The notes: generated by a model not told the origin, from the letters alone. A DNA stretch of 64,000 nt from a virus (IMGVR_UViG_3300036802_000003:75245-139244), one strand, 5' to 3'; numbered from the stretch's first letter, positions 1 through 64,000 are shown. Program-made: numbers and translations.

Positions 1-11
1 TTAGGAGGTGC

Positions 12-161
12 ATGATGGAAGGACTAAAGAAAATAGTAGAAGCTACAGTAGACGGAGTACGGATCACAGGAGTCCTAGTTGCCAGTGAGAATGGCAAGTA
101 CGTAATACAGCTTGAGGATGGTAGCAGAGTAGTGTCTGATAATATCAAGGAGGTAGAATAG
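12..161 (+). CDS. small hypothetical protein (49 aa)
   Basis: Hand-translated ORF MMEGLKKIVEATVDG...IKEVE; strong SD AGGAGGTG at 3-10; stop abuts next start. Confidence 0.7.
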   Translation: MMEGLKKIVEATVDGVRITGVLVASENGKYVIQLEDGSRVVSDNIKEVE

Positions 162-162
162 A

Positions 163-843
163 ATGGCTAACTTTTTCTATATTACTGTCGATACTGTTGG
201 TCCAGCTAACCCTACAGCTAGCATAGAGAGTGGAGCACAATACACTACTAAACAACTTGTAAACATCGCTATAGGAACAACAGATGCTAGTACGGTTGGA
301 TACCAGATGAAGATTTGGGGAGATGTAGACAAGGCTTATGATTCTGATATTCAGGATATAGAGGCATCGTCTAACTGGATTTCTTATACAACTACGAAAC
401 AAATTAAGCTAACAGCAGGTGACGCAGATAAGAACATTAGTATCAAGATTAGAGATGATGTATTGAATGAATCAGCAGTAGCATCGGATGGTATCAAGCT
501 TAGTGCAACGTTACCAAACGTTACTTCAGTTGCTTCTGATGTACGTGTGTCTAAGAAGGCTACTAAAGATGGATACACATTCACCTTCTCTGCTGATAAG
601 CCATTTGTGGAGTACGCAGTTAAGGTAGTAGCTAATGCATCATCAGCACAGAACACAGGTACTACTATCCCAACTACTAACGGTTCTATTAACACAGCTG
701 GTACAGCAGGTAACTATGATACTTCTACTGTTCCTATCAACGTTACTATTAAGACAAATGACTTACTAGTAGCTAGCTCTGGTGATGGACAGAAGGGTAT
801 CAAAGTATTTGTTAAGGATGCCGCAGGGAACTGGAGTGCATAA
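163..843 (+). CDS. virion structural protein, tandem Ig-like (Big) domains; putative fibre shaft
   Basis: Beta-rich; N-terminal ITVDT..P and C-terminal DAAGNWS motifs typical of bacterial Ig-like repeats. Confidence 0.6.
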   Translation: MANFFYITVDTVGPANPTASIESGAQYTTKQLVNIAIGTTDASTVGYQMKIWGDVDKAYDSDIQDIEASSNWISYTTTKQIKLTAGDADKNISIKIRDDVLNESAVASDGIKLSATLPNVTSVASDVRVSKKATKDGYTFTFSADKPFVEYAVKVVANASSAQNTGTTIPTTNGSINTAGTAGNYDTSTVPINVTIKTNDLLVASSGDGQKGIKVFVKDAAGNWSA

Positions 844-845
844 TT

Positions 846-1298
846 ATGGGTAACTTTTTCACTATAACCGTAGATACTACACCTCCAACTATTGAGATTA
901 CACATCCCAGACAACCTATCTATGGGGCTAATACAGAGATTATAGTGAAAGCTAACGAAGAATTGGCAGAGTACCAGGGTCTGTACATTGTTGACAGTCT
1001 TGGTACTCGTCATTCTCTTATAGGTACGTTAGACTATGACACTATTACTTACAAGACTAACTTCATCGGTATAGCTCTAGGTACTTGCAGAATCTATTGT
1101 ACGGTAAAGGATGTTGTGGACAATATGTCAGAGGAATATGTATCAGTAATCAATCTAAGAACGTCAGCACTAGCTAATAAACAAGACTTAGAAGTAGGCA
1201 ACTACTCACTGATAACCATGGAAGTATGGGAGACACCAATTGTAGACATGGAAGTAGGTGTGATGCCTAGAGTCATCATAGAGGAAGGGGAGTGGTAA
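846..1298 (+). CDS. Ig-like structural protein, paralog of 163..843 N-terminus
   Basis: MGNFFTITVDTTPP matches MANFFYITVDTVGP; D..DN.S Ig motif. Confidence 0.55.
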   Translation: MGNFFTITVDTTPPTIEITHPRQPIYGANTEIIVKANEELAEYQGLYIVDSLGTRHSLIGTLDYDTITYKTNFIGIALGTCRIYCTVKDVVDNMSEEYVSVINLRTSALANKQDLEVGNYSLITMEVWETPIVDMEVGVMPRVIIEEGEW

Positions 1299-1299
1299 T

Positions 1300-1614
1300 A
1301 TGTTACAGAAGAACCAAGGAGCTATAGTATACCAGACAGGTAATACTCAGCGTTTCTGGTGTATGTTTAGAGACCACAATAACAAGATTATAGAGCCAGA
1401 CATGGTTAAGTTCCGTATCATGGATACAAAGACAGAGAAGCCAATAGAAGAGTTCGATGTACCTAAGACACAGAGAATAGAAGGTGCATACTATTACGAC
1501 TTCATACTGCCAGCTAAAGCTCAAATAATCACATACGAATGGTATAGCGAAACAGGAGGGTATCCAAACTTAAAGCGTAAGCAGTTCGACACTAAGTTCC
1601 TAGGACGTTGGTGA
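1300..1614 (+). CDS. putative structural adaptor protein (BppU-N/Ig-like)
   Basis: Operon context; YQTGNT...F.D...PD.V.F.I pattern. Confidence 0.35.
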   Translation: MLQKNQGAIVYQTGNTQRFWCMFRDHNNKIIEPDMVKFRIMDTKTEKPIEEFDVPKTQRIEGAYYYDFILPAKAQIITYEWYSETGGYPNLKRKQFDTKFLGRW

Positions 1615-1618
1615 GTAT

Positions 1619-2554
1619 ATGGGCGTAATAACAGATGGATTAATTGGATACTGGAATGCACAGAAGGATTGTACACCTACTTTGTGGAAGAATATTGCTC
1701 CTGCTACTGTAGGAACACTAGATGCGATTCCACAAGGAGGTAACCTAGTCATCGAGGGGGATGGCGTGGTTAACATAGCACCAAGATATTTAACAGTACC
1801 AGGCATTAACCTGTCTACAGGTCAGTCTACTATGGAGATAGTATTTTCTCTTAGGAGACCAGAGGATGCTACTAAGATGACAATGATTATGTTCGGTGTA
1901 GGGTTCGAGATGTTAGCCTTAGCTAAGACAGGTACCCAATTAAATGCACTAGGTGCTATCACTAGACCTGTTCAGCTTAACGTGGACACAGTGTTGGATG
2001 GTAAGACTCAGTTAGCAATAGTTAATACTGGTGGTGCTGGTGATGTATACATGAACGGTGTTAAGATTGGTACCATGCCTGGTCTAGGTAACTACACTAA
2101 GAACAACTATAATCTGTACCTTGGTGCATCATTCCTTAGTGGTACTGCTGGACAACAGTTCGATGGTAAGATACATGTGGCTAGAATGTATAACAAGGCA
2201 CTGACTCCTGCACAAATACTAGAGAACTATAACAGTTCCTCTGATATAGGACTCACCAATCCTGCACCATTAGTGACTATCACTAACATAACAAGGACTA
2301 CTGTGAGTAAGAAGCTAGGGGTAGACAAAGCTACTGTTACATTCAAGTTCGATAAGGATGTACAGAAGTATGAGTTTAGAGCAGGTGGTATGGGGCAAGG
2401 ACTTGGTGTACTATTAGGTGCAGGTACAAGTAAGACTGCTAACCAAGTCATTACCGCTGACCTATACTATTCTGACCAACTATTAGAAGGTATCAACAAG
2501 ATAAATATCTATGGACAAGATATGGCAGGCAACTGGACACCTTACGAATCCTAA
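1619..2554 (+). CDS. LamG/concanavalin-like lectin domain + C-terminal Ig-like domain; putative fibre tip/adhesin
   Basis: GLIGYWNA...FDGKIHVARMYNKALTPAQILENY is a LamG signature; C-terminus DMAGNWT is paralogous to 163..843. Confidence 0.7.
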   Translation: MGVITDGLIGYWNAQKDCTPTLWKNIAPATVGTLDAIPQGGNLVIEGDGVVNIAPRYLTVPGINLSTGQSTMEIVFSLRRPEDATKMTMIMFGVGFEMLALAKTGTQLNALGAITRPVQLNVDTVLDGKTQLAIVNTGGAGDVYMNGVKIGTMPGLGNYTKNNYNLYLGASFLSGTAGQQFDGKIHVARMYNKALTPAQILENYNSSSDIGLTNPAPLVTITNITRTTVSKKLGVDKATVTFKFDKDVQKYEFRAGGMGQGLGVLLGAGTSKTANQVITADLYYSDQLLEGINKINIYGQDMAGNWTPYES

Positions 2555-2596
2555 GGGCAGGGCTACTCTTTCTAGAGTGTTCCTGCCTTTTCTTTA
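2555..2596 (+). terminator. Rho-independent terminator
   Basis: AGGGCAGG...CCTGCCTT stem followed by T-tract after operon. Confidence 0.6.
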
Positions 2597-3562
2597 TGTA
2601 TAGAAATGGTAACCATACACAGATGTGTTTCGATGTAAAAGTTCAGGTGTCCAGAATCGTTTTATTTGGTATAACTTTCAACCATTTGAATAATGTATCG
2701 AAATACCTATAGTTTATAACTGTAACCGTCAGTTAGGAAGCAGTTATTAAAAGTAAAGTTTAGTTCAGTACTCACTGACACACACTTTACTGTGATAGCA
2801 AGCATCCAGAACGGAGCTAGAAAACATACGTTTAACTAGTGTTTTCTTACATGGAGAGCTTGCTATCAAGCGTACATCTCCTTTATAGTTGCTAGACAAT
2901 GAAGAGAGTTCTTTTATATAAGGACTCTCTTTTTTGTATGCCTTTATATCGTTACAACTCATCACTTTTCTCAATCTCCTATTTCTAAATCAATAAACTA
3001 AGGAGATGAATCCTATAGGATTTATGAGAATCATTTGAGTAGAAACGATATTTAGGGCATGTGCCCCAAAGGGGTGCTTGGTTACAAGGTAGCCAACACA
3101 ACTGGCAACAGGGGCTACCGAGCATGTACACGGAGCATAGCGGAGGTGTCAGCGGAGCCATACGGATGCATAGCGGAGTATGGAGGTATCCAGCGGATTA
3201 CCTGTAGCGTACCCTAGTTGACACTTGGGACAGGATAGTGTGGGTGGGAAACTATGCCTAAAAGTATAGGAATAGTTACTGAGTATATGGATGTACTCAG
3301 GGAATCCCAAGGATTTATAGGAATAGGAGAGTAGTTATGGATTCACAGTTCTATTAAGGTAGATGAGGACATACAGTAGGAAACAGAGTAGGGATTGGCG
3401 GAGAACACCCGTTTGGGGTGCCCGTACCGCCCCCTATAGGCACATCATAGCTAATTTTCCTACTCCAACTCACTTCTCTTATCTTACAAATTGCTACCTA
3501 CACACAGCCAAGATATGGCATCACTCACGTATAAAACTACTAAAGGAGAGTGCCACACTATT

Positions 3563-3868
3563 ATGTCAGAGAATAACTTCATTACCAGTAAGCCTCATCT
3601 AGGTACTGACTCCTCATACGGAGCAGACAGAGACCATATAGATAAACAATTCAACAGTATACAACAGGGCACTGCCCCTACGTGCATTGTATGCACGAAT
3701 ACGGCAAGCTACAAACTAATACCCAAACACTCACACAACAATACAGCGGAGATACAGGATAGAGGATATGTGTGTGAACACTGTCTTAAGCAACAGTATT
3801 TTAAACCAGAAGAGTATGGTATTAGAGCAATACCTACTACTAACAACCCTGGAGGTAGCCTACTATGA
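3563..3868 (+). CDS. hypothetical Zn-finger protein
   Basis: CxxC...CxxC; SD AAGGAG upstream of ATG 3563. Confidence 0.6.
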   Translation: MSENNFITSKPHLGTDSSYGADRDHIDKQFNSIQQGTAPTCIVCTNTASYKLIPKHSHNNTAEIQDRGYVCEHCLKQQYFKPEEYGIRAIPTTNNPGGSLL

Positions 3869-4578
3869 CTCACAGAAAGAAGCTAAGTATTGAGGAGTTA
3901 TCCACAGAAATGCTAGAAACAAGACACCATAAGCTAGAACGCCTAGTAAAGTGGGAACATGGGGAAGAGGTTAATGAGATGCTGCTTACAGGGGTATCTC
4001 CCCATAAGGTATCCGACTGGTGTAAGGAGCGTGGCTTCAACATATCACACCCTAAGCTATATGAATACAAAGACATGTTGCAGGAAGCTATAACAAAGCA
4101 GATAACAGTAGAACGTATGTTAGGTATAGGGATGCCAAAGCGTAAACCTATAGTACTTAATACCATAGCACTGCAAAACACTAAGCATATGGTAAAGAGT
4201 GAGATGGAAGTACTAGATGGTATCATACAGATTGGGATGAACAGTTTATATACCTCACCCACAGTAAAACTACAAGATGCTATGAAGGCTATAGAGCTAA
4301 AGCATAAATTAACTGGTGGTAACCATGGAGCACTCACTAGCTACGGTCTAGACCAGCTGAGAGCAGTAGAGCAAGCTAAGTTCCAGGCTATTATAGAAGT
4401 GGTTATGAAATACTTACCAGAGGATAAGCACACTGAACTAGAGCAGGCAATACTAGATGCAGAACGTAGCTACTATGAGAACTATGCACCAGAGCTATTA
4501 GAAGAGTATGAGAAGACTGTAGATGAGCAATACGGTGATGATAAAGATACAATAGTAGTATCAGATAGCCAATTCTAA
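3865..4578 (+). CDS. HTH DNA-binding protein (Mu gp27/DUF3486-like, terminase-small-like)
   Basis: VNEMLLTGVSPHKVSDWCKERGFNISHPKLYEY helix-turn-helix pattern; helical C-terminus. Confidence 0.4.
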   Translation: MTHRKKLSIEELSTEMLETRHHKLERLVKWEHGEEVNEMLLTGVSPHKVSDWCKERGFNISHPKLYEYKDMLQEAITKQITVERMLGIGMPKRKPIVLNTIALQNTKHMVKSEMEVLDGIIQIGMNSLYTSPTVKLQDAMKAIELKHKLTGGNHGALTSYGLDQLRAVEQAKFQAIIEVVMKYLPEDKHTELEQAILDAERSYYENYAPELLEEYEKTVDEQYGDDKDTIVVSDSQF

Positions 4579-4593
4579 AGGGGGTACTCACAG

Positions 4594-4770
4594 ATGAAAG
4601 AGATAACACTAGGTAATACAACGGTAACACAGACTGCTACAGAGATTAAGCTAAAGGTAAAGGATAAAGAAATAGATAAGATGGTTAGCCTAAATGGTGA
4701 GGCAGATATACGCAAACTAGAGAACCTAACGCCTATTGGTAAGACAATGGACATGGATCTATATAAATAG
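4594..4770 (+). CDS. hypothetical protein (58 aa)
   Basis: Hand-translated ORF MKEITLGNTT...; SD AGGGGG; terminator follows. Confidence 0.6.
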   Translation: MKEITLGNTTVTQTATEIKLKVKDKEIDKMVSLNGEADIRKLENLTPIGKTMDMDLYK

Positions 4771-4776
4771 TAGGAC

Positions 4777-4820
4777 TAGAGTATGGTACAAGAATGACAA
4801 GCCATACTCTATTTTTATTT
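4777..4820 (+). terminator. Rho-independent terminator
   Basis: TAGAGTATGG...CCATACTCTA + TTTTTATTT. Confidence 0.6.
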
Positions 4821-4847
4821 CTGTTAGTATATTAAGGAGGGATAACA

Positions 4848-5102
4848 ATGAATAGTATTAATGATATACAAAAGTCTATCAACCAGATTGGTATGGAAGG
4901 TGTAGTAAGGTATCTACCAAAGGGTATGAAGCTACATCCATGTGACCTACATGGGATGTTCCTATCCCACTATAAGGCAGAGAACCCTGTATGTCCTCTG
5001 TGTGTACAGACTGGTACAGGTGAAGGTACTACTGCTACTGATGTAGAGCATTATATTAACATTAGAGACATGCTAGCAGTACCTCATAACCCCCACGAGT
5101 AG
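4848..5102 (+). CDS. hypothetical Zn-binding protein
   Basis: CxxH...CxxC; strong SD. Confidence 0.6.
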   Translation: MNSINDIQKSINQIGMEGVVRYLPKGMKLHPCDLHGMFLSHYKAENPVCPLCVQTGTGEGTTATDVEHYINIRDMLAVPHNPHE

Positions 5103-5276
5103 GGTTTCTATGAGGGTTAGGTAGAAAATCGTTTCCAATTAACAAAAAAGACTAGGGAAGAGATAGCGAAACCGCATCTCTTCCTTTTTTATTTTTTCTT
5201 TGCGTCCTATGTAGGTTACATCAGTAGCACATCAAAACCGTATAGGGTCAGCCAGTAGAGTAGGCTAGAGTAACAA

Positions 5277-5313
5277 AACGTCCTTGACTTCCTCACCTCA
5301 CCATGACATAATT
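5277..5313 (+). promoter_or_regulatory. early sigmaA promoter (AACGTCC-TTGACT...TG.CATAAT)
   Basis: One of five near-identical promoters. Confidence 0.75.
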
Positions 5314-5388
5314 GCTTCAAGCGAGAGGGGCACACCACACAAGGGAATCCCACTCAACAAATATTCGAGAATAAAGGAGACGATAATT

Positions 5389-6207
5389 ATGGCATATCTA
5401 GTAAACGGTGAGGAAACAGTAGTAACAGTTAAAGAGGTAGGAGCTATCCTTGGTATGAAGGTAACTAAGAAGGGTATCCTAGCAGGCGAGTATCCAGAGG
5501 TAGAGGTTGTAGAAGTAGAAGATACTAAGGAGGATGTTAATATGGAAGAGAATACTTTAGTAGAAGCAGCGGTAGAAGAAGGTAAGCTAGAAATCGTTAT
5601 GGTAGGCGATGCACCTGCTACAGGTGAGCTAGAAGTAGTAGAGGAAGAGCAGGAGGAACTAGCTCTAGAAGAGGAGCCTATTGAGGAAGAGGTACATACT
5701 GAAGAGGAAGTACCTGCTCCTACTGAAGAAGAGCCTGTAGTAGAAGAGTCTAAAGAAGAGGTAGCAGACTGGAGAGCTATGGCTAAGAAACTTAAACAGC
5801 CAGAAGCTAAGGCTAAAGCTCCTAAGGTTAAGGAAGACCTAGCAGGTCAGGAAGTAGAGTACCCTGAAGTAGGACACTTTGACTCTATCGACGATATCAA
5901 GAAGTTCTACAAGCGCCTATCTATGGAGCAGGTTATGGAGTGGGCTGATATTGAGGGCTTAGAGTGGAAGGCTAACGATAACCCTGGTATCAATCGTATG
6001 AGAGTGTGCATGGCTATCAGTAACCACCACTTCCCTAAGAAGACTAGTGGTAAGAAGAAAGCTAAGTATGGTCACCTATCTACAGAGGATTTACTAGCAA
6101 TGGCTATTGAGAACGATGTAGAGGTAAGAGAGCCTAAGGGCGATAACGAAAATATCCTACGCATGTACACTATCATGGCTTTACGTGAAGCAGGACTATT
6201 AGCATAG
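5389..6207 (+). CDS. early protein, acidic linker + two helical repeat modules
   Basis: SD AAGGAG before ATG 5389; C-terminal ~120 aa paralogous to 11014..11424 and 12851..13252. Confidence 0.8.
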   Translation: MAYLVNGEETVVTVKEVGAILGMKVTKKGILAGEYPEVEVVEVEDTKEDVNMEENTLVEAAVEEGKLEIVMVGDAPATGELEVVEEEQEELALEEEPIEEEVHTEEEVPAPTEEEPVVEESKEEVADWRAMAKKLKQPEAKAKAPKVKEDLAGQEVEYPEVGHFDSIDDIKKFYKRLSMEQVMEWADIEGLEWKANDNPGINRMRVCMAISNHHFPKKTSGKKKAKYGHLSTEDLLAMAIENDVEVREPKGDNENILRMYTIMALREAGLLA

Positions 6208-6210
6208 GTG

Positions 6211-6249
6211 TTGCTAGCATAGCCCCTACGGGGGCTGTAGCACTGGAAC
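6211..6249 (+). repeat. conserved intergenic hairpin cassette copy 1 (TGCTAG-stem-TGGARC)
   Basis: Seven copies: 6211, 8001, 8398, 9799 (+); 10975, 12552, 12811 (-). Confidence 0.8.
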
Positions 6250-6283
6250 ATTATATGTTACCTAGATAAAAGGAGTGGTATAT

Positions 6284-6595
6284 ATGAATATCCCTACAGA
6301 GGTAAAGGCTGGACAGTATTTCGTTACATTCAACTTTGGAGCGTCTTGTATAGTAGATGGAGCTACAGGTGAGGTACTTTTCCTACACGATGAGGATGGG
6401 CTAGAAGATGGGGAAGGCTTTGTAATAGAGGAAGTATGTAATGAGGCTACTGGTGAGGAGCAACCGTGGTGCTTCCTAGTAAACAATAAGTTCTTCGTAG
6501 ATAAGATGGTAGCAGAGGGTACATGGTACTGTGTAGTAAGCGGTAACGGTACTGATGGCAACATTACAGGTATCTACAAAGGAGGTATGATTTAA
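6284..6595 (+). CDS. hypothetical early protein
   Basis: ORF with AAAGGAGTGG SD. Confidence 0.75.
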   Translation: MNIPTEVKAGQYFVTFNFGASCIVDGATGEVLFLHDEDGLEDGEGFVIEEVCNEATGEEQPWCFLVNNKFFVDKMVAEGTWYCVVSGNGTDGNITGIYKGGMI

Positions 6596-6915
6596 TGACT
6601 AGTGTACTAGTAAATAACAAATTGTTACCTGCTGAAGTAATGGAGGAGATAGCCTTAAAGTTAACTATGCAGTGTGTAGAGTGGGAGAACATAGAAGGGG
6701 ATATGTACCTAGTGCCTCCTAATATGCACGAGAATAATATGATGACTGTATGGGCACATGCTGATCATATGAACGAGATACCTGCACTAGATGACCTACC
6801 ACTCACTCATACGGAGGATATAAGTACTCATGGGGTTACAGTATCAGTGTATGAGGAATTCTACATTGACGTTACCTTCCTACACGTACTGGTGGTGAAT
6901 ACAGATGCCTCTTAA
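6595..6915 (+). CDS. hypothetical early protein
   Basis: ORF coupled to previous gene (TAATG). Confidence 0.75.
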   Translation: MTSVLVNNKLLPAEVMEEIALKLTMQCVEWENIEGDMYLVPPNMHENNMMTVWAHADHMNEIPALDDLPLTHTEDISTHGVTVSVYEEFYIDVTFLHVLVVNTDAS

Positions 6916-7135
6916 TATAGAGTACTCACAAGATGGGATAAGGGGTAGTAAGACATATGAGTCAATGAGTGCTATGCGTAGGTTTATAAAGACTAATGCA
7001 CTCACTGATTACGCATTAGCTAGGTATATAGGGGATAACCCCTATGATAAGAGTACCTACGCGATTATACAGCGTGGTAATGGCTATAAGCATAGTAGTG
7101 AGTATGACTATAAAAGGAGTGGATTGTATGAGTAA
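6905..7135 (+). CDS. hypothetical early protein
   Basis: ORF overlapping neighbours. Confidence 0.6.
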   Translation: MPLNIEYSQDGIRGSKTYESMSAMRRFIKTNALTDYALARYIGDNPYDKSTYAIIQRGNGYKHSSEYDYKRSGLYE

Positions 7136-7472
7136 GAAGGAAATGTATACCAGAGAAGAAGTAGAGCAGTGGGTAATAAACTTTGTACAGGAGCGTATAG
7201 CTGCTATTAAGCATAATGATAGTAACTATGAGGTAGAGGTAGATGACCTAGGAGACATCCTAGTACAGTTTAGAGTAGATGATATGTTAACTAAGTATAG
7301 TGCTACCGTCCTACAAGGACTACTAGAGCACTACCACGAGCAGTGGCTATCGTTCTACCAAGAGCACTATAGTGGGCTAGCCCTAATGAATCGTACCCAT
7401 GATAGCCTAGCCTATTACTATGAAGCATGGTACTACTTCTGTAGACCTGGTACCTATAAGCTAGACCTATAA
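7128..7472 (+). CDS. hypothetical early protein
   Basis: SD AAAGGAGTGG before MSKKEMY; terminator after (7472-7494). Confidence 0.7.
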   Translation: MSKKEMYTREEVEQWVINFVQERIAAIKHNDSNYEVEVDDLGDILVQFRVDDMLTKYSATVLQGLLEHYHEQWLSFYQEHYSGLALMNRTHDSLAYYYEAWYYFCRPGTYKLDL

Positions 7473-7590
7473 GCCCCTACATGGGGCTATTTTTATGCCT
7501 AGACGTCTCTATGGAGGGTAGGTAGAAAATCGCTTCAAATAAAACACTCCCACACTATAGGGTCAGCCCGTAACTAGGATACCAGTAGGC

Positions 7591-7626
7591 AACGTCCTTG
7601 AGATTTTCTCCCCTCCGTGCGATAAT
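7591..7626 (+). promoter_or_regulatory. early sigmaA promoter
   Basis: AACGTCC-TTGAGA...TG.GATAAT. Confidence 0.7.
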
Positions 7627-7686
7627 TTTGTTACGGGGGACGGGAACAACGTCAACCAGACTACAACACACTAGGAGGAAGATAAT

Positions 7687-7998
7687 ATGACAGTATCTAG
7701 AGAGGCAGTACAGGAAGCTTACCCTGTAGAGGTAGGAGTAGCAAACGTTCTTATACTAGGGGAGGCTACCGAAACGTTTGGTGGTACCCTACAACAGGTT
7801 ATACCGTATATCCAGGCTGGCTACAGCCACGTAGTAAGAGATAACTACCTAGACACGTGGGTAGCCACAGAACCTTTACAGTTTACTGCTAGGGATATAG
7901 CAGATATTAAGAGAGCTGTATCTCCAGGTACATATGTTACCCTAGAGAACGACACTAAGGTAGCAGTATATACAGTGTGTCTAGAAGAAGATATGTAG
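7687..7998 (+). CDS. hypothetical early protein
   Basis: ORF with AGGAGG SD. Confidence 0.75.
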   Translation: MTVSREAVQEAYPVEVGVANVLILGEATETFGGTLQQVIPYIQAGYSHVVRDNYLDTWVATEPLQFTARDIADIKRAVSPGTYVTLENDTKVAVYTVCLEEDM

Positions 7999-8075
7999 TC
8001 TGCTAGTACTTACCCTCAGGGGTAGGTATCCTGGAGCTTACATAAGAGCTACCTAGATAAAAGGAGTGGTATATA

Positions 8076-8396
8076 ATGAGTACAGCTAAATTAACTTCAG
8101 TAACGGTGTGTGTAGAAAGAACTATTAAGGTAGGTACAATATGTCGTGTCAATACCAGCTATGGATACCTAGGACTGGATAGTGGTGAGGTAGAGGTTAA
8201 GAAGATTGTACCTACATCTGAGCTACCTAAGTATATCGACCTGTATGCATGGGAGCAGTTCCAAGACGACCCTAGCGATGTACAGAACTGGCAGTGGGTA
8301 GGGTTCCAGTATACAGACCCTAAGCAACGTGAGGACGATGACCACTACGAGTACTTCCCTGTAGAGGAGTTTGCAGACCATATGAGTCAGCTATAG
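8076..8396 (+). CDS. hypothetical early protein (paralog of 9499..9795)
   Basis: SD; shared K.G...G.V.V...WV..[Q/K]Y...Y.P..[E/V]F pattern. Confidence 0.75.
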   Translation: MSTAKLTSVTVCVERTIKVGTICRVNTSYGYLGLDSGEVEVKKIVPTSELPKYIDLYAWEQFQDDPSDVQNWQWVGFQYTDPKQREDDDHYEYFPVEEFADHMSQL

Positions 8397-8468
8397 GTTG
8401 CTAGGGCAGGCGATACTATCGCCTTCCTTATGGAGCTAATAGCTACCTAGATAAAAGGAGTGGTATAT

Positions 8469-8867
8469 ATGTTGAGTAAGAAGATGACACCGGTAGCGTA
8501 CCTATATAGTGAGCGTGCTACAGCTACAGAGGTAGCAGAGTTTGTAAAGCGTGCTATGGGTATAGGGCTAACTAAGTTTGTAGAGGATGGGGAGCAGTTT
8601 AACCTATTAGCGCTACCTGAGGAGTACCCAGATGACTGGGTAGAAGACCTTATAAATGTAGTAATACCTACAGGAGCTATGCTACAAGAAGCAGTATGGC
8701 AGGGTAAGGATATCCCTGGTAAGACTCTATATGAGCACTATAGTGTGTGGGAAGTTAATAAGGTAGAGCGTAAGGGCGATGATAATAGAGCTATTATACG
8801 TAAGCAGAACGATAAGGATATCTACCTATTGTTCATAGACAACCCTTATGTGAGAAACCCTAGATAG
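8469..8867 (+). CDS. hypothetical early protein
   Basis: ORF after hairpin-RBS cassette. Confidence 0.75.
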   Translation: MLSKKMTPVAYLYSERATATEVAEFVKRAMGIGLTKFVEDGEQFNLLALPEEYPDDWVEDLINVVIPTGAMLQEAVWQGKDIPGKTLYEHYSVWEVNKVERKGDDNRAIIRKQNDKDIYLLFIDNPYVRNPR

Positions 8868-8880
8868 TCTAGGGTAGGGG

Positions 8881-8916
8881 AACGTCCTTGATGTTTCCCC
8901 TGCTCCATGGTATAAT
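8881..8916 (+). promoter_or_regulatory. early sigmaA promoter
   Basis: AACGTCC-TTGATG...TGGTATAAT. Confidence 0.8.
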
Positions 8917-8967
8917 TTTTTCAAGAGGAGCAGGGGTGCTCCTACTAGAGGCTAGGAGGAGATAGTA

Positions 8968-9273
8968 ATGATAAAGGTAACATATAAATCGAATGTAGAC
9001 TGTAATACTAAGGTGGCTATCATAGATGTAGATAAGGAGCAGGTAGTAAAGGATACCTCTAACGACGGTACTAAGCTAGTAGATGTATCGGAAGATATGA
9101 TCTGTACATTCGGTGTTATAGCCGATGGTAGGGACTATACTAGTTGGGGTACTGTGTACCACCTACTTATGAATAGCCTAGACGTTCCATATAAGGAGAC
9201 ACTAGGGCTAAACATAGAGGGTATCGAAGGCGTACCTATCCTAAAGCTAGAGCTAGCAGAGGAGGCAGAGTAG
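8968..9273 (+). CDS. hypothetical early protein
   Basis: ORF with AGGAGG SD. Confidence 0.75.
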   Translation: MIKVTYKSNVDCNTKVAIIDVDKEQVVKDTSNDGTKLVDVSEDMICTFGVIADGRDYTSWGTVYHLLMNSLDVPYKETLGLNIEGIEGVPILKLELAEEAE

Positions 9274-9274
9274 T

Positions 9275-9451
9275 ATGCACGAGTGTACCTACTGTGGGGT
9301 GTCTAGCCCCTCCCTATCATGGGATAGAGCTACTGCGGATGAGTTCCTAGGTGAGGGATACAGCATGGATATGATAGGTAGCATCAGTAAGCAGGAGGTA
9401 GATACTATCCACATATGTCCAAGTTGTAAAGCAGATACTATTATTAAATAG
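9275..9451 (+). CDS. Zn-ribbon microprotein (58 aa)
   Basis: Hand-translated MHECTYCG...ICPSCK; SD GGAGG. Confidence 0.65.
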   Translation: MHECTYCGVSSPSLSWDRATADEFLGEGYSMDMIGSISKQEVDTIHICPSCKADTIIK

Positions 9452-9498
9452 AGCTAGGGGCATAGCCCCTAGTACTTACATATAAGGGAGAGGTTAAT

Positions 9499-9795
9499 AT
9501 GAACGAACTAGGTAACGCAGAGGCACACATCACTATAGAGGTAAAGCCAGGTAGCGAGTGGGATATACACCCTACATTTACAAATGGTCTACAAGACCTA
9601 GAGCCAGGTGGGGTAGTAGTAGACCATATGGCTAGATATAGAGAGGTACCAGAGGACTATCAAGCTCTATTTACTGAGCAGGCATATACTCATCCTAAGG
9701 ACAGTGTATGGGTGGCATATAAGTACTGGGATGATAACTCTACACTATACTACCTGCCTACTAAAGTTTTCTTAGGAGCAGTAACTCACAAATAG
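9499..9795 (+). CDS. hypothetical early protein (paralog of 8076..8396)
   Basis: ORF with SD. Confidence 0.75.
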   Translation: MNELGNAEAHITIEVKPGSEWDIHPTFTNGLQDLEPGGVVVDHMARYREVPEDYQALFTEQAYTHPKDSVWVAYKYWDDNSTLYYLPTKVFLGAVTHK

Positions 9796-9870
9796 ATATT
9801 GCTAGGTAGCCTTGTACGCAGGGCTACTCCTGGAATACCTATACTCACAGATAAAAGGAGAGAGTTGACT

Positions 9871-10101
9871 ATGATAAACCTATATGGAACAGTAACACCA
9901 GAGGTAAAGGAATGGATAGCAAAGGAGATACGTGGTAATATAGAGGGTACTAGTGCATGGCTAGTAGGTAAGGGTAAAGACCCTATCAAGTATACGGAAG
10001 AGGATATTGAATGCCTAGTAATAGACTTCCTAAATGGGGTACATGAACAGGTTACTATTGATATGGCTAGTAGATTCGAGATAGAGGGGGACTTACTATA
10101 A
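9871..10101 (+). CDS. hypothetical early protein
   Basis: ATG (MINLYG) after AAAGGAGAG SD. Confidence 0.7.
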   Translation: MINLYGTVTPEVKEWIAKEIRGNIEGTSAWLVGKGKDPIKYTEEDIECLVIDFLNGVHEQVTIDMASRFEIEGDLL

Positions 10102-10319
10102 TGGGTACTATTACAGATGAGCAGGTATTAGAATGGCTAAAGGAAAAGGTAGTAGCAGAGGCTAAGAACTGTAGGGAGCAGGGCTTCCATGTACCTAGTA
10201 TGACACAGTATGATGTGGATAGGGCTGCTAGTAACTTATTAGAGGATATAGACCAACACTTGGTAGCTAAGGCTATAGAGGACGCACTAGGTATAGACAT
10301 GAATAACCCAGACTACTAG
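10101..10319 (+). CDS. hypothetical early protein
   Basis: Coupled ORF; terminator follows (~10329-10362). Confidence 0.7.
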   Translation: MGTITDEQVLEWLKEKVVAEAKNCREQGFHVPSMTQYDVDRAASNLLEDIDQHLVAKAIEDALGIDMNNPDY

Positions 10320-10598
10320 ATAATATACACCCTATATACACAAACGTATATAGGGTTTTCTTATGCTCGTTTCTATGAGAGGTACCTACAAATGCACTTC
10401 CTATTAAAGCAACTCGGTTCGCTCATCAGAATCTCCTCCCACCATTCAATCCCCTCCACCAACCTTTCGCTCTACAAAAAGTTCTAACACTCACCTACTC
10501 GAATTTCTCCTGCTTCAATCTTCTGACCCTTTCTCCTTTCTGGTGGATCCACTTACAGAGTTGATATAGCACTCACATAGGAGCAGAGGAGGGCATAG

Positions 10599-10627
10599 AA
10601 AAAGGGAGTACCAATTGGTACTCCCTT
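10599..10627 (-). terminator. Rho-independent terminator of minus-strand early arm
   Basis: AAAAA-GGGAGTACCAATTGGTACTCCC perfect hairpin. Confidence 0.7.
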
Positions 10628-10635
10628 ACACTCAC

Positions 10636-10941
10636 TTACATAGGGGACACTATAGCTATAGGAGGCAGTGTCTCTACTTCAAATCCACGCTCCGTATACC
10701 ACTCAGTAGTGGCACTTATCCACTCACTCATACTTGTCTCTACGTCATCTATCTCTTCATCTAGAGGGTCTAACCCACGCACTCGATACATGATAGCCTT
10801 AACATCTGGGTAGTCAACCTCAGGTATCTCACCCTCACCACTCACTAGCAGTAAAGATACATACTCACTCTCACGTATGAAGTCACCTGCATCTAAATCA
10901 TAATATCCAAATGGCTCAACTGCTACTACTAACTTACTCAT
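10636..10941 (-). CDS. hypothetical early protein
   Basis: ORF after hairpin-RBS cassette. Confidence 0.75.
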   Translation of the reverse strand: MSKLVVAVEPFGYYDLDAGDFIRESEYVSLLLVSGEGEIPEVDYPDVKAIMYRVRGLDPLDEEIDDVETSMSEWISATTEWYTERGFEVETLPPIAIVSPM

Positions 10942-11013
10942 ACTTACCACTCCTCTTATCTAGGTAACCAATAGGTTCCATGATACCCCCTCCGTAGAGG
11001 GAGTACTAGCAAC

Positions 11014-11424
11014 TTACTGAATCTTACCAGCCGCACGTAGTGCCATAATAGTACGCATTCTCATAATCTGCTCGCTATCAGTAAACTCTACTGCTATATC
11101 GTTATCTAAGCAGAGTGTCATAAGAGCCTCCATAGTATAGTCTGCATATTTAGCTTTCTTCTTAGTAGATGGCTCCTTAGGATAGTGGAAGTATAGGATA
11201 GCCATACATACTCTCATTCTATGAATTTGTTCGTTATCATTAGGTGTGAATACTAATCCTTCTACTTGACACCAATCCTCTAGGATAGACACATCCAGTT
11301 GCTTATAGAATTTTTGTAGCCATTTCTTATCCTCGAAGATACCTACCTCAGGATATCCATTATTACTAGTAATCCATTCCATAGCGTCTACCTTACCGTT
11401 GATGATATTCTCTTTTTTACTCAT
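11014..11424 (-). CDS. early protein with two helical repeat modules
   Basis: Clear paralog of 12851..13252 and of the 5389..6207 C-terminus. Confidence 0.85.
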   Translation of the reverse strand: MSKKENIINGKVDAMEWITSNNGYPEVGIFEDKKWLQKFYKQLDVSILEDWCQVEGLVFTPNDNEQIHRMRVCMAILYFHYPKEPSTKKKAKYADYTMEALMTLCLDNDIAVEFTDSEQIMRMRTIMALRAAGKIQ

Positions 11425-11494
11425 ATCATATTCCTCCTATGCCTCTGTGGGCTGGTCTTGTAGGAGTCGGTGTGACCCGCTCCCCTTGAATAAA

Positions 11495-11530
11495 TTATAT
11501 CACGGGTGTGCCGATAACTCAAGGACGTTT
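11495..11530 (-). promoter_or_regulatory. early sigmaA promoter
   Basis: Minus strand AACGTCC-TTGAGT...TGATATAAT. Confidence 0.8.
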
Positions 11531-11909
11531 ACTCGTATAGGATGGGGCATACACCTAGCCCTGTTGGGCTTTCTATGGGGGTTACCTACAAACTCCTTTC
11601 AAATAAAGCAATCGGAGTTCGCTTATCAATTACTTTCTCCCCACCAATATACCCAACAACAACCCTTCGCTCATATATCTTTTGTATGTGAATTTCTCTC
11701 TTCTCTCTCTTTCATATACAAATGGTTCTGACTGATTTTGAAGCAGAAAACTGACACAGAACAACACACCAAACACAATTTTTGAGCTACAACTTTTGTA
11801 CCCAAATTTCTTGTTGAAACCGTTTTGAACCCTTTTGCCCTTCCACTCACAAAGATGCGAAAACGGGCTAAAAGATGCCCTACACCCACAAACGCACAAA
11901 AATAGACAC

Positions 11910-12065
11910 CTACTTACTGTAGGTGTCTTGATACGCTTCTAACTGCTTCTCTACTCCAGGGTGTGTCCACGTCACTGCTGTATACACAAGGTTACAAGCT
12001 AGGTAAAGGAGCGTACACGCTCCTGTTACCACTAGCACTCGCTTAATCGTTCTAACAGTCTTCAC
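11910..12065 (-). CDS. small membrane protein (51 aa)
   Basis: GGAGGTG SD before GTG 12065; single hydrophobic segment. Confidence 0.6.
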   Translation of the reverse strand: MKTVRTIKRVLVVTGACTLLYLACNLVYTAVTWTHPGVEKQLEAYQDTYSK

Positions 12066-12201
12066 TAGGCTCACCTCCGTTACAGTCGTCACAGATGTCC
12101 ATAGGGTCATCATACGCTGGGTCATTAGGGCACTGCTTCTGGAACATCTTACCACACAGGTCACACGTTACACTCTCTAGATAGTACTTTACGTTACTCA
12201 C
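12052..12201 (-). CDS. Zn-ribbon microprotein (49 aa)
   Basis: Hand-translated MSNVKYYLESVTCDLCG...ICDDCN; SD GGAGGTG. Confidence 0.6.
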   Translation of the reverse strand: MSNVKYYLESVTCDLCGKMFQKQCPNDPAYDDPMDICDDCNGGEPSEDC

Positions 12202-12518
12202 AGGATTCCACCTCCGATACTCACGATACCCTTACGAGCGTACCTCATCAGGTACTCTAGGTTGTTCCTAGCACTCTGCTCACTCACTACTCCAGTACTC
12301 ATCAACGGTACTACACTGCCCACTAACGAGTCGTTCACTGCTACGATAGAGGCACAGAACTCATCCTCCTGCACTTGGTCTAGGATAACCACCCAGATAG
12401 ACTCAGTACCTTCATACTCACGAGCATCACTGCCCACCATACGGAAGTAGTGCATCTCACTAGGTGAATTCTCCTCCAGAATAACCCACTCAGGGACGTA
12501 CGTTTTAGTTTTACCCAT
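12198..12518 (-). CDS. hypothetical early protein
   Basis: ORF after hairpin-RBS cassette. Confidence 0.75.
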   Translation of the reverse strand: MGKTKTYVPEWVILEENSPSEMHYFRMVGSDAREYEGTESIWVVILDQVQEDEFCASIVAVNDSLVGSVVPLMSTGVVSEQSARNNLEYLMRYARKGIVSIGGGIL

Positions 12519-12595
12519 ACTAACCACTCCTTTTCACTAGGTAGCTAAGTAGCTCCAGGGCACCCACCCCCGTAGGGGTGAGCACTAGCAGATAC

Positions 12596-12775
12596 TTACC
12601 CCACTAGGGACGCTACTAACTCAACGTCCTCGTAGTCCACTGACAGGGCAATCTTAGACCCATCAGTACACTCAATGATGATACCGTTCCACTCACCTTC
12701 ACCGTCCCAGTTCTCACTCACGGTACTCACAGTCTTACCCTCTAAGGACTTCACAAGACTCCAAAACTTACTCAC
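12596..12775 (-). CDS. hypothetical early protein
   Basis: ORF after hairpin-RBS cassette. Confidence 0.7.
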   Translation of the reverse strand: MSKFWSLVKSLEGKTVSTVSENWDGEGEWNGIIIECTDGSKIALSVDYEDVELVASLVG

Positions 12776-12850
12776 ACTAACCACTCCTTTTGTCTAGGTA
12801 GCTTACACAAGCTCCATGGGATACCCCCCGTAGGGGGTAGCCTAGCAACC

Positions 12851-13252
12851 CTAAGCTTTCTCGATGTGACCTGCTGCACGTAGCGCCATGATAGTTCGCA
12901 TACGCATAATCTGTTCAGACTCTGTGTACTCCACCGCCACGTCGTTGTCTAGGCACATCTGCATAAGCTGTTCCATAGTGTAGTCTGCGTACTTAGCTTT
13001 TTTCTTAGCGGAAGGCTCCTTAGGGAAGTGTAGGTACAGGATAGCCATACACATCCGCATACGGTTGATAGCCTCAGAATCCTCACAAGGTTTGAACTCT
13101 AGTCCTTCGATACCAATCCAGTCACCTAGAGTTACATCATCAAGTTGTTTGTAGAACTTCTGTAGGTCTTTTTTCTCTGTGAAGTGCCCTACCTCTGGAA
13201 AACCGTTTTCCTCTACGTGCTTCACTGCGTCTACCTTTTTCGCTTTAGCCAT
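12851..13252 (-). CDS. early protein with two helical repeat modules
   Basis: Paralog of 11014..11424. Confidence 0.85.
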   Translation of the reverse strand: MAKAKKVDAVKHVEENGFPEVGHFTEKKDLQKFYKQLDDVTLGDWIGIEGLEFKPCEDSEAINRMRMCMAILYLHFPKEPSAKKKAKYADYTMEQLMQMCLDNDVAVEYTESEQIMRMRTIMALRAAGHIEKA

Positions 13253-13349
13253 AATCAATCAATCTCCTTTTCGCTCTTGAGTTTTTTGTGTAGGTCGTGG
13301 GTACCGTCCGTGTGTTGCTCTGGTGTGGTGCCCTCTTCCTCTTGAACTA

Positions 13350-13386
13350 AGTTTACCACGAAACGGAGGTAAAGTCAAGGACGTTT
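13350..13386 (-). promoter_or_regulatory. early sigmaA promoter
   Basis: Minus strand AACGTCC-TTGACT...TGGTAAACT. Confidence 0.75.
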
Positions 13387-13579
13387 CCCTACTTAGAGTG
13401 GGGGTATATCCCTAGCCCTAGGCGTTTCTATGGGGTCTAGGTAGAAACTTGCTTCATATAAAGAAGAGCGAGGTATCGCTTCACCACCAGTTCCCCCACC
13501 ACAACCCTTATCTTTAATATAAATATAATATAATGTTCTAATATCCTCTTTCTTCTATATAATTTCCTTTTAGTATACT

Positions 13580-13752
13580 AATAATACGATATATGCATAT
13601 TACACACTTAATATATACACAAAACACAATATACTAAAACACATACTCTTAATAAGCGAATAATACGATATATACGGGCTATAACACTAAATCACAATAA
13701 CACGATATCCTTGGGGCAGGACATTACTTGCAATATACGAATAATACGATAT
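13580..13752 (+). repeat. four AATAA[T/C]ACGATAT direct repeats in AT-rich non-coding DNA
   Basis: Copies at 13580, 13659, 13696, 13740. Confidence 0.7.
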
Positions 13753-14422
13753 ACACGGACTGTAGACATCGAGCATTTGCGTGGCGCAGGACAGGGCTTA
13801 GGGCGTACCTGATACAGCAGAGGCAGCGCTATAGTGCCTAAGCGTTCCAGCAGTCCGTGGGGCAGCACTAAGACGCTAGGCGTCCCCAGAATCCTTGGGG
13901 CAGTCTTAGATAGTAATCGACGTTCGTTATCACTTACTCTCTTCACCACCAATTACCCCACCACCAACCTTTCGTACTAAATAGATATTATAAACTCTAC
14001 TCTCTTATAACTTTCATCTGCTAACTATGTTCATCTTCCTTCCTCTTTTTCTTTTTGTGCCTTCAACTCCTACAACTATCAACTGTACACATTTTGTTAC
14101 TGTATGTTTTCTCTCTTCTTCGTCTATGGTCTCGTTTTGACTGTACGTGGTATATGCCTCCGCATTTAAATTTTTTATTAAAGCTTAAAGATATAAATAC
14201 TTAAAAGAGTCTTTTAATATACTCTTTTTTAAATTAAAAAATAAATACTTAAAAGCTTTAAATTACGTACGAAGTACGTAACTAAAAAGCGATAGCGACC
14301 ATAGGAACGTCCCACCTGCAAGGAGTAGATTATAGGATGGTGGGTCATCCTCTACCAGTTTCGTAGGAAGGAGAAGATTTGGGACTTGTTCCCTTCTTTT
14401 AGTGCAAAGGGAGGTTGTGAGC

Positions 14423-15553
14423 ATGGGAGTGTTCAGTAACGAATTAATACAGAAATTGAGAAACAAATACCTAGAAATCTGTAGCCATAAGGAGTTGTTG
14501 AAAGATATAAGTGGTGTATCAGAATTCAAAGAGTCAGAGCAAGCTATTAAATGGGAGCTAACTAAAGCCAAGGAAGATATGGGTACCTTGATGGATAAAG
14601 CTCTTAAGACTATGAAGTTAGCCAGTAACGTAGAGAGATTGTGGGATGACTGGTATGTAGTACGTCATGTTAGACCAGGTGGTGAAACTGCTTTAGAGCT
14701 AAAGTGCCTAATACCTGGAGAAACTCCAAAGCTTCGTAGGGATGGTAGGAATGATAGAGAGTTAAGTAGAGCTGACTTAGACTTCTTCCTTCCAGCAATG
14801 GAGAATACCTTCAGTAAGCATTTATGGCAAGATGAGGTAAAGCTAGAGGTTGCTAAGTTGTACCCAATCTATGCTATAGAGAAGCCTAAGGTTGAAGTAG
14901 CTGACCAAGTGGTGATTAAACCTTTACCTAAGATAACAGTAGCTGAGGTCAATGGAGAATCCCAGATAGTAGTAGAGCCTAAGCCAGATAACAGCGTAAC
15001 AGTACATGCTGGTGGTAGGTTCGTTCAACGTAAGTTGATGCTACATGTTAGCTCTTTAGATAAGGCTCAGAAGCATTTCCTACACAATGTAACAGAAATC
15101 AAGCCTAAGATTCTAGAAGCATTCCATGCTCCTACTACAGAGCTATTGTTTGAAGATGAAGAAGGTATAGCGTACTACTTTGATGCTGATAACTTTGTAT
15201 ACCTTTGGGGTAAAGGCGATGGTAGAATCATTACCTTCTATGAAGAGGACTTTGGCTTTGCCAAGCATATCAACCGTAGCATTGTAATGCAACAGGTAGA
15301 AGAGTTGAAGAATGCCTATGAGTACTACTGTCAGCTTCAGGTAGAGAACGCTAATGAGCATGAGAATGCTAAATCATCCCTAGACTTGATAGCTGATGAG
15401 GAAGCGTTGCTACTAGCTAAGCTAGAAGCTCTTAGAGCACATAAGACAGAGATTACTGCATCTCTTGACCTATCAGACAAGACTCTTGCTAGTCATAAGA
15501 AGGAATATGAAGCTGAACGTAATAAGCTATTCCGTAAATCCAAAACGAACTAG
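14423..15553 (+). CDS. hypothetical protein with C-terminal coiled coil
   Basis: Long ORF; SD GGGAGG before MGVF. Confidence 0.75.
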   Translation: MGVFSNELIQKLRNKYLEICSHKELLKDISGVSEFKESEQAIKWELTKAKEDMGTLMDKALKTMKLASNVERLWDDWYVVRHVRPGGETALELKCLIPGETPKLRRDGRNDRELSRADLDFFLPAMENTFSKHLWQDEVKLEVAKLYPIYAIEKPKVEVADQVVIKPLPKITVAEVNGESQIVVEPKPDNSVTVHAGGRFVQRKLMLHVSSLDKAQKHFLHNVTEIKPKILEAFHAPTTELLFEDEEGIAYYFDADNFVYLWGKGDGRIITFYEEDFGFAKHINRSIVMQQVEELKNAYEYYCQLQVENANEHENAKSSLDLIADEEALLLAKLEALRAHKTEITASLDLSDKTLASHKKEYEAERNKLFRKSKTN

Positions 15554-15564
15554 GAGGAGATAGG

Positions 15565-16098
15565 ATGTATACATTAGAGAACTGTAAGGATTGTAGACAT
15601 GAGAAGGTTTGTAAGTACATTGACGTATTCAAGAACATGAAGGATAACGGTGTACCAGTAGACTATGAAGACCCAAGCTTGTGTACTGCATTTGAACCTG
15701 ATGTAGGTGATGCTGGGGTAGATGAACTCATTAAGACTATGCTCAAGACTAGCCCTAACGTACAGTTCATGTCTATGGATCAGTTTACTAAGGAAGCTAA
15801 CGACAAGGTGATTCGTAGGCATGTAGGTAAGAAAGACCCAGATGAGGCTATACAACAAATGAATGAGTATATCTTGAAGGGTATACGTGACTATCAAGTA
15901 CAGGAAAAGATAGACCCTGATATGATTAAGTTCAACCCAGAGACCTTAGAGATGGTGGGACTTGAACTATCAGGTATATACTCTGTACCAGGCTTTGGTG
16001 ACCTTGATGTGGAGTACGATGATGACATGGAGCTAGGTATGTTCTGGTTAGGTCATACTGAAGAGACTGAGGAAGACGGTGAGGAAGAAGAGTTCTAA
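15565..16098 (+). CDS. hypothetical protein with N-terminal Cys cluster
   Basis: CxxCxHxxxC...C; acidic tail; terminator 16118-16147. Confidence 0.7.
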   Translation: MYTLENCKDCRHEKVCKYIDVFKNMKDNGVPVDYEDPSLCTAFEPDVGDAGVDELIKTMLKTSPNVQFMSMDQFTKEANDKVIRRHVGKKDPDEAIQQMNEYILKGIRDYQVQEKIDPDMIKFNPETLEMVGLELSGIYSVPGFGDLDVEYDDDMELGMFWLGHTEETEEDGEEEEF

Positions 16099-16174
16099 TA
16101 GAATAGTTGGTATAACAGGCGTGTATCATTGATACACGTCTTTTTTGTATTTTTTCAAAGAAAGGAGGGATACC

Positions 16175-16564
16175 ATGAAACGTCCAACACTGGTATCAAG
16201 CTTATCTGCGTCATTCCGAAAAGCTACCCTACCTGAGAATGCGGAGGAAGCTAAGTTAGAGCATAGGGCAACGGTCAGAAACCTGATTGATACCTATTTT
16301 GAAGACTTAGCCCAAAACAAGGTAGAGGGCATTAGGAATGCTAAGGAGCTTGCTGAGATTATTAAGCTAGACTTACTTCTTATGGGTGATGTAACTGAGC
16401 GTACTGAACAGCTTAGTGAACTGGATGAAGTGAAAATCAATAAGGTGGCTGAGCTTATTGATATGGATGACCCTCATATTAGTGACTTACTTGCTAATAT
16501 GATGAAGGAGCTTAACAAGGCTAATGACGATGCTGATATGTCTGTAGCTAAGAAGGGGGTGTAG
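16175..16564 (+). CDS. terS: terminase small subunit (putative)
   Basis: Directly upstream of terL; helical, KLDLLLMGDVTER motif. Confidence 0.6.
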   Translation: MKRPTLVSSLSASFRKATLPENAEEAKLEHRATVRNLIDTYFEDLAQNKVEGIRNAKELAEIIKLDLLLMGDVTERTEQLSELDEVKINKVAELIDMDDPHISDLLANMMKELNKANDDADMSVAKKGV

Positions 16565-16593
16565 CCCCCTTTATCTATTAAGGAGGGAGAAAG

Positions 16594-18270
16594 ATGCAAA
16601 TATCCAAAGCACAACTGCAAGAGATGCTAATAAACAAAACACCATCTCTCTATGCATTACGACATCGTTTCATCAAGGGAAACCCCCTTACATTCCATAG
16701 TACGAAGAATGCAATCAAACATAGACCTTGGCAAATAGACATCCTCAATGACCAGCACCCTGATAAGGTAGTACGTAAGTCACGTCAGTTAGGTCTGTCA
16801 GAGATGGCTATCACAGAGTTCACATGGTTCTTGGATACTCATCCAAATACTAAGGCTATGTACACGTTCCCACGTAAAGAGCAAATGGAGGATTTTAGTA
16901 ACACTCGTATAACTCCTATCTTCACTGAGTCAGACTACTTGAACAGTCGTCTTGACCCTAAGATGAACAACGTTCGTCTTAAAAAGCTTACTAACCAGAG
17001 TGTATTGTTCCTACGTTCAGCGTGGGGTAGTGCACTGGGTGAGGGTACCGATATTGATATGCTAGGACTGGATGAGTATGACCGTATGAAAGATGGAGTA
17101 GAGCTAGCCTTCCGTGAGTCTATGAAGTCATCTGCGTATGGTCTAATGAGACGTTGGAGTACTCCTACTATACCTGGTCGTGGTGTGGATTTACTATTCC
17201 AGAAGAGTGACCAACGCTTCTACCACCACAAGTGTGAGAAGTGTGGGCATTGGCAATTCCTTACAGTTGAGGATAACATCCTACAGGTTAAGGATGATGG
17301 TGTTGATATAGTAAGGGAACAGATAAAGGATGGAACATTCATATTCATTTGTAGTGGTTGTAAGCAACCTCTTAACCGTTGGCATCAAGGTGAGTACGTA
17401 GCAAAGCACCCAGATGTGCATGAGATACGTGGCTACCACATCAGTCAGTTAGATGCTGTATGGATTAATGCTGATGAGATTATGCGTAACCAATTCCAGT
17501 ATAAGATTAAGCAATTGTTCTATAACTACGTTATTGGTATACCTTATGCGTCTGAAGGCTTGCTTATCACTGACCAAGACATACTTGCGTGTAAGAAGTA
17601 TGAAGAGCCAATAGGTTACAGGGATTATTCAAAGTATCAGAAGATTGTAGCTGGAGTAGACTGGGGTTACTTCAACTGGATGGTAGTGTTGGGTCTTACT
17701 CATGACAACCGTGTAGACCTATTAGACCTGCATTGGGTGGCTGATAACCCTAACAAACCTCTAGAGAGCGTTAACATCTTCACAGCCCTATTGAAGCCAT
17801 TTGACCCTGACGTTATTGTTGCCGATAATGGTTTTGGAGCTGACCGTAATAGTTACTTAATGCAACAGTTCCCTGGTAGAGTGTATGCATGTGACTGGGA
17901 TACCCCAAGGAACTCAATACCTCTAGTGGATGCATGGAATGACAAAGGTAGACGTGTAAGGGTTGACAAAACTACTAAGATGAAGCGTACTCTATACAAC
18001 CTGAAAGCAAGAGCAATAGGGATGTTTGGTCAGTGTGAGAAGCTGGACATGTTAACCAAGCATTTAAAGAACGTGAGAACTATCATGGAAGAGGAAGATG
18101 GAGAAGTGTATGAAAGGGTAACACGTGTAGGTGATGACCACTTAGCCTGTTCATTAACATATGCGTATATAGCTCTTGACAGAATACTTGCTCTACATGA
18201 GCCTAACACTAACCTTGACTTTGACTTTATGCCAACAGGACAAGGAACACATGGATACGATAGGATGTGA
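16594..18270 (+). CDS. terL: terminase large subunit
   Basis: Walker A KSRQLGLSE, Walker B LGLDEYD, STPT coupling motif, GVDWG nuclease, GDDH; GpA-type with Zn fingers. Confidence 0.95.
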   Translation: MQISKAQLQEMLINKTPSLYALRHRFIKGNPLTFHSTKNAIKHRPWQIDILNDQHPDKVVRKSRQLGLSEMAITEFTWFLDTHPNTKAMYTFPRKEQMEDFSNTRITPIFTESDYLNSRLDPKMNNVRLKKLTNQSVLFLRSAWGSALGEGTDIDMLGLDEYDRMKDGVELAFRESMKSSAYGLMRRWSTPTIPGRGVDLLFQKSDQRFYHHKCEKCGHWQFLTVEDNILQVKDDGVDIVREQIKDGTFIFICSGCKQPLNRWHQGEYVAKHPDVHEIRGYHISQLDAVWINADEIMRNQFQYKIKQLFYNYVIGIPYASEGLLITDQDILACKKYEEPIGYRDYSKYQKIVAGVDWGYFNWMVVLGLTHDNRVDLLDLHWVADNPNKPLESVNIFTALLKPFDPDVIVADNGFGADRNSYLMQQFPGRVYACDWDTPRNSIPLVDAWNDKGRRVRVDKTTKMKRTLYNLKARAIGMFGQCEKLDMLTKHLKNVRTIMEEEDGEVYERVTRVGDDHLACSLTYAYIALDRILALHEPNTNLDFDFMPTGQGTHGYDRM

Positions 18271-18274
18271 TGAT

Positions 18275-20131
18275 ATGGAACTGTATATAAACATAAGCAA
18301 AGGGATGCACACACTCAACACTGGTAAGCTGACACGTAAGCGTGTAATGGTTAAGGGGAAGAATGGGAGAACGTTCTATCGTATGCAATGGGTGAATCCA
18401 TGGGATGCTAGTACTGGTCATGGTGTGAGGGCAATACACAATGGCAAACAGTTAGATGAGGCAATACGACATGGCATTACCAGACAGCCTAACCTACAGC
18501 AACACCTATCTCATCAAGGTATACACTCAACACTAGACTTAAAGGATAAACTACACTTTGACCATCCTCTGTTCTTACCTGAGACAGAGGAATCATCACA
18601 AGGGGCAATGTTCTTAGCCAACCATATACAGCATGGTAGTCAGAAGTACCTTGGTATGTTTGATAACGACATCTACCAACACTCCAGAGAGATGAGCAAG
18701 ATAGATGACATAACAGGTATGGAAGAGGCTGAACGCATGAGTTCACTAGGGGCTAAGCTACCTAGCTCTTTCCTTGAGACCTTAGATGAAGGCTCAACAG
18801 TGGATATAGGCTGGTCTGTATCTAAGATGAATGGTGCTGATATGGACAGAGCCAAGGAGTTAGCTAAGATGACCTATGGTGAGGACAGTATCCAGTATAA
18901 TGCCATTAAGGATATGGAGCCAGACCCAGATAAGCAAGAGCAAGGGGAACAGAAGGTAGAGCATGTAATAGAGCCTAAGGATGAGAAGCCTGCATACGGC
19001 ACACCAGAGGACTACCGCCCACATTACCATACTCATGATGAGAAGATTAACAACATGACTGAGTGGCGTAGGGAAGCCACTGAGAAGGAGATGCAAGGGA
19101 AGAACAAAAAGGAAGCAATCACCCAGAGTATAGACTTTGATGAGTTGGAGAGTATGGATGAGGATACAGTAGCTGACATGCTAGAAGACCAAGACAAGTA
19201 TGGTGACCTGCATGAGCAACATGAGACAGCAATGAAGCATATGCTTAACAGTCAGCTAGAGGCTGCTAAGGAGTCAGCTAAGGATGTCTTTGGTGAGCTA
19301 TCACCTACAGCCATTGAGCATGTGTTCAGCTCACCTGAAGGTAAGTATACTGCTCACATATCATCCATTAAGCCTGACATAATGAACTTGGGTATGGGCA
19401 AGTATGATGTCAACTGGTCTATGAGTATCAAGCTTAAATCAAAGGATGGATACCATGCTGGTAACATCAACCGTACAGTTGGACGTGACCATGATGGTTC
19501 ACTGGTGGTGCATAACGACTTGCTAGAGGTGGATGAGGACTACCAGAACATAGGCATTGCAAGCAATGTGTATAACAGAAGTGAACAGATGTGGAAGCAT
19601 ATGGCAAAGGGCAACAAGGTTAAGATAAGCATATGTGCTAACATCACAGTAGGTGCTTATGCATGGGCTGACAAGAGCAAGGGCTTTGACTTTGCTGATA
19701 GCTATGAGCTAAAGGCTGCTAGGTCTGAGCTTAAGGACTTCATAAGTAACAACAATTGGGATGAAGAGGAAGTCATGCAAGCCTGTGGATATGAGAATGT
19801 GGATGAGCTAGAGCATGCTTGGGAGTTCGCTGAACTGGATGATGGATACAGGTATGACCTAACACCACATGCCTTTGAGGATATCAAGGGTGATGCCCAC
19901 TTGGGCAAGGCATTCATGCTTACTAGTAAGTCCTCATGGGAAGCTGAGAAGCATATCAATACTGATGGCAAGGCATACCAAGAGCAACTACGTGATGATA
20001 AGGTTGATGACTATCTAGCTGACACAGGGGATGAAGACCTAGACTATCTAGACCTAGATGATGACATGGATGATATCAGTGATGAAGAGCTAGAGCAATA
20101 CTCAAGACTAATGGACAAGGAGAAGATGTAG
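18275..20131 (+). CDS. tagged putative head-packaged protein with C-terminal GNAT acetyltransferase-like domain
   Basis: Start 18275 (MELYINISKG); shared N-terminal tag; EVDEDYQNIGIASNVY = GNAT motif A; paralog of 43536..44849. Confidence 0.6.
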   Translation: MELYINISKGMHTLNTGKLTRKRVMVKGKNGRTFYRMQWVNPWDASTGHGVRAIHNGKQLDEAIRHGITRQPNLQQHLSHQGIHSTLDLKDKLHFDHPLFLPETEESSQGAMFLANHIQHGSQKYLGMFDNDIYQHSREMSKIDDITGMEEAERMSSLGAKLPSSFLETLDEGSTVDIGWSVSKMNGADMDRAKELAKMTYGEDSIQYNAIKDMEPDPDKQEQGEQKVEHVIEPKDEKPAYGTPEDYRPHYHTHDEKINNMTEWRREATEKEMQGKNKKEAITQSIDFDELESMDEDTVADMLEDQDKYGDLHEQHETAMKHMLNSQLEAAKESAKDVFGELSPTAIEHVFSSPEGKYTAHISSIKPDIMNLGMGKYDVNWSMSIKLKSKDGYHAGNINRTVGRDHDGSLVVHNDLLEVDEDYQNIGIASNVYNRSEQMWKHMAKGNKVKISICANITVGAYAWADKSKGFDFADSYELKAARSELKDFISNNNWDEEEVMQACGYENVDELEHAWEFAELDDGYRYDLTPHAFEDIKGDAHLGKAFMLTSKSSWEAEKHINTDGKAYQEQLRDDKVDDYLADTGDEDLDYLDLDDDMDDISDEELEQYSRLMDKEKM

Positions 20132-20296
20132 ATGAGTGATAAACTGAGACAGTTCACAAGTGTTAAGCCTAAGCATAAGATTGAGGGCACAGAGGGATTA
20201 ATCAAGACTAAGGATGGCAAGACAATAAGAGATGACAGCTGGCTCCACCCTAGTGCTGGAGTGAAGAGGAAGAACCCAGAGGTACGGGGTGGGTAG
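20132..20296 (+). CDS. small basic protein (54 aa) with D-x-W-x-H-P motif
   Basis: Hand-translated MSDKLRQF...RDDSWLHPS...; AGGAG SD; immediately after stop of GNAT gene. Confidence 0.6.
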   Translation: MSDKLRQFTSVKPKHKIEGTEGLIKTKDGKTIRDDSWLHPSAGVKRKNPEVRGG

Positions 20297-20598
20297 GCAC
20301 CACCCCCCCCTATCTCTAACCCCCACCCCCTAAAGTTTTCTTTTTTGCCGTAGGTAGGAGTCCCGTTTCCTTTGGGAGTCTCACACCTGCCCCAACCCGA
20401 CCGCCTTACACACCAACTTGTATCTTTTCGCATCCCCACATCACCCCCTACCCCCGACACTCCCCAATATACCCCCACCCACCTTTTCTAACCCCCCCCA
20501 CCCTTATTTTCACCCTATAAAAAAGTACGTCACCTCCTTTTTCGTAGAAAAGAAAACTTTTTTCTTTCGCATTCTTTTTAGTAAGGAGGGAAGAGAGC

Positions 20599-20943
20599 AT
20601 GCCTAACATAAAGTCAGAACCACCTACTCTTAACATTCACGGTATGGATATTCCTATAATCATACCTGGCAACATGAGATTTCAGATAAGGAATAGAACT
20701 GCCTACTTTGAACTGCATAGGATAATGCTACCTAAGGAGCTTATGGGAGTGCTGACCAACCATGTGTGGGCTGAAGGATACTTGAAAGTATTCATCGGTG
20801 TAATGTTTGCAGGAGAAGAGTATAACTATATGTCCTATAGAGGTCACATAGGAATTAGTAGCTACGAAGAGAAATCCGTAGAACGAGATATGTTGGTTCT
20901 AGAACATGTTCACTTTGTATTACATTTGATAGGAGGAGAATAA
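20599..20943 (+). CDS. tandem paralog array member 1
   Basis: LNIHGMDIP...RIMLP. Confidence 0.75.
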   Translation: MPNIKSEPPTLNIHGMDIPIIIPGNMRFQIRNRTAYFELHRIMLPKELMGVLTNHVWAEGYLKVFIGVMFAGEEYNYMSYRGHIGISSYEEKSVERDMLVLEHVHFVLHLIGGE

Positions 20944-20944
20944 A

Positions 20945-21295
20945 ATGGGAATTACTGTTACTGATAAGAGTAGTCTTACTATTAAAGGCGTAGAGATAGA
21001 CCACGAGGGGTTAAGGCTGGAAATGGCACCAAATGGAGGGGCTATTATCCATGTCAAGTCTATAACCTTACCTGAGGGGGACTGGAACCGCATACGAGAA
21101 AGTAAGACAGAGGTCTCTGCTATGCATACTAAGACTGTAGTTACTGACGGTAGCAAAGGGAGCACTTCTATAGCAAACAGAGCATTTACAGGTAAATTAG
21201 CTTCTGCTAGCTACTACTCAAAGCATACATCTGATTACATGGACGTTATCGGAGGGGTTACTCTTCGAGTTAATCCTAGTTGGGTGGTGGAGTAA
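20945..21295 (+). CDS. tandem paralog array member 2
   Basis: LTIKGVEIDH...SITLP. Confidence 0.75.
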   Translation: MGITVTDKSSLTIKGVEIDHEGLRLEMAPNGGAIIHVKSITLPEGDWNRIRESKTEVSAMHTKTVVTDGSKGSTSIANRAFTGKLASASYYSKHTSDYMDVIGGVTLRVNPSWVVE

Positions 21296-21633
21296 TGCAC
21301 GTAACACACAGTGAGCTAACAATTGATGGGCTAGATATACCACACGTGGCTGAAGAGATGCTGATATCAGGCAAGGTGTTTCACGTACAATTTATGGGGG
21401 ATGGTGGAGCTAAGGTATTCAACGATAATCTAACTATCCCTACCTACATCTATGAGAGGCAGGCAGAAGGGTTACCGTTTAAGCTAGTTCGACACTACAA
21501 CTTTGGTGCCACTACAGGCACTATCACTACACAGGGAATGCTTAGATACATCCACTGTGAGGACAGTCACAATCCGACAGAAGGTAGTATTCATCTGTCA
21601 AAAGCTGTCTTTAGAATAGAGGAGGCACTATAA
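21295..21633 (+). CDS. tandem paralog array member 3
   Basis: LTIDGLDIPH...NLTIP. Confidence 0.75.
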   Translation: MHVTHSELTIDGLDIPHVAEEMLISGKVFHVQFMGDGGAKVFNDNLTIPTYIYERQAEGLPFKLVRHYNFGATTGTITTQGMLRYIHCEDSHNPTEGSIHLSKAVFRIEEAL

Positions 21634-21989
21634 TGGAAGTAAGCACGCTAGCAATTGGTGGGTTTAATATACCCCATACTCAAAAGGCTGATTTGGTATT
21701 GGGCAAGCCCTTTTATATTGAAAGAGTACTAGGAGACAGATGGGACATATTCACTCATAGTATTACTCTGCCTGCTGGCTTATATGATAAGATAAATGAG
21801 CCAGGTGGTCGTCAGCACTTTGCCTTACTACACCAAGCATCTCCAGAGGATAAAGAGAACTATACCCTGCATCAGGGATTCACTGAATACTGTGCTGCTA
21901 CTACAGTGGAACGTGACGGAGACAGTGTTCATTTAAAACAAGCACGTTTCCGTATTACTCCATACTTAGGGAGGAAAAGTGATGAGTAA
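21633..21989 (+). CDS. tandem paralog array member 4
   Basis: LAIGGFNIPH...SITLP. Confidence 0.75.
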   Translation: MEVSTLAIGGFNIPHTQKADLVLGKPFYIERVLGDRWDIFTHSITLPAGLYDKINEPGGRQHFALLHQASPEDKENYTLHQGFTEYCAATTVERDGDSVHLKQARFRITPYLGRKSDE

Positions 21990-22296
21990 ATCTATTGTCT
22001 TGTTTGGTACTACTTCTGTCGTTCACAGGGGATGTTCTGTTGAGGTATTGCCTGATGGGGGTGCCTTGGTGAGAGTGGATAGGATGACCATCCCAGCAGA
22101 CCTATGGAACAAGTCCATTTGTGACAGGGACTTTAGGGTAAAGATAATTCTCTCTAAGGAGGAACATGTTGTAGGTACATCAGGTATAGTAACTAGTGCA
22201 ACCTATGACAAGGGAGATGGCATTCAGAACCTAGGAGTAATGAGAAATGTATCCCTTGGCTTGGCACGAGTGATACAATCAGGAGGTGGCAGATAA
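21982..22296 (+). CDS. tandem paralog array member 5
   Basis: VLFGTTSVVH...RMTIP. Confidence 0.7.
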   Translation: MSKSIVLFGTTSVVHRGCSVEVLPDGGALVRVDRMTIPADLWNKSICDRDFRVKIILSKEEHVVGTSGIVTSATYDKGDGIQNLGVMRNVSLGLARVIQSGGGR

Positions 22297-22646
22297 TGGC
22301 TAACCAAGAAGTAGACTTATCCTTCATGCATAGATTTAAGAGAGAAATGGAAGTAGTACCCTCTAACCTATGGTTGGGAGGGGTAGAAATCAAGCATCAA
22401 ATGGAGCCACAAATGATAGACCTTAGCAGCCCTTTATCAACACATGTCAGAATAAAGAGAATGGTTATTCCTACACCAATCATGGATTCTTTTATGAATA
22501 ATGAGATAGTCAGCTTTAAACTAGAGCACACCAGTAATACTCATGCTTTGGAAGGGGAATGTTGCTTACACTCCTGCATGGAGGGTCATGCTAGCAACCA
22601 CTACCGAGCATTAGAAGATGTACTACTAACCGTCAGAGTTAAATGA
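22296..22646 (+). CDS. tandem paralog array member 6
   Basis: LWLGGVEIKH...RMVIP. Confidence 0.75.
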   Translation: MANQEVDLSFMHRFKREMEVVPSNLWLGGVEIKHQMEPQMIDLSSPLSTHVRIKRMVIPTPIMDSFMNNEIVSFKLEHTSNTHALEGECCLHSCMEGHASNHYRALEDVLLTVRVK

Positions 22647-22704
22647 TACGAGGGAGAGGACTTTTGGTCTTCTCCTTCTTTTAATGTGAAGGGAGGGAGA
22701 GACG

Positions 22705-22914
22705 ATGAAGAAGGTGGAAAACATAGAGTGGGCTGGACATTGTGCCGAGTGCTTTACGTGTGGGGCGTTTGCACCTAATATGAAGGAGTTCCACAAGCAA
22801 TTAGACAAAGGACATTGGAGTAAGCGTCCATTAGCAGTAAACAATATGAGAATCAGTCAGCAATATATGCATAACTGTGAGAAAGCAAAGGAGGATAACA
22901 ATGGGCAATTATAA
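22705..22914 (+). CDS. hypothetical Zn-binding protein
   Basis: ORF with SD; CxxC, H, C. Confidence 0.65.
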   Translation: MKKVENIEWAGHCAECFTCGAFAPNMKEFHKQLDKGHWSKRPLAVNNMRISQQYMHNCEKAKEDNNGQL

Positions 22915-23206
22915 AGGAGCGCATCCGTGTCTATACTGGCACTTAAAGCCAGGGTATTTCATGTACATGACTTCTGGTGTGAAGAAACAGATTAAGCTAT
23001 TTGGTATTCCATTATTTAAGGTTAGGAAGTGGGAAATGTTTGAGGTACTAGACACATCAGATAAGCGTGATGGCATGATAACAGTGCACGCTAAAGGTAC
23101 TGAAACTGGCATAGAAATGAAGTTTACTCGTCGTAGCACAGCAGAGACAAGCTATTATGTTATAGAGAAAACTGAAATTATTAAGCAAGGAGTGATTGAC
23201 GTATGA
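22901..23206 (+). CDS. hypothetical protein
   Basis: AGGAGG SD before MGNY. Confidence 0.7.
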   Translation: MGNYKGAHPCLYWHLKPGYFMYMTSGVKKQIKLFGIPLFKVRKWEMFEVLDTSDKRDGMITVHAKGTETGIEMKFTRRSTAETSYYVIEKTEIIKQGVIDV

Positions 23207-23526
23207 GAAAGTCACTAATAGGCTTGGGAGTGTTTGCTTTACTAATAGCTGGGTGCTCTACTGGTGCTGAAGCTAAGAAGAAAGAGAAGGAACGTCCTCT
23301 AATGAGCTACCGTGATAAGCAGTTTAAGAACGATACTGGTCCAGGGTATACCTTTAATAACTGGGTTGTGGACACACGTACAGGTTGCTTAATATCCTCT
23401 GTTGCTTGGGGCAAGGATGATTCAGGGATGACACAGGTTTTAGACCCAGAAGGTAAGCCTGTAGGGTGTTACAAAGCTGGTGGGATGTCTGTAGAAGATT
23501 ACTTCAACCTACCACAGGATAAATAG
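23203..23526 (+). CDS. lipoprotein
   Basis: Signal peptide with lipobox LIAGC. Confidence 0.75.
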   Translation: MRKSLIGLGVFALLIAGCSTGAEAKKKEKERPLMSYRDKQFKNDTGPGYTFNNWVVDTRTGCLISSVAWGKDDSGMTQVLDPEGKPVGCYKAGGMSVEDYFNLPQDK

Positions 23527-23537
23527 GAGGTAAGGAG

Positions 23538-23801
23538 ATGAGCAGAATCATGACACCATTCTTTGGTAAGTGGGATGATAATGAAGACAAGAATACTGTG
23601 GAACCTAAAGAACCTAGCCAACCTAGAAAGCATGTAAATATGTCAGAGAAGGACTTCAGGGTATCAGTATTAAAAGGTCTTGTAGCAATTGAGCATGCAA
23701 TTCGTACTGGTAATAGACACTACTGGGCAAGTGATATGGAGATGGCAGTGCGCATGGCACAGTCTATGAGGGAGGATGATGGTAATGAACAAGGCAGTTA
23801 A
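23538..23801 (+). CDS. hypothetical protein
   Basis: ORF with SD. Confidence 0.7.
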   Translation: MSRIMTPFFGKWDDNEDKNTVEPKEPSQPRKHVNMSEKDFRVSVLKGLVAIEHAIRTGNRHYWASDMEMAVRMAQSMREDDGNEQGS

Positions 23802-24096
23802 GGTACTGGAAGCTCTTATGTATGGTATTGATGTGAAGATGGATGGTCATGAATTAGTCTACTCTAGGGAGCATGAAGGGGTATTCATTAAGGGTGAGAA
23901 GTTTGAGCATGGTCAATTAGTCGAGCAAGGCAAAGGTACTCCAGTGCTACTAAATGCCGACTTTGACCTTAACTATTTCATTCGTAAGTGTGAAGAGATG
24001 CCTGACCATGAGATACTAGGTATCTGTGGCAGTCTTGCACTTACTAAACAGGTTCATGCTAAGAGGAAGCCTAGGAAGGGGGTAGGGGATGAATAA
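23785..24096 (+). CDS. hypothetical protein
   Basis: ORF with SD. Confidence 0.7.
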   Translation: MNKAVKVLEALMYGIDVKMDGHELVYSREHEGVFIKGEKFEHGQLVEQGKGTPVLLNADFDLNYFIRKCEEMPDHEILGICGSLALTKQVHAKRKPRKGVGDE

Positions 24097-24223
24097 GGTA
24101 ACTATTGCCTACTTTGTTGTAGTTGCTGTACTGGTTTGTGCCTTCTTCTACTGCATGGGCAGGTCAGATGGTAACATGGAAATGTATCATAAACTGGTAG
24201 AGGAAGGGCTGATAAAGGAATGA
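24089..24223 (+). CDS. small membrane protein (44 aa)
   Basis: Hand-translated MNKVTIAYFVVVAVLVCAFFYCMG...; overlaps both neighbours. Confidence 0.55.
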   Translation: MNKVTIAYFVVVAVLVCAFFYCMGRSDGNMEMYHKLVEEGLIKE

Positions 24224-24417
24224 AGTACTTCTGGGGTGGTTTTGCTGGTGCTTTCTTGTGTGTAATCGTTAGCTTGGGAACGTGGTCAGTATTAGATTCT
24301 CTGTATGATAAAGGCTATGACAAAGGCGTTAAGGTAGGCATCGAGCAAGGCAAGAAGGATGCTATGAAAGACATTGAACTTAGCTACGATATGTGTGTTA
24401 AGAAGAAAGGGGAGTAA
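24220..24417 (+). CDS. small membrane protein
   Basis: N-terminal TM + YDKG/EQG repeats. Confidence 0.65.
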   Translation: MKYFWGGFAGAFLCVIVSLGTWSVLDSLYDKGYDKGVKVGIEQGKKDAMKDIELSYDMCVKKKGE

Positions 24418-24420
24418 CAC

Positions 24421-24726
24421 ATGCAGGTAATATTTGCATTAGCTTTAGCTGCCTGTATAGGCATGACATACTTCACAGACAACATGGCAGTCATAACCCT
24501 AGTTATTATTATTAACAGTATCTTTGCTCTGTTTGTGCTGAAAAATGAGGATTTAGCCTACCCTTCCACGTTCCTGTTAGTTACAGGGATAGTGGTTGGT
24601 CTGGTTGGAATGTGCCTAGCAATTATACTAGGCAATTACTATCTCATAGTTCTTGCACTACCTTGGAGCGGTCTAGTAGTAAGTAGCTTTATACTAATGT
24701 TTAAAGAAGATAGGAGTGAATGGTAA
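24421..24726 (+). CDS. multi-pass membrane protein
   Basis: Highly hydrophobic, about four TM segments. Confidence 0.7.
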   Translation: MQVIFALALAACIGMTYFTDNMAVITLVIIINSIFALFVLKNEDLAYPSTFLLVTGIVVGLVGMCLAIILGNYYLIVLALPWSGLVVSSFILMFKEDRSEW

Positions 24727-24995
24727 TGAGAACAATGGACATGAAAATAGTAGATGAAAATGGGGTACTGGTAAACAAGCATAGTGATGGAGGTGACCAT
24801 TATGGATGGGAAAACCCATTAGCTTTTGTACCAAGAGAAGGTGAGCTATTGACTCATAAGAGATTTAGTCGAGAAGGAACTGGAGAGGAAAAGACCTACC
24901 GAGTTATTCGGGTGGTATATCACACTGAAGAAGATTATAACCATTCTTATAAGGGTTGGGTTGAGATTCGGGTTAGTGAGGTGACAGGAGCATGA
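24726..24995 (+). CDS. hypothetical protein
   Basis: ORF; VPREGE...YRV..V SH3-like pattern. Confidence 0.65.
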   Translation: MRTMDMKIVDENGVLVNKHSDGGDHYGWENPLAFVPREGELLTHKRFSREGTGEEKTYRVIRVVYHTEEDYNHSYKGWVEIRVSEVTGA

Positions 24996-25345
24996 AGCCA
25001 TTCCTAGGTGAGGAGTTTCATCTAGATAAGAATACAGCTATCACGATGCTTGGAATTAGCCTAAGGTTTTCATCTCGTATGCAACCTGTATATACTAATG
25101 GAATCAACGCTGAACCCCCTAGACAGGTTGACAGTCTTGATGGTCATATAAAGATACAACAACGTAGTAAGGGTAACGAGGAGGTATGTAGGATATTTGG
25201 TAGTGCTCCACGTAGACGCTCTCATCTAGATGTACACGATATATCTATCCGTGAGCTTCCTTGGGAGCTACAAGAAAAGCTAGTAAATACCTGGGCTGAA
25301 GTGGAGAAGTACTTAAAAGATAGGACTAAGAAGGAGGAAGATTAA
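24992..25345 (+). CDS. hypothetical protein
   Basis: ORF, ATGA overlap. Confidence 0.7.
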   Translation: MKPFLGEEFHLDKNTAITMLGISLRFSSRMQPVYTNGINAEPPRQVDSLDGHIKIQQRSKGNEEVCRIFGSAPRRRSHLDVHDISIRELPWELQEKLVNTWAEVEKYLKDRTKKEED

Positions 25346-25578
25346 TGCTGATAGCAAGACTGACTCTACTATTCACTATTCTTGGTATGATGGGTGGAGC
25401 AATATATTTATTTACTCAAGGAGGTATAGGGTACTTCTTTGGCGCTATCTTGATGATAGTAGCAGCCTACTTTGCAGAGGACTTCTATACTGATGAGAGC
25501 AAGAAGCCAGTCATGGTTACTATTGACCCTAAGGGCGACTGGAAACCAGTAAAAGGAGATGACACAAAATGGAAATAA
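25345..25578 (+). CDS. membrane protein
   Basis: Two TM segments. Confidence 0.7.
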   Translation: MLIARLTLLFTILGMMGGAIYLFTQGGIGYFFGAILMIVAAYFAEDFYTDESKKPVMVTIDPKGDWKPVKGDDTKWK

Positions 25579-25886
25579 GAATCCCAGTTAAGAAAGAACC
25601 AGTTAGTAGCACCCCTTTACCAGAGAGGGTTGGAACTATAATAGTAGATGAAGATACTGGACAAGCTTATCTGTTGGCAGTAAACCCTGCCGACCAAAAC
25701 ACTCCATACTTGGCTAGTTTGTACGGAGATAAGTACTGGACTATACAGAGAACTCATTCTGAACCATGTGAACAGTTGTGTTACGGAGATATTGAGAATA
25801 CTCTAGGAACTCCTGAAATCACACTATACACAACAGAAGAATACGTTTTAGACTTGGTAGCAAAGAAAAGACAAAAGCGCTCTTAG
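25569..25886 (+). CDS. hypothetical protein (paralog of 25974..26255)
   Basis: GTIIVD...YLL...IENTLGT...EEYVLDLV. Confidence 0.75.
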   Translation: MEIRIPVKKEPVSSTPLPERVGTIIVDEDTGQAYLLAVNPADQNTPYLASLYGDKYWTIQRTHSEPCEQLCYGDIENTLGTPEITLYTTEEYVLDLVAKKRQKRS

Positions 25887-25973
25887 GAGTGCTTTTTCTT
25901 TTTGTATGAGACTTTTTCCATATAAAGGAAATTAATAATTGCTGGACGATACTTAATTAAGGGAGCGGATTGT

Positions 25974-26255
25974 ATGCAAGTGATTGCACCTAAAGAAACT
26001 GTTGTGTCTCAGATTCCTATTGGTAGTGTTATTATTGACAGTGCTGGGTTCGAATATCTTTTAACTGGACGTATGGCTGAAGAGGTTGGGGAGTATGATA
26101 AAGCTGTCCTACATAGATTCAGTGGTCAAGGTCGCCATGAGTGGGGTCATGACCTATCTAAGCCTGTAGCTCCTGAAGAGATAGAAGGGGCACTGGGTAC
26201 CAGCTTCAAAGTATTCACTCCAGATGAGTATATGTTACAGTTAGTTAAGAAATAG
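25974..26255 (+). CDS. hypothetical protein (paralog of 25569..25886)
   Basis: GSVIID...YLL...IEGALGT...DEYMLQLV. Confidence 0.75.
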   Translation: MQVIAPKETVVSQIPIGSVIIDSAGFEYLLTGRMAEEVGEYDKAVLHRFSGQGRHEWGHDLSKPVAPEEIEGALGTSFKVFTPDEYMLQLVKK

Positions 26256-26340
26256 ACCCCTAGTGGGTCTTTTTCTATGATATGACCTGTGCATTGAGGA
26301 TACGAATTTTATACTTGATTACGAAAAAGGAGGTATTCTC

Positions 26341-26538
26341 ATGCCAAAACCATATCCTGGTTCTAAGTATATTCCTGGTTTAGGAAAGAGTGTCAAAATC
26401 ATGGGTAACGAGATTGATGTACCAAGTGTGAAAACTGCCTTAGGTTTAGGTGGCACACCTGCTAAAATCCTTCCTACTGACATTGACATGGCTAAGCTAT
26501 TAGTTGAACTGGACAAGACTTACACTCGTAAGCCATAA
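26341..26538 (+). CDS. small monocistronic protein, probably late
   Basis: AAGGAGG SD; CGAATTTTATA upstream; own terminator 26549-26582. Confidence 0.7.
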   Translation: MPKPYPGSKYIPGLGKSVKIMGNEIDVPSVKTALGLGGTPAKILPTDIDMAKLLVELDKTYTRKP

Positions 26539-26650
26539 GCCACTTAAAAAGACTACTCTTAAGAGTAGTCTTTTTTATTTTTAAGTATAAAAGAGAAAAG
26601 TTTTAAAAGGTTAATTATTTAATTTTGAATTTAAAGGAGGTATTTTTAAT

Positions 26651-26806
26651 ATGAAAAGTAATAAAGAAATTAAAAGACCTACCCTAAATAGCATTAGAGA
26701 AGAACTTGGTATGAAACGTATAGATTTAAAAGAAGTTCAGTTAGTACAGTCTTACAGTGACCACATTAAGAATTTAAATTTAAACCTACCAGAGAGAAGA
26801 AATTAA
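26651..26806 (+). CDS. microprotein (51 aa)
   Basis: Hand-translated MKSNKEIKRPTLNSIREELGMKRI...; AAGGAGG SD; terminator overlaps the end. Confidence 0.6.
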   Translation: MKSNKEIKRPTLNSIREELGMKRIDLKEVQLVQSYSDHIKNLNLNLPERRN

Positions 26807-26851
26807 GCTCTCTGGTTTTTTCATTTTGAAAGCCCAAAGGAGGAATGATTT

Positions 26852-27229
26852 ATGAATCCAAACTATCCATTTAATGACAGTGCAGACAGAGTGTGGGGTT
26901 GTATTAACTACAAGAATTATAACAACGGTGTATGGGTTATTACTATCGAGTACAAAGAGTTAGAAGAGTCAAAGGGTAACCGATTAGCAGTAACTTTAGG
27001 GACTAAAGCAGAAACAATTAACTATATTGCCAGCCTATCCATACCAGTTGAAAGCCCTGCAACTATAACAAGTATTGTTCATATTCAGAACAATGGTGCC
27101 ATCTTCCGTTATGCACTTACTATTGATGACGAAACAAACACATTTGGCTTACTGGAGACAACAAGATTATCATGTGCAACTACTTCAGTAAGACCTACTG
27201 CACCAAGAAATCCTAACAAGAATGACTGA
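26852..27229 (+). CDS. hypothetical protein
   Basis: ORF with AGGAGG SD. Confidence 0.7.
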   Translation: MNPNYPFNDSADRVWGCINYKNYNNGVWVITIEYKELEESKGNRLAVTLGTKAETINYIASLSIPVESPATITSIVHIQNNGAIFRYALTIDDETNTFGLLETTRLSCATTSVRPTAPRNPNKND

Positions 27230-27247
27230 ATAACAGGAGAGACAGAA

Positions 27248-27424
27248 ATGATAGACAAAATAATCCTACTAGTAATCGGACTAGTGACGTTAACATCAGG
27301 AATAGTAATGAGTTACTTTGATACAGGTTTAGCAAGAGCAATCGGCATACTGATTGTAGCTTGCTGCCTGTGTCTTTTTGCAATCACCATACTGTATGGG
27401 TGGGGTAAACGTGAAAGAAAATGA
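27248..27424 (+). CDS. small membrane protein (58 aa)
   Basis: Hand-translated MIDKIILLVIGLV...; two TM segments. Confidence 0.55.
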   Translation: MIDKIILLVIGLVTLTSGIVMSYFDTGLARAIGILIVACCLCLFAITILYGWGKRERK

Positions 27425-28067
27425 GATGTATAAGTATGTTAAAGAGCTACTTGAAGGCATTGGCTACGATGTCTATGCCGAGGTGGAAGTTAATTCTTGG
27501 GGTGGTAGTGGTAGAGCTGACGTAATTGGTTACAACAAGCCTGCCGTATGTATCGTGGAGATGAAGACTTCTCTGTCTATGGAACTGATTGAGCAAGCGT
27601 ATAAGTGGAAGCGTTTTGGTCATTACATCTATATTGCCATACCTAAACGTAAGAAGCAAATACCCACATTTGTGTGTAACATGCTGTCTAGTATGGGAAT
27701 TGGCATCATAGAGGTCGGTGACCGTGTGTGGGGTACACGCATAGTGCTGAAAGCTAAGTTCAACAGACCCTATAAGAATACTAAATGGGATGATGTATTG
27801 AAACCCGAACACCAGACATGGCTAGAAGGTGGCTCAAGTGGTGGGGGGTATGTAACCAACTACAAGCTGACTATAGATAGGGTGAAGAGGTATCTAAAGT
27901 CGAAGAAGAGTTGGATTTCTATGAACGAAATACTAGAGCATTGTGAAACGCACTACTCTAACCCTAAGAACTCCCTAGCAAAGGCTCTTAGGGAGTTTGA
28001 ATCGAATTGGTGTGAGACAAAGGTAATAGACAGAAGAGTACACTTTAAATACAAGGAGGGTAAATAA
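27411..28067 (+). CDS. PD-(D/E)xK nuclease-fold protein (MmcB-like)
   Basis: E...RADVIG...IVEMKTS...QA motif. Confidence 0.7.
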   Translation: MKENEMYKYVKELLEGIGYDVYAEVEVNSWGGSGRADVIGYNKPAVCIVEMKTSLSMELIEQAYKWKRFGHYIYIAIPKRKKQIPTFVCNMLSSMGIGIIEVGDRVWGTRIVLKAKFNRPYKNTKWDDVLKPEHQTWLEGGSSGGGYVTNYKLTIDRVKRYLKSKKSWISMNEILEHCETHYSNPKNSLAKALREFESNWCETKVIDRRVHFKYKEGK

Positions 28068-28267
28068 TGGCTGGACTTACCGTAACTCTTAGCCCTGCTG
28101 AGATTAAAGAAATACTTATTAAGCACTTGAAAGAGGAATATCCTAGCCTGACTATTAAAGATGTTGACTTTAATGTAGACAAGCAACTAGAAGGCTATGG
28201 AATGCAGGAACATTATGTAACAAGATTTAATGGTGCTACTTGTAGCCTAAGAAAGGGGAATGCATAA
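28067..28267 (+). CDS. hypothetical protein
   Basis: Coupled ORF. Confidence 0.7.
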   Translation: MAGLTVTLSPAEIKEILIKHLKEEYPSLTIKDVDFNVDKQLEGYGMQEHYVTRFNGATCSLRKGNA

Positions 28268-28770
28268 TGACGACAACCCATACCCTAGAGGAAAATGGGT
28301 ATAGATCTGTAACCTACCAGCCCAGACCCATCCAGTTTATCATAACCTCTACTAGTTGTTGGGAGTGTGTGAGTCACAAGAAAGATAAATATGGATACAC
28401 AGTAGTAAATAGGTGGGACTCTAAGATTAAATTGCACAGATATAGCTACATGTTGCATACAAAGGAGTCCTTGACTAAAGAAGACATAATAAGGCATACC
28501 TGTGACAACCCAGCTTGCCTTAACCCCTCTCATCTTATAAAGGGTACTGTACAGGATAACAACCAAGATATGGTTGACAGGGATAGGTACCGTAAAGGTA
28601 ATAAACATATTTTAGCCACTCTTACTGAGGAGAAATACTTTGAAATAATGAAGGAAATATCTTTAGGTAGAAGTGGTGTAGACATAGAGTCTATAACTGG
28701 AGTCTCAAGAGATATTGTTTACAAGATAAAGAAGGGAACTCATTGGAGTTGTAAGGAGTTTACCAAATAG
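28267..28770 (+). CDS. HNH endonuclease with C-terminal HTH
   Basis: HR.SY...RHTCDNPACLNPSHL..GT..DN..D. Confidence 0.9.
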   Translation: MTTTHTLEENGYRSVTYQPRPIQFIITSTSCWECVSHKKDKYGYTVVNRWDSKIKLHRYSYMLHTKESLTKEDIIRHTCDNPACLNPSHLIKGTVQDNNQDMVDRDRYRKGNKHILATLTEEKYFEIMKEISLGRSGVDIESITGVSRDIVYKIKKGTHWSCKEFTK

Positions 28771-28840
28771 ACACTGAGGGGAGGAATTTCGATTCTTCCT
28801 CTTTTATTTTTGTGAAGACGTTGAGAAGGAGGAATCAGTA

Positions 28841-29113
28841 GTGAGCAGATTGAAATTAAGTAAATTTGGTGGAGGATTTTTAAGTGGGGTTATCATCACA
28901 GATACTGAAACTAACAAGAATGTGGAGCTTATGGCAATGCAGTTAAAGGCTCTAATCAGAAACCCAGAAAGTGGTACTTTTCCACATGGGGGATATGACC
29001 AAGAGGGTGATGTTATCACTGTATACCATGACGATGACAGAGAGAAACATGAAGTATCATTCACTCTAGAGGAACTAAATGAAACTTTGGAGGGGGCTAT
29101 TGCAAATGGCTAA
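28841..29113 (+). CDS. hypothetical protein
   Basis: AGGAGG SD, GTG start. Confidence 0.7.
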   Translation: MSRLKLSKFGGGFLSGVIITDTETNKNVELMAMQLKALIRNPESGTFPHGGYDQEGDVITVYHDDDREKHEVSFTLEELNETLEGAIANG

Positions 29114-29450
29114 AATTGATTGCACATTCCATAGAACAAGCAACCACAATGTAGAAGTACACAGCCCTATGGGAGATTTCCGTATCATGAAGATGAAACA
29201 TGAGTATGAGGATATAAAGAAAGCAGGATTCCTTAAAAGTAATAAAGAGCCTGCCTATAAGGTATCCTCAGTGTGTGACAGCTTAGTGACTATGCTTAAC
29301 TTATATAATGAGTCTGGTCAACTTACAGGAGACGTTTTCAATAACTTAATAAATGCATACAGACCGTTCATACTGAACTACATGGTTTATGCCATGATAA
29401 ATCAGCGTGTTAAAGAGGCTAAGAATCCTGAAGGGTGGTTAGACGCATGA
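29106..29450 (+). CDS. hypothetical protein
   Basis: ORF with SD. Confidence 0.7.
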   Translation: MAKIDCTFHRTSNHNVEVHSPMGDFRIMKMKHEYEDIKKAGFLKSNKEPAYKVSSVCDSLVTMLNLYNESGQLTGDVFNNLINAYRPFILNYMVYAMINQRVKEAKNPEGWLDA

Positions 29451-29683
29451 GTAATGAAATCTATGTATTGCATGACGCTTGGGGCAACCCTGTAATGTCA
29501 GCAGGAAAGACTAGGTCAGTAGTGAAAAGCTACACTACTACTCATGGAGCAAACATTGCTAGAACTAATATGGGTGGTAAAGGTCATATGAAGATTGCAG
29601 TGTATAAGCCAGCAGGATATGTAACAGAGATTAATGGTAAGAAGGAGGAATGTCTCAATGAAGAAGATTTTAACCGCAGTTAG
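29447..29683 (+). CDS. hypothetical protein
   Basis: ATGA overlap. Confidence 0.65.
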   Translation: MSNEIYVLHDAWGNPVMSAGKTRSVVKSYTTTHGANIARTNMGGKGHMKIAVYKPAGYVTEINGKKEECLNEEDFNRS

Positions 29684-29915
29684 TCTATCTGCATTGCTAC
29701 TTTCAGGGTGCTCTAGTGTAACTAAGGATAAGGAGGCTATCATGGGAGAAGGGGTTAAGTTACCTTCTGGATATGATGTCATTAGCTCTGACAGAATTGA
29801 CTCTAATGTGTATGTGTTTGAGCTAGTTCACAAGAAAACTAAGAAACACTACTCTGTAGTCTGTTATGCAGGAAGTGGAGTTACTATGTATGAGTTAGAT
29901 GGGGAGGATAAATAA
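29658..29915 (+). CDS. lipoprotein
   Basis: MKKILTAVSLSALLLSGC lipobox. Confidence 0.8.
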   Translation: MKKILTAVSLSALLLSGCSSVTKDKEAIMGEGVKLPSGYDVISSDRIDSNVYVFELVHKKTKKHYSVVCYAGSGVTMYELDGEDK

Positions 29916-30241
29916 TGGTAGTCTTTGGAGAAGGTTGTGCATGGGTACACCCAGAAGTATTATCCTCAATAGAGGATGGTTACGATTATGATGAAGTAGG
30001 TCTTAAGCATATAGAAGACTTGGGTTGGACAGTGGAACACAAGATGCAGAGTAAGGCTGTTATATTCCAGTCTAGGGCATCTGGAAAGTTCTATATGCTA
30101 GAACTAAATAGAGAAGGTGACGACTTCAAGGGTTATGAGCACCTGGACTACATGGATACTACAGATTCAGAAGGACGTATCAAATGTAGTGAAGTTACTA
30201 AGGAAGAGGTCATCTCTCATATTTGGAAGGGGGTGAAGTAA
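29915..30241 (+). CDS. hypothetical protein
   Basis: Coupled ORF. Confidence 0.7.
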   Translation: MVVFGEGCAWVHPEVLSSIEDGYDYDEVGLKHIEDLGWTVEHKMQSKAVIFQSRASGKFYMLELNREGDDFKGYEHLDYMDTTDSEGRIKCSEVTKEEVISHIWKGVK

Positions 30242-30429
30242 TGAACGCATACACTGAAAATGGAGTATATGAGATCACTAAGCTTTTAGCTGAAGCTAAA
30301 GGAAATAAGTAAGTAGTAAAGGAGGGGCTAAAACCCCTCCTTTTTCATTTCTATTTATCCTCCAATATTTTATAGTTAGACGTAGTAATGAGACAAGTTC
30401 CTCATGAATAATAAAAGAAGGAGGTCTTT

Positions 30430-33264
30430 GTGATGAGCAGAGGTAGAAAGTGTTATATTCGCATAGACAACCCTAAAGGTACTAAAAAGAAGGATAAAAA
30501 GAAAGATGAATTAGTACACGAGTTAGGACTAGAGAATTTCAAGAATGACCTACGCCCAGAGGTATGGAAGAGTAATGAGCCAGAGCTGATTATTAAGTCT
30601 GATGAGGAGTACATAGAAGAGTACTTTGACTTAGAGAAAATAATCCACGAGGAAGAGGTAGCAAAGGCAGGACGAGTCCATCTTCCTAGGGGTGCTAGAC
30701 GTCACGCTTACAAAGTGCATTCTGACCACGGTGTAATTTACATTCCAGTCAATCGTTTGAAGCAGGTGTACCAAACTCACCTAGCACTTCATAGGAGAAA
30801 AATCGCCCAAAACAAAGTTTCGATGCGAATGGGTAAGCCACTTCAACCCGTTGAAATCGGATATAATTATGATGTTCACGATGGGCATCATAGATGGGAA
30901 GCCTCCAAAGAGCTAGGATACACACACGTTCCTTGTAAGGTAGTAGGGGATGACCCAGACAAGTTAAGGGACGCAAAAGAGAAGTATCGTGCTGTATGGA
31001 AAGCAGAAACACCTGAACAGTTAGCAGAGACTTTACTACAGGACTTTGTAGATAAGCTAACGGGTAAGAAACCTGTGTCCTTGGTACTTGACATTAACAA
31101 AGCCACTCTTAACAGAGGAAAGTTAGTTAAGAGACGTGTAATGGTTAAGGGTAAGGATGGAAAGGTCTTCTATCGCATGCAGTGGATTGACCCTAATGAT
31201 GAGAAGGCAGATATCCACCAAAAAGTACCTGACCAAGAGAATCACACAACATACAAGCATGATGATAAGTCAGTAAAGGAAATAGAAAAAAGACAGCATA
31301 ACCGTTTTCCAGTAGTACAACATGAGGTAAAGCACTTCAAGAATAAGGAACACAATTACTCTACTGACAAGGAAGCCTACAATGAAGCTAAGGAGAAATA
31401 CCACAGAGGTGAGAAGCTACAGCCTGTTAAGGTCAACCATAAAGGGGAGATACTTGAGGGACATCACCTTGTAGACCTAGCTAGAGAGTTAGGATTAACT
31501 CATGCTCCTGCAATTGTATTAGGTAATCCTAAATTGAAGAAAGAGTATGAGGATGCACTAAAAGAGGACGTAATGACTGAAGTTACTGACGAGGAAGGTA
31601 ATAAGAAGGAAGTATCCGCTTCTGGTAAAGGTACCTCTGCTGATGGAACACAACGTGGTCAGCATATGGTCGTAGACGTTCCTGTAGAATATGTAGATGA
31701 TATGGAACACTTCAAGCGTTATGTCAATAAGATGTATACTAAATCATACATCATGGATTGTGCAGAAAAGGCTGGCATTACATGGAATGATAAGAAGGCA
31801 GACGGAACTCTACTAACAGATGAGAAGATTCTATGGACTAGGGTTTTCAACTCTATATCTGAACACATAGCTGCTGGTAATAAGTTTGAAGTGCCTCATG
31901 ATGATAAGGACTCTAGTGCAAAGATGAAACAGATTAAGAAGGATGATGACCACAAGTTCTTCCTTATGTTCTGTAATAAGTTTAACTTTGACAGGGAAAA
32001 GATTAAGGACTGGTGTAGAGACCATGACCTTCTATGGAAAGAGAACCATAAAGACCCTGATATTGATTGGAAAAACTGTGCTATGGCTATCAAGAAAGAA
32101 TTATCTAAAGGTAAGATGCTGAATGGGGTACGTACAAGACGTAAACACCTTATGGAGGAAGCAAATACTATTGTAACAGATGCAGTTCGTGAACAGGTTA
32201 AAGCCCTTGGTAAGAAGTATGGCAAGACAGCTTTAGAAGAACAAGCACTAAAACAAGGTATTGAAGTAGACCTTCTAGATAAGAAAGGTAACGTAGTAGA
32301 ACACCCAGCTATCAGATGGATGAGGGTAGCGACTGCTATTCAGAAGCATATTGCCAAAGGTAATAAGTTTAAGATGACTAATGACGATTTCGGTACAGAG
32401 GGAAGAATTCAAGCTGAAGAGTTTGATTATGGTGACAACGTTACTCTGACTCCACATGAGCGAGTAGGTATCGATAGAGCCAAGCTTAACAGTAAGAAAT
32501 TTGAACAACGTGCTAAGAAGTGGGCTACCAAGTCATTAGCTCTTGACCACGGTATTGACCCTAGCAATACAGTAATGGTAGATGAAGTGTACGATGCCTT
32601 TGTTGAAGGTGCTCGTAATGCTAAGTTAATGGTGCACTTTGACCCTACAGAATTACTGGATAGTGGTACGTCTATGCTAGAGGAAATGATGTCTTCAGGT
32701 AAGCTAAAGAACGATTTCCAACTAGATAGAGGGTATGATAATGAGCATAGAGAGGTTATCGAACGTGATATCTACGGTGATGACTTTGATGGTGCAGAAG
32801 ACCATGAGCGCCCAGTATATGGTGTGCTAGACATATTCAATCAAGGCTTGAGCCTAGGACAACATGGTGGAGCAGCCTTAGTAATGAAGGAAGATGTTAA
32901 GAAACGTGCCTCTGGTACACCAAATGACTCTAACTCAATCCCTTATGGCAAAGAGGGCAAACTAGTGCACTCTGCTACAGACCCACATCACCTAGTAATA
33001 CACCGTTGGTTTGGGCGTTGGAAAGAGCCTAAGAATGCTGATGGTAAGCGTAGACGTGCTATGAACTCCGTTATTGAGGGTACAACATTCAATGACGATA
33101 AAGAGTACTTTGAAGCACAGGTACTTGGGGGAGTGGACTTGGCTAAGGATGTAGACCATATTCTAGTACCAGAACACTGGCAAAGTAACTCAGAGTGGCA
33201 AGACCATCATGAGCTAATGAAAATGTTTGCAGAGTCACAAGGGATAGGATTAAGATATGAGTGA
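30430..33264 (+). CDS. tagged multidomain putative head protein: two ParB/Srx-like domains, helical repeats, C-terminal DUF3626-like domain
   Basis: DGHHRWEA and EGHHLVD ParB-N motifs; ERPVYGVLD...YFEAQVLGGV; internal tag at 31081-31194. Confidence 0.65.
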   Translation: MMSRGRKCYIRIDNPKGTKKKDKKKDELVHELGLENFKNDLRPEVWKSNEPELIIKSDEEYIEEYFDLEKIIHEEEVAKAGRVHLPRGARRHAYKVHSDHGVIYIPVNRLKQVYQTHLALHRRKIAQNKVSMRMGKPLQPVEIGYNYDVHDGHHRWEASKELGYTHVPCKVVGDDPDKLRDAKEKYRAVWKAETPEQLAETLLQDFVDKLTGKKPVSLVLDINKATLNRGKLVKRRVMVKGKDGKVFYRMQWIDPNDEKADIHQKVPDQENHTTYKHDDKSVKEIEKRQHNRFPVVQHEVKHFKNKEHNYSTDKEAYNEAKEKYHRGEKLQPVKVNHKGEILEGHHLVDLARELGLTHAPAIVLGNPKLKKEYEDALKEDVMTEVTDEEGNKKEVSASGKGTSADGTQRGQHMVVDVPVEYVDDMEHFKRYVNKMYTKSYIMDCAEKAGITWNDKKADGTLLTDEKILWTRVFNSISEHIAAGNKFEVPHDDKDSSAKMKQIKKDDDHKFFLMFCNKFNFDREKIKDWCRDHDLLWKENHKDPDIDWKNCAMAIKKELSKGKMLNGVRTRRKHLMEEANTIVTDAVREQVKALGKKYGKTALEEQALKQGIEVDLLDKKGNVVEHPAIRWMRVATAIQKHIAKGNKFKMTNDDFGTEGRIQAEEFDYGDNVTLTPHERVGIDRAKLNSKKFEQRAKKWATKSLALDHGIDPSNTVMVDEVYDAFVEGARNAKLMVHFDPTELLDSGTSMLEEMMSSGKLKNDFQLDRGYDNEHREVIERDIYGDDFDGAEDHERPVYGVLDIFNQGLSLGQHGGAALVMKEDVKKRASGTPNDSNSIPYGKEGKLVHSATDPHHLVIHRWFGRWKEPKNADGKRRRAMNSVIEGTTFNDDKEYFEAQVLGGVDLAKDVDHILVPEHWQSNSEWQDHHELMKMFAESQGIGLRYE

Positions 33265-33274
33265 GGTGGACTAA

Positions 33275-33562
33275 ATGAAAATGGTAGTGGAAGGTATCAA
33301 GCTGACCAAAGACCATAAAGATGATAAGATTCTCTATCGTAAGAATGGTAAGTACTATGTCAGGAGGGCATCAGATGGCTTTACCAAAGGTGAGGCTATT
33401 AGACAACACGTATCCTCTTACTTTACTAAGTGGGGTTTTAGAAAGGTAGAGGGCGTAGCGGAGTTTGATAATGCAGAGGATATACAGGCGAATATTGATA
33501 GATTCGAGCCTGCTAAAGGTTATATAGCCAAATATGCAGAGTCGGTACTTCCGAGGGGTTGA
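33275..33562 (+). CDS. hypothetical protein, possible partner of the upstream gene
   Basis: GAGGTG SD; 10-nt gap. Confidence 0.7.
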   Translation: MKMVVEGIKLTKDHKDDKILYRKNGKYYVRRASDGFTKGEAIRQHVSSYFTKWGFRKVEGVAEFDNAEDIQANIDRFEPAKGYIAKYAESVLPRG

Positions 33563-33646
33563 TTTCCAAACCCCTCCTTTTTTTATGCTGAAAGGGAGTT
33601 CCCCAATTGGCACTCTCTAATAAAGTTGAGGAAGGAAGTGTATAGC

Positions 33647-34363
33647 ATGTTTGCTGTTGGAGGTATCGTTGCTGAGTACAAGCATAATAACGAGGACTTA
33701 TTCGCACAACTAGAGAGTGCTAAAACGGAAGAGGAACGTAAAGAAGTAGTGGGAATTATTTATCTGAACAATGTAAGAATCATACATAAAGCTATAGGTA
33801 AATGGTTCCCTGGAGAAGCCCTTAATAGGTTCTGTCAAAGACACAGATTGACTCCAGAGGATGTTTTTAGTGAGGTTAGTTACAGTCTACTTAGAGCTAT
33901 ACAAACCTTTAATGGAGGTAAGTTCACTTCATATGCTGGTTTCTGTATGGATAACCAACTAAAGATGCTGTACCGAACTGTTAAGAGAAAAGGCGATATG
34001 ACTAGTCTACAGTCAGAAGTGAATGAAGAGTCAGACAATGATAAGAAGAGTCTAACTATAGAGGAAGCATTTCTATCTGCTGAAGATAAAGGCTATTCTG
34101 CTCTATGGGATACTGAAGAATTCAATACAATAGTCCCTCACTTAAAGAGATGCTTTAGACGTGGTAATGAGGCTAAGGTGTTAACTATCTTCCTGAAAGA
34201 AGTACAGAAGGATGCAGGAGATATGATGTCACAGAAAGAAATGGCTGAAGTGATAGGTGTTAGTAAGTCTACTGTCAACAAGACAGTAACTAAAATAAAT
34301 AAACAGGCTAGAGAAATTAGGAGGGAACTATATGAAAGCGAATTACAGCGACAGACTAGTTGA
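33647..34363 (+). CDS. phage RNA polymerase sigma factor (sporulation SigE/K-like)
   Basis: Region 2 LLRAIQTF..GKFTSYAGFCMDNQLKMLYR; region 4 HTH MSQKEMAEVIGVSKSTV. Confidence 0.85.
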   Translation: MFAVGGIVAEYKHNNEDLFAQLESAKTEEERKEVVGIIYLNNVRIIHKAIGKWFPGEALNRFCQRHRLTPEDVFSEVSYSLLRAIQTFNGGKFTSYAGFCMDNQLKMLYRTVKRKGDMTSLQSEVNEESDNDKKSLTIEEAFLSAEDKGYSALWDTEEFNTIVPHLKRCFRRGNEAKVLTIFLKEVQKDAGDMMSQKEMAEVIGVSKSTVNKTVTKINKQAREIRRELYESELQRQTS

Positions 34364-34691
34364 TAAGAGAATGGTACTGACAACCCTGACAAAGGTAGAG
34401 GATACATCACTTTCTACAGTGTATGTAACCAATAACCCAGAGGTATTCCTTGTGGTATTCCATAATCAGGCTGCTCTAACAGACTACATTAAGCAGAACG
34501 TAGATGGACTGTTTGGTATACGTTTAATTAGAGAAGGTAAGAAGTACTGTAGCTATAACATTCCTTTAGGGTCTGGAGAAGAAGTACTAGCAAGAACTAT
34601 TGCAGAAGCATATAATGTTCTAAATAAGGACAATGACGAGCCTGTGATTATGTCCACGGATGAAGTAACAGGGTTGCCTATAATAGAATGA
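34332..34691 (+). CDS. hypothetical protein
   Basis: AGGAGG SD. Confidence 0.7.
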   Translation: MKANYSDRLVDKRMVLTTLTKVEDTSLSTVYVTNNPEVFLVVFHNQAALTDYIKQNVDGLFGIRLIREGKKYCSYNIPLGSGEEVLARTIAEAYNVLNKDNDEPVIMSTDEVTGLPIIE

Positions 34692-34751
34692 CCTCAATCC
34701 CCCTAGATTTTTATAACTAGGGGGCTTTTTAATTAAAAACGAGGTGATAAT

Positions 34752-35213
34752 ATGAAGGGTATCAATCATTACAAGGTTCTCTCTAATGCCTATGGCAGAA
34801 AAGAACTATTAGAAATGGGTAAGAACAATGGTCTTAGTTGGCAGGAGGATAACGGACGTGAAGGTGTCAACTGGATGAGATTTAGTAGGGCGTTAGTAAA
34901 GCACCTAGATGAGGACAAACACTTTGACACTGACAGTACAGATACAGAGTCCCTACAGTCAATGCTGGATCAGTATACTCAGTTGAGAGATATGCATAAG
35001 CAAACTATGATTCCTCATGTAAGAGCTGGGTTGTCTAAGTTGTACTCTCAAGGAGATGCAACTAGCAAAGACCCTATGGAATATCTCCCTAAAGTATATG
35101 ACCACTTAGATGCCAATGGTGGACACGTGTGGGCTGAGAAAGTAAGGACTCTGGGTAGTCTTAATAGTCAGATTAAGGGTATAACTGAAAAACTCTCTAC
35201 GAGACAAGTTTAG
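34752..35213 (+). CDS. protein with one helical repeat module
   Basis: YGRKELLEMGKNNGLSWQE...VNWMRFSRALVKHL. Confidence 0.75.
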   Translation: MKGINHYKVLSNAYGRKELLEMGKNNGLSWQEDNGREGVNWMRFSRALVKHLDEDKHFDTDSTDTESLQSMLDQYTQLRDMHKQTMIPHVRAGLSKLYSQGDATSKDPMEYLPKVYDHLDANGGHVWAEKVRTLGSLNSQIKGITEKLSTRQV

Positions 35214-35261
35214 GTTGGCAATGAGCCAACCTTAATTTTTTGCACTTTTAAGTGGGACGAT

Positions 35262-35290
35262 TTGACAAAGGGACAAGCCCGTGACAAAAT
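35262..35290 (+). promoter_or_regulatory. sigmaA promoter
   Basis: TTGACA-17-TG.CAAAAT. Confidence 0.55.
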
Positions 35291-35335
35291 GAGAGTGTGA
35301 TTTTCATTTCCGAGAAAACAAGGGAGGAATACAAG

Positions 35336-36256
35336 ATGGTTAGAACAGGATTAGATAGATTTAATGCTAGGCAAGGTAAGGCAAAGGGTGACGAGAAGGC
35401 TATACATGAGGCTTCTATGAAAAAACAGATGACTGCTGATATGTACGATGAGCTTAAAGATGCAGGTAATATAGAAGAAGCAGCTATGGTAGTAAGCAGA
35501 GATGGCATGAAGCTATTAGGGCAGATGCTTACTAACTCAATAGAGGGCTCTATTGACAGAGTACTTGACCGTAAACTAGATGAGAAGCTAGGACAGTTAC
35601 TGGCAGGGTTTAGCAAGGGTATACAAGAAGGCTTACTTGCAATGCAGGATAAAGCAGTAGCTGAGGCAGAAGAGAAGATAGAGGAAGTAGTTTCTAAAGC
35701 TAGTGAGCAAATAGTTGCAGAGATTAACCTATCAGCAACACCGTCCATTGACAAAACAATAGATAAGGTTAAGAAGAATATGGGAATTGATTTAGGAGAT
35801 AAGGTGACTGCACCTGACCTAGGAAAGCTGGAGAATATAGTGGCACCTACCCAGAGACCTAAAAAGCCTGCACCTACTAAGCCCTATGTGGAGAAGAGAA
35901 TAGAAGAGGGCAAGAGCGCACAGGCACAAAAGGTAGATAAGGTAATGAGCAAGGCACTGCAACCAGATACAGCTCCTAAAGAGCCTTTCAAGTGGGGTGC
36001 AGTACCAACAGAGAAACGTGCTACTGTGCATACACTACGCTCTAATAAAGCTATGTTCATTGAATACTGTCCAATCATTATGGAATACCTAGAGACACAC
36101 AAAAATCAACCAGTAGCATTTAAAGATATTAACGAGTATGCTATAGAAAAATATAATATCTCTTATGGAACAAAAGCCACTAAGTTCATGGACTTTGTAA
36201 TGCTAAAGGACAGCAGGGTTGCACGACACTCTTACGGTCACTACATTTTGAACTAA
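35336..36256 (+). CDS. coiled-coil protein with putative C-terminal winged-helix
   Basis: Long ORF, GGGAGG SD. Confidence 0.7.
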   Translation: MVRTGLDRFNARQGKAKGDEKAIHEASMKKQMTADMYDELKDAGNIEEAAMVVSRDGMKLLGQMLTNSIEGSIDRVLDRKLDEKLGQLLAGFSKGIQEGLLAMQDKAVAEAEEKIEEVVSKASEQIVAEINLSATPSIDKTIDKVKKNMGIDLGDKVTAPDLGKLENIVAPTQRPKKPAPTKPYVEKRIEEGKSAQAQKVDKVMSKALQPDTAPKEPFKWGAVPTEKRATVHTLRSNKAMFIEYCPIIMEYLETHKNQPVAFKDINEYAIEKYNISYGTKATKFMDFVMLKDSRVARHSYGHYILN

Positions 36257-36531
36257 AGGTGGAGAAGACTTTTCGCAAGGGGGCTTTTTTTAAAGCGAAC
36301 AGGGCGAGAGAGTTAACATTACTCGACTGGGACACGACAAGGTAGGAAGCCTACCTTCCCCTTGCTAGGGGTTCAGGATTTGTGTTAAAAACTATAACTC
36401 AAGTATATTCTAACCTGAGCCTCTAGCAAGGGGTGGATAGTCCCCCACCTCTTTCCCTAATAGGATATTCCCCATATTCTATCCCATACCTTTGTTGGTG
36501 GGAGGAACGTTACCCTCCTACCACTCTTTTT

Positions 36532-36602
36532 GGAGCCTTAGTTTAATGGTAAAACAGGGTGCTCATAACACTCCATCGTAGGTTCGATACCTACAGGCTC
36601 CA
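36532..36602 (+). tRNA. tRNA-Met/Ile2 (CAT)
   Basis: Full cloverleaf: GGAGCCT/AGGCTCC, GTTT/AAAC, GGGTG-CTCATAA-CACTC, GTAGG-TTCGATA-CCTAC; no encoded CCA. Confidence 0.85.
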
Positions 36603-36820
36603 TCAGTAAGTTGGAAATGTGACAGTGGTAGATGCAGTAGTGTCATGGGGTCACATAGTACGCATGAAGGGGTTTAGGGCGTACATACTAAACGAGCACA
36701 TGTTCGTTGTCTTTTTAACAATACTGTTTGTTTTCGTGAGTATTGTTCTACTGAACGTATGTGTAGTGTGGAAAGCTTACATACACCCGATAGTGGGTGT
36801 GGAAAGCCCACTATCATCTT

Positions 36821-36892
36821 TACCCCATAGCTCAAAGGTAAGAGCAACTAGTCAAGGCTAGGAAGGTGCAAGTTCGAAACTTGTTGGGGTAG
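36821..36892 (+). pseudogene. tRNA-like element with truncated anticodon loop
   Basis: Intact acceptor TACCCCA/TGGGGTA, D and T arms; anticodon arm CTAGT-CAAG-GCTAG. Confidence 0.65.
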
Positions 36893-37056
36893 TAAGGTAT
36901 AAGTGTATAGATCTGCCATGGTATACTTACCCTCTGGAGCGTTATACTATACGAGTGTGCAGGGGTGACCACACTTCCCTACGTCAGGGCTAACAGGCGT
37001 ACCCTTATCTCTGGTCAGTAGATTAACAGAACTGACCTTCACCCCATCTTAATATG

Positions 37057-37149
37057 GCTGTGATGTGTGCTTGGGAGCACTACTATAACATCTCGAAACT
37101 CCACGGGTTGTAAATATGGAGTCTGTAGGTTCGAATCCTACTCACAGCG
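37057..37149 (+). pseudogene. degenerate tRNA-like element
   Basis: GCTGTGA/TCACAGC acceptor, GTAGG-TTCGAAT-CCTAC T arm; aberrant D and anticodon arms. Confidence 0.55.
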
Positions 37150-37230
37150 TTGTGCGGGAGCACATCTCTATTGTTTGTGGGAGGACAATAGGTGATTATC
37201 TCTATAGTAGTGAACTGAGGACACTACTAT

Positions 37231-37323
37231 AGAGAGGTGGGCATTGCGAGTGCCTACCAATCATGAGAGGGCAGGTGCTATATAGCGACGGCTTATGGGG
37301 GGTTCAAGTCCCTCATCTCTCTA
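37231..37323 (+). pseudogene. degenerate tRNA-like element with 8-bp acceptor
   Basis: AGAGAGGT/ATCTCTCT, GGGGG-TTCAAGT-CCCTC T arm; no canonical anticodon stem. Confidence 0.4.
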
Positions 37324-37506
37324 CTATTATGAAGGTGACTATGAATTGGTCATGGTAATTTGTGGGGGCATCCCCCTACCACCTTCTCCTATCATGGGCA
37401 TTAGCCCACCGTCTACTATCCCATTAAACGGTTTGAAACGGTCTGCCAACCATAGAATCTATTGTAGATTCAACAACTACTTGTAGGGGTCACTCCCTAC
37501 ATCCCT

Positions 37507-37578
37507 GGGGGTATAGTTTAACAGGTAAAACAGTGGTCTCCAAAACCACCGTCCTAGGTTCGAATCCTAGTACCCTCG
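37507..37578 (+). tRNA. tRNA-Trp (CCA)
   Basis: Full cloverleaf; GTGGT-CTCCAAA-ACCAC; CTAGG-TTCGAAT-CCTAG. Confidence 0.9.
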
Positions 37579-37589
37579 TTACCTACATT

Positions 37590-38330
37590 AACAGTAAGAG
37601 ACAGTAGACTGTCAGGGTTACAAACTAGACTAAGTGGCTTGTAGGTCAATGCCTAAGTCTTGTACCTGATTGGTGTAGCAGCAGCCACGATGACCACTAG
37701 ACCATAGCTGTTTTTGTAGGATTCACAGCATGTAAGAGTGTTGTATACTAACTATACTAAGTGTGGTTAGAAAGTCAAATTTTTAGCTTACTGGTGACGG
37801 AAAACACCAACAAGCACCCCACTAAAGGTAGGAAAGGTACCCTACACGCTAGTGCCTTTAGCATTAGTTACCAGAGATGCAGGATACACCGCCCTGCTTA
37901 GTGGAAGTCACTTTGCCAGTATGTACTGGCACTATCACATATCACAAAGATATGTTTGTAAATTTTATTAGCTCAATTAATCTTGAGTGCTAACACTAGG
38001 TAGAGCAGACTACCGAATATAAAAAGCATTCCACACTATCAAGCCAGATTGATAGACGCACATAGGGGGCGTACCTGTGGTCTTAAACGGGGGTAAAGGC
38101 AGACTGGTGAGTCCGATACCTCTGGGTTCCCTATTACTACATAATATTTTCCCCAAGGCTCTGCTAGATGACGGTTTCGATGTCCGTTACAAGTACAGGG
38201 AGTAGCTACCCTAGGAACGTATAAAATGGCAGCCTTCTAGTATCCCCCAGATTAGGGTTCGATTCCCTGTTACTACTTAACTAGTACTGGTCTAGCTAAC
38301 CGTGGAACGTGTAGTAATATCTTGGAGAAG
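37590..38330 (+). ncRNA. candidate large structured ncRNA
   Basis: About 700 nt without ORFs next to tRNAs; many hairpins; T-loop AGGG-TTCGATT-CCCT near the 3' end. Confidence 0.35.
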
Positions 38331-38544
38331 TCTTGGGGAAGGTATTATGTGTCTTCCCACATAGTAGCTTCACTGTACTGAAACTGGGACTACATCCCCA
38401 GATTTGTGTCCAGATGACTCAACTTTTGATACAATCTTGTCAACTGCGGTAGGGCTTGAACAACCCCTACCCCTCTTTATGTCTACAACATCACAGAATA
38501 CTCACACCTTAGATACTGATTTCGATTTTAAATCACAGGGGGTA

Positions 38545-40605
38545 ATGTATTTGAAACCACAAGTAGTTATTTACGGACTAGATTCCAGACCAGTTAACAC
38601 AGAGTTTGTTAAGAAGATTGCTGATATTGGTGGAGCTTTTGAGTTAGTTTTTGCTCCAGACTACCTAGTAGGGAAAGAACTAGTTGACTGGATTAAGGAA
38701 AATGTACCAGCAGTAAAAGAATTTATCTTCTCTATTGATGCTATTGCATATGGTGATTTAGTAAGCTCTAGGTACTACTATGATATCCAAGATGCTAATA
38801 ACAGACTCCATAACACTTTTGAGCCATTACGTGAAGCTTTTCCAAATATTCCTGTAACAGCCTTTAACAGCATACTACAGTTAGCACCAAACCCTACGTC
38901 AGAAGCAGGGCGTAAAGATGTTAATCTAATACGTGAGTGGCACATTAATAATGACCTAATAAACAATGACTTAATAGGTCAAGAAAGAAATGATGCTATT
39001 AACCGTAACATTCAAATAGAAAATGAAGTAAACCCAGACAAGTTCTGGAATTGGCAGAAAACAATAGACCGTAACTTAGAAATCAATAGAAAAATGCTAA
39101 GTTGGACGGATTTAGGATACATCAAAAAACTTGTATTCTTTGTAGATACCTCTAATAAGTATGGACATACAAGCCTGAATAGAAAGTATCTAGAGAAGAA
39201 AGTTGCTTCTTTACCATCTACTCTAGGTGGAAAAGTCCATTTCGTAGCAGGTGAATATGGAACATCTACTCTACTAGTAGGGGGATTACAACAGAAATAC
39301 TCTGGTATAGATTTGTCAATCAATATCTCTTATACAGACCCAGACCTAGAAAAGGAATGGATTGATATAAATGAGTCTCTTACTTTAAACGAAAGTATAG
39401 TAAACCATGCTGGTGCTATTGGCATTAGAACTAACTTTACTACTGATCCTAATGCAATCATTTATGCTCACACTCCTTATTCTAAGGATGATGAATTAAT
39501 TCGTCTTATACAGGAGAACGTGAGTAAAGCTATAGTAGTTGTTCCTAGTCAGTCTACAGGATTTATCTCTAGACTACAAAAGGAAGTAGACATTAGTAAG
39601 CTACTTGCTTTCTGTGGAACTGGTAACCCTGGCTCGCAGATTGGTATTGCTATGGGGCATGCAATTTCTAGATTGATTGCCTTGAAGACAGCCGTGTCTA
39701 ATGGTAACGGTGGGTTAGCAACGACAACTCACGTTGATATATTACTCAAGCAGTTCTCTAATGTAATCTATATGAAGAAGTTATTTGGGCATATCAATGA
39801 CTTTGCTCGCTCAAAAGGTGTTGAGATATTCCAGCTAAGTTCTATTGAGGAAGAATTATACGCTTACATAGATAAGCTCATGAGACCACGGGTTGTAAGC
39901 CTTTATGCCTCTAAGTTCCATCATAAGAAGATTGCAGTAGATGACGTGGTTAAGTATAACGTGCTGGATAGTAAGTTTACTGGTATCAGAATTCCTCTAA
40001 ATCACATTACAGAGGTGGATATGGAATCTAACTTAGATGTTAGAGTTAATGTACCTTTCTCTAAGGACTTTACGGATGTCCCTTCTAGTCACTGGGCTTA
40101 TAACTTTGTTATGACACTTCGTAAGTTAAAGGTATTCCCTACTGGAGACTATTTCTATCCAGACGCTCCAATGCTACGACATCAATTAGTGTCAACTATA
40201 TTCTCTTTATTTAAATTTGACACTAACATAACATCTATACCTAATCCTATGTTTAAGGATGTTCCTAACACTCATCCTCTGTATAAGGAGATTGTTATAA
40301 TCAATCATTTAGGTATAATGAAAGGTGCAGGAAATGGCACATTTGTACCAGACGGAGAACTAACTAGAGCGGATGTTGCAGTTGTATTATCAAACCTATT
40401 CTCTCTAAAAACAACTCTGAAACATGATAATGTACCAAACTATTTCAGTGACTCTGGAGTAGTTAGTTCAGCACAAGAGTCTATAAACTTTATAGCTCAT
40501 GTAGGAATTGCTTCTGTACCTGACAATAAGCTATTTAATCCAACTGGAACAGCAACTAAAGCTATGGTTGCTACCTTCCTTGGAAGATCACTAGAAGTAC
40601 TATAA
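38545..40605 (+). CDS. DUF4127-like domain + C-terminal S-layer homology (SLH) repeats
   Basis: LDSRP N-terminal motif; FTDVPSSHWA, FKDVP...GIMKG...F.PDGELTRA SLH repeats. Confidence 0.75.
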   Translation: MYLKPQVVIYGLDSRPVNTEFVKKIADIGGAFELVFAPDYLVGKELVDWIKENVPAVKEFIFSIDAIAYGDLVSSRYYYDIQDANNRLHNTFEPLREAFPNIPVTAFNSILQLAPNPTSEAGRKDVNLIREWHINNDLINNDLIGQERNDAINRNIQIENEVNPDKFWNWQKTIDRNLEINRKMLSWTDLGYIKKLVFFVDTSNKYGHTSLNRKYLEKKVASLPSTLGGKVHFVAGEYGTSTLLVGGLQQKYSGIDLSINISYTDPDLEKEWIDINESLTLNESIVNHAGAIGIRTNFTTDPNAIIYAHTPYSKDDELIRLIQENVSKAIVVVPSQSTGFISRLQKEVDISKLLAFCGTGNPGSQIGIAMGHAISRLIALKTAVSNGNGGLATTTHVDILLKQFSNVIYMKKLFGHINDFARSKGVEIFQLSSIEEELYAYIDKLMRPRVVSLYASKFHHKKIAVDDVVKYNVLDSKFTGIRIPLNHITEVDMESNLDVRVNVPFSKDFTDVPSSHWAYNFVMTLRKLKVFPTGDYFYPDAPMLRHQLVSTIFSLFKFDTNITSIPNPMFKDVPNTHPLYKEIVIINHLGIMKGAGNGTFVPDGELTRADVAVVLSNLFSLKTTLKHDNVPNYFSDSGVVSSAQESINFIAHVGIASVPDNKLFNPTGTATKAMVATFLGRSLEVL

Positions 40606-40706
40606 AAGAGTTAAAAACCCTAAGATACTAAATCTTAGGGTTTTTTCTATTATAAGGGGAAAACTCACATCCACTCGACTTTCTTTTATTAAAGGAGTGG
40701 TGATAG

Positions 40707-41615
40707 ATGAAGCACTGGGAACATACAGAAGTGGTAGACATGCCTGCGTACAAGGAGTTCTTGCAGTTTGGTACTCCTATTATACCTAGCACTCAATTAC
40801 CCTTCAATACAGCAGTTTACGTAGTTTGTGAAGGTGGCTCTAAGCAGTTAGAAGGTATCTATGACAAGACTGTCAATGGTATCAGACCTCTTAAAGACAC
40901 TAAAGCTCCAAACCGTGACCTAAGACTGTATAAAGATGCAATCCAATCAGAGAATATCACAGTACTAGCAGTGGATGGATTAATGGGAACAGGTAAGACA
41001 TCTACCATTGTTGAAGCATTAATTAAGAAGCATCTAAGTAATGTTCATTTACCAGACCACATATTTGATAGTGGTAACTGGAAACCAGACCCAGATGTAC
41101 ACAAGATACTCATCTCTAAGCCTGCTGTAAACGCTGGTGAAGAGGAATATGGTTTCTTACCTGGGGATATTAATGAGAAGATGATTCCTACTCTTCGTAA
41201 CTACACCCAATATTTTGATAGAAACCATCAAGCAGGTTTCCATAGTCTTAACAGAGCACAGTATGTAGAGGTACTACCTTTAGGATTCGTTCGTGGTATG
41301 GATGCAATGAATACTGACTTAGTAGTCGATGAATGTCAGAATACTAAAGAGTTAGTAACAATCGTATCTAGAAGGGCAGAGAATTCTAGAATATTTTTAA
41401 TAGGGGATACTTCTCCATTCCAAATAGACCTTAAAGGGAATACCCCAACTAAGAATGGTCTCAATGACATCATTGACCTCTTACAGGGAGCAGAATACTT
41501 CCAGTATATTGAAATGAAATCCCTAGAAAACATCGTCAGAAGTTACGAGGTAAGGGATTTAGTGAGAAGACTGTTTAAGAAGCATGGTGCTAACCCTCAA
41601 GAGTGGCGTTCTTAG
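40707..41615 (+). CDS. phoH: PhoH-family ATPase
   Basis: GLMGTGKT, GFLPGDINEK, FVRG, VVDECQN, GD..QID. Confidence 0.9.
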   Translation: MKHWEHTEVVDMPAYKEFLQFGTPIIPSTQLPFNTAVYVVCEGGSKQLEGIYDKTVNGIRPLKDTKAPNRDLRLYKDAIQSENITVLAVDGLMGTGKTSTIVEALIKKHLSNVHLPDHIFDSGNWKPDPDVHKILISKPAVNAGEEEYGFLPGDINEKMIPTLRNYTQYFDRNHQAGFHSLNRAQYVEVLPLGFVRGMDAMNTDLVVDECQNTKELVTIVSRRAENSRIFLIGDTSPFQIDLKGNTPTKNGLNDIIDLLQGAEYFQYIEMKSLENIVRSYEVRDLVRRLFKKHGANPQEWRS

Positions 41616-41683
41616 GTATTTCCAAGGTACACAAGGTGGAGTATTTGTTGCTCCACCTTATATTAATGTAAGGGGGACTACAC

Positions 41684-41866
41684 ATGGCTATGACAAAGGT
41701 TCAGCTAATTACAGGTATTATCTATACTGAAGAGCCTGCTGCTAAACTACGCTCATTCCTACAGGGTGGGGTTAAAACAGGAACATTCGTAGGGTATACT
41801 GATGAGAATAAGACTGATAAGGTTATCGTAGCGGTTCATGCAATGGAATATATTTTTGTTAAGTAA
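41684..41866 (+). CDS. hypothetical protein
   Basis: ORF with SD and terminator. Confidence 0.65.
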   Translation: MAMTKVQLITGIIYTEEPAAKLRSFLQGGVKTGTFVGYTDENKTDKVIVAVHAMEYIFVK

Positions 41867-41959
41867 GGGTCTCTAAAAAGAGACCTTTTCTTATGCAGGA
41901 GAGAGGTTTTGAGAATCTCTTTCTTTTAAGGTAAAAATCAAAGGAATGGAGAGATTCAC

Positions 41960-42538
41960 ATGACTTGTGAACGTGTAGCACCAAAGACTATTAGCTTAGT
42001 ACCAAAATCCTATAATAATCCTAGAACACTAAGAGGGACTTGGATTTACTCTCACCCTATTAAGCCAATGCCTTCCCACCCATTTGTACACAGACTTAGA
42101 GAAATGATAGCCTTAGGCAGACAGATGGGAGGATATCAGCAATTAAGATTTGATGCAATCACTAAATATCCTACTTTAACTAATAAGGTCAATTTAACCA
42201 TAGAACAAGTGGTGGAGGATATGATATTCATGAGGAAAATGAATTACATGGAGGGTTCTCTAACTCTAAGTGCCAGTGAGGACAATTTCTTAGCAGCAGC
42301 TAAGGAAGTAATAGATGCCCACTTTGCAAGCCAACACTACAAGTATATCAGGAGTGGAACGGTAGCTAATTTAAAGATTCTTACCACTAGTCCAGCTATA
42401 TACTGTATGACTTATGAGTTAAATAAACTATTAAATAAGGTAGTGCTCGGTGAAGGAAAATTGAGTGCGAGTGATGTATATAAAGTGTTAGGAATCATGG
42501 ACAAGAATTTTGAACGGTTACAGGGGGAATTGGAATGA
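41960..42538 (+). CDS. hypothetical protein
   Basis: ORF with SD. Confidence 0.7.
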   Translation: MTCERVAPKTISLVPKSYNNPRTLRGTWIYSHPIKPMPSHPFVHRLREMIALGRQMGGYQQLRFDAITKYPTLTNKVNLTIEQVVEDMIFMRKMNYMEGSLTLSASEDNFLAAAKEVIDAHFASQHYKYIRSGTVANLKILTTSPAIYCMTYELNKLLNKVVLGEGKLSASDVYKVLGIMDKNFERLQGELE

Positions 42539-42735
42539 TTACACTTTTAGTGTTATGTATAGGATTATTTTTAGGTGCAGGTGCAATTTTGGTGTTAACA
42601 GGTATACAAATAAAGGGAGACAGTGAGTACATTGTTAACTTTACAATCGTGTGTATTCTCTTCATAGTGTTCTGGTTGTCCCTTGGGGGTATAATTCAGA
42701 GCATAGTATATTTAATCACAGGGAGGTTTATATAA
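42535..42735 (+). CDS. small membrane protein
   Basis: Two TM segments. Confidence 0.65.
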   Translation: MITLLVLCIGLFLGAGAILVLTGIQIKGDSEYIVNFTIVCILFIVFWLSLGGIIQSIVYLITGRFI

Positions 42736-42950
42736 TGGCTTTTACGATTTTAAAATGGAATTCTAAGTACGGTGGAGACGCTAAGTTTGTGGTGAGAGAT
42801 GATGATACAGGTAAGCAGAGCTTATTTACTCCAGGTAGGGCACAGGACGTAATATTCACTAATACTGATATCTCTAATTCCCCAGAGATTAGTAAGTGGG
42901 AAGATTTTGGCAACGAAACAGTAGACAATCTTGAGGACGTAGCATTCTAA
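42735..42950 (+). CDS. hypothetical protein
   Basis: GGGAGG SD before MAFTILK. Confidence 0.65.
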   Translation: MAFTILKWNSKYGGDAKFVVRDDDTGKQSLFTPGRAQDVIFTNTDISNSPEISKWEDFGNETVDNLEDVAF

Positions 42951-43471
42951 TGAAGAATAGCTATGAGGTGAGAGGGGATGTAACTGCTATCTTTCTTAAG
43001 AAGAAGGATGGCACGGTTTTAGAGACTCTGATTGATACCTCTGATTTAGAATTTGTAGGTTCTATACGTGGAACATGGTATGCTAACTGGGATAAAACCA
43101 TACAAGGATATTATGTGAAAGCAGGAATCTCTAGAGATGGTACAGTGAAGAAGATACCCTTACACAGATTTATAATGGGTGAACCAAAAGGACTTACCAT
43201 AGACCATAGGAACCATGATACTCTTAATAACACTAAAAATAACCTAAGACCACTCACTTCCAAACAGAATCAACAAAATAGGAAGAGGGTTAGTAATAGG
43301 AACACTAGTGGAGAGCGTGGGGTTTCTTGGCACAAAAGAGACCAGAAATGGATAGGTCAGGTAGTAGTTGATGGAGTTAGGCATTGGATAGGTGGCTTCG
43401 AGGATAAGCAAGAGTGTATAGAAGCTGTCAGAAAGGCAAGAAAAGAGCTACTACCATATTCCACAAACTAG
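42950..43471 (+). CDS. HNH homing endonuclease with AP2-like domain
   Basis: LHRFIM...IDHRNHDTLNN..NNLR...N; TSGERGVSW. Confidence 0.9.
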   Translation: MKNSYEVRGDVTAIFLKKKDGTVLETLIDTSDLEFVGSIRGTWYANWDKTIQGYYVKAGISRDGTVKKIPLHRFIMGEPKGLTIDHRNHDTLNNTKNNLRPLTSKQNQQNRKRVSNRNTSGERGVSWHKRDQKWIGQVVVDGVRHWIGGFEDKQECIEAVRKARKELLPYSTN

Positions 43472-43535
43472 GTATAAGCAGAGCATAGACGCTCTGCTTA
43501 TTTTTATTTAAAGAGAAGTCTGGAGGTGGGTTAAA

Positions 43536-44849
43536 TTGGAACTAATAATAGACGTATCCAAGGCAAGAGTACTTAACACAGGTAAGCTAGTCAAACGTGC
43601 GGTACAGGTAAAAGGACAGGGTGGTAGAACATTCACTCGTATGCAATGGATAAATCCTGATAAAGGTAAACCAGTAATGGAGACATCACATGAAGGACAT
43701 GAAGACCCTCATGCACATAGAGTAGCTAGTATGAGTCCTGAACAGAAGCATTCTATGGTTAATCACTTTGTATCTAATAATAGGGATGAAGCGAATGACC
43801 TAGCAATGACTACAGGACAGAAGAGAGCACCTTATGTAGCAGACCATCAGGTTGCCCAGCACTTAATGGATCATGCACACAAGATACCCCATGAATACGT
43901 GAAAGACCACTTAGACAGTAAAGAGTCAAAGCCTAGTCTAAATGTAGTGGGAAGTGACCTTCCAGAGAAGGAAGTTAACAAGCGTATGGGTAAGGAAGGT
44001 AGCTTAGACTTGTCCAAACTCAATACAGGGGCTTCAATGTATGATGATGACATCTTTAAAGAAGATACAGAGTATGCCCAAGATGAAGGTCTTAACCCAG
44101 AGAAGGAATTTAGGCATGTATTCAAAGACGTTACTAAAGCTGGTATTGAGAATGTATTTTCTGACCCTAAGGGTAACTGGACTGCACAGGTATCAGGTTA
44201 TGACCTATTCCAGGATGGGGATAACGTGAACTGTGGCTTAAACATGACCCTATACGACAAGGATGGGGAGAAGATGGGACACATCATACGTTCAGCTTAC
44301 CATGATGCAGATGGTACTCTACAGATACACAATGATGAGATGGAGTTAAAGACACAGTATCATGGTAAAGGGGTAGCACAAACTATATACGACAGGTCTG
44401 AGCAATTATGGAGACACCTATCAGGTGGACATAAAGTAGAGATAAATCTGACAGCCAATATTAGTGTTGGTGCCTATGCGTGGTCTAAGAAAGGCTTTGA
44501 TTTTGCTAATGACAAGGAGTTAAAGATGGCTAGGGAAGAACTGAAACACTTCTGTAGAGGTAACGATATTAGTCTAGCGGATGTGCTCAAAAAGAGTGGA
44601 TACAAGGGTATAGATGACCTCAACCACTCATGGCAGTTCTCTACACTACAGAATGGTAAATCTTATGAACTTGACAAAGTTATAGACCCTAAATATAAAA
44701 AGGATGTTGAGGGTAGAGAAGGTCATTTTGGTAAGGCTTTCATGCTAGGCGGATTGGGTATATGGGACGGTAAAAAGACACTAAACGATGACCATTCTTC
44801 AGAAAAAGTAGGTGAAATACATGGCAGAGCAACTAAAAAGAACAGCTAG
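43536..44849 (+). CDS. tagged putative head-packaged protein with GNAT acetyltransferase-like domain
   Basis: N-terminal tag; ELKTQYHGKGVAQTIY motif A; paralog of 18275..20131. Confidence 0.6.
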   Translation: MELIIDVSKARVLNTGKLVKRAVQVKGQGGRTFTRMQWINPDKGKPVMETSHEGHEDPHAHRVASMSPEQKHSMVNHFVSNNRDEANDLAMTTGQKRAPYVADHQVAQHLMDHAHKIPHEYVKDHLDSKESKPSLNVVGSDLPEKEVNKRMGKEGSLDLSKLNTGASMYDDDIFKEDTEYAQDEGLNPEKEFRHVFKDVTKAGIENVFSDPKGNWTAQVSGYDLFQDGDNVNCGLNMTLYDKDGEKMGHIIRSAYHDADGTLQIHNDEMELKTQYHGKGVAQTIYDRSEQLWRHLSGGHKVEINLTANISVGAYAWSKKGFDFANDKELKMAREELKHFCRGNDISLADVLKKSGYKGIDDLNHSWQFSTLQNGKSYELDKVIDPKYKKDVEGREGHFGKAFMLGGLGIWDGKKTLNDDHSSEKVGEIHGRATKKNS

Positions 44850-47800
44850 AAAAGTACCTCCTTACCGTCACGGTAGAGAAGGTATGAGTAGTGAAGGTGA
44901 TGCTTGGATGCATCCAGAAGTGTTTGATGACGATTACGAACGAAAAACGAATTCTGACATAAGACGTTATATGGGTTCTCTGACGAAATCCAATCGTTTG
45001 GTTGTTGACATTAACAAGGCTGAAGCACCGAAAACTGGTAGGTCTTTGAATAGAGGAAAATTGGTCAAGAGAGCGGTACAAGTAAAAGGGAAAGATGGTA
45101 AGATGTTCACTCGTATGCAATGGGTAGACCCGAATGATGACCACCAAATACAATCACACCCTCTACACCAAGAGCCTTCACTGGAGGGTACTAAGCCTAC
45201 TTCTTCTAAAGACCCTAGTGAGATGTCACGAGAAGAATACGTAGACCATCACGTTCGTAAGAAAATGTCTAAAGAAGAGAAGTACGATATGCTAGAGAAA
45301 CATGGTGTCGAGTGGAAGCGAAATAACCATGAAGCTATTGACCATAAGAATGCTGTAATGGCTCTTAAAAACCATCTATTAAAGAATCCTCACCTTATTG
45401 GTGCACACAACAATAAGGAAGCAAAGGATATTGAGAAGCCAATAACAGGTACAGATGATGAGAATGAGTTTTGGAATATGTGGGATAAGGCTGACAGAGA
45501 GGGTTCATATGAGCTTATGCGTAAGCTGGGTATCATCGACAAGGATGAGCAAGACCCTAGATTCGACCCTAATGTAAAGGAAAATATGAAGCCTATTAAA
45601 CATTTACTGAATGTTACTCGTTTGAAGAAGCATCTACGTGAGAATAGACATCTCATGACTGACCCTGAGTATCTTCCTACAAAGGATACAAATGCAACTA
45701 AGGCTGCTAAAAAGCAATTAGAAGATAAGAAACAAGGTATTAAGCCATCTCCTGCACAAGCAGGTGGTAATGATGTCCACACTATTTTAGCTAATATGCC
45801 AAGGGAACAGTTGTATAAGCTGATGAAGGATGCAGGTGTATCAGATGAAGACCCACTTATCACAGGAGATAAGATGGCAGGGGTTAAGCACCACCTTAAT
45901 ATGATTAAGTTCAAGAAGCACCTAGAACAACACCCTGAAATACTAACTCACAATCCTGATGGTTCTCTTACAGAAGGTGAGAAGGAACGTATTGCTTCCC
46001 TACCTGAAGAGGCTAAAGAACGTGACCGTATTAAGAGCTTTGTGTCTGATATGTCTCAAGAGGACGTAGAGGATGCACTAGACAAATACGCTGACCATGA
46101 TGCAGTTAAGAGCAGGATTAAATCTGACCATGAGGGTATTAACAGTATGCATGCAAAGGGTGCTCTAGTTAAAGTATTCTCTGAAGATAAGGAAAGAATG
46201 AAACCTTATCAAAAAGAGGTAAGTGCTGACAGACTAATGAAGATGCGTATTGGTAATAAGGTTATGGGTAAATTCCTACGTCATGCATTTGGCTTCAAGG
46301 GTATAGGAGACCTAAAAAGACCTGAAGACGATGAGTTCCGTACTACAGAGTGGCAATGGCATGGTAATGGTGGTAGTGGCTCTGCTATGATGGAGAAGAA
46401 CGATGATGGAGATGCAGTACTAACTGTTATAGACTATGGGGAAGATGGTCAAGGGTGGAACGAATTCCAAGTCCCTCTACAGGAGGTTAAGGACTTTGTA
46501 GACGATTTGAGAAAAGGGAACGAACAAAAGAAAAAGGTTGAGCAGAAGGAAGTTCCCCTACAGAAGAAGCCAGCAGACCAGATAGAAAAAGCCCTAAACG
46601 AGAGTTTCGAAAAGAACTACACTCCAGAGGTTGGAGAGGTCATGAAGTCCCACTTTACTAAACTGTGGAATAATGCAGACCGCTCTGGAAAGATTAGTGA
46701 CATCGTGAAGAAGTCTATGAATATGACTAAGGGTACTATGAGGAACTTACTTAAAGAATGGGGTGTTCCAGTCTCCCCTACAGGAGATATTATCAAGACT
46801 AATGACCCTAACTTCAAGTCCATGGTATTCAAGGATGAGATTCAGGATAAGAAGTCTAAGAGTGCTATGGATTACCTTAAAGCAGCAGACATAGGAGTAG
46901 ACCGCAAAGCTACACCTGATGCTCCCTATGACCCTTATGTACTACACGAATCAGCTAAGAACTGGACAGAAGGAGAGAAGGCACAGGCACGTAAGGAGCT
47001 ATTAAAGAATGCAATTCATGTTAAGACTGGTATCACACATGAAGACCATGACAAACGTATAGCAAAACTTACAGACCACCTTCACTCATCTACAACTCAT
47101 ATTCCATTTGACTTGATGAGTCACCTAATGGCAAATGGTATGAAAGTTAAGTTCTCTGATGTAGATGCTCACGGTAATGCTCATACAGGGGCTAACTATA
47201 ATGGTAAGGACAATGCTATTTATCTTGACTCTCAATACTATCATGATAAGTCTGTATTCAAAGACCACCCACATGACCACATACCAGAGAAGACAGAACA
47301 TCCTACTATCAAGGGAGCTAAATACGGTCACTGGAGTATAGGCGAGAATATGGTGCATGAATCTGCCCACGCTATTGACAGATTCCTAAGTGGTGGGGAT
47401 TCCTACTTAAACTGGGATAAAGGTCAAGGTACTACTTATGCTAAAGACCATTTAAATACTGTTCCTGAACATTATAAGAAGAAAGTTGAACAGTCTAACC
47501 CTGATAAGGAGATTAGATATAGCAAGGAAGGAAAGTATTTTTATGTTTTAGATGAGTGGATGTCCAACTATGAAGGACGTGTCTACGGGGAGTACCAAAA
47601 GCTAAATCCTGATTATGTTCACTCTGACAATGATACAGGTAAGATGTATGATAAGAAGTTCCAAGGTGTGGAAGGTATGCATGGTACTGAACACTGGGCT
47701 GAATCGGTAGCAGGTTATGGTAATGCTATTCACTCTTACCAACGTTGGAAAGATATGAATCCAGGTAATAAGTCTACATCCATGGATGAGTGGGCTGAAC

Positions 47801-48081
47801 AGATGCATAAGCAGTATTCACAAAAGGGCTTTGGTACAGCTAATGCAGAAGGTCAAAACTATAAAGCTGGTACAAGCACTAGACCAATGGAATCTTATGG
47901 ATGGCAATACCACACAATGAAACAACACTATCCTGAACTATTTGGTGCAATGCAGTCCATCTTTAATAGACCCGACTTTTTAGGAAGTAAGGGACAGAGC
48001 CGAACAGAGTCAATCCAGCATGGAAACTCAGCTAAGAAATCTCTAGGCTTATTCGTTGATTTGGGAGGGAGCAAGGCATGA
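44821..48081 (+). CDS. tagged putative head-packaged protein with helical repeats and C-terminal zincin metallopeptidase
   Basis: Tag at 44998-45132; VHESAHAID (HEXXH) + EHWAES. Confidence 0.65.
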   Translation: MAEQLKRTARKVPPYRHGREGMSSEGDAWMHPEVFDDDYERKTNSDIRRYMGSLTKSNRLVVDINKAEAPKTGRSLNRGKLVKRAVQVKGKDGKMFTRMQWVDPNDDHQIQSHPLHQEPSLEGTKPTSSKDPSEMSREEYVDHHVRKKMSKEEKYDMLEKHGVEWKRNNHEAIDHKNAVMALKNHLLKNPHLIGAHNNKEAKDIEKPITGTDDENEFWNMWDKADREGSYELMRKLGIIDKDEQDPRFDPNVKENMKPIKHLLNVTRLKKHLRENRHLMTDPEYLPTKDTNATKAAKKQLEDKKQGIKPSPAQAGGNDVHTILANMPREQLYKLMKDAGVSDEDPLITGDKMAGVKHHLNMIKFKKHLEQHPEILTHNPDGSLTEGEKERIASLPEEAKERDRIKSFVSDMSQEDVEDALDKYADHDAVKSRIKSDHEGINSMHAKGALVKVFSEDKERMKPYQKEVSADRLMKMRIGNKVMGKFLRHAFGFKGIGDLKRPEDDEFRTTEWQWHGNGGSGSAMMEKNDDGDAVLTVIDYGEDGQGWNEFQVPLQEVKDFVDDLRKGNEQKKKVEQKEVPLQKKPADQIEKALNESFEKNYTPEVGEVMKSHFTKLWNNADRSGKISDIVKKSMNMTKGTMRNLLKEWGVPVSPTGDIIKTNDPNFKSMVFKDEIQDKKSKSAMDYLKAADIGVDRKATPDAPYDPYVLHESAKNWTEGEKAQARKELLKNAIHVKTGITHEDHDKRIAKLTDHLHSSTTHIPFDLMSHLMANGMKVKFSDVDAHGNAHTGANYNGKDNAIYLDSQYYHDKSVFKDHPHDHIPEKTEHPTIKGAKYGHWSIGENMVHESAHAIDRFLSGGDSYLNWDKGQGTTYAKDHLNTVPEHYKKKVEQSNPDKEIRYSKEGKYFYVLDEWMSNYEGRVYGEYQKLNPDYVHSDNDTGKMYDKKFQGVEGMHGTEHWAESVAGYGNAIHSYQRWKDMNPGNKSTSMDEWAEQMHKQYSQKGFGTANAEGQNYKAGTSTRPMESYGWQYHTMKQHYPELFGAMQSIFNRPDFLGSKGQSRTESIQHGNSAKKSLGLFVDLGGSKA

Positions 48082-48455
48082 AGGTAGTTATTCACAAAGA
48101 CGGAAAATTAGGTACGGTAAAATATAGTAAAGATGGTCAAGCTATGGTGAGCCACCCTGATGCTAAGGTTAGGAAGGATGTAAAGGACTACTTGGATACT
48201 GAACGAGAGTTTACTGTAGCAAACCCTAATACAGACCCTGATGTAGTTGGTTCTAGGAGGAAGCTTTATGCTTCCCCTAAAGCCAATGAAGATACAATGT
48301 CTATGGCTTTGTGTGAGATGTTCCACCATACAGGGGTGCATGTAGACTGGTCTGGCAAGTTATCTAAGGATTTCTTAGGACAGAAGGACAAGAACAGTAA
48401 GACAGATAAGCCTATTGAAAAATCAACAGTAGACGATTTCGATATTATAAACTAG
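48078..48455 (+). CDS. hypothetical protein, possible partner of the upstream gene
   Basis: ATGA overlap; C-terminal IEK|S. Confidence 0.7.
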   Translation: MKVVIHKDGKLGTVKYSKDGQAMVSHPDAKVRKDVKDYLDTEREFTVANPNTDPDVVGSRRKLYASPKANEDTMSMALCEMFHHTGVHVDWSGKLSKDFLGQKDKNSKTDKPIEKSTVDDFDIIN

Positions 48456-48465
48456 GAGGGCTAAC

Positions 48466-49008
48466 ATGAACGATGACACTTTGTTGGTAATATCGCCCAA
48501 GCTTATGGACATCCAGAAGGGTAAGAGTGACCGTAATGGATTAGTACAACAGATACTAACATATGTACGAGATGGTAGAACAATAACTCGTAAACAGTGG
48601 GTACGTAGTGAGTTTGCAGACCACGCTAAGAAAAATGAGGAAGAAAAGAAAGACGTACTATTACGTGAGCAAGAAAGGGAAAGACGTAAGGAAGCTAAGA
48701 AGAATGATGAACAGAATGCGAAAATGGCTACTCAAGATAAACGAGCACGTAAAAAGAAGGTAAAAGAGAAGGAAAAGATGGAAGGACATGGGGAAGGTAC
48801 TAAGCATGTTATCCATGTAGGGGAATACGCTAAGAAGCTAGCAGACCAAAAGAAAAAGCGTATGCAGGAAGAGAAGGATAAGAAGCATAAGCAACAAGGC
48901 GATAAGAAGAAGGATAACAAGAAGAAGGATAAACATGGCTCCTTTGGACAGGCTAAACAGACCAGAGAAGATAATAAAGCAAGTGACAATATGTCTCTTG
49001 GTAAGTAG
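48466..49008 (+). CDS. highly basic protein with divergent tag; putative internal head/DNA-binding protein
   Basis: DIQKG...RDGRTITRKQWV; K/E-rich. Confidence 0.6.
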   Translation: MNDDTLLVISPKLMDIQKGKSDRNGLVQQILTYVRDGRTITRKQWVRSEFADHAKKNEEEKKDVLLREQERERRKEAKKNDEQNAKMATQDKRARKKKVKEKEKMEGHGEGTKHVIHVGEYAKKLADQKKKRMQEEKDKKHKQQGDKKKDNKKKDKHGSFGQAKQTREDNKASDNMSLGK

Positions 49009-49107
49009 CGTACACGTAAGTGTATGCTATTTTTATTGGCTTTGCGAATTTTATTCTAAGAGAATAATGTGTATACCCCTTTTAATTTATGGTAGGAGGT
49101 GCTAGTA

Positions 49108-50688
49108 ATGGGGCTTTGGAACTCACTAGGTAATTTACTAAACGTAAATATGCCGAACTACTCTGATTCGACAGACCTAAGCAAGTCTATGAATCAGCAT
49201 GAAGACATAATGAAATCTGAAAGAGCACGTGACCCTAAGTTTGTTATAGAAGATCCACTATCAATGCTATCTCAACTAGGATTCAAGGATAAACCGTCAT
49301 CATTGACATTCGATACGTTGAAGAAGATGGCAGTACGAAATTCAGTGGTTGCTTCTATTATTACAACGAGGGTTAACCAGGTGGCTAGTTTTTCACAGCC
49401 ATCTAGATTTACTAAGGATGGTGTAGGGTTTGAAATAACACTACGTGACCCTAACAAAACTCCCTCTAAAGAAGAAATGAGCATGATTCTATCCCTAGAG
49501 TCATTTATAGAGAATTGTGGTTTCACCTATGACCCTGCTAGGGACAACTTTGATACATTCCTTCGTAAGATAACTAGGGACTCCCTAACGTATGACCAGT
49601 TGAACTTTGAGACTGTACCTGATAGAAGAGGATTACCAGCAGAGATATATGCGGTAGATGCTTCTACAATTAGGGCAGCAGAGATGGAAGACCCTACTCC
49701 AGATACTGGGGTTACTTTTGCTGACTTTAAAGGTAACAGTACACAGAACAAGTTCGTACAGGTACTTAATGGTGCTATCATTGCAGAGTTCACAGGATTA
49801 GAATTAGCGTTTGCTGTACGTAATCCTAGAACAGACATCAATATTCAGCCATATGGTCACTCTGAGCTAGAGGTTCTTATACATCAGATAACTGCACATT
49901 TATGGGCAGAAGAGTATAACTCTAAGTACTTCTCCCAAGGAGGTACTACAAAAGGTATCTTAAATATCAAAGGTCAGAATATAAGTAAGGAACAGTTAGA
50001 CGCTTTCCGTAGACAGTGGACTGCTCAAATTGCTGGTATGACTGGTGCATGGAAGACTCCTGTGGTATCTGTTGATGGCTTAGAATACGTTAACGTATCT
50101 CAATCTAACAGAGAGATGGAGTACGAGATGTGGATGAACTACCTTATCAACATCTGTTGTGCAGTATACCAAATTGACCCTGCTGAGATAAACTTCCCTA
50201 ACCGTGGAGGTGCTGGAGGTTCTGGTGGAGGACTAGGAGAAGGTGGTATTGAAGACCGTCTTAAAAACTCTAAGGACAAGGGATTAAGACCAATGTTAAG
50301 CTTCTTATCTAACGTAATTAATCGTTATATTGTTCGTAGATTCTCCAATAAGTTTGTATTCAACTTTGTAGGACTTGATAAGGAATCTGAGAAGTCTAGA
50401 TTAGAGGTACAGGATAAACAAGTACGCTCATTTAAGACTATTAACGAGTTACGTAAGCAACGTGGTATGGAGCCTATTGAAAATGGAGATGTTATTCTAG
50501 ACCCAACATTTATCAACTATGTAATGCAGAAGGAAATGGCACAAGAGGCAGAGCAACAAGGTGACCCTAATGACCCTAATGCAGGAGCAGGAGAAGAGCC
50601 ACAAGAGGAGCAAAGCCCAGAAGAGGTACAACAGGCACAAGAGGATGACCAAATACATCAGTCTATAGACCAGCAGTACAGTCAATGA
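49108..50688 (+). CDS. portal protein
   Basis: [35 protein letters not shown]; SPO1/Twort-type. Confidence 0.95.
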
Positions 50689-50749
50689 TAGTATATGTGT
50701 TATAAGGTCTATAACTGATTTTATACTTTAGATACAAGGGGGTGAAGTG

Positions 50750-51511
50750 ATGGCAGATTTATTTAAGTTTAGCGTAAGTGCTGATGCTGATATACAGAAA
50801 TCTTCAGAAGAGGGTAAGCGTATTATACGTGGTTATGCTTCTACTGAAGATGAGGATAGACAAGGTGAGTCTATGGTTCAGAAGGGCTTAGACATTTCTG
50901 ACTTCCTTAATCACGGGTACTTCAACTACGACCACGATAACAGTGTAATCATGGGTTACCCTTATCCTACATGTAGGGTGGATGACAAAGGATTATATGT
51001 TGAGGGTGAGTTGTTCAAGGGAATACCACAGGCAGATAGGCTTTGGGAGTTAGCTATAGCTTTGAAGAAGTCTAATGCTCCTAGGAAAGTAGGATTCTCT
51101 GTCGAGGGTAAGGTTATGGAGCGTGATGGAAGTCGTATTCTAAAGGCTAAAATTTATAATGTGGCAATTACAACCAACCCAGTCAATACCCATACATCAT
51201 GGGAGGCGGTTGTTAAGTCTTTCAATGCACCTTCTCACATACATGTAGATGAGGTAGAGAAAGCCCTATCCGCAGGTTATGAAACTGACCCAGAGGATAT
51301 GGAAGGTGGAGAGACGTTTCGTAAGGAAAGCCTAGACAAAGACTTAAAGAACTTGTCGTATGTGATAGATAACGACGATAAGAAGAAAATTCTTAAAGAG
51401 AAACTTGCTAAGAAGTCGTTAACTACACGAGAAACAATTGTATACTTACAGTTAACTAAGGGCTACTCTAGAGCAGAAGCTGAAGCCTTCATTAAAAAGG
51501 CTATAAATTAA
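50750..51511 (+). CDS. prohead protease
   Basis: GYAST..DRQGE, NYDH, GFSVEG, NVAITTNPVN. Confidence 0.92.
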   Translation: MADLFKFSVSADADIQKSSEEGKRIIRGYASTEDEDRQGESMVQKGLDISDFLNHGYFNYDHDNSVIMGYPYPTCRVDDKGLYVEGELFKGIPQADRLWELAIALKKSNAPRKVGFSVEGKVMERDGSRILKAKIYNVAITTNPVNTHTSWEAVVKSFNAPSHIHVDEVEKALSAGYETDPEDMEGGETFRKESLDKDLKNLSYVIDNDDKKKILKEKLAKKSLTTRETIVYLQLTKGYSRAEAEAFIKKAIN

Positions 51512-51524
51512 GGGGGTATATAGA

Positions 51525-52346
51525 ATGGCTAATATCAATCCGTTAGATGCAGATATCAACAAGTCATTAGATGAATTAGAGCAGTTGGCAGAGAACGTAA
51601 AGAAGAGTACGGCAGAGACTACTGAAAAGCTATCTAAAGGTTTAGATAATGATGAGGTAGCACCTGAAGAGGTATCTGAGGATTCTCCTGAACAGGGTAA
51701 CGAGGGAGAAGAAGCACCTGAAGAAGGCGCACCAGAGGGTAATGAAGCTCCAGCAGAAGACGGAGATGTAGATGCTGATACAGAAGCTGAAGAAGATGCT
51801 AACGAAGATGAGCCTGTAGAGAAGTCATTAGAAGACACTTTAAAATCTAATGATGGCGTTCGTAAGGCACTAGAAGTTAGCGAATTCTTAGATGAGTTAG
51901 TTAAAGGCTTATCTTCAGTACTTACTGGACACTCTGATGAGTTACAGAAGTCTATCGATAGCACTAACCAATCTAACCAGATCATAGCTAAGTCTATGTT
52001 AGGTATTGTTAAGTCTCACCAAACAATCGTATCTAGCCAAGAGAACCTAGCTAAGTCTATTGCTGAGTTAAGCAACCGTATGGTGAAAGTTGAAACAACT
52101 CCAACTGTACGTAAATCAGTACCATCTGCTAACACTAAAGTGTTACAAAAATCCTTTGAAGCTTCTAATGGTGAAGCACCTAAGCAAGAAGAAGGACTAA
52201 GCAAGTCGATGGCTATGTCTAAGTTGACTGATGCGATACAAAAAGGACAAGGCGACTTGACTATTGATGTACTAGCATTAGAGTCTGGCGCTAATATTAG
52301 TGACCTATCATCTAACGCTAAATTACTATTAGGTTCTAACAATTAA
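51525..52346 (+). CDS. capsid scaffold protein
   Basis: Between protease and MCP; acidic coiled coil with many K|S sites. Confidence 0.75.
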   Translation: MANINPLDADINKSLDELEQLAENVKKSTAETTEKLSKGLDNDEVAPEEVSEDSPEQGNEGEEAPEEGAPEGNEAPAEDGDVDADTEAEEDANEDEPVEKSLEDTLKSNDGVRKALEVSEFLDELVKGLSSVLTGHSDELQKSIDSTNQSNQIIAKSMLGIVKSHQTIVSSQENLAKSIAELSNRMVKVETTPTVRKSVPSANTKVLQKSFEASNGEAPKQEEGLSKSMAMSKLTDAIQKGQGDLTIDVLALESGANISDLSSNAKLLLGSNN

Positions 52347-52363
52347 TCGGAGGTGCAAAGCAC

Positions 52364-53767
52364 ATGTTTCCTAACTTAGAAAACGGACAAGGTTTCGGTA
52401 CGGCTACTCAGGCAGATGTGGATAATCTTAATAAAGCCTTATCAGCAGGTCATGAGGTCAACCCTCTTGAACTACAGGGCGGTGGAGCGTTCCGAGTTGA
52501 ATCTTTAGAGAACAGCTTAAAGGTTCTAACTTATGGCGACCAACATATTAAATTCTGGAAGAAGATTCCTAAACAGACTGCATACTCTACTGTAGAGCAA
52601 TACGGTCAATTACTAGACTACGGACGTAACCAAGGAGCGTTCGTTGGTGAGGGTATGTTACCAGATACTAACGACTCTACTTACGCACGTAAGGCAGCAT
52701 TCGTTAAGTTCTTAGGGACTACTCGTGAAGTTACACACCCAATGACATTAGTAAATAGTGCATTCGGTAACGTTGTAGCTCGACAAAACCAAGACGGTAT
52801 CCTTTGGATGCTTAAACAAGTGGAGCAATCTCTATTCTGGGGTAACTCTAAGTTAAAGCCAGGTGGAGAAGAAGGTCGTGAGTGGGACGGTCTAGTAAAC
52901 CTTATCGATAAAGAAAATACTATCGACTTAAAAGGTAACTACTTAGAAGAGCACCACATGAACTGGGGCGCTCAAATGATCATCCAGAACTACGGTACTC
53001 CAACTGATATGTTCTTACCATTCGAAGTTATGGCACAGTTCTCTCAAGAGTTCTTCCCTAAAGAGCGTGTGTTAATGCCAACACAACAAGGCTACCAAGC
53101 TGGTGTGGTTGTTAACAAATTCATGACTCACGGTGGAGAAGTAGAGTTCAGCCCTGATATCTTCTTAACAAAAACTAAGCCATTAAGCATGAATGCTTCT
53201 AGCTATAAAGCTCCTGCTGTAGGTACTTTAGCTGGTGCATTAGACGCTTCTGGTACTGCTGGTGACTTTGCTAAGCAAGGTGGCGGTGTATACAAATACG
53301 CTATCACATTAAATAACGACCACGGTGAGTCTATCCCATCTAACGTTGTATCTGTTACGATGACTGGTTCAGACTTAGCTAAAGGCGTTAAGCTTACTAT
53401 CACTAACCCTGCTTCTACTGCATTCCCAGTTGATTACGTTCGTGTATATCGTTCTGAGAAAGATGGCAACCAGTTATATGAAGTTGCTAAGTTTGCAGTA
53501 ACGTCTCAAGGTAGTGCAGCTACTACAGTATTCACTGATAACGGTGAAACAATCGCTAACACGTATACTTCATTCATGGGTGAGATGTCTCCAGAGATTA
53601 TCGGCTTTAAACAGCTAGCTCCTATGATGAAGATGGATTTAGCTACGCTTGGTCCAGTTATCCGTTGGATGATTTTAATGTACGGTGTACCTGTACTTTA
53701 TGCTCCTAAGAAATGGATGAAGTACACTAATATTAAAGCTGACGTACCAGGCTTCATTGGTGCTTAA
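52364..53767 (+). CDS. major capsid protein
   Basis: GGAFRVESLE, Twort/SPO1-type MCP, LNK|A processing site. Confidence 0.95.
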   Translation: MFPNLENGQGFGTATQADVDNLNKALSAGHEVNPLELQGGGAFRVESLENSLKVLTYGDQHIKFWKKIPKQTAYSTVEQYGQLLDYGRNQGAFVGEGMLPDTNDSTYARKAAFVKFLGTTREVTHPMTLVNSAFGNVVARQNQDGILWMLKQVEQSLFWGNSKLKPGGEEGREWDGLVNLIDKENTIDLKGNYLEEHHMNWGAQMIIQNYGTPTDMFLPFEVMAQFSQEFFPKERVLMPTQQGYQAGVVVNKFMTHGGEVEFSPDIFLTKTKPLSMNASSYKAPAVGTLAGALDASGTAGDFAKQGGGVYKYAITLNNDHGESIPSNVVSVTMTGSDLAKGVKLTITNPASTAFPVDYVRVYRSEKDGNQLYEVAKFAVTSQGSAATTVFTDNGETIANTYTSFMGEMSPEIIGFKQLAPMMKMDLATLGPVIRWMILMYGVPVLYAPKKWMKYTNIKADVPGFIGA

Positions 53768-53873
53768 TATAAATAAGTGATCGCATAGGAGGGAGTGGAC
53801 TTAGTTCACTCCCTTTTATCATGCCCTACGATACGTTGATTATATTATTATAAACTATTAGGAGGTATTTACT

Positions 53874-54134
53874 ATGGCTAAGGTACAAAACATTCTATTA
53901 CGAGGTCAAGAGGTAATGTTATCTACGGGAGCAGTACAGTTTGATGAACATGGTATTGCGGAGATTGAATCAGAAGAAGTGTACAACGGTGTCCTTGAGC
54001 TAAAGAACTTCTTTGCAGTAGAAGAGGCTAAAGAGGAAGTTAAGGAAGAAGTTAAAGAAGAGCCTAAGGAAGAAGCAAAAGAAGAGGAAAAGCCTAAGGC
54101 AAAAGCACCTGCTAAGAAAACTGCTGCTAAATAA
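53874..54134 (+). CDS. small head-associated protein
   Basis: VQFDEHGIAE; K/E-rich tail; position after MCP. Confidence 0.6.
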   Translation: MAKVQNILLRGQEVMLSTGAVQFDEHGIAEIESEEVYNGVLELKNFFAVEEAKEEVKEEVKEEPKEEAKEEEKPKAKAPAKKTAAK

Positions 54135-54148
54135 TAGGAGGGGTACAC

Positions 54149-54898
54149 ATGGACTTATATGTCAAGTATGAAGACATAAATGCCCAATTCCTAGTTGAGA
54201 ACTACCTATTTGGGGTTCCATTAGAAGACCTATATGGCAATAAGATGGGTGAGGGCTTACTAGAGCATTACATTAAGTCAGCTATTCTCTATACGCAACG
54301 TATGTTGCAAGTCATCATAGAGCCACAAGAAATAGAGGATGAGGTACACGATTACTACCAAGGGGATTTTATGAGTTGGTCATTCTTACAGTTACACAAG
54401 AAACCTATTATAGAAGTACACAAGTTACAGATGAACTTTGGTAGCTATAATGCAGCTAGTATACCAAAGGATTGGATACGACAATATGATATTCCTGGGC
54501 AAATACAGTTATTCCCCACACAGGGTAGTGCAGGAAGCATGATTATAGCGCAGAATGGTTCATTCTTACCATTGGCTCTAGGTCAATACTCTAGTGCTCC
54601 TGGTATATGGAGAGTTAGCTACAAAGCTGGTATGGAAAAGATTCCTCATGACTTAGTAGAGTACATTATGAAGCGTGCTTCAATTGGTATCTTGCAAGTA
54701 TGGGGTGACTTAATCATCGGTGCTGGTATTGCCAATCAGACAATCAGTATTGACGGTTTATCCCAATCTATTGGTACTACACAGTCTCCAGAGTTCTCTG
54801 GTGCAGGTGCTCGTATTAAAAACTATTCAGATGACATGAAAGACCTAGAAAAACGCTTGAAAGATACTTACTTAGGTATAAGCATGGGTCTTATATAG
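54149..54898 (+). CDS. head-tail adaptor/neck protein
   Basis: WGDLIIGAGIA..TISIDG.SQSI.TTQS motif. Confidence 0.8.
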   Translation: MDLYVKYEDINAQFLVENYLFGVPLEDLYGNKMGEGLLEHYIKSAILYTQRMLQVIIEPQEIEDEVHDYYQGDFMSWSFLQLHKKPIIEVHKLQMNFGSYNAASIPKDWIRQYDIPGQIQLFPTQGSAGSMIIAQNGSFLPLALGQYSSAPGIWRVSYKAGMEKIPHDLVEYIMKRASIGILQVWGDLIIGAGIANQTISIDGLSQSIGTTQSPEFSGAGARIKNYSDDMKDLEKRLKDTYLGISMGLI

Positions 54899-54909
54899 GA
54901 GGGATTAGG

Positions 54910-55626
54910 ATGACACAAGAATATCCATATAATCTTCCTACTGGTAACCAAGTTCGGGCTGATATAAAGCCCGAACTATTTGATTCTGCTATACTACAGA
55001 AGGGTTACACTGTTATCTGGGAACAAGGTATGTTCTGTCCTTGTATTGATATGAGGTCTGGTCAACCTGACTATGCTTGTCCTGAGTGCGGTGGTAAGGG
55101 TTATGCTTACTTTGGTGCAAGAGAGACAAAGGCATTAGTAACTAGTATTAGTGGTAATAAAGACCAAGACCGTATAGGTCTCAATGAACAGGGTTCAGCT
55201 TATCTTACTCCTTTGAGTACAGACATGGTAGGGTTTAGGGACAAGTTCACTTTTGTGGATTTTGATATAAAGTTCTCTGAAGTAATAGCTAGGGGAGACA
55301 CCAAGTATGACAAGCTAGACTACCAAGCCTTGAGAATAGTAGCAGTTAAGTCTATAAACAAAGAATATATAGAAGGCTTTGATTACGTTATGGCTAATGA
55401 TGGTAAAGCTATAGAATGGTTGAATCCAGTAGCAATACCACAGAAGCAAAGATACTCAATCCTTTATACTACTAAGCCAGTGTACATCGCTATCGGTCCA
55501 GTACATGAGCTTAGAGGCACATACACAATGGCTAAAGGTGGAGGGGTAGAGAGTTTTGTTAGGCTTCCTTCACAATTCCATATCAAGAGGGAGGATTTAC
55601 TAGATGAAACTTTCAATGCAGGTTAA
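54910..55626 (+). CDS. neck/head-closure protein
   Basis: WE...CPC...QPD..CP.C.GKG. Confidence 0.75.
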   Translation: MTQEYPYNLPTGNQVRADIKPELFDSAILQKGYTVIWEQGMFCPCIDMRSGQPDYACPECGGKGYAYFGARETKALVTSISGNKDQDRIGLNEQGSAYLTPLSTDMVGFRDKFTFVDFDIKFSEVIARGDTKYDKLDYQALRIVAVKSINKEYIEGFDYVMANDGKAIEWLNPVAIPQKQRYSILYTTKPVYIAIGPVHELRGTYTMAKGGGVESFVRLPSQFHIKREDLLDETFNAG

Positions 55627-55819
55627 TATGGATAGTCTAGTAGACCTCTTGAAAGACACTAAACGTGGTGTAGAGTGGGGCAACGGAGAAGACCAGTTCT
55701 ATATACAGAATCCACAGTTTAAACAAGAGGACAAGGACGTATCTAAACCTATAGCTCACGTTAAGGTTGAAGATGTTCCTACTCCTAAGAAAGTTAAACT
55801 TAAATGGGGGAGGTTATAG
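55604..55819 (+). CDS. hypothetical structural-region protein
   Basis: ORF with SD. Confidence 0.6.
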   Translation: MKLSMQVNMDSLVDLLKDTKRGVEWGNGEDQFYIQNPQFKQEDKDVSKPIAHVKVEDVPTPKKVKLKWGRL

Positions 55820-56655
55820 ACTTGATTCCGTTAATAGAGGATTACATCATTGAAAACATAGAAAACAAACTAGATTTGCTTAAGAAGAACCCTTCAGCTA
55901 TCAGTAGAATTGTCAAGCTTGATAAGACAAGGCTGGACATGATAAGCAAATATCTAACCAAGAAAGAAATTCTTCTAAAGAAAGGCTACCCTAGAACCCC
56001 TGCCGAGTTACCTTGTATAGCTATCATGCTATCCACGGAAGATGAGACAGAAGAGGGTTTAGGGGATATGGGTTACAGTGGAGATGACCAGTCCTTCCTT
56101 ACAGTAGGTCTACCTGCTAAATATGGAACACTAGGATGGGAGATTCAACTGACCAAGCCGAATGTACAGAAGGTTCACAATATACGTCATAATGACACAG
56201 GCATGGCTATTGAGCATTATGATGTTGACTATGCAAAGTCTAAAATTATTATTCATGATGAGGGCTTTGTAGAAGAAAATGACATGTTCACTATTGAGTT
56301 TAGCTACACTAGTGGTGCACAAGAGACAGTACGAACGATGTTTGAAGCTGAGTATAGGATAGAAATCTGGACTGAAAATGGAGACTTGACCGTAGACTTA
56401 TACCATTTAGTTAAGTGGGCAATGTTATCAGGCAGGGACTTCCTTATAGATGAGAAAGACATCTACAGACAGAAGCTATCAGGTGGAGATTTTGAGCCAG
56501 TACGTAGTTTTGAACCAGCGTTTGTATACAGAAGAGCATTGACCTTCTGGTGTCAATTTAGTGTAGACCCTATCAAGGATATACTCGATGATGACCTTCA
56601 TGTAGTTACAGAAGTCCACGTGAATCAAGAGTACTACAATAGGGAGGATTCCTAA
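55804..56655 (+). CDS. tail completion/terminator protein
   Basis: GYPRTPAELPCIAI..E; position before the sheath. Confidence 0.65.
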   Translation: MGEVIDLIPLIEDYIIENIENKLDLLKKNPSAISRIVKLDKTRLDMISKYLTKKEILLKKGYPRTPAELPCIAIMLSTEDETEEGLGDMGYSGDDQSFLTVGLPAKYGTLGWEIQLTKPNVQKVHNIRHNDTGMAIEHYDVDYAKSKIIIHDEGFVEENDMFTIEFSYTSGAQETVRTMFEAEYRIEIWTENGDLTVDLYHLVKWAMLSGRDFLIDEKDIYRQKLSGGDFEPVRSFEPAFVYRRALTFWCQFSVDPIKDILDDDLHVVTEVHVNQEYYNREDS

Positions 56656-56855
56656 TGGCTACTAAAAAAGAAGATACAAAAGTAGTGCCTGTCGAAGAAA
56701 TTCCTAGCTCTCGTATTCACTTCCGTGAGTTCATTCAGTTACACACTAACCTAGACGCTGTTACTGGTGCAGGGTTTAAGTCTACTTGTGGCTCTACGGA
56801 GTGGATGTATTTAGAAGAGTGGCAGGAATGCTTGGACAAGTATAAATCAATATAA
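56655..56855 (+). CDS. small tail-region protein
   Basis: Position just before the sheath. Confidence 0.6.
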   Translation: MATKKEDTKVVPVEEIPSSRIHFREFIQLHTNLDAVTGAGFKSTCGSTEWMYLEEWQECLDKYKSI

Positions 56856-56869
56856 GAGAGGTGTTTTAA

Positions 56870-58597
56870 ATGGCTTACGAAAACTCTGGTATTACGTTTA
56901 ACGGACGTAGAATTATCCATCCAGGTGCTTATGATCGCATAGACACTAGTGCTATGACAGCCTCTACTCCTGGTAGCTTAAACAGACCTATCTTGATAGG
57001 TACTGCTGATGCTGGTGAAGCAGGTAAGGTAATGTGGTGGACAGACCCTAGTAAGGCAAGAGCATATTTCAAAAATGGTGACTTACCTACTGCGGTTGAG
57101 TTAGCATTCTCTCCACTACCAGAAGGCGGTGGCGGTGCTTCTATCGTTGGTACTTTACTAATTAACCCTACGGTTGCTGCTACTAAAGATGTTGGTGGAG
57201 GTAAGTGGACTGCCAAGGAATTCGGTACTATTGGTAATGAAATCCAAGTGAAAATGGAAGACGGTACTATTGCAGGTACTAAGAAAGTTTCTATCTACCG
57301 CTTCAGTACTTCTGATGTTGAAACTTGGGATAACATCGGTGCTATTTTAGAAGTAAACTATACAGGTACTAAGGCTTATGCTGAGATTGCTATAAACGCT
57401 GGCGTTGTCACTACTAAAACTGGTGCTGATTCCGCTACTGCTACTGTGGACTTAACTGTAGATGGTAAGTTGCCACAATATAGCACAATTGATGCTTTAG
57501 TATCATACATCAATAGCATGTCTGGGTACGCTGCTCGTATTATCAATATTGCTGATGCTAAGATGCCTGTGACTGCTTTAGATACCGTTACTGCGGTAAC
57601 TATCAAGAATGCACCTAAAACACTATTATCTGCTAAGACAGGTATTGAGACACGTGTAAACGTATCATCTCAACTAGTGAATGTTTCTATGACGGGTACT
57701 CCAGCAAACTTCCCATGGACGTATTTAGCAGGAGGACAAAAAGGTACTACACCTCCTTCATGGTCAGCACACTTCCTTACTTTACGTAAAGAGTTCTTCG
57801 ACTTGCTTTGTGTCCTATCAGCAGATAGCGCAATCCATGCAGAAGCAGCAGCACACGTGCAAGTAATGGAAACACGCAGACAGAAACAGTACCTATTCTT
57901 TGGTGGTGCAGGGGATGACCCACAAAATCCAGAGGATAAGACTAAGGCTAAACAACGTGCATCTGCTATGAACTACCGTAGAGCGGTACTTTGCTACCCA
58001 GCAATTTATCACCCAATCGTAGCTAGTGGAACTAAGTTACTACCAGCATATATGACTGCTGCTATGGTATGTGGACGTGTAGCTGGGGTACCAACTTCAG
58101 AGCCTATCACGTTCGATTTCTTCAATATCTCTGGTTTAGGGGTAGACCTGGTAGCAGGTGACCCAGATATTGATGAGTTAATCGCTTCAGGTGTATGTGT
58201 AATGGAAAGAGTCCAAAACGGTGGAATTCGATTAGCACAAGGTGTAACAACGTATCTTGGACCAGTACGTACACCTAACGTAGAGATCAGTACAGGACGT
58301 ACAGCAGATGAAGTTTCTGACCGTGTTACAAACCGATTAGAAGACACATTCGTAGGCTCTAGCTCTGCGATTGCTACTAACTCTTCTGTAACTACAGAAG
58401 CTACTAACGTTCTAGACGAATGTACACGTGAGAAGTTAATTCTTGGATACCGTAACATTCGAGTACGATTCGAAGGTACTGCTGTATATGTTGATTATGA
58501 AGCTGCTATCACAGAGCCAATTAACTTCATCCTAGTAACATCTCACTTTGTTCCATCTAGTACGTTTAACAACCTAGTAGAGGGACAACAAATCTAA
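56870..58597 (+). CDS. tail sheath protein
   Basis: R.I.PGAY, PAYMTAAMVCG..AG....EPIT, PINFI. Confidence 0.95.
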   Translation: MAYENSGITFNGRRIIHPGAYDRIDTSAMTASTPGSLNRPILIGTADAGEAGKVMWWTDPSKARAYFKNGDLPTAVELAFSPLPEGGGGASIVGTLLINPTVAATKDVGGGKWTAKEFGTIGNEIQVKMEDGTIAGTKKVSIYRFSTSDVETWDNIGAILEVNYTGTKAYAEIAINAGVVTTKTGADSATATVDLTVDGKLPQYSTIDALVSYINSMSGYAARIINIADAKMPVTALDTVTAVTIKNAPKTLLSAKTGIETRVNVSSQLVNVSMTGTPANFPWTYLAGGQKGTTPPSWSAHFLTLRKEFFDLLCVLSADSAIHAEAAAHVQVMETRRQKQYLFFGGAGDDPQNPEDKTKAKQRASAMNYRRAVLCYPAIYHPIVASGTKLLPAYMTAAMVCGRVAGVPTSEPITFDFFNISGLGVDLVAGDPDIDELIASGVCVMERVQNGGIRLAQGVTTYLGPVRTPNVEISTGRTADEVSDRVTNRLEDTFVGSSSAIATNSSVTTEATNVLDECTREKLILGYRNIRVRFEGTAVYVDYEAAITEPINFILVTSHFVPSSTFNNLVEGQQI

Positions 58598-58611
58598 GGA
58601 GGTGACTACCT

Positions 58612-59025
58612 ATGGGAATGGTAGATAAACAGACGGTACATGCTGGTCATACCATAAACATCCGTATTCGTGGTGAAATCGTTGGTAGGATTCAGGGCTT
58701 AGATGGTGAGCGTGATTTCGGTACAGAAGGTGTATACGAAATCGGTTCAATGATGCCACAAGAGCATGTACACAACAAGTATACTGGGTCTGTAACTTGC
58801 GAGCGATTCTTCGTACGTAAGAAAGACCTTGCTAAACTGGGTATGGCTGCTGTGGGTGAAGAGGTATTGAAGAAGGACATTATCACTATCGAGGTAGTAG
58901 ATAAGTATACCAAAGAGATTGTTCGTTCTTACCACGGATGCTCTATTGGTAACTATCGTGAGAACTTCCGAGTTAACGCTATCGCAGGTGAAAATGCTAG
59001 CTTCCAATATCTGTATGCAAGCTAA
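58612..59025 (+). CDS. tail tube protein
   Basis: FGTEGVYEIGSMMPQEHV. Confidence 0.92.
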   Translation: MGMVDKQTVHAGHTINIRIRGEIVGRIQGLDGERDFGTEGVYEIGSMMPQEHVHNKYTGSVTCERFFVRKKDLAKLGMAAVGEEVLKKDIITIEVVDKYTKEIVRSYHGCSIGNYRENFRVNAIAGENASFQYLYAS

Positions 59026-59114
59026 ATAGTACTAACAATAGTAGGAGCAGGGGTATAATTTACGTACCCCTGCTCCTATTTTTATTATGAATTAAAACTC
59101 AAGGAGGTATTACT

Positions 59115-59555
59115 ATGTCAGAGAATATTAAGACAATTACACTTAACATGTTACAGGATATTAACCAAGGTGATGAGCGTACCCACACTTTTAAAGCAGA
59201 TTTTTCAGATGTAGACCCAACATTCGTAGGTATGTTTACAGTACACCACCCTAATATGATGGATGAGTTAGCTATTGGACGTTTATATGCTAGTCTAAAA
59301 GGTGGAATGGCTGTAGACCAATTCACAGACAATATTGCTACGGTTGTCTCTACACTAGACGTAGTGTTAGATAAGAAACCTGAATGGTTCCATGTAGGTA
59401 ACTCAAAGGTAGACTATCCTATGTGGGAAGTTATCTACTTAGAGTACAGAAATTGGGTGGAGTCCTTTCGTAAGCCAGCTAAAAAAGATAACAATGAAGG
59501 AGATAGCAAAGACGAGTCAAGCGAGGTTCGAGTGGTGGGTACAGACCAAGTTTAA
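59115..59555 (+). CDS. tail assembly chaperone
   Basis: Between tube and tape measure. Confidence 0.75.
   Translation: MSENIKTITLNMLQDINQGDERTHTFKADFSDVDPTFVGMFTVHHPNMMDELAIGRLYASLKGGMAVDQFTDNIATVVSTLDVVLDKKPEWFHVGNSKVDYPMWEVIYLEYRNWVESFRKPAKKDNNEGDSKDESSEVRVVGTDQV
59463..59471 (+). other. programmed +1 frameshift site TCC TTT CGT
   Basis: In frame in the chaperone; +1 frame open from 59443 into 59494..59802. Confidence 0.65.
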
Positions 59556-59802
59556 TGTCCTAACTACAGACCCTAGATACAAAGCCCTAACAACGGAACA
59601 ATTTGACCTTATGTACCACCATTACCTTCTAGATAATCCAGAGGAGGAAGATGTGGTTAAGGCTGCTACTGACCCTGACTATAAGGAAGATGAGCCAGAG
59701 AGCTATGCAGACCCTGAATTCCAAGAGGCATGGGACGATATGGATAATGATAAAGTTGTTAAGGGAGAGGTAGAAGAAAAAGACGAATTTGAGGAGGTGT
59801 AA
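59494..59802 (+). CDS. tail assembly chaperone, frameshift extension
   Basis: W..QTKFNVLTTDPR...LT.EQ; no SD before 59494. Confidence 0.7.
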   Translation: MKEIAKTSQARFEWWVQTKFNVLTTDPRYKALTTEQFDLMYHHYLLDNPEEEDVVKAATDPDYKEDEPESYADPEFQEAWDDMDNDKVVKGEVEEKDEFEEV

Positions 59803-59805
59803 TAA

Positions 59806-62493
59806 ATGGCTAGGAATCGGACGGATGCAGATATTAGATTCAGAGCTGATACTACCGATGCCCTCTCTGACATAAAGCAACTGGAAAGCAAAGTAGCCAA
59901 GTTAAAGGACTTAGCTAACCAGGGTGAGCAATCACAGGGAGGATTACTCTCCTACAGACAAGTCTCTATGTACAAAAAAATCCTAGGTGAGACTGAAGAA
60001 CTTTATAATAAGCACTATAAACGCCTAGAACGTATGGAAGCGGATTATGGACGTAAGGTAGAGGAAAATCAAAAGAAGATTAAGAAGTATCAAGAACAGC
60101 TTAGAAACTCCCAAGGGGGTAATAAGTGGGGAGATGTAGCTAGTCCTAGAGTACAGCAATTCTATCAGTCTAGGCTAGACCAAGCTACTGCTGACAGAGA
60201 TAAAATCAATTCTGGAACTAATGAAGCTGAAATGCAACGTCTACGTAACGTTGTAAACCAGATGAACCCTACTGTACAACAACGTAATGAAAACCGTGAC
60301 CGTATAGACAAGATGCATGAACGTGACCCTGTAACAGAGCGTATGCTCCATGGGGTCACTACTGCTGTACAATCAGCAGGTATTATTGCCAGTATAGGTC
60401 AAATGTTCAACTACGGTAATCGATATGCTGACATACTGAGACCACAGGAGCTACAGGCTTCTCAAATGGGGCAGAAAATTGGCTATGGTGAAGATGGCAA
60501 TGATGAAACCCTCCGTGAGAGAGCAGTAAATGTAGGTCTAAAGAATCAGTACAAAACAGGGGAGACTCTACAAACTCAATCTATCTTAGCTAGTGGTGGT
60601 AGAACTAACCTAGATAAGCTAGATGCAGATACTGAAGCGGCACAGTCATTTGGACGTAATACGGGTACTAATCCTGACCAACTTGCTAATATGGGTAGTA
60701 TGCTTCAACGTATGGGAGCTATGGATGAGGGGCAGATGAAACGCTTATCAGACTTGATAGGTGGTGCTGTATCTAAAACCAAAATGAGTGGTCGAGAAGA
60801 GGAAATGATGAGAGCGACCACTTCCCTAGCACAATCAGTGAGTAGAGGACTACCAGAATTTAAGGATGACCAATTCAAGAACATGTTATCTGCCCAAGTT
60901 ATGTTAGGTCAGCTATCCCCAGAGCTTAAAGGTGAACGTGGCTCTAAATTACTAGGCACTATGGATGCAGGTTTCAAGGAAGGTAACCATACTTTAGACG
61001 TATTAATGCGTAATGGTAACTCTGACTTCCTAGGAGTAGAGGGTACTTGGAAGATGAAACTGCAACAAGAAGAGGGTATATCAAACCCTAAAAACATCAC
61101 TGACCTAGTAAAAGGCTTGAAAGCTACCTATGGTAAGGATGTATTGAAAACCAGCCAAGGTCAAGCAGTAGCAGGTATGTCTCTGTCTCAAGGTCTGGGA
61201 GTAACTAAGAAAGAGAGTCAGAAGCTTATTGAATCTGGCTTCTTAGAGAAGATGGAACAAGGCAAGATGCCTACATCTAAGGAACTTGAACAAGCAGGTA
61301 TGACAGACCTAGCGAAAAAGGCAAAAGCATGGGATAACGCTGAATCTAAGAACTGGACAGGGAATGAAGCAGGGTATGAGAAAACTGGTACCGAAACTGG
61401 AGGTAATATCTGGGCAGGTGCATCTAGCTATGCTGGACAGGCTTTTAACTCTCTCAATCCTTGGGTAGCATTCGGTGGTATGTCTGCTATGGCTCTTGGT
61501 GGCTCATACATGATGGGTAAATATGGTAGAATGGGTCTATCTAGGGGGTTAGCTAACCTCAGACCTAACATAGGTCAGCAACGTGGAGCATTACCTAGAA
61601 GTGGAAACTTCATGGGTAATGTTAAGAACACTGCTGGTGGTCTATGGAATGCTACTAAGAGTGGGGCAGGTTCTCTGTGGAACTCCGCTAAGAGCGGTGG
61701 TTCTAAAGCATGGAATTGGGGTAAAGGTCTATTTAAAGGTGGCGGTACTCCTCCTAGTGGTGGTGCTCCTGCTGGTGGAGGTCTATGGAGCAAGGTAAAA
61801 GGAGTAGGTGGAAAGGTACTTGGACCAATAGGTACTTTCTCGGCTCTTAACTGGGCTTCTGATATGGGAGATGACGCTGGTGACTGGCTATTTGGTCATA
61901 GCAAAGGTGATATAAAAGCTGACCAACCTCTATCCAATATAGGTAATGAGCCACTACGACACACGGATGATAAAAAGAGTGCATTCAGACGTGGTTGGGA
62001 ATGGATGACTGGTAGTGACGATGAAGAAGATAAGAAGAAGGAAGAGGCTAAGAAAGAGGATAAAAAGAAAGAAGCTGAACCTCTACCTAAAACTGAAAAA
62101 GACGATGCCAAGCCAATACCAGAAGCTAAGAAAGATGATGGAACCGATAGCACCAAGAAAGAGCTAGAGGTAGACAGTATCAAGGTCAAAGATAAGTCAG
62201 TACAGGATTATCTAAGCAAAGATAAGGATGGAATATCTAAGTCTACTCCTAGTGCTAAGTCATCTTCTAGTGACAAAGATGTTGATACTAACATCAAGCT
62301 TGTTAAGATAGAACACACTGTTAGGGTTGAATGGACAGGCAACAACTTATCTCCAGACAATGAATACAAGGTTTCAGGTAGTATCTCTAACTACTTCTCT
62401 ACTGCTACTGATATCCTTATGGGTAAAGGTGGTATGGGTGGAGCACCATCCATGGGAGGTATGAATCTATCCAGAGACCAGAGCCGAGAATAG
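59806..62493 (+). CDS. tape measure protein
   Basis: Long helical G/A-rich ORF after the chaperones; W-repeats. Confidence 0.85.
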   Translation: MARNRTDADIRFRADTTDALSDIKQLESKVAKLKDLANQGEQSQGGLLSYRQVSMYKKILGETEELYNKHYKRLERMEADYGRKVEENQKKIKKYQEQLRNSQGGNKWGDVASPRVQQFYQSRLDQATADRDKINSGTNEAEMQRLRNVVNQMNPTVQQRNENRDRIDKMHERDPVTERMLHGVTTAVQSAGIIASIGQMFNYGNRYADILRPQELQASQMGQKIGYGEDGNDETLRERAVNVGLKNQYKTGETLQTQSILASGGRTNLDKLDADTEAAQSFGRNTGTNPDQLANMGSMLQRMGAMDEGQMKRLSDLIGGAVSKTKMSGREEEMMRATTSLAQSVSRGLPEFKDDQFKNMLSAQVMLGQLSPELKGERGSKLLGTMDAGFKEGNHTLDVLMRNGNSDFLGVEGTWKMKLQQEEGISNPKNITDLVKGLKATYGKDVLKTSQGQAVAGMSLSQGLGVTKKESQKLIESGFLEKMEQGKMPTSKELEQAGMTDLAKKAKAWDNAESKNWTGNEAGYEKTGTETGGNIWAGASSYAGQAFNSLNPWVAFGGMSAMALGGSYMMGKYGRMGLSRGLANLRPNIGQQRGALPRSGNFMGNVKNTAGGLWNATKSGAGSLWNSAKSGGSKAWNWGKGLFKGGGTPPSGGAPAGGGLWSKVKGVGGKVLGPIGTFSALNWASDMGDDAGDWLFGHSKGDIKADQPLSNIGNEPLRHTDDKKSAFRRGWEWMTGSDDEEDKKKEEAKKEDKKKEAEPLPKTEKDDAKPIPEAKKDDGTDSTKKELEVDSIKVKDKSVQDYLSKDKDGISKSTPSAKSSSSDKDVDTNIKLVKIEHTVRVEWTGNNLSPDNEYKVSGSISNYFSTATDILMGKGGMGGAPSMGGMNLSRDQSRE

Positions 62494-62505
62494 GGAGGTT
62501 ATATC

Positions 62506-64000
62506 ATGGCAATTCAACGATATAAACCTAATGCCGAGGTCACTTTCTTTACTGAAGAGGGTCAGCTAGTAGCAAGAGGAGTAGCTGACCCTAATAGTAA
62601 GATAGACAATGACATTGTGGCGGTCTACACTAATAGAGATATAGGGGAAGATGCTCCTGTATTCAATATAACCCTCACTAACCGAAAGCCTTGGCATAGG
62701 TGGATCACTGCAAATGATATGTTAATTATCAAAATGTGCAGACCACCTGAAGCCTTGGCTGAAGTTATGTTTGGACTAGTAGACTATGCAGGTAAAACTG
62801 TAGACGCTAACAATGACGCACCGTCTCGTACTATTTCAGTAAAGGGCAGAGGGTTTGCTAAAGCATTTATACAGTTTGATATTGGTATCGTGCCAGAGGC
62901 ACAGTTCAATATTGAAAAGCTAGGTTGGGTTCAGACTCTAGGTATTACACTAGACCAAGCAACCCCAGATGAGCTAGCAAAAGCAGCATACGAGAAGATA
63001 GCCAAGCCTTTCATAAACTACAAGTGGAAAGGCTCTAAAGCCTTATTTGATATACTGAAAACTAAGTTTAGTGCAAGAAAAGATATGAAATTGTTAGATA
63101 CGTCTGGTTTGATGGCATGGCAAGGCAGTTTGTTAGGTATGTACAATGCTATAGCAGAAAAGCCCTTCCATGAGATATTCTATGAGGTAGAGAACGGTTC
63201 ACCTACTATGGTCATTAGGGAAACTCCTTTCAATAAGGACAAGTGGGATAAGTTGCCTTCTGTATCTGTAGGAGACCAAGACGTGGTGACGGATGATACA
63301 GGCAGGGGAGACCTAGAGACTTACACAATGTTCTCTGTAAGTGCCAAGACGTTAATGGCTCCAGATGATATGTTTAAGACCTTTGGTGTTCGTCCATACT
63401 GGTATCCACCATATAAAAATAAATATGGTATTAGACGCTTAACAGTAGAGACTTCTTATCTTGCTGTAAATGGTACTCCTAGTGGGGGAGGAACAGGTGC
63501 AGGAGGCACTGGAATAGGTGCTGATGGTGCCACTGGTGCACCACTTAACCCTGACCCTCCAGGAGTAGGAGGCAATACAGGAGGTAACAATGGAGGTACT
63601 GGGACTAACCCAACCAATCCTACTGCTCCTACTGACCCTAGCCAACCAAACTCTGGCAATGGTAATCAAGGTACTACAAACCAAGATGGTTCTACAGGGA
63701 TTACTCCTGCTAATGGTAATGGTACTGGTTCTGTTGACTTAATGAAAGGTCTTATGGAAGACCTATATAACTGGAATATTCTTAATAATCACTTTTATAG
63801 CGGAAACCTTGTTGTAAAAGGCAGTAACAAATACAAGGTAGGAACAAGACTTGTATATACTTCAATAGAAGACAATTCCACTATTGAATACTATATTAAG
63901 TCCGTAACCCAGAACTTTAATACCTTTGGTGCATGGGTTACAACTATAGGAGTAATTAGAGGATGTGAGCCATCTAAACGCTTTAGCCCTCCAGTAGGGA
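62506..64000 (+). CDS. baseplate hub/tail-associated protein (partial, runs off window)
   Basis: MAIQRYKP...; KPFHEIFY, RETPF, YGIRRL, SGNLVVKG..KY.VG, YYIKSVTQ; GGGAGG SD. Confidence 0.75.
   Translation, partial: MAIQRYKPNAEVTFFTEEGQLVARGVADPNSKIDNDIVAVYTNRDIGEDAPVFNITLTNRKPWHRWITANDMLIIKMCRPPEALAEVMFGLVDYAGKTVDANNDAPSRTISVKGRGFAKAFIQFDIGIVPEAQFNIEKLGWVQTLGITLDQATPDELAKAAYEKIAKPFINYKWKGSKALFDILKTKFSARKDMKLLDTSGLMAWQGSLLGMYNAIAEKPFHEIFYEVENGSPTMVIRETPFNKDKWDKLPSVSVGDQDVVTDDTGRGDLETYTMFSVSAKTLMAPDDMFKTFGVRPYWYPPYKNKYGIRRLTVETSYLAVNGTPSGGGTGAGGTGIGADGATGAPLNPDPPGVGGNTGGNNGGTGTNPTNPTAPTDPSQPNSGNGNQGTTNQDGSTGITPANGNGTGSVDLMKGLMEDLYNWNILNNHFYSGNLVVKGSNKYKVGTRLVYTSIEDNSTIEYYIKSVTQNFNTFGAWVTTIGVIRGCEPSKRFSPPVG

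Follow-up and report, generated by a model that had tools for sequence, protein, structure and literature searches.

Location and Gene Content of the Cassette

The window is the whole stretch of viral DNA that was analysed, 64,000 nucleotides in length, and nucleotide positions are counted from its first letter. The genome around the cassette has a size of 139,244 bp and belongs to the Herelleviridae. At the DNA level it is 86-88% identical to Bacillus phages CP-51, Shanette and JL, and its closest relatives infect the Gram-positive Bacillus cereus group. Four genes make up the cassette, ORF 163 (A), ORF 846 (C), ORF 1300 (D) and ORF 1619 (B). All four are present and co-directional on the plus strand (Table 1). 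They correspond to gp159-162 of CP-51, all of which are labelled 'hypothetical'. The stop codon of A abuts the start of C, and the two genes are in different frames.

Full-length PHROG matches were obtained for A (phrog_10898, E value 1.4e-101), C (phrog_18400, 1.1e-76), D (phrog_18294, 5.3e-60) and B (family 17347, 2.7e-153). All four families carry the label 'unknown function'. A Pfam search with A, C and D returned no match, and B is the only one of the four with a Pfam domain. This is Laminin_G_3 (PF13385), which matched residues 57-200 with an E value of 3.2e-12 and 47.3 bits against a gathering cut-off of 27.6. Sequence searches of the PDB with A and C gave nothing significant. No obvious signal peptide was seen in A, B, C or D when the sequences were inspected by eye.

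On the plus strand no terminator-like site was found inside the cassette. The first such site 3' of it is the hairpin at 2901-2932, which is the probable end of the operon. Promoter-like sites did not exceed their frequency in shuffled sequence. In the 1.3-kb gap 3' of B, scans for Rfam families and repeats found nothing.

Table 1. Genes, domains and other features of the cassette, with nucleotide positions in the window and residue numbers in each protein.
Feature	Position	Strand	Description
Gene A	163..843	+	226 aa; N-terminal donor strand, complete Ig-like domain D1 and Ig-like domain D2 lacking a G strand (donor and acceptor)
Donor strand of A (orphan G strand)	166..204	+	Residues 2-14 of A; based on the AF2 monomer, the two-copy model and conservation
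Domain D1 of A	205..501	+	Residues 15-113; complete domain whose G strand is at 107-113; probably homologous to repeats of giant Ig arrays
Domain D2 of A	517..840	+	Residues 119-226; ends with the F strand (212-218) and the G-N-W-S loop
Acceptor groove in D2 of A	Between A' (residues 124-130) and F (residues 207-215)	+	Predicted from the AF2 monomer and the two-copy model
Gene C	846..1298	+	150 aa; donor strand (849-887), complete D1-like domain and tail; donor only
Tail of C	About residues 109-150 of C	+	Variable, low-complexity
Gene D	1300..1614	+	104 aa; free-standing six-strand beta-sandwich; candidate anchor or assembly factor
Gene B	1619..2554	+	311 aa; acceptor only
Head of B, LamG/ConA-like	1787-2218	+	Residues 57-200 of B; Pfam Laminin_G_3
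C-terminal D2-like acceptor domain of B	2231-2551	+	Residues 205-311 of B; ends five residues past G-N-W
Terminator-like hairpin	2901..2932	+	13-bp stem and T run; from a consensus scan only

Split-Domain Signature

The N-terminus of A is MANFFYITVDTVGP and that of C is MGNFFTITVDTTPP, and the first 14 residues of the two proteins are nearly letter-for-letter alike. At the other end A finishes with ...DAAGNWSA, one residue past the G-N-W-S loop, and B finishes with ...DMAGNWTPYES. The C-terminal ~105 residues of B are paralogous to D2 of A (BLASTP E value 6e-4, HMM E value 2.9e-20), and the PHROG family of A also matched residues 205-282 of B with an E value of 6.9e-7. A scan of the whole 139-kb genome located the donor motif only in A and C and the truncated end only in A and B.

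An earlier, sequence-only reading of this DNA had started from the way in which bacterial Ig-like repeats normally end, with a loop followed by a terminal strand. That ending is real. By phmmer, residues 6-124 of A (strand and D1) matched 10-22 repeats per giant protein of 1,000-7,500 aa. These giant proteins carry PF19077 (Big_13) and PF13750 (Big_3_3), and A itself falls below the Pfam thresholds. The continuous arrays matched by D1 of A read ...AGNWS, about nine residues, and DT..AP in one uncut chain. The same spacing is given by the C-terminus of A and the N-terminus of the next protein, so that the end of A followed by the start of A or C reads like an unbroken domain.

The earlier reading also had A beginning with the terminal strand and stopping at DAAGNWSA, C carrying the same N-terminal strand with a complete domain and a tail, and B bearing a LamG head and an open-ended paralogue of D2 of A. 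For A the sequence is as described and D2 has no G strand in the AF2 model. The layout of C was confirmed from its sequence, and that of B by the Laminin_G_3 match and the paralogy given above.

The signature is widely conserved. A D-T-x-x-P strand lies inside the first 24 residues in 223 of the 242 full-length A homologues aligned, and 214 of the 242 end three residues or fewer past G-x-W-S. Donor motif and truncated end are near-universal among homologues of A, B and C. Residues 2-14 of A are better conserved than the protein average (1.24 vs 1.62 bits). Judged from these sequences, the split-domain pattern is not due to chance. That one long Ig gene had decayed or been misread in sequencing was also considered and rejected. 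In A and B the stop codon comes directly after the F-G loop motif, hundreds of homologues keep this cut position, and A and C do not share a frame.

Distribution and Genomic Context

A word-indexed search returned 635 A homologues of 223-228 aa and an exhaustive search returned 853. Phages of Bacillus and clostridia often carry the cassette. In the 135 loci fetched the four genes stay together, ordered either A-C-D-B or A-B-C-D, and D always adjoins C. Clostridial prophages have a two-gene form consisting of A and B without C, in which A is thus the sole N-terminal donor. The B of this form has a conserved C-terminal extension. Among isolated phages, the cassette was found in siphophages of 160-170 kb such as Tsamsa, PBC2, Izhevsk and the Thrax series. 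The A orthologue of Tsamsa is gp213, which has been remarked on as an 'Ig-domain protein' (PMC3903500).

The usual surroundings are late or structural, beside tail-fibre or lysis genes. In a Ureibacillus prophage the distal-tail genes are followed by the cassette and then by a holin and an amidase. The cassette lies 3' of a baseplate wedge gene at locus L013, and a tail-fibre position was seen at loci L002, L013 and L084. In Tsamsa, where gp215 is the holin and gp217 the endolysin (PMC3903500), the cassette comes after a tail protein and the endolysin, i.e., past the lysis genes. The surroundings are replication genes and not structural genes at locus L016 and in the CP-51-like phages, which have the cassette at the end of the replication block, directly before the genome terminus. 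HNH endonuclease genes flank the cassette at loci L016 and L037. Its occurrence among replication genes and between HNH endonuclease genes suggests that the cassette is a mobile module.

These surroundings bear on the site of action. The assembly could form and yet be no part of the virion, as the product of a moron cassette that is released by lysis or acts in or on the cell as a matrix, an aggregation factor or a decoy. Such a role would suit the location outside the structural module in the CP-51-like phages and L016, the HNH flanks at L016 and L037, and the position after the lysis genes in Tsamsa-like phages. The homologues gp210-213 were also not among the proteins listed for the Tsamsa virion, but that proteome covered six gel bands only and neither lists nor excludes the cassette proteins. 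No virion proteome that covers the cassette was found in the literature. On the other hand, in several prophages the cassette is found 3' of baseplate or distal-tail genes, which is a tail-fibre position. Obvious signal peptides are missing from all four proteins, and variable lectin-like heads are typical of virion adhesins. An off-virion role is considered improbable, and a place on the virion is the location favoured for the assembly.

Structure Models of A

The AF2 monomer of A was predicted with 73 homologues in the alignment and had a pLDDT of 95.8. In this model D1 spans residues 18-113 and has its own G strand, D2 spans residues 120-218 and ends at the F strand with no G strand, and residues 1-17 are unpaired and without secondary structure. 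The sequence-only reading would have been contradicted by a C-terminal domain complete on its own or by an N-terminal strand folded back within the chain, and the monomer of A has neither. A Foldseek search with A returned generic tandem Ig/FN3 arrays only, the best matches being fragments of GhpA and SiiE.

The same reading had called for two copies of A to be modelled together. In the resulting complex the N-terminal strand of one copy sits in D2 of its partner, with an ipSAE of 0.65 (0.62-0.66 between runs) compared to 0.22 for the best control. Contact agreement between runs was at least 96% and the partner pLDDT was at least 92. In calibration 20 of 30 solved pairs and 1 of 23 single chains attained the mark used in this test, and a pass means that the model supports binding, not that it shows binding. 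The pass may reflect the memory that the model has of continuous tandem Ig arrays, as with the halves of split genes.

The interface between the two copies is asymmetric. Copy 2 contributes residues 2-12 and the D1 loop 99-102, and copy 1 contributes D2 only. Residues 214 down to 208 pair with residues 4 up to 9, antiparallel to F, and residues 124-130 pair with residues 5-9, parallel to A'. In the model this position of the donor strand is exactly the G-strand slot. The C-terminus of the acceptor (residue 225) shares the interface with the N-terminal residues of the donor, as expected of a nick in the F-G loop. The strand of copy 1 and the groove of copy 2 stay free, so the contact can repeat. 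Insertion in trans and chaining of A to A are in this way supported by the model. A reciprocal domain-swapped dimer of A was rejected because one copy gives only D2 and the other only the N-terminal strand and the D1 loop.

Covariation Within and Between Proteins

The covariation alignment comprised the 242 full-length A homologues (Neff 169). This alignment also went into the A+A model, and model and covariation are therefore not fully independent. The pair 6-210, which joins the donor strand to D2, ranked 7 of 21,115 long-range pairs, level with intradomain contacts. The pairs 101-135 and 99-128 ranked 5 and 14 and both fall on the predicted A+A interface. They link the F-G loop of D1 to the top of D2, sites that touch in the two-copy model and that, going by Ig topology, would lie at opposite ends of an extended A monomer. 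Interface residues were enriched as partners of the N-terminal strand beyond all 195 circular shifts.

Across 33 distinct cassettes residue 210 of A tracks residue 6 of A (MI 0.95) and not residue 6 of C. Tyrosine at position 6 of A always occurs with glutamine at 210 (6/6 cassettes having Y6). Because residue 210 follows residue 6 of A itself, a contact of A on A is favoured. Cross-protein covariation for the partner of B gave many low p-values, which arise from the shared phylogeny of the 33 cassettes.

The earlier claim that A donates its strand head to tail is supported in silico, by the complex score, the occupied G-strand slot, the free N-terminus and the 6-210 covariation. The product may be a long fibre or a short B-A-C complex.

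The same data were weighed against a reading in which there is no complementation between molecules. The strand of A would then fold back on its own D2, as in a circular permutation, or a six-strand D2 would be stable as it is, and each product would act on its own as an Ig-like accessory or decoration protein. The geometry could allow D1 and D2 to lie side by side, and the 6-210 covariation fits a fold-back within one chain as well as a contact in trans, and does not separate the two. However, residues 1-17 are unpaired in the AF2 monomer, which was predicted from the same alignment with high overall confidence, and the two-copy model places the strand in trans, asymmetrically. B carries no donor strand and C offers no groove, and these two would need partners anyway. 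The natural fusion described below sets the strand of C exactly behind the truncated end of A. A reading without complementation between molecules is rated very improbable, and donation of the strand to another subunit remains the preferred reading.

Partner Proteins C, D and B

Protein P0148 of locus L084 (372 aa) is a natural in-frame fusion of A and C, with the canonical 15-residue spacing between the tryptophan and the proline at the end of the strand. The fusion gene is followed by D and then by a B of 120 aa. As the strand of C is set exactly behind the truncated end of A, the strand of C can close the domain of A. The earlier claim that C donates to A is upheld to this extent, from one natural fusion. 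Longer fused forms of C were not found by single-sequence search, and a profile search found only P0148 (one contig). With the groove of A closed in cis, assembly at L084 would consist of B on the A-C fusion without chaining, and polymerisation of A is therefore not obligatory.

This bears on a further possibility, a closed 1:1:1 complex in which C closes A, A closes B and D is attached. Such a complex would be a fixed stalk of four Ig domains with a head, and not a polymer. The genome scan gave just two donors and two acceptors, the stop of A abuts the start of C, and the fusion at L084 followed by D and B can form only that complex. Against it, the head-to-tail contact of A with A passes the complex test, and residue 210 of A covaries with residue 6 of A and not of C. 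Cassettes without C still keep both the strand and the open groove of A. The strongest Shine-Dalgarno match among the four genes belongs to A, which is a weak hint of A being made in excess. The closed complex is considered unlikely, although less so than the two readings above, and chaining of A is preferred.

B homologues always retain the C-terminal acceptor domain. The head varies and is absent, LamG or another region of 258-823 aa, and Laminin_G_3 above the cut-off was also found in B of loci L020, L030 and L032. With an exchangeable head at its N-terminus and a conserved acceptor domain, B would suit the tip of the assembly. D was predicted by AF2 as a plain six-strand sandwich (pLDDT 85). 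A Foldseek search with D returned only generic beta-sandwiches from the PDB, with a best E value of 0.018, and an Atlas feature search gave weak MG2 and BppU_N leads only.

Proposed Assembly

In the preferred explanation the cassette would encode a tandem Ig-domain array that has been cut at the F-G loop into separate polypeptides. D2 of A and the C-terminal domain of B are made without their last (G) strand, which A and C carry as their first 12-14 residues. After synthesis the donor strand would slot between A' and F of the open domain of the next subunit. Its insertion would restore the canonical Ig fold, and D1 of the donor would stack on top. A, having both a strand and a groove, would chain head to tail. 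B, with a groove only and an exchangeable LamG or other head, would accept a strand, putatively that of A, and cap the donor-less end of the chain. C has a strand only and would end the opposite end. C, presumably through its tail, and D probably connect the assembly with some other component. The product would most likely be a flexible accessory virion fibre, short or long, that binds host surface carbohydrate.

The whole of this explanation, a nicked Ig array cassette assembled by strand donation into an accessory fibre of the virion, is held to be probable by a small measure. A more specific form of it is plausible but falls somewhat short of probable. In that form the nicked array would self-assemble without a chaperone into an adhesive virion fibre of variable length, made of A, with B as plug-in heads and with C and D as terminator or anchor, and the cassette would move between myo- and siphophages of several bacterial phyla.

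If the explanation is true, it would provide a mechanism and a probable function for four PHROG families of 'unknown function'. Hundreds of phages and prophages carry these families, among them CP-51, Tsamsa and PBC2, which are large phages of Bacillus anthracis/cereus, and many prophages of gut clostridia. Donor-strand complementation, known from the pili of bacteria and archaea, would then reach viruses, in a cassette where no dedicated chaperone or usher was recognised. No donor-strand polymer of a virus would have been described before this fibre. A long adhesin would be encoded cheaply, by one short gene whose product repeats and by heads that can be swapped, and this would bear on how phages shift their adsorption targets. 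The pair of strand and open domain could serve as a natural protein-assembly module.

Comparison with Known Systems

Chaperone-usher pili of Gram-negative bacteria include the type 1 pili (FimH/FimG/FimF/FimA/FimI) and the P pili (PapG...PapA/PapH). Their pilins have an Ig-like fold without the C-terminal G strand, and the N-terminal extension of a neighbour fills the groove. The tip adhesin consists of a lectin domain and an acceptor-only pilin domain, and the terminator donates a strand and has no usable groove. The cassette is similar in that D2 of A and the C-terminal domain of B have no G strand in the AF2 model and the alignment, respectively. In the A+A model the N-terminal strand lies in the groove of its neighbour, antiparallel to F, and gives a canonical fold. 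B resembles a FimH-like tip and C a PapH-like terminator.

The differences are as follows. Assembly would take place in the cytoplasm, as the cassette has a Gram-positive host and encodes proteins without obvious signal peptides. The repeat unit A has two domains, one of which is complete. No sequence relation to pilins was detected, and the domains of the cassette probably derive from adhesin repeats of the Big_13/Big_3_3 type. PapD-like chaperone and usher families had no match in ORFs 12, 163, 846, 1300, 1619 and 3865 at E values up to 1. With neither a chaperone or usher match nor pilin homology, the cassette is an analogue of chaperone-usher pili and not a member. Of the pilus-like logic put forward in the sequence-only reading, strand donation is supported in silico, B is a candidate tip, and C and D are candidate anchors.

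The giant Ig-array adhesins (Big_13, Big_3_3, with SiiE and GhpA as structural neighbours) are probably related to the cassette by homology and have the same F-G motif and spacing. They are single continuous chains, whereas the cassette is cut in the F-G loop over three genes.

Bacillus subtilis TasA, the archaeal threads and bundling pili, and the type V pili of Bacteroidia are donor-strand fibres that form without a chaperone. They polymerise by strand donation to the next beta-sandwich without an usher, as the cassette proteins would, and TasA shows the principle in a Bacillus host. Their folds and families are unrelated to those of the cassette, and they are secreted cellular structures. 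To our knowledge none is phage-encoded, and none has an acceptor-only tip or a donor-only terminator in one cassette.

Fraser et al. 2006 reportedly surveyed the Ig-like proteins of tailed phages. In accessory or decoration proteins of this kind, such as Hoc of T4, the Ig domains are thought to bind surface carbohydrate weakly, as those of the cassette may. Unlike in the cassette proteins, the domains are described as whole ones that are either fused to structural proteins or bound on them. A literature search with 'donor strand' and phage or virion found no paper on a split domain or on strand donation in a phage particle. The cassette is rated here as a chaperone-free variant of donor-strand complementation, a mechanism for which no published description was found.

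SpyTag/SpyCatcher is an engineered split CnaB2 domain. It shares with the cassette an Ig-like domain that has no last strand and is completed in trans by a short peptide bearing that strand. SpyTag/SpyCatcher is man-made and locked by an isopeptide bond, whereas the cassette is natural and, if the proposed assembly is true, would be the natural counterpart of such split-domain protein ligation tools.

Variant forms and distribution of the cassette

Many Oscillospiraceae and Clostridia prophages were found to encode a two-gene form comprising A (~220 aa) and B (~123-170 aa), with C and D absent. B of this form has a conserved extension of 27 aa or roughly 55 aa past the G-x-W end. It might serve either to complete B's own domain in cis or as a donor for A. 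The C homologue of loci L041/L042 has a 130-aa N-terminal region with three to four 34-residue repeats preceding the donor strand, and its C-terminal strand is similar to the end of D. D and B were not found at these two loci and the C homologue is followed by a holin and an endolysin. Three A homologues (P0136, P0139 and P0193) contained an extra domain of roughly 110 aa within one of the loops of D1 or D2 and retained both termini despite the insertion, which looks like loop display of an additional module.

A homologues with 48-57% identity were present at loci L087-L089, L095, L096 and L100, on contigs binned in Petrotogaceae, Kosmotogaceae, WWE3, Ignavibacteriota, Pacearchaeota and Bacteroidetes MAGs. 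This reflects either mis-binning of phage contigs or an unusually wide host range of the cassette. HNH or homing endonuclease genes adjoin the cassette in two unrelated phages (L016 and L037), hinting at how it moves. In phage contig L038 approximately 2.5 kb separates A from B and C, which lie side by side. A capsid-side location is a possibility in this phage because A is set amid apparent head and head-tail genes, the neighbors being judged by eye.

Features of the window and of homologous loci
Feature	Position	Remark
Stretch without convincing ORF, 1.3 kb	window 2555-3864	directly after gene B
Terminator-like hairpin	window 2901-2932	inside ORF-poor stretch after B
tRNA-Met	window 36531-36604	small tRNA cluster
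tRNA-like call, odd, two-base anticodon	window 36820-36893	small tRNA cluster
tRNA-Trp	window 37506-37579	small tRNA cluster
HNH or homing endonuclease genes	L016:4583-5515; L037:5054-5971	immediately upstream of cassette
A + B-C pair	L038:5845-10035	high-GC phage contig
C homologue, 248 aa	L041/L042:5209-5955	
A+B form	L097-L140; L043-L083	example L052:6001-7040

Other features of the window

The small tRNA cluster spans 36531-37579. Negative GC skew was confined to 10000-14000, suggesting a minus-strand gene block there. Rfam and repeat scans of the 1.3-kb stretch after gene B gave no Rfam matches and no notable repeats. This region is probably the genome terminus or terminal-repeat boundary, as the records of the closely related Bacillus phages Shanette and JL stop at the point equivalent to ~3370.

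Follow-up and report, generated by a model that had tools for sequence, protein, structure and literature searches.

Does a group of enzymes encoded by a Bacillus phage carry a common label that takes them into the phage head and, from there, into the host? The question is raised by a stretch of 64,000 nucleotides (IMGVR_UViG_3300036802_000003:75245-139244; hereafter, the window) of a CP-51-like phage with a complete 139-kb genome. A preliminary description of this DNA had pointed out one recurring stretch in five proteins and proposed that it loads enzymes into the prohead. The tagged genes, their module copies and the head genes discussed below all lie on the + strand and are numbered from the first letter of the window.

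A basic hairpin module in five proteins

All five tagged stretches are indeed present. They correspond to a module of ~45 residues composed of a candidate head-protease site and a basic β-hairpin, with the consensus L-x-[IL]-D-[IL]-x-K↓[AGS] followed by KLVKKxVxVKGKxGKxFTRMQWVxP (the arrow marks the candidate cut). Four ORFs contain strong copies, in each of which the hairpin follows the candidate site: copy 1 (18275-18400; YINISK↓G; 103 bits), copy 2 (31081-31200; VLDINK↓A; residues 218-257 of its protein; 94.6 bits), copy 3 (43536-43661; IIDVSK↓A; 95.4 bits), and copy 4 (44998-45141; VVDINK↓A and an 8-residue insert before the hairpin; 93.6 bits). A profile of these four copies, run against the six-frame translation of the window, recovered them with 93-103 bits and nothing else, and the whole 139-kb genome encodes exactly four strong copies. 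The copy in the fifth ORF (48505-48606), a homologue of SPO1 gp5.3, is diverged yet significant: it scored 12.5 bits with the four-copy profile and rose to 23.4 bits (E 2.4e-6) with a broader profile made from 156 copies in relatives. The corresponding domain of SPO1 gp5.3 itself reached 32.9 bits.

The copies within the genome share 58-73% DNA identity, and 37-63% of their identical residues are encoded by different codons, so the tag is conserved at the protein level and recent duplication is not the cause. Across 156 tag copies, P1 is lysine in 135 of 139 and P1' is Ala, Gly or Ser in 130 of 135, while G31 and W39 are invariant; the hairpin containing these two residues, downstream of the lysine, is the best-conserved part. 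Candidate site and hairpin are conserved together, internal copies included. The tags are strongly basic, with net charges of +5 to +8 (+8 in copy 1). In the AF2 model of copy 3, on which the tag fold and its proposed partner rest (a point against the head-loading reading below) and whose confidence in this region is moderate (pLDDT 54-75), residues 1-15 are disordered and the hairpin strands span residues 19-26 and 32-40. The tag is absent, as an annotated family or as a match, from Pfam, NCBIfam, PDB chain sequences (hence no solved structure among them contains it), and the ESM Atlas; we found no solved structure of SPO1 gp5.3 either.

The tag had been described as N-terminal, which does not apply to two of the strong copies. 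That at 31081 is internal (residues 218-265 of the 944-aa ORF 30430-33264, with a ParB-like domain upstream) and that at 44998 is preceded by a leader of ~60 residues of ORF 44821-48081; the tag at 18275 is probably preceded by an 8-aa extension starting at 18251. The tag is, therefore, not strictly N-terminal and, if functional, it functions at internal positions too. Natural fusions of neighbouring tagged genes (P0006, P0007, P0009) retain an internal tag between their parts, which would be tolerable if the module is cut, because the protease would then separate the parts.

The candidate cut motif is shared with head proteins

The lysine-containing sites previously noticed in four head proteins are all present as described. 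They comprise DLSK↓S (49174-49188) in the portal (49108-50688; Pfam Phage_portal), DIQK↓S (50789-50803) in the S78 prohead serine protease of the HK97 gp4 family (50747-51511; Pfam Peptidase_S78), DINK↓S (51552-51566) in the scaffold (51525-52346), and NLNK24↓A25 (52424-52438) in the major capsid protein (MCP; 52364-53767). In the window proteome, D[ILV]xK[SAG] occurs 15 times versus 3.7 ± 2.0 in residue shuffles (maximum 10 in 500 shuffles), a ~4-fold over-representation concentrated in head proteins and tags. More generally, a Φ-x-K↓S/A/G site lies near the N-termini of MCP, scaffold, protease, portal and gp5.3-like proteins and is kept in Spounavirinae lineages down to 33-60% MCP identity; the MCP site is conserved down to 33% identity, and the portal site of relatives retains [ILV]-x-K-S-E.

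The scaffold, strongly acidic (pI 4.25, net charge -33), carries many further x-K-S sites: [ILVM]xK[SAG] occurs 14 times in it versus 1.4 expected (z 11.6, ~10-fold) and nine times in the protease versus 1.25 expected (7-fold), and in an alignment of 22 scaffold sequences the invariant columns include K-S dipeptides. By analogy with T4, such a pattern would be expected if a maturation protease breaks down the scaffold (PMC5694885).

The MCP site aligns exactly with D-V-V-K24↓S25 of the phi812 MCP. Capsid proteins of A511/Twort type are reportedly matured at K↓S, which is consistent with phi812 capsid chains starting at Ser25 after D-V-V-K24. This MCP is represented by 439 residues from S25 in PDB entries 9row, 9rox and 9roz, and by 463 residues in 5lii. 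The papers on phages ISP, CKA15, Bc431v3 and Goe2/3 state no cleavage sites. An 84-aa ORF (4848-5102), located in what is the terminal-repeat region of relatives, also begins with such a motif (MNSINDIQK↓S), which we treated as a chance occurrence.

Tagged genes and their cargoes

Tagged gene 1 (18251-20131, or 18275 with the alternative start; 626 aa) overlaps the 3' end of the large terminase gene (TerL, 16594-18270; Pfam GpA_ATPase, E 2.4e-19) and encodes the tag, an acidic middle and a GNAT-like C-terminal domain (~19376-19969). Tagged protein 3 (43536-44849, TTG start; 437 aa), whose gene follows a terminator-like hairpin at 43474-43501, consists of tag, helical linker and a predicted GNAT-fold domain (~44133-44795). 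Its AF2 model (pLDDT 85) retrieved with Foldseek almost exclusively GNAT acetyltransferases as best matches (best E 5e-3, probability 1.0). A loop such as H-G-K-G-V-A, a candidate for the acyl-CoA loop of GNATs (Q/R-x-x-G-x-G/A), is present and conserved in this cargo, which has no Pfam match. The C-terminal domains of these two proteins are paralogues; the cargo identities initially proposed (predicted GNAT fold, ParB plus DUF3626, HEXXH zincin, basic tail) were retained, and the statement that all cargoes are unrelated was not.

Tagged protein 2 (30430-33264; 944 aa) contains a ParB-like domain (30628-31077), the internal tag, a second ParB-like domain (31321-31584), two helical repeats, and a DUF3626 domain (32626-32946), and thus has the two or more effector-type domains (from the ART, MPTase, ParB, InPase or LPD repertoire) by which polyvalent proteins are recognized. 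DUF3626 (PF12294) matched above its cut-off (E 1e-7; 31.8 bits versus 27; profile positions 2-117 of 301) and ParB_N below its own (E 1.1e-3); the protein also matches ParB-like PHROG families. SopF is an ADP-ribosyltransferase. It belongs to the DUF3626 family (PMC6682159).

Tagged protein 4 (44821-48081; 1086 aa) consists of the leader, the tag, three helical repeats, a middle domain, and a zincin domain (46909-48036) with an HEXXH motif (47356-47370, + strand) kept in all 28 family members checked. The AF2 model of this domain (pLDDT 91, pTM 0.90) matched PPEP-1/Zmp1, the catalytic domain of lethal factor, and GtgA (best E 1.4e-2, probability up to 1.0). With HEXXH placed in a zincin fold by the model, the cargo is a predicted M34-like zincin. 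The Foldseek E-values for both folds, GNAT and zincin, are above 1e-3, which we count against the head-loading reading proposed below. Protein 5, the SPO1 gp5.3 homologue (48466-49008), has an 18-aa leader, MDIQK↓G, a diverged hairpin, and a lysine-rich tail (net charge +20 after the site).

As had been noted, three of the five genes lie upstream of the portal gene; one untagged 125-aa ORF, conserved in relatives (48078-48455, + strand), intervenes between tagged genes 4 and 5. A search with the SPO1 late-promoter consensus found a single relaxed match, located on the - strand, and none on the + strand.

Spread and cargo diversity in relatives

The tag occurs in more than 200 protein clusters with polymorphic cargo. 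When the C-terminal 220 residues were clustered, at least 21 unrelated families emerged among 129 clusters (single-linkage clustering of whole cargoes was set aside because shared modules merged almost everything), and cargo is shuffled between tags. DUF3626 occurs in 15 clusters, and ParB, ART-PolyVal, InPase, RadC-JAB, SLOG and LPD1 are also found. Judged from these domains, the cargo is typical of head-packaged polyvalent proteins (PMC5512222). In relatives, tagged genes directly follow TerL, and in all loci recovered from IMG/VR they adjoin TerL or stand just upstream of portal; one contig shows the uninterrupted order P3-P4-TerL-x-P5-portal. This portal-terminase neighbourhood is likewise characteristic of polyvalent proteins. 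Among 185,579 bacterial and archaeal genomes, none encodes the subfamily-2 tag. In SPO1, the tag is present in gp5.3 and the tagged enzymes are missing, another observation that we count against head loading.

A word-based search with the GNAT-like cargo returned tagged relatives only. With tblastn against cultured phages, this cargo matched the C-terminal part of a 'minor capsid protein' of Bacillus phage PBC5 (PBC5_004; 32% identity, E 1e-25), whose N-terminus is Phage_min_cap2/Phage_Mu_F; the zincin and DUF3626 cargoes had no other homologues there.

Discussion

We interpret the tag as a module through which injected effectors are loaded into the head and matured, with a probability of roughly 0.55; packaging, cleavage, injection and the binding partner are all steps that we infer. 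The modular address suggested in the preliminary description is partly supported, as a mobile protein-level module with a head-protein motif, polymorphic cargo, genes in the head module, and a cargo borne by MuF in PBC5; its strictly N-terminal position is abandoned. Synthesized alongside the head proteins, the tagged proteins would become part of the prohead, in which the S78 protease would cut them behind the conserved lysine (P4 Asp, P3 Ile/Leu, P1 Lys, P1' Ala/Gly/Ser), removing a short N-terminal peptide or detaching whatever precedes an internal tag. The mature proteins, which comprise putative acyltransferases of GNAT fold, a putative ADP-ribosyltransferase that combines ParB with a SopF-like domain, a zinc protease of M34-like type, and a small basic protein of gp5.3 type, would keep the basic β-hairpin at their new N-terminus. 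These would remain in the head, exit with the DNA, and act on the host early in infection. The partner of the hairpin may be the very acidic scaffold or, perhaps, packaged DNA.

The principle is already known from T4, P1 and Mu-type phages, and the tag itself is unannotated in the libraries searched. In T4, the capsid-targeting sequence (CTS) of the internal proteins IPI-III and Alt (Mullaney and Black 1996) is, as summarized in PMC5694885, a short common N-terminal element on otherwise different head-internal proteins that ends at a prohead-protease site, here a candidate one. The same summary describes a scaffold cut at many copies of one motif, comparable to the motif copies seen here, injection of the internal proteins with the DNA, as would happen here, and a small basic internal protein comparable to gp5.3 and protein 5. 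However, the CTS has no sequence similarity to the tag, T4 cuts after Glu (after Lys, as predicted, here) with gp21 instead of an HK97-type S78 protease, and the CTS is removed by the cut, whereas the hairpin, the main conserved element of the tag, would be retained, a difference that we also count against head loading. Moreover, the module also occupies internal positions and occurs in 2-3 copies per protein.

Effectors anchored by MuF or SPP1 gp7 domains (Phage_Mu_F, Phage_min_cap2) and polyvalent proteins (Iyer et al. 2017, PMC5512222; PMC9503650) also join a constant head-association element to variable effector domains, are encoded beside portal and terminase, have overlapping cargo (ART, InPase, ParB, JAB, metallopeptidase, LPD1), and share the GNAT-like domain through PBC5. 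The anchor here, in contrast, is a hairpin of ~30 residues plus a protease site instead of a MuF domain of ~110-250 residues, and several separate tagged genes replace one giant protein. The complete 139-kb genome, its five tagged proteins included, has no match to the MuF families (PF04233, PF06152), and no tagged protein has an N-terminal Phage_Mu_F or Phage_min_cap2 domain. The propeptide-bearing ejection proteins of phiKZ, 201phi2-1 and SPN3US (PMC5694885, PMC10052503) are multiple paralogous head-internal proteins processed by the prohead protease at one motif, as we predict here, with N-termini conserved between diverged paralogues and with MCP and portal processed at the same motif. Their propeptides, however, are long (about 100-160 aa) and removed, their motif is A/S-x-E, and a retained common domain is not described. 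In the P1 Dar anti-restriction system (DarA, DarB, DdrA, DdrB, Hdf, Ulx; PMC9024508; PMC5512222), several large enzymes, including the ParB-domain DdrB, enter the head during morphogenesis, some are proteolytically processed, and they are injected to protect DNA, a likeness that would hold if the tagged proteins are injected too. P1, nevertheless, belongs to an unrelated lineage, incorporates these proteins through a hierarchy of partner proteins, and has no known common 45-residue tag. Our literature search found no paper linking a capsid-targeting sequence with Herelleviridae or SPO1.

Packaging and processing might be real and the address still be the short L-x-I-D-L-x-K peptide, ending in the cut site as in T4, with another job for the hairpin in the mature protein: it might bind packaged DNA for joint exit, hold the protein in the head, or be a protease exosite. 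This 9-mer stands alone at the N-terminus of ParB-like proteins adjoining TerL (SPO1 gp2.12 and two metagenomic homologues), so that the 'address' may be the peptide and not the hairpin; its length and position match the T4 CTS (10-20 residues), and the hairpin, with a net charge of +5 to +8, would remain on the mature protein. We nevertheless consider this account rather unlikely, as 150 clusters conserve 9-mer and hairpin together, conservation is higher in the hairpin half (G and W are invariant), and internal tags argue that an N-terminal position is not needed. The converse and stronger proposal, that the hairpin is a prohead-loading domain that can be moved between proteins, acts independently of position, is retained after maturation and binds a conserved prohead component (e.g., the acidic scaffold), is tentative and, in our opinion, more doubtful than probable. 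It would imply that a protease-matured system delivering polymorphic effectors replaces MuF in SPO1/CP-51-type phages and that adding the 45-residue module to any protein would lead to its packaging and its injection into Bacillus cells.

Alternatively, the tagged proteins might not be virion proteins at all. The hairpin would then be a nucleic acid- or protein-binding domain of intracellular enzymes, and the motif likeness would be fortuitous or due to another protease. Binding to DNA or RNA would suit a basic hairpin, and untagged phage proteins (e.g., the 153-aa ORF 34752-35213) also carry ParB-like and helical-repeat modules. However, the 4-fold excess of the motif and its concentration in head proteins and tags, the linkage to TerL and portal in all lineages, the MuF fusion in PBC5, and the lack of the subfamily-2 tag in cellular genomes make this improbable. 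Slightly less probable still is that the proteins are packaged as structural or assembly accessories and not injected, bound to portal or shell like SPP1 gp7 with its assembly role, their enzymatic domains acting in morphogenesis or on packaged DNA. Even SPO1 retains the ParB-like protein adjoining TerL, the genes for gp5.3-like proteins belong to the core set and lie beside portal, and a zincin could have an assembly role; on the other hand, at least 21 unrelated cargo families and shuffling between tags are typical of conflict effectors rather than assembly factors, and the ART, InPase and JAB cargoes are of the kinds seen in polyvalent proteins predicted to be injected.

Proteins that are packaged in the head and injected give a phage its earliest means of countering host defences. 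To our knowledge, good understanding of them is confined to a few Gram-negative models (T4, P1, P22, N4 and the phiKZ group). If the head-loading reading is true, a simple sequence signature would list the injected proteome of Herelleviridae-type Bacillus phages, >200 protein clusters mostly of unknown function that include putative ADP-ribosyltransferases, acyltransferases and a zinc protease. It would also account for effector loading in phages without MuF, with a predicted S78 prohead protease specificity for the group (cut after Lys in D-[IL]-x-K↓[SAG]), and would provide a 45-residue handle to load chosen proteins into the heads of Gram-positive phages.

Genomic context and verification of the tag copies

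The window covers the rightmost 64 kb of a phage genome that is complete at 139,244 bp and carries direct repeats at its ends. The window shares 91% DNA identity with Bacillus phage CP-51 (Herelleviridae, Spounavirinae, Siminovitchvirus) and roughly 90% with JL and Shanette. It contains, all on the + strand, a clear head module comprising the large terminase gene (TerL, 16594-18270, with a GpA_ATPase match), portal (49108-50688), S78 prohead serine protease (50747-51511), scaffold (51525-52346) and major capsid protein (MCP, 52364-53767). On the same strand lie the five tagged genes, encoding proteins 1 (18251-20131), 2 (30430-33264), 3 (43536-44849), 4 (44821-48081) and 5 (48466-49008). The start of gene 1 overlaps the end of TerL, and genes 3 and 4, an untagged 125-aa ORF (48078-48455) and gene 5 are packed closely together immediately before portal, a unit flanked by two terminator-like hairpins. 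A tRNA-like T-arm sequence (GGTTCGATTCC) occurs at 38250-38330, upstream of a 733-aa ORF at 38404; tRNA genes occupy the matching region in SPO1 and Exiguobacterium phage vB_EalM-132. Two database names are likely misannotations: 'PE-PGRS family protein' for the protein 3 homologue in the Shanette and JL records (H21-H24) and 'tail assembly protein' for the large terminase of vB_EalM-132 (L002:15631-17274).

The preliminary description had reported five stretches of a shared tag, and all of them are present. In a six-frame search of the window, a four-copy profile scored 93-103 bits on the strong copies and found no further match at comparable score; the whole genome contains exactly these four strong copies. 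The fifth, in protein 5, reached 12.5 bits with this profile and 23.4 bits (E 2.4e-6) with a profile of 156 copies from relatives. DNA identity among the copies is 58-73%, and between a third and two thirds of their identical residues use different codons, indicating that tag conservation is selective and does not reflect recent duplication. The preliminary description needs correction for the copy at 31081, which is internal to a 944-aa ORF (protein 2), behind a ParB-like domain, for that at 44998 (protein 4), which is preceded by a ~60-aa leader, and for the cargoes of proteins 1 and 3, which are paralogues. The observation itself is confirmed, and its interpretation as a capsid-addressing tag for injected effectors is partly supported by the evidence presented below.

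The protein 4 leader (44821-45018), which follows gene 3, shares a peptide (G-x-x-x-x-x-D-x-W-x-H-P) with an uncalled 54-aa ORF located right after gene 1 (20132-20293). This similarity is weak, at BLASTP E 9e-4 across 14 residues. The peptide also precedes the second tag of a natural fusion (cluster P0007). Protein 3 contains at residues 159-165 (44011-44030) a second motif, L-D-L-S-K-L-x-x-G-T, conserved in the linker of 22 homologues. It may be the remnant of a tag start or an additional processing site, but its lysine is followed by leucine and not by A, G or S.

Structure and distribution of the tag

The consensus of 156 copies from 150 protein clusters reads L-[YVF]-[IL]-D-L-x-K-[AGS], 1-8 variable residues, and L-N-x-x-K-L-V-K-K-x-V-Q-V-[KR]-G-K-N-G-K-x-F-T-R-M-Q-W-V-D-P. 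The site lysine is kept in 135 of 139 copies and followed by A, G or S in 130 of 135, and the turn glycine and the tryptophan of the hairpin are invariant. In an AlphaFold2 model of protein 3 (22-sequence alignment, mean pLDDT 85), residues 1-15 are disordered and residues 19-40 form a beta-hairpin of moderate confidence (pLDDT 54-75), followed by a confident helical domain and an alpha/beta domain. The net charge of the tags after the lysine is +5 to +8, the whole proteins being acidic or neutral.

Among 1.84 billion representatives, the tag profile matched 202 clusters at E <= 1e-3 (74 at E <= 1e-10). The tag may begin at residue 1, follow a leader of 20-110 residues or lie internally, and some proteins hold two or three copies. 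About 31 clusters form a distinct second subfamily (D-L-x-K-A-M-N-x-x-G-L-V-Q-K-E-V-Q-V-K-G-K-N-G-Q-T-F-T-R-K-Q-W-V) with a ~28-residue leader and highly varied cargo; a tag of this subfamily is absent from all 185,579 bacterial and archaeal genomes searched. Of the 50,697 records of cultured phages, tags occur only in those of the CP-51 group, S4-1 and vB_EalM-132, with 3-4 copies each. In every IMG/VR locus the tagged genes lie directly after TerL, or before the gp5.3-like gene and portal; in one contig, the counterparts of genes 3 and 4, TerL, the untagged ORF, gene 5 and portal are contiguous in this order.

A candidate prohead-protease site shared with head proteins

The first half of the tag looks like a prohead-protease site. 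The window proteome contains 15 matches to D[ILV]xK[SAG] against 3.7 +/- 2.0 in shuffles, most of them within tags or close to the N-terminal ends of portal, protease and scaffold, and the looser [ILVM]xK[SAG] is enriched in scaffold (14 against 1.4 expected, z 11.6) and protease (9 against 1.25, z 7.3). Across 39 related IMG/VR loci, an N-terminal Phi-x-K followed by S or A is kept in MCP (down to 33% identity), scaffold, protease, portal and gp5.3-like proteins, and K-S dipeptides are among the positions that never vary in a scaffold alignment of 22 sequences. The window MCP site N-L-N-K24-A25 aligns with D-V-V-K24-S25 of the Staphylococcus phage phi812 MCP (PDB 5lii, 463 residues); the same protein is deposited in 9row, 9rox and 9roz with 439 residues starting at S25, which we read as its mature N-terminus. 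For T4 gp21 and the phiKZ and SPN3US proteases, which cut after Glu, it is established that one motif serves both for scaffold degradation and for propeptide removal (PMC5694885). We infer that the tagged proteins would themselves be cleaved at the tag lysine.

The SPO1 capsid structure (PDB 9vel, Gp6.1, 16 chains), whose MCP is 77% identical to that of the window (alignment A6), has a full-length deposited chain, which alone is no proof of the mature N-terminus. Two IMG/VR contigs with 33% MCP identity (L090:4261-5934 and L093) combine protease and scaffold homology within one open frame and appear to carry a protease-scaffold fusion. An 84-aa Cys/His-rich ORF (4848-5102) begins with M-N-S-I-N-D-I-Q-K-S, probably by chance given its location in the terminal-repeat region of JL and Shanette.

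Cargo domains and the MuF connection

Protein 2 combines a ParB-like domain homologous to SPO1 gp2.12, a second ParB-like domain, helical repeats and DUF3626. The Salmonella effector SopF is an ADP-ribosyltransferase. It belongs to the DUF3626 family (PMC6682159). The modelled C-terminal domain of proteins 1 and 3 matches almost exclusively GNAT acetyltransferases (best E 5e-3, probability 1.0). Protein 4 ends in a zincin, with HEXXH in all 28 family members checked, whose model (pTM 0.90) matches the catalytic domains of PPEP-1/Zmp1, lethal factor and GtgA. Protein 5 is a homologue of SPO1 gp5.3; its first 55 residues, containing site and hairpin, are about 70% conserved across Spounavirinae, and its lysine-rich tail is variable. 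Pfam domains among relatives' cargo include DUF3626 (15 clusters), ParB, ART-PolyVal, InPase, RadC-JAB, SLOG, LPD1, DUF6582 and DUF5661. Among 129 clusters, the C-terminal domains make up at least 21 groups without BLAST similarity to one another, and domains are shuffled around the tag (e.g., ParB-tag-GNAT, tag-DUF3626). This repertoire is that of the 'polyvalent proteins', for which Iyer et al. predicted packaging in the head and injection (PMC5512222, PMC9503650).

Behind the tag, protein 4 (45262-45990, three copies) and protein 2 (31750-32430, two or three) have a helical repeat of ~60 residues (G-[IV]-x-W-K ... H-x-x-I-x-x-M ... K-x-H-[LI]). The repeat also makes up a stand-alone 153-aa ORF (34752-35213; E 1.2e-7) and recurs in second-subfamily cargo; PHROG families containing it bear the label 'transcriptional regulator'.

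Over 186 residues, the GNAT-like cargo shares 32% identity (E 1e-25) with the C-terminal part of a 'minor capsid protein' of 667 aa in PBC5, a phage of Bacillus cereus. This protein is encoded by the second gene after TerL, and its N-terminus is Phage_min_cap2/Phage_Mu_F. MuF/gp7 is an established head-internal anchor for polyvalent-type effectors (PMC5512222, PMC9503650), and the present complete genome has no MuF-family gene. Since two Bacillus phages carry the same cargo, one on MuF and the other on the tag, the tag would do the anchor's job; we regard this shared cargo as the strongest indirect evidence for a tag acting as anchor.

Alternative readings and implications

Several points complicate the model of the preliminary description. 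A nine-residue peptide, M-[DE]-L-x-[IL]-D-L-x-K, followed by S, G or A and corresponding to the N-terminal half of the tag, heads ParB-like proteins directly after TerL without any hairpin: SPO1 gp2.12 (M-D-L-H-I-D-L-N-K-S; L057:2643-3266) and two metagenomic homologues (L051:3664-6375 and L020:11782-14412). This suggests that the SPO1 protein may also be a processed head protein, and the peptide may be the address, the hairpin having another role, a reading that we consider rather unlikely. The T4 capsid-targeting sequence is removed by the cut, whereas the hairpin would stay on the mature protein. Cleavage at internal tags would set free inside the head whatever precedes them, for example the ParB domain in protein 2, which fits the natural fusions of neighbouring tagged genes (clusters P0006, P0007 and P0009) and would make the module as much a processing joint as a label.

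The most likely reading, to which we assign a probability of about 0.55, is that the tag serves as a module for head incorporation and maturation of injected effectors of the polyvalent type. The tagged proteins would work similarly to T4 capsid-targeted proteins, MuF-anchored effectors and phiKZ-group ejection proteins, but they stand outside these families by sequence and by the families' defining features. The principle is known from other phages; the tag is absent from Pfam, NCBIfam and PDB entries and is not described in the literature searched. As SPO1 has only the gp5.3 copy and the short peptide on gp2.12, without tagged enzymes, the enzyme-carrying system would belong to the CP-51 branch and to its uncultured relatives.
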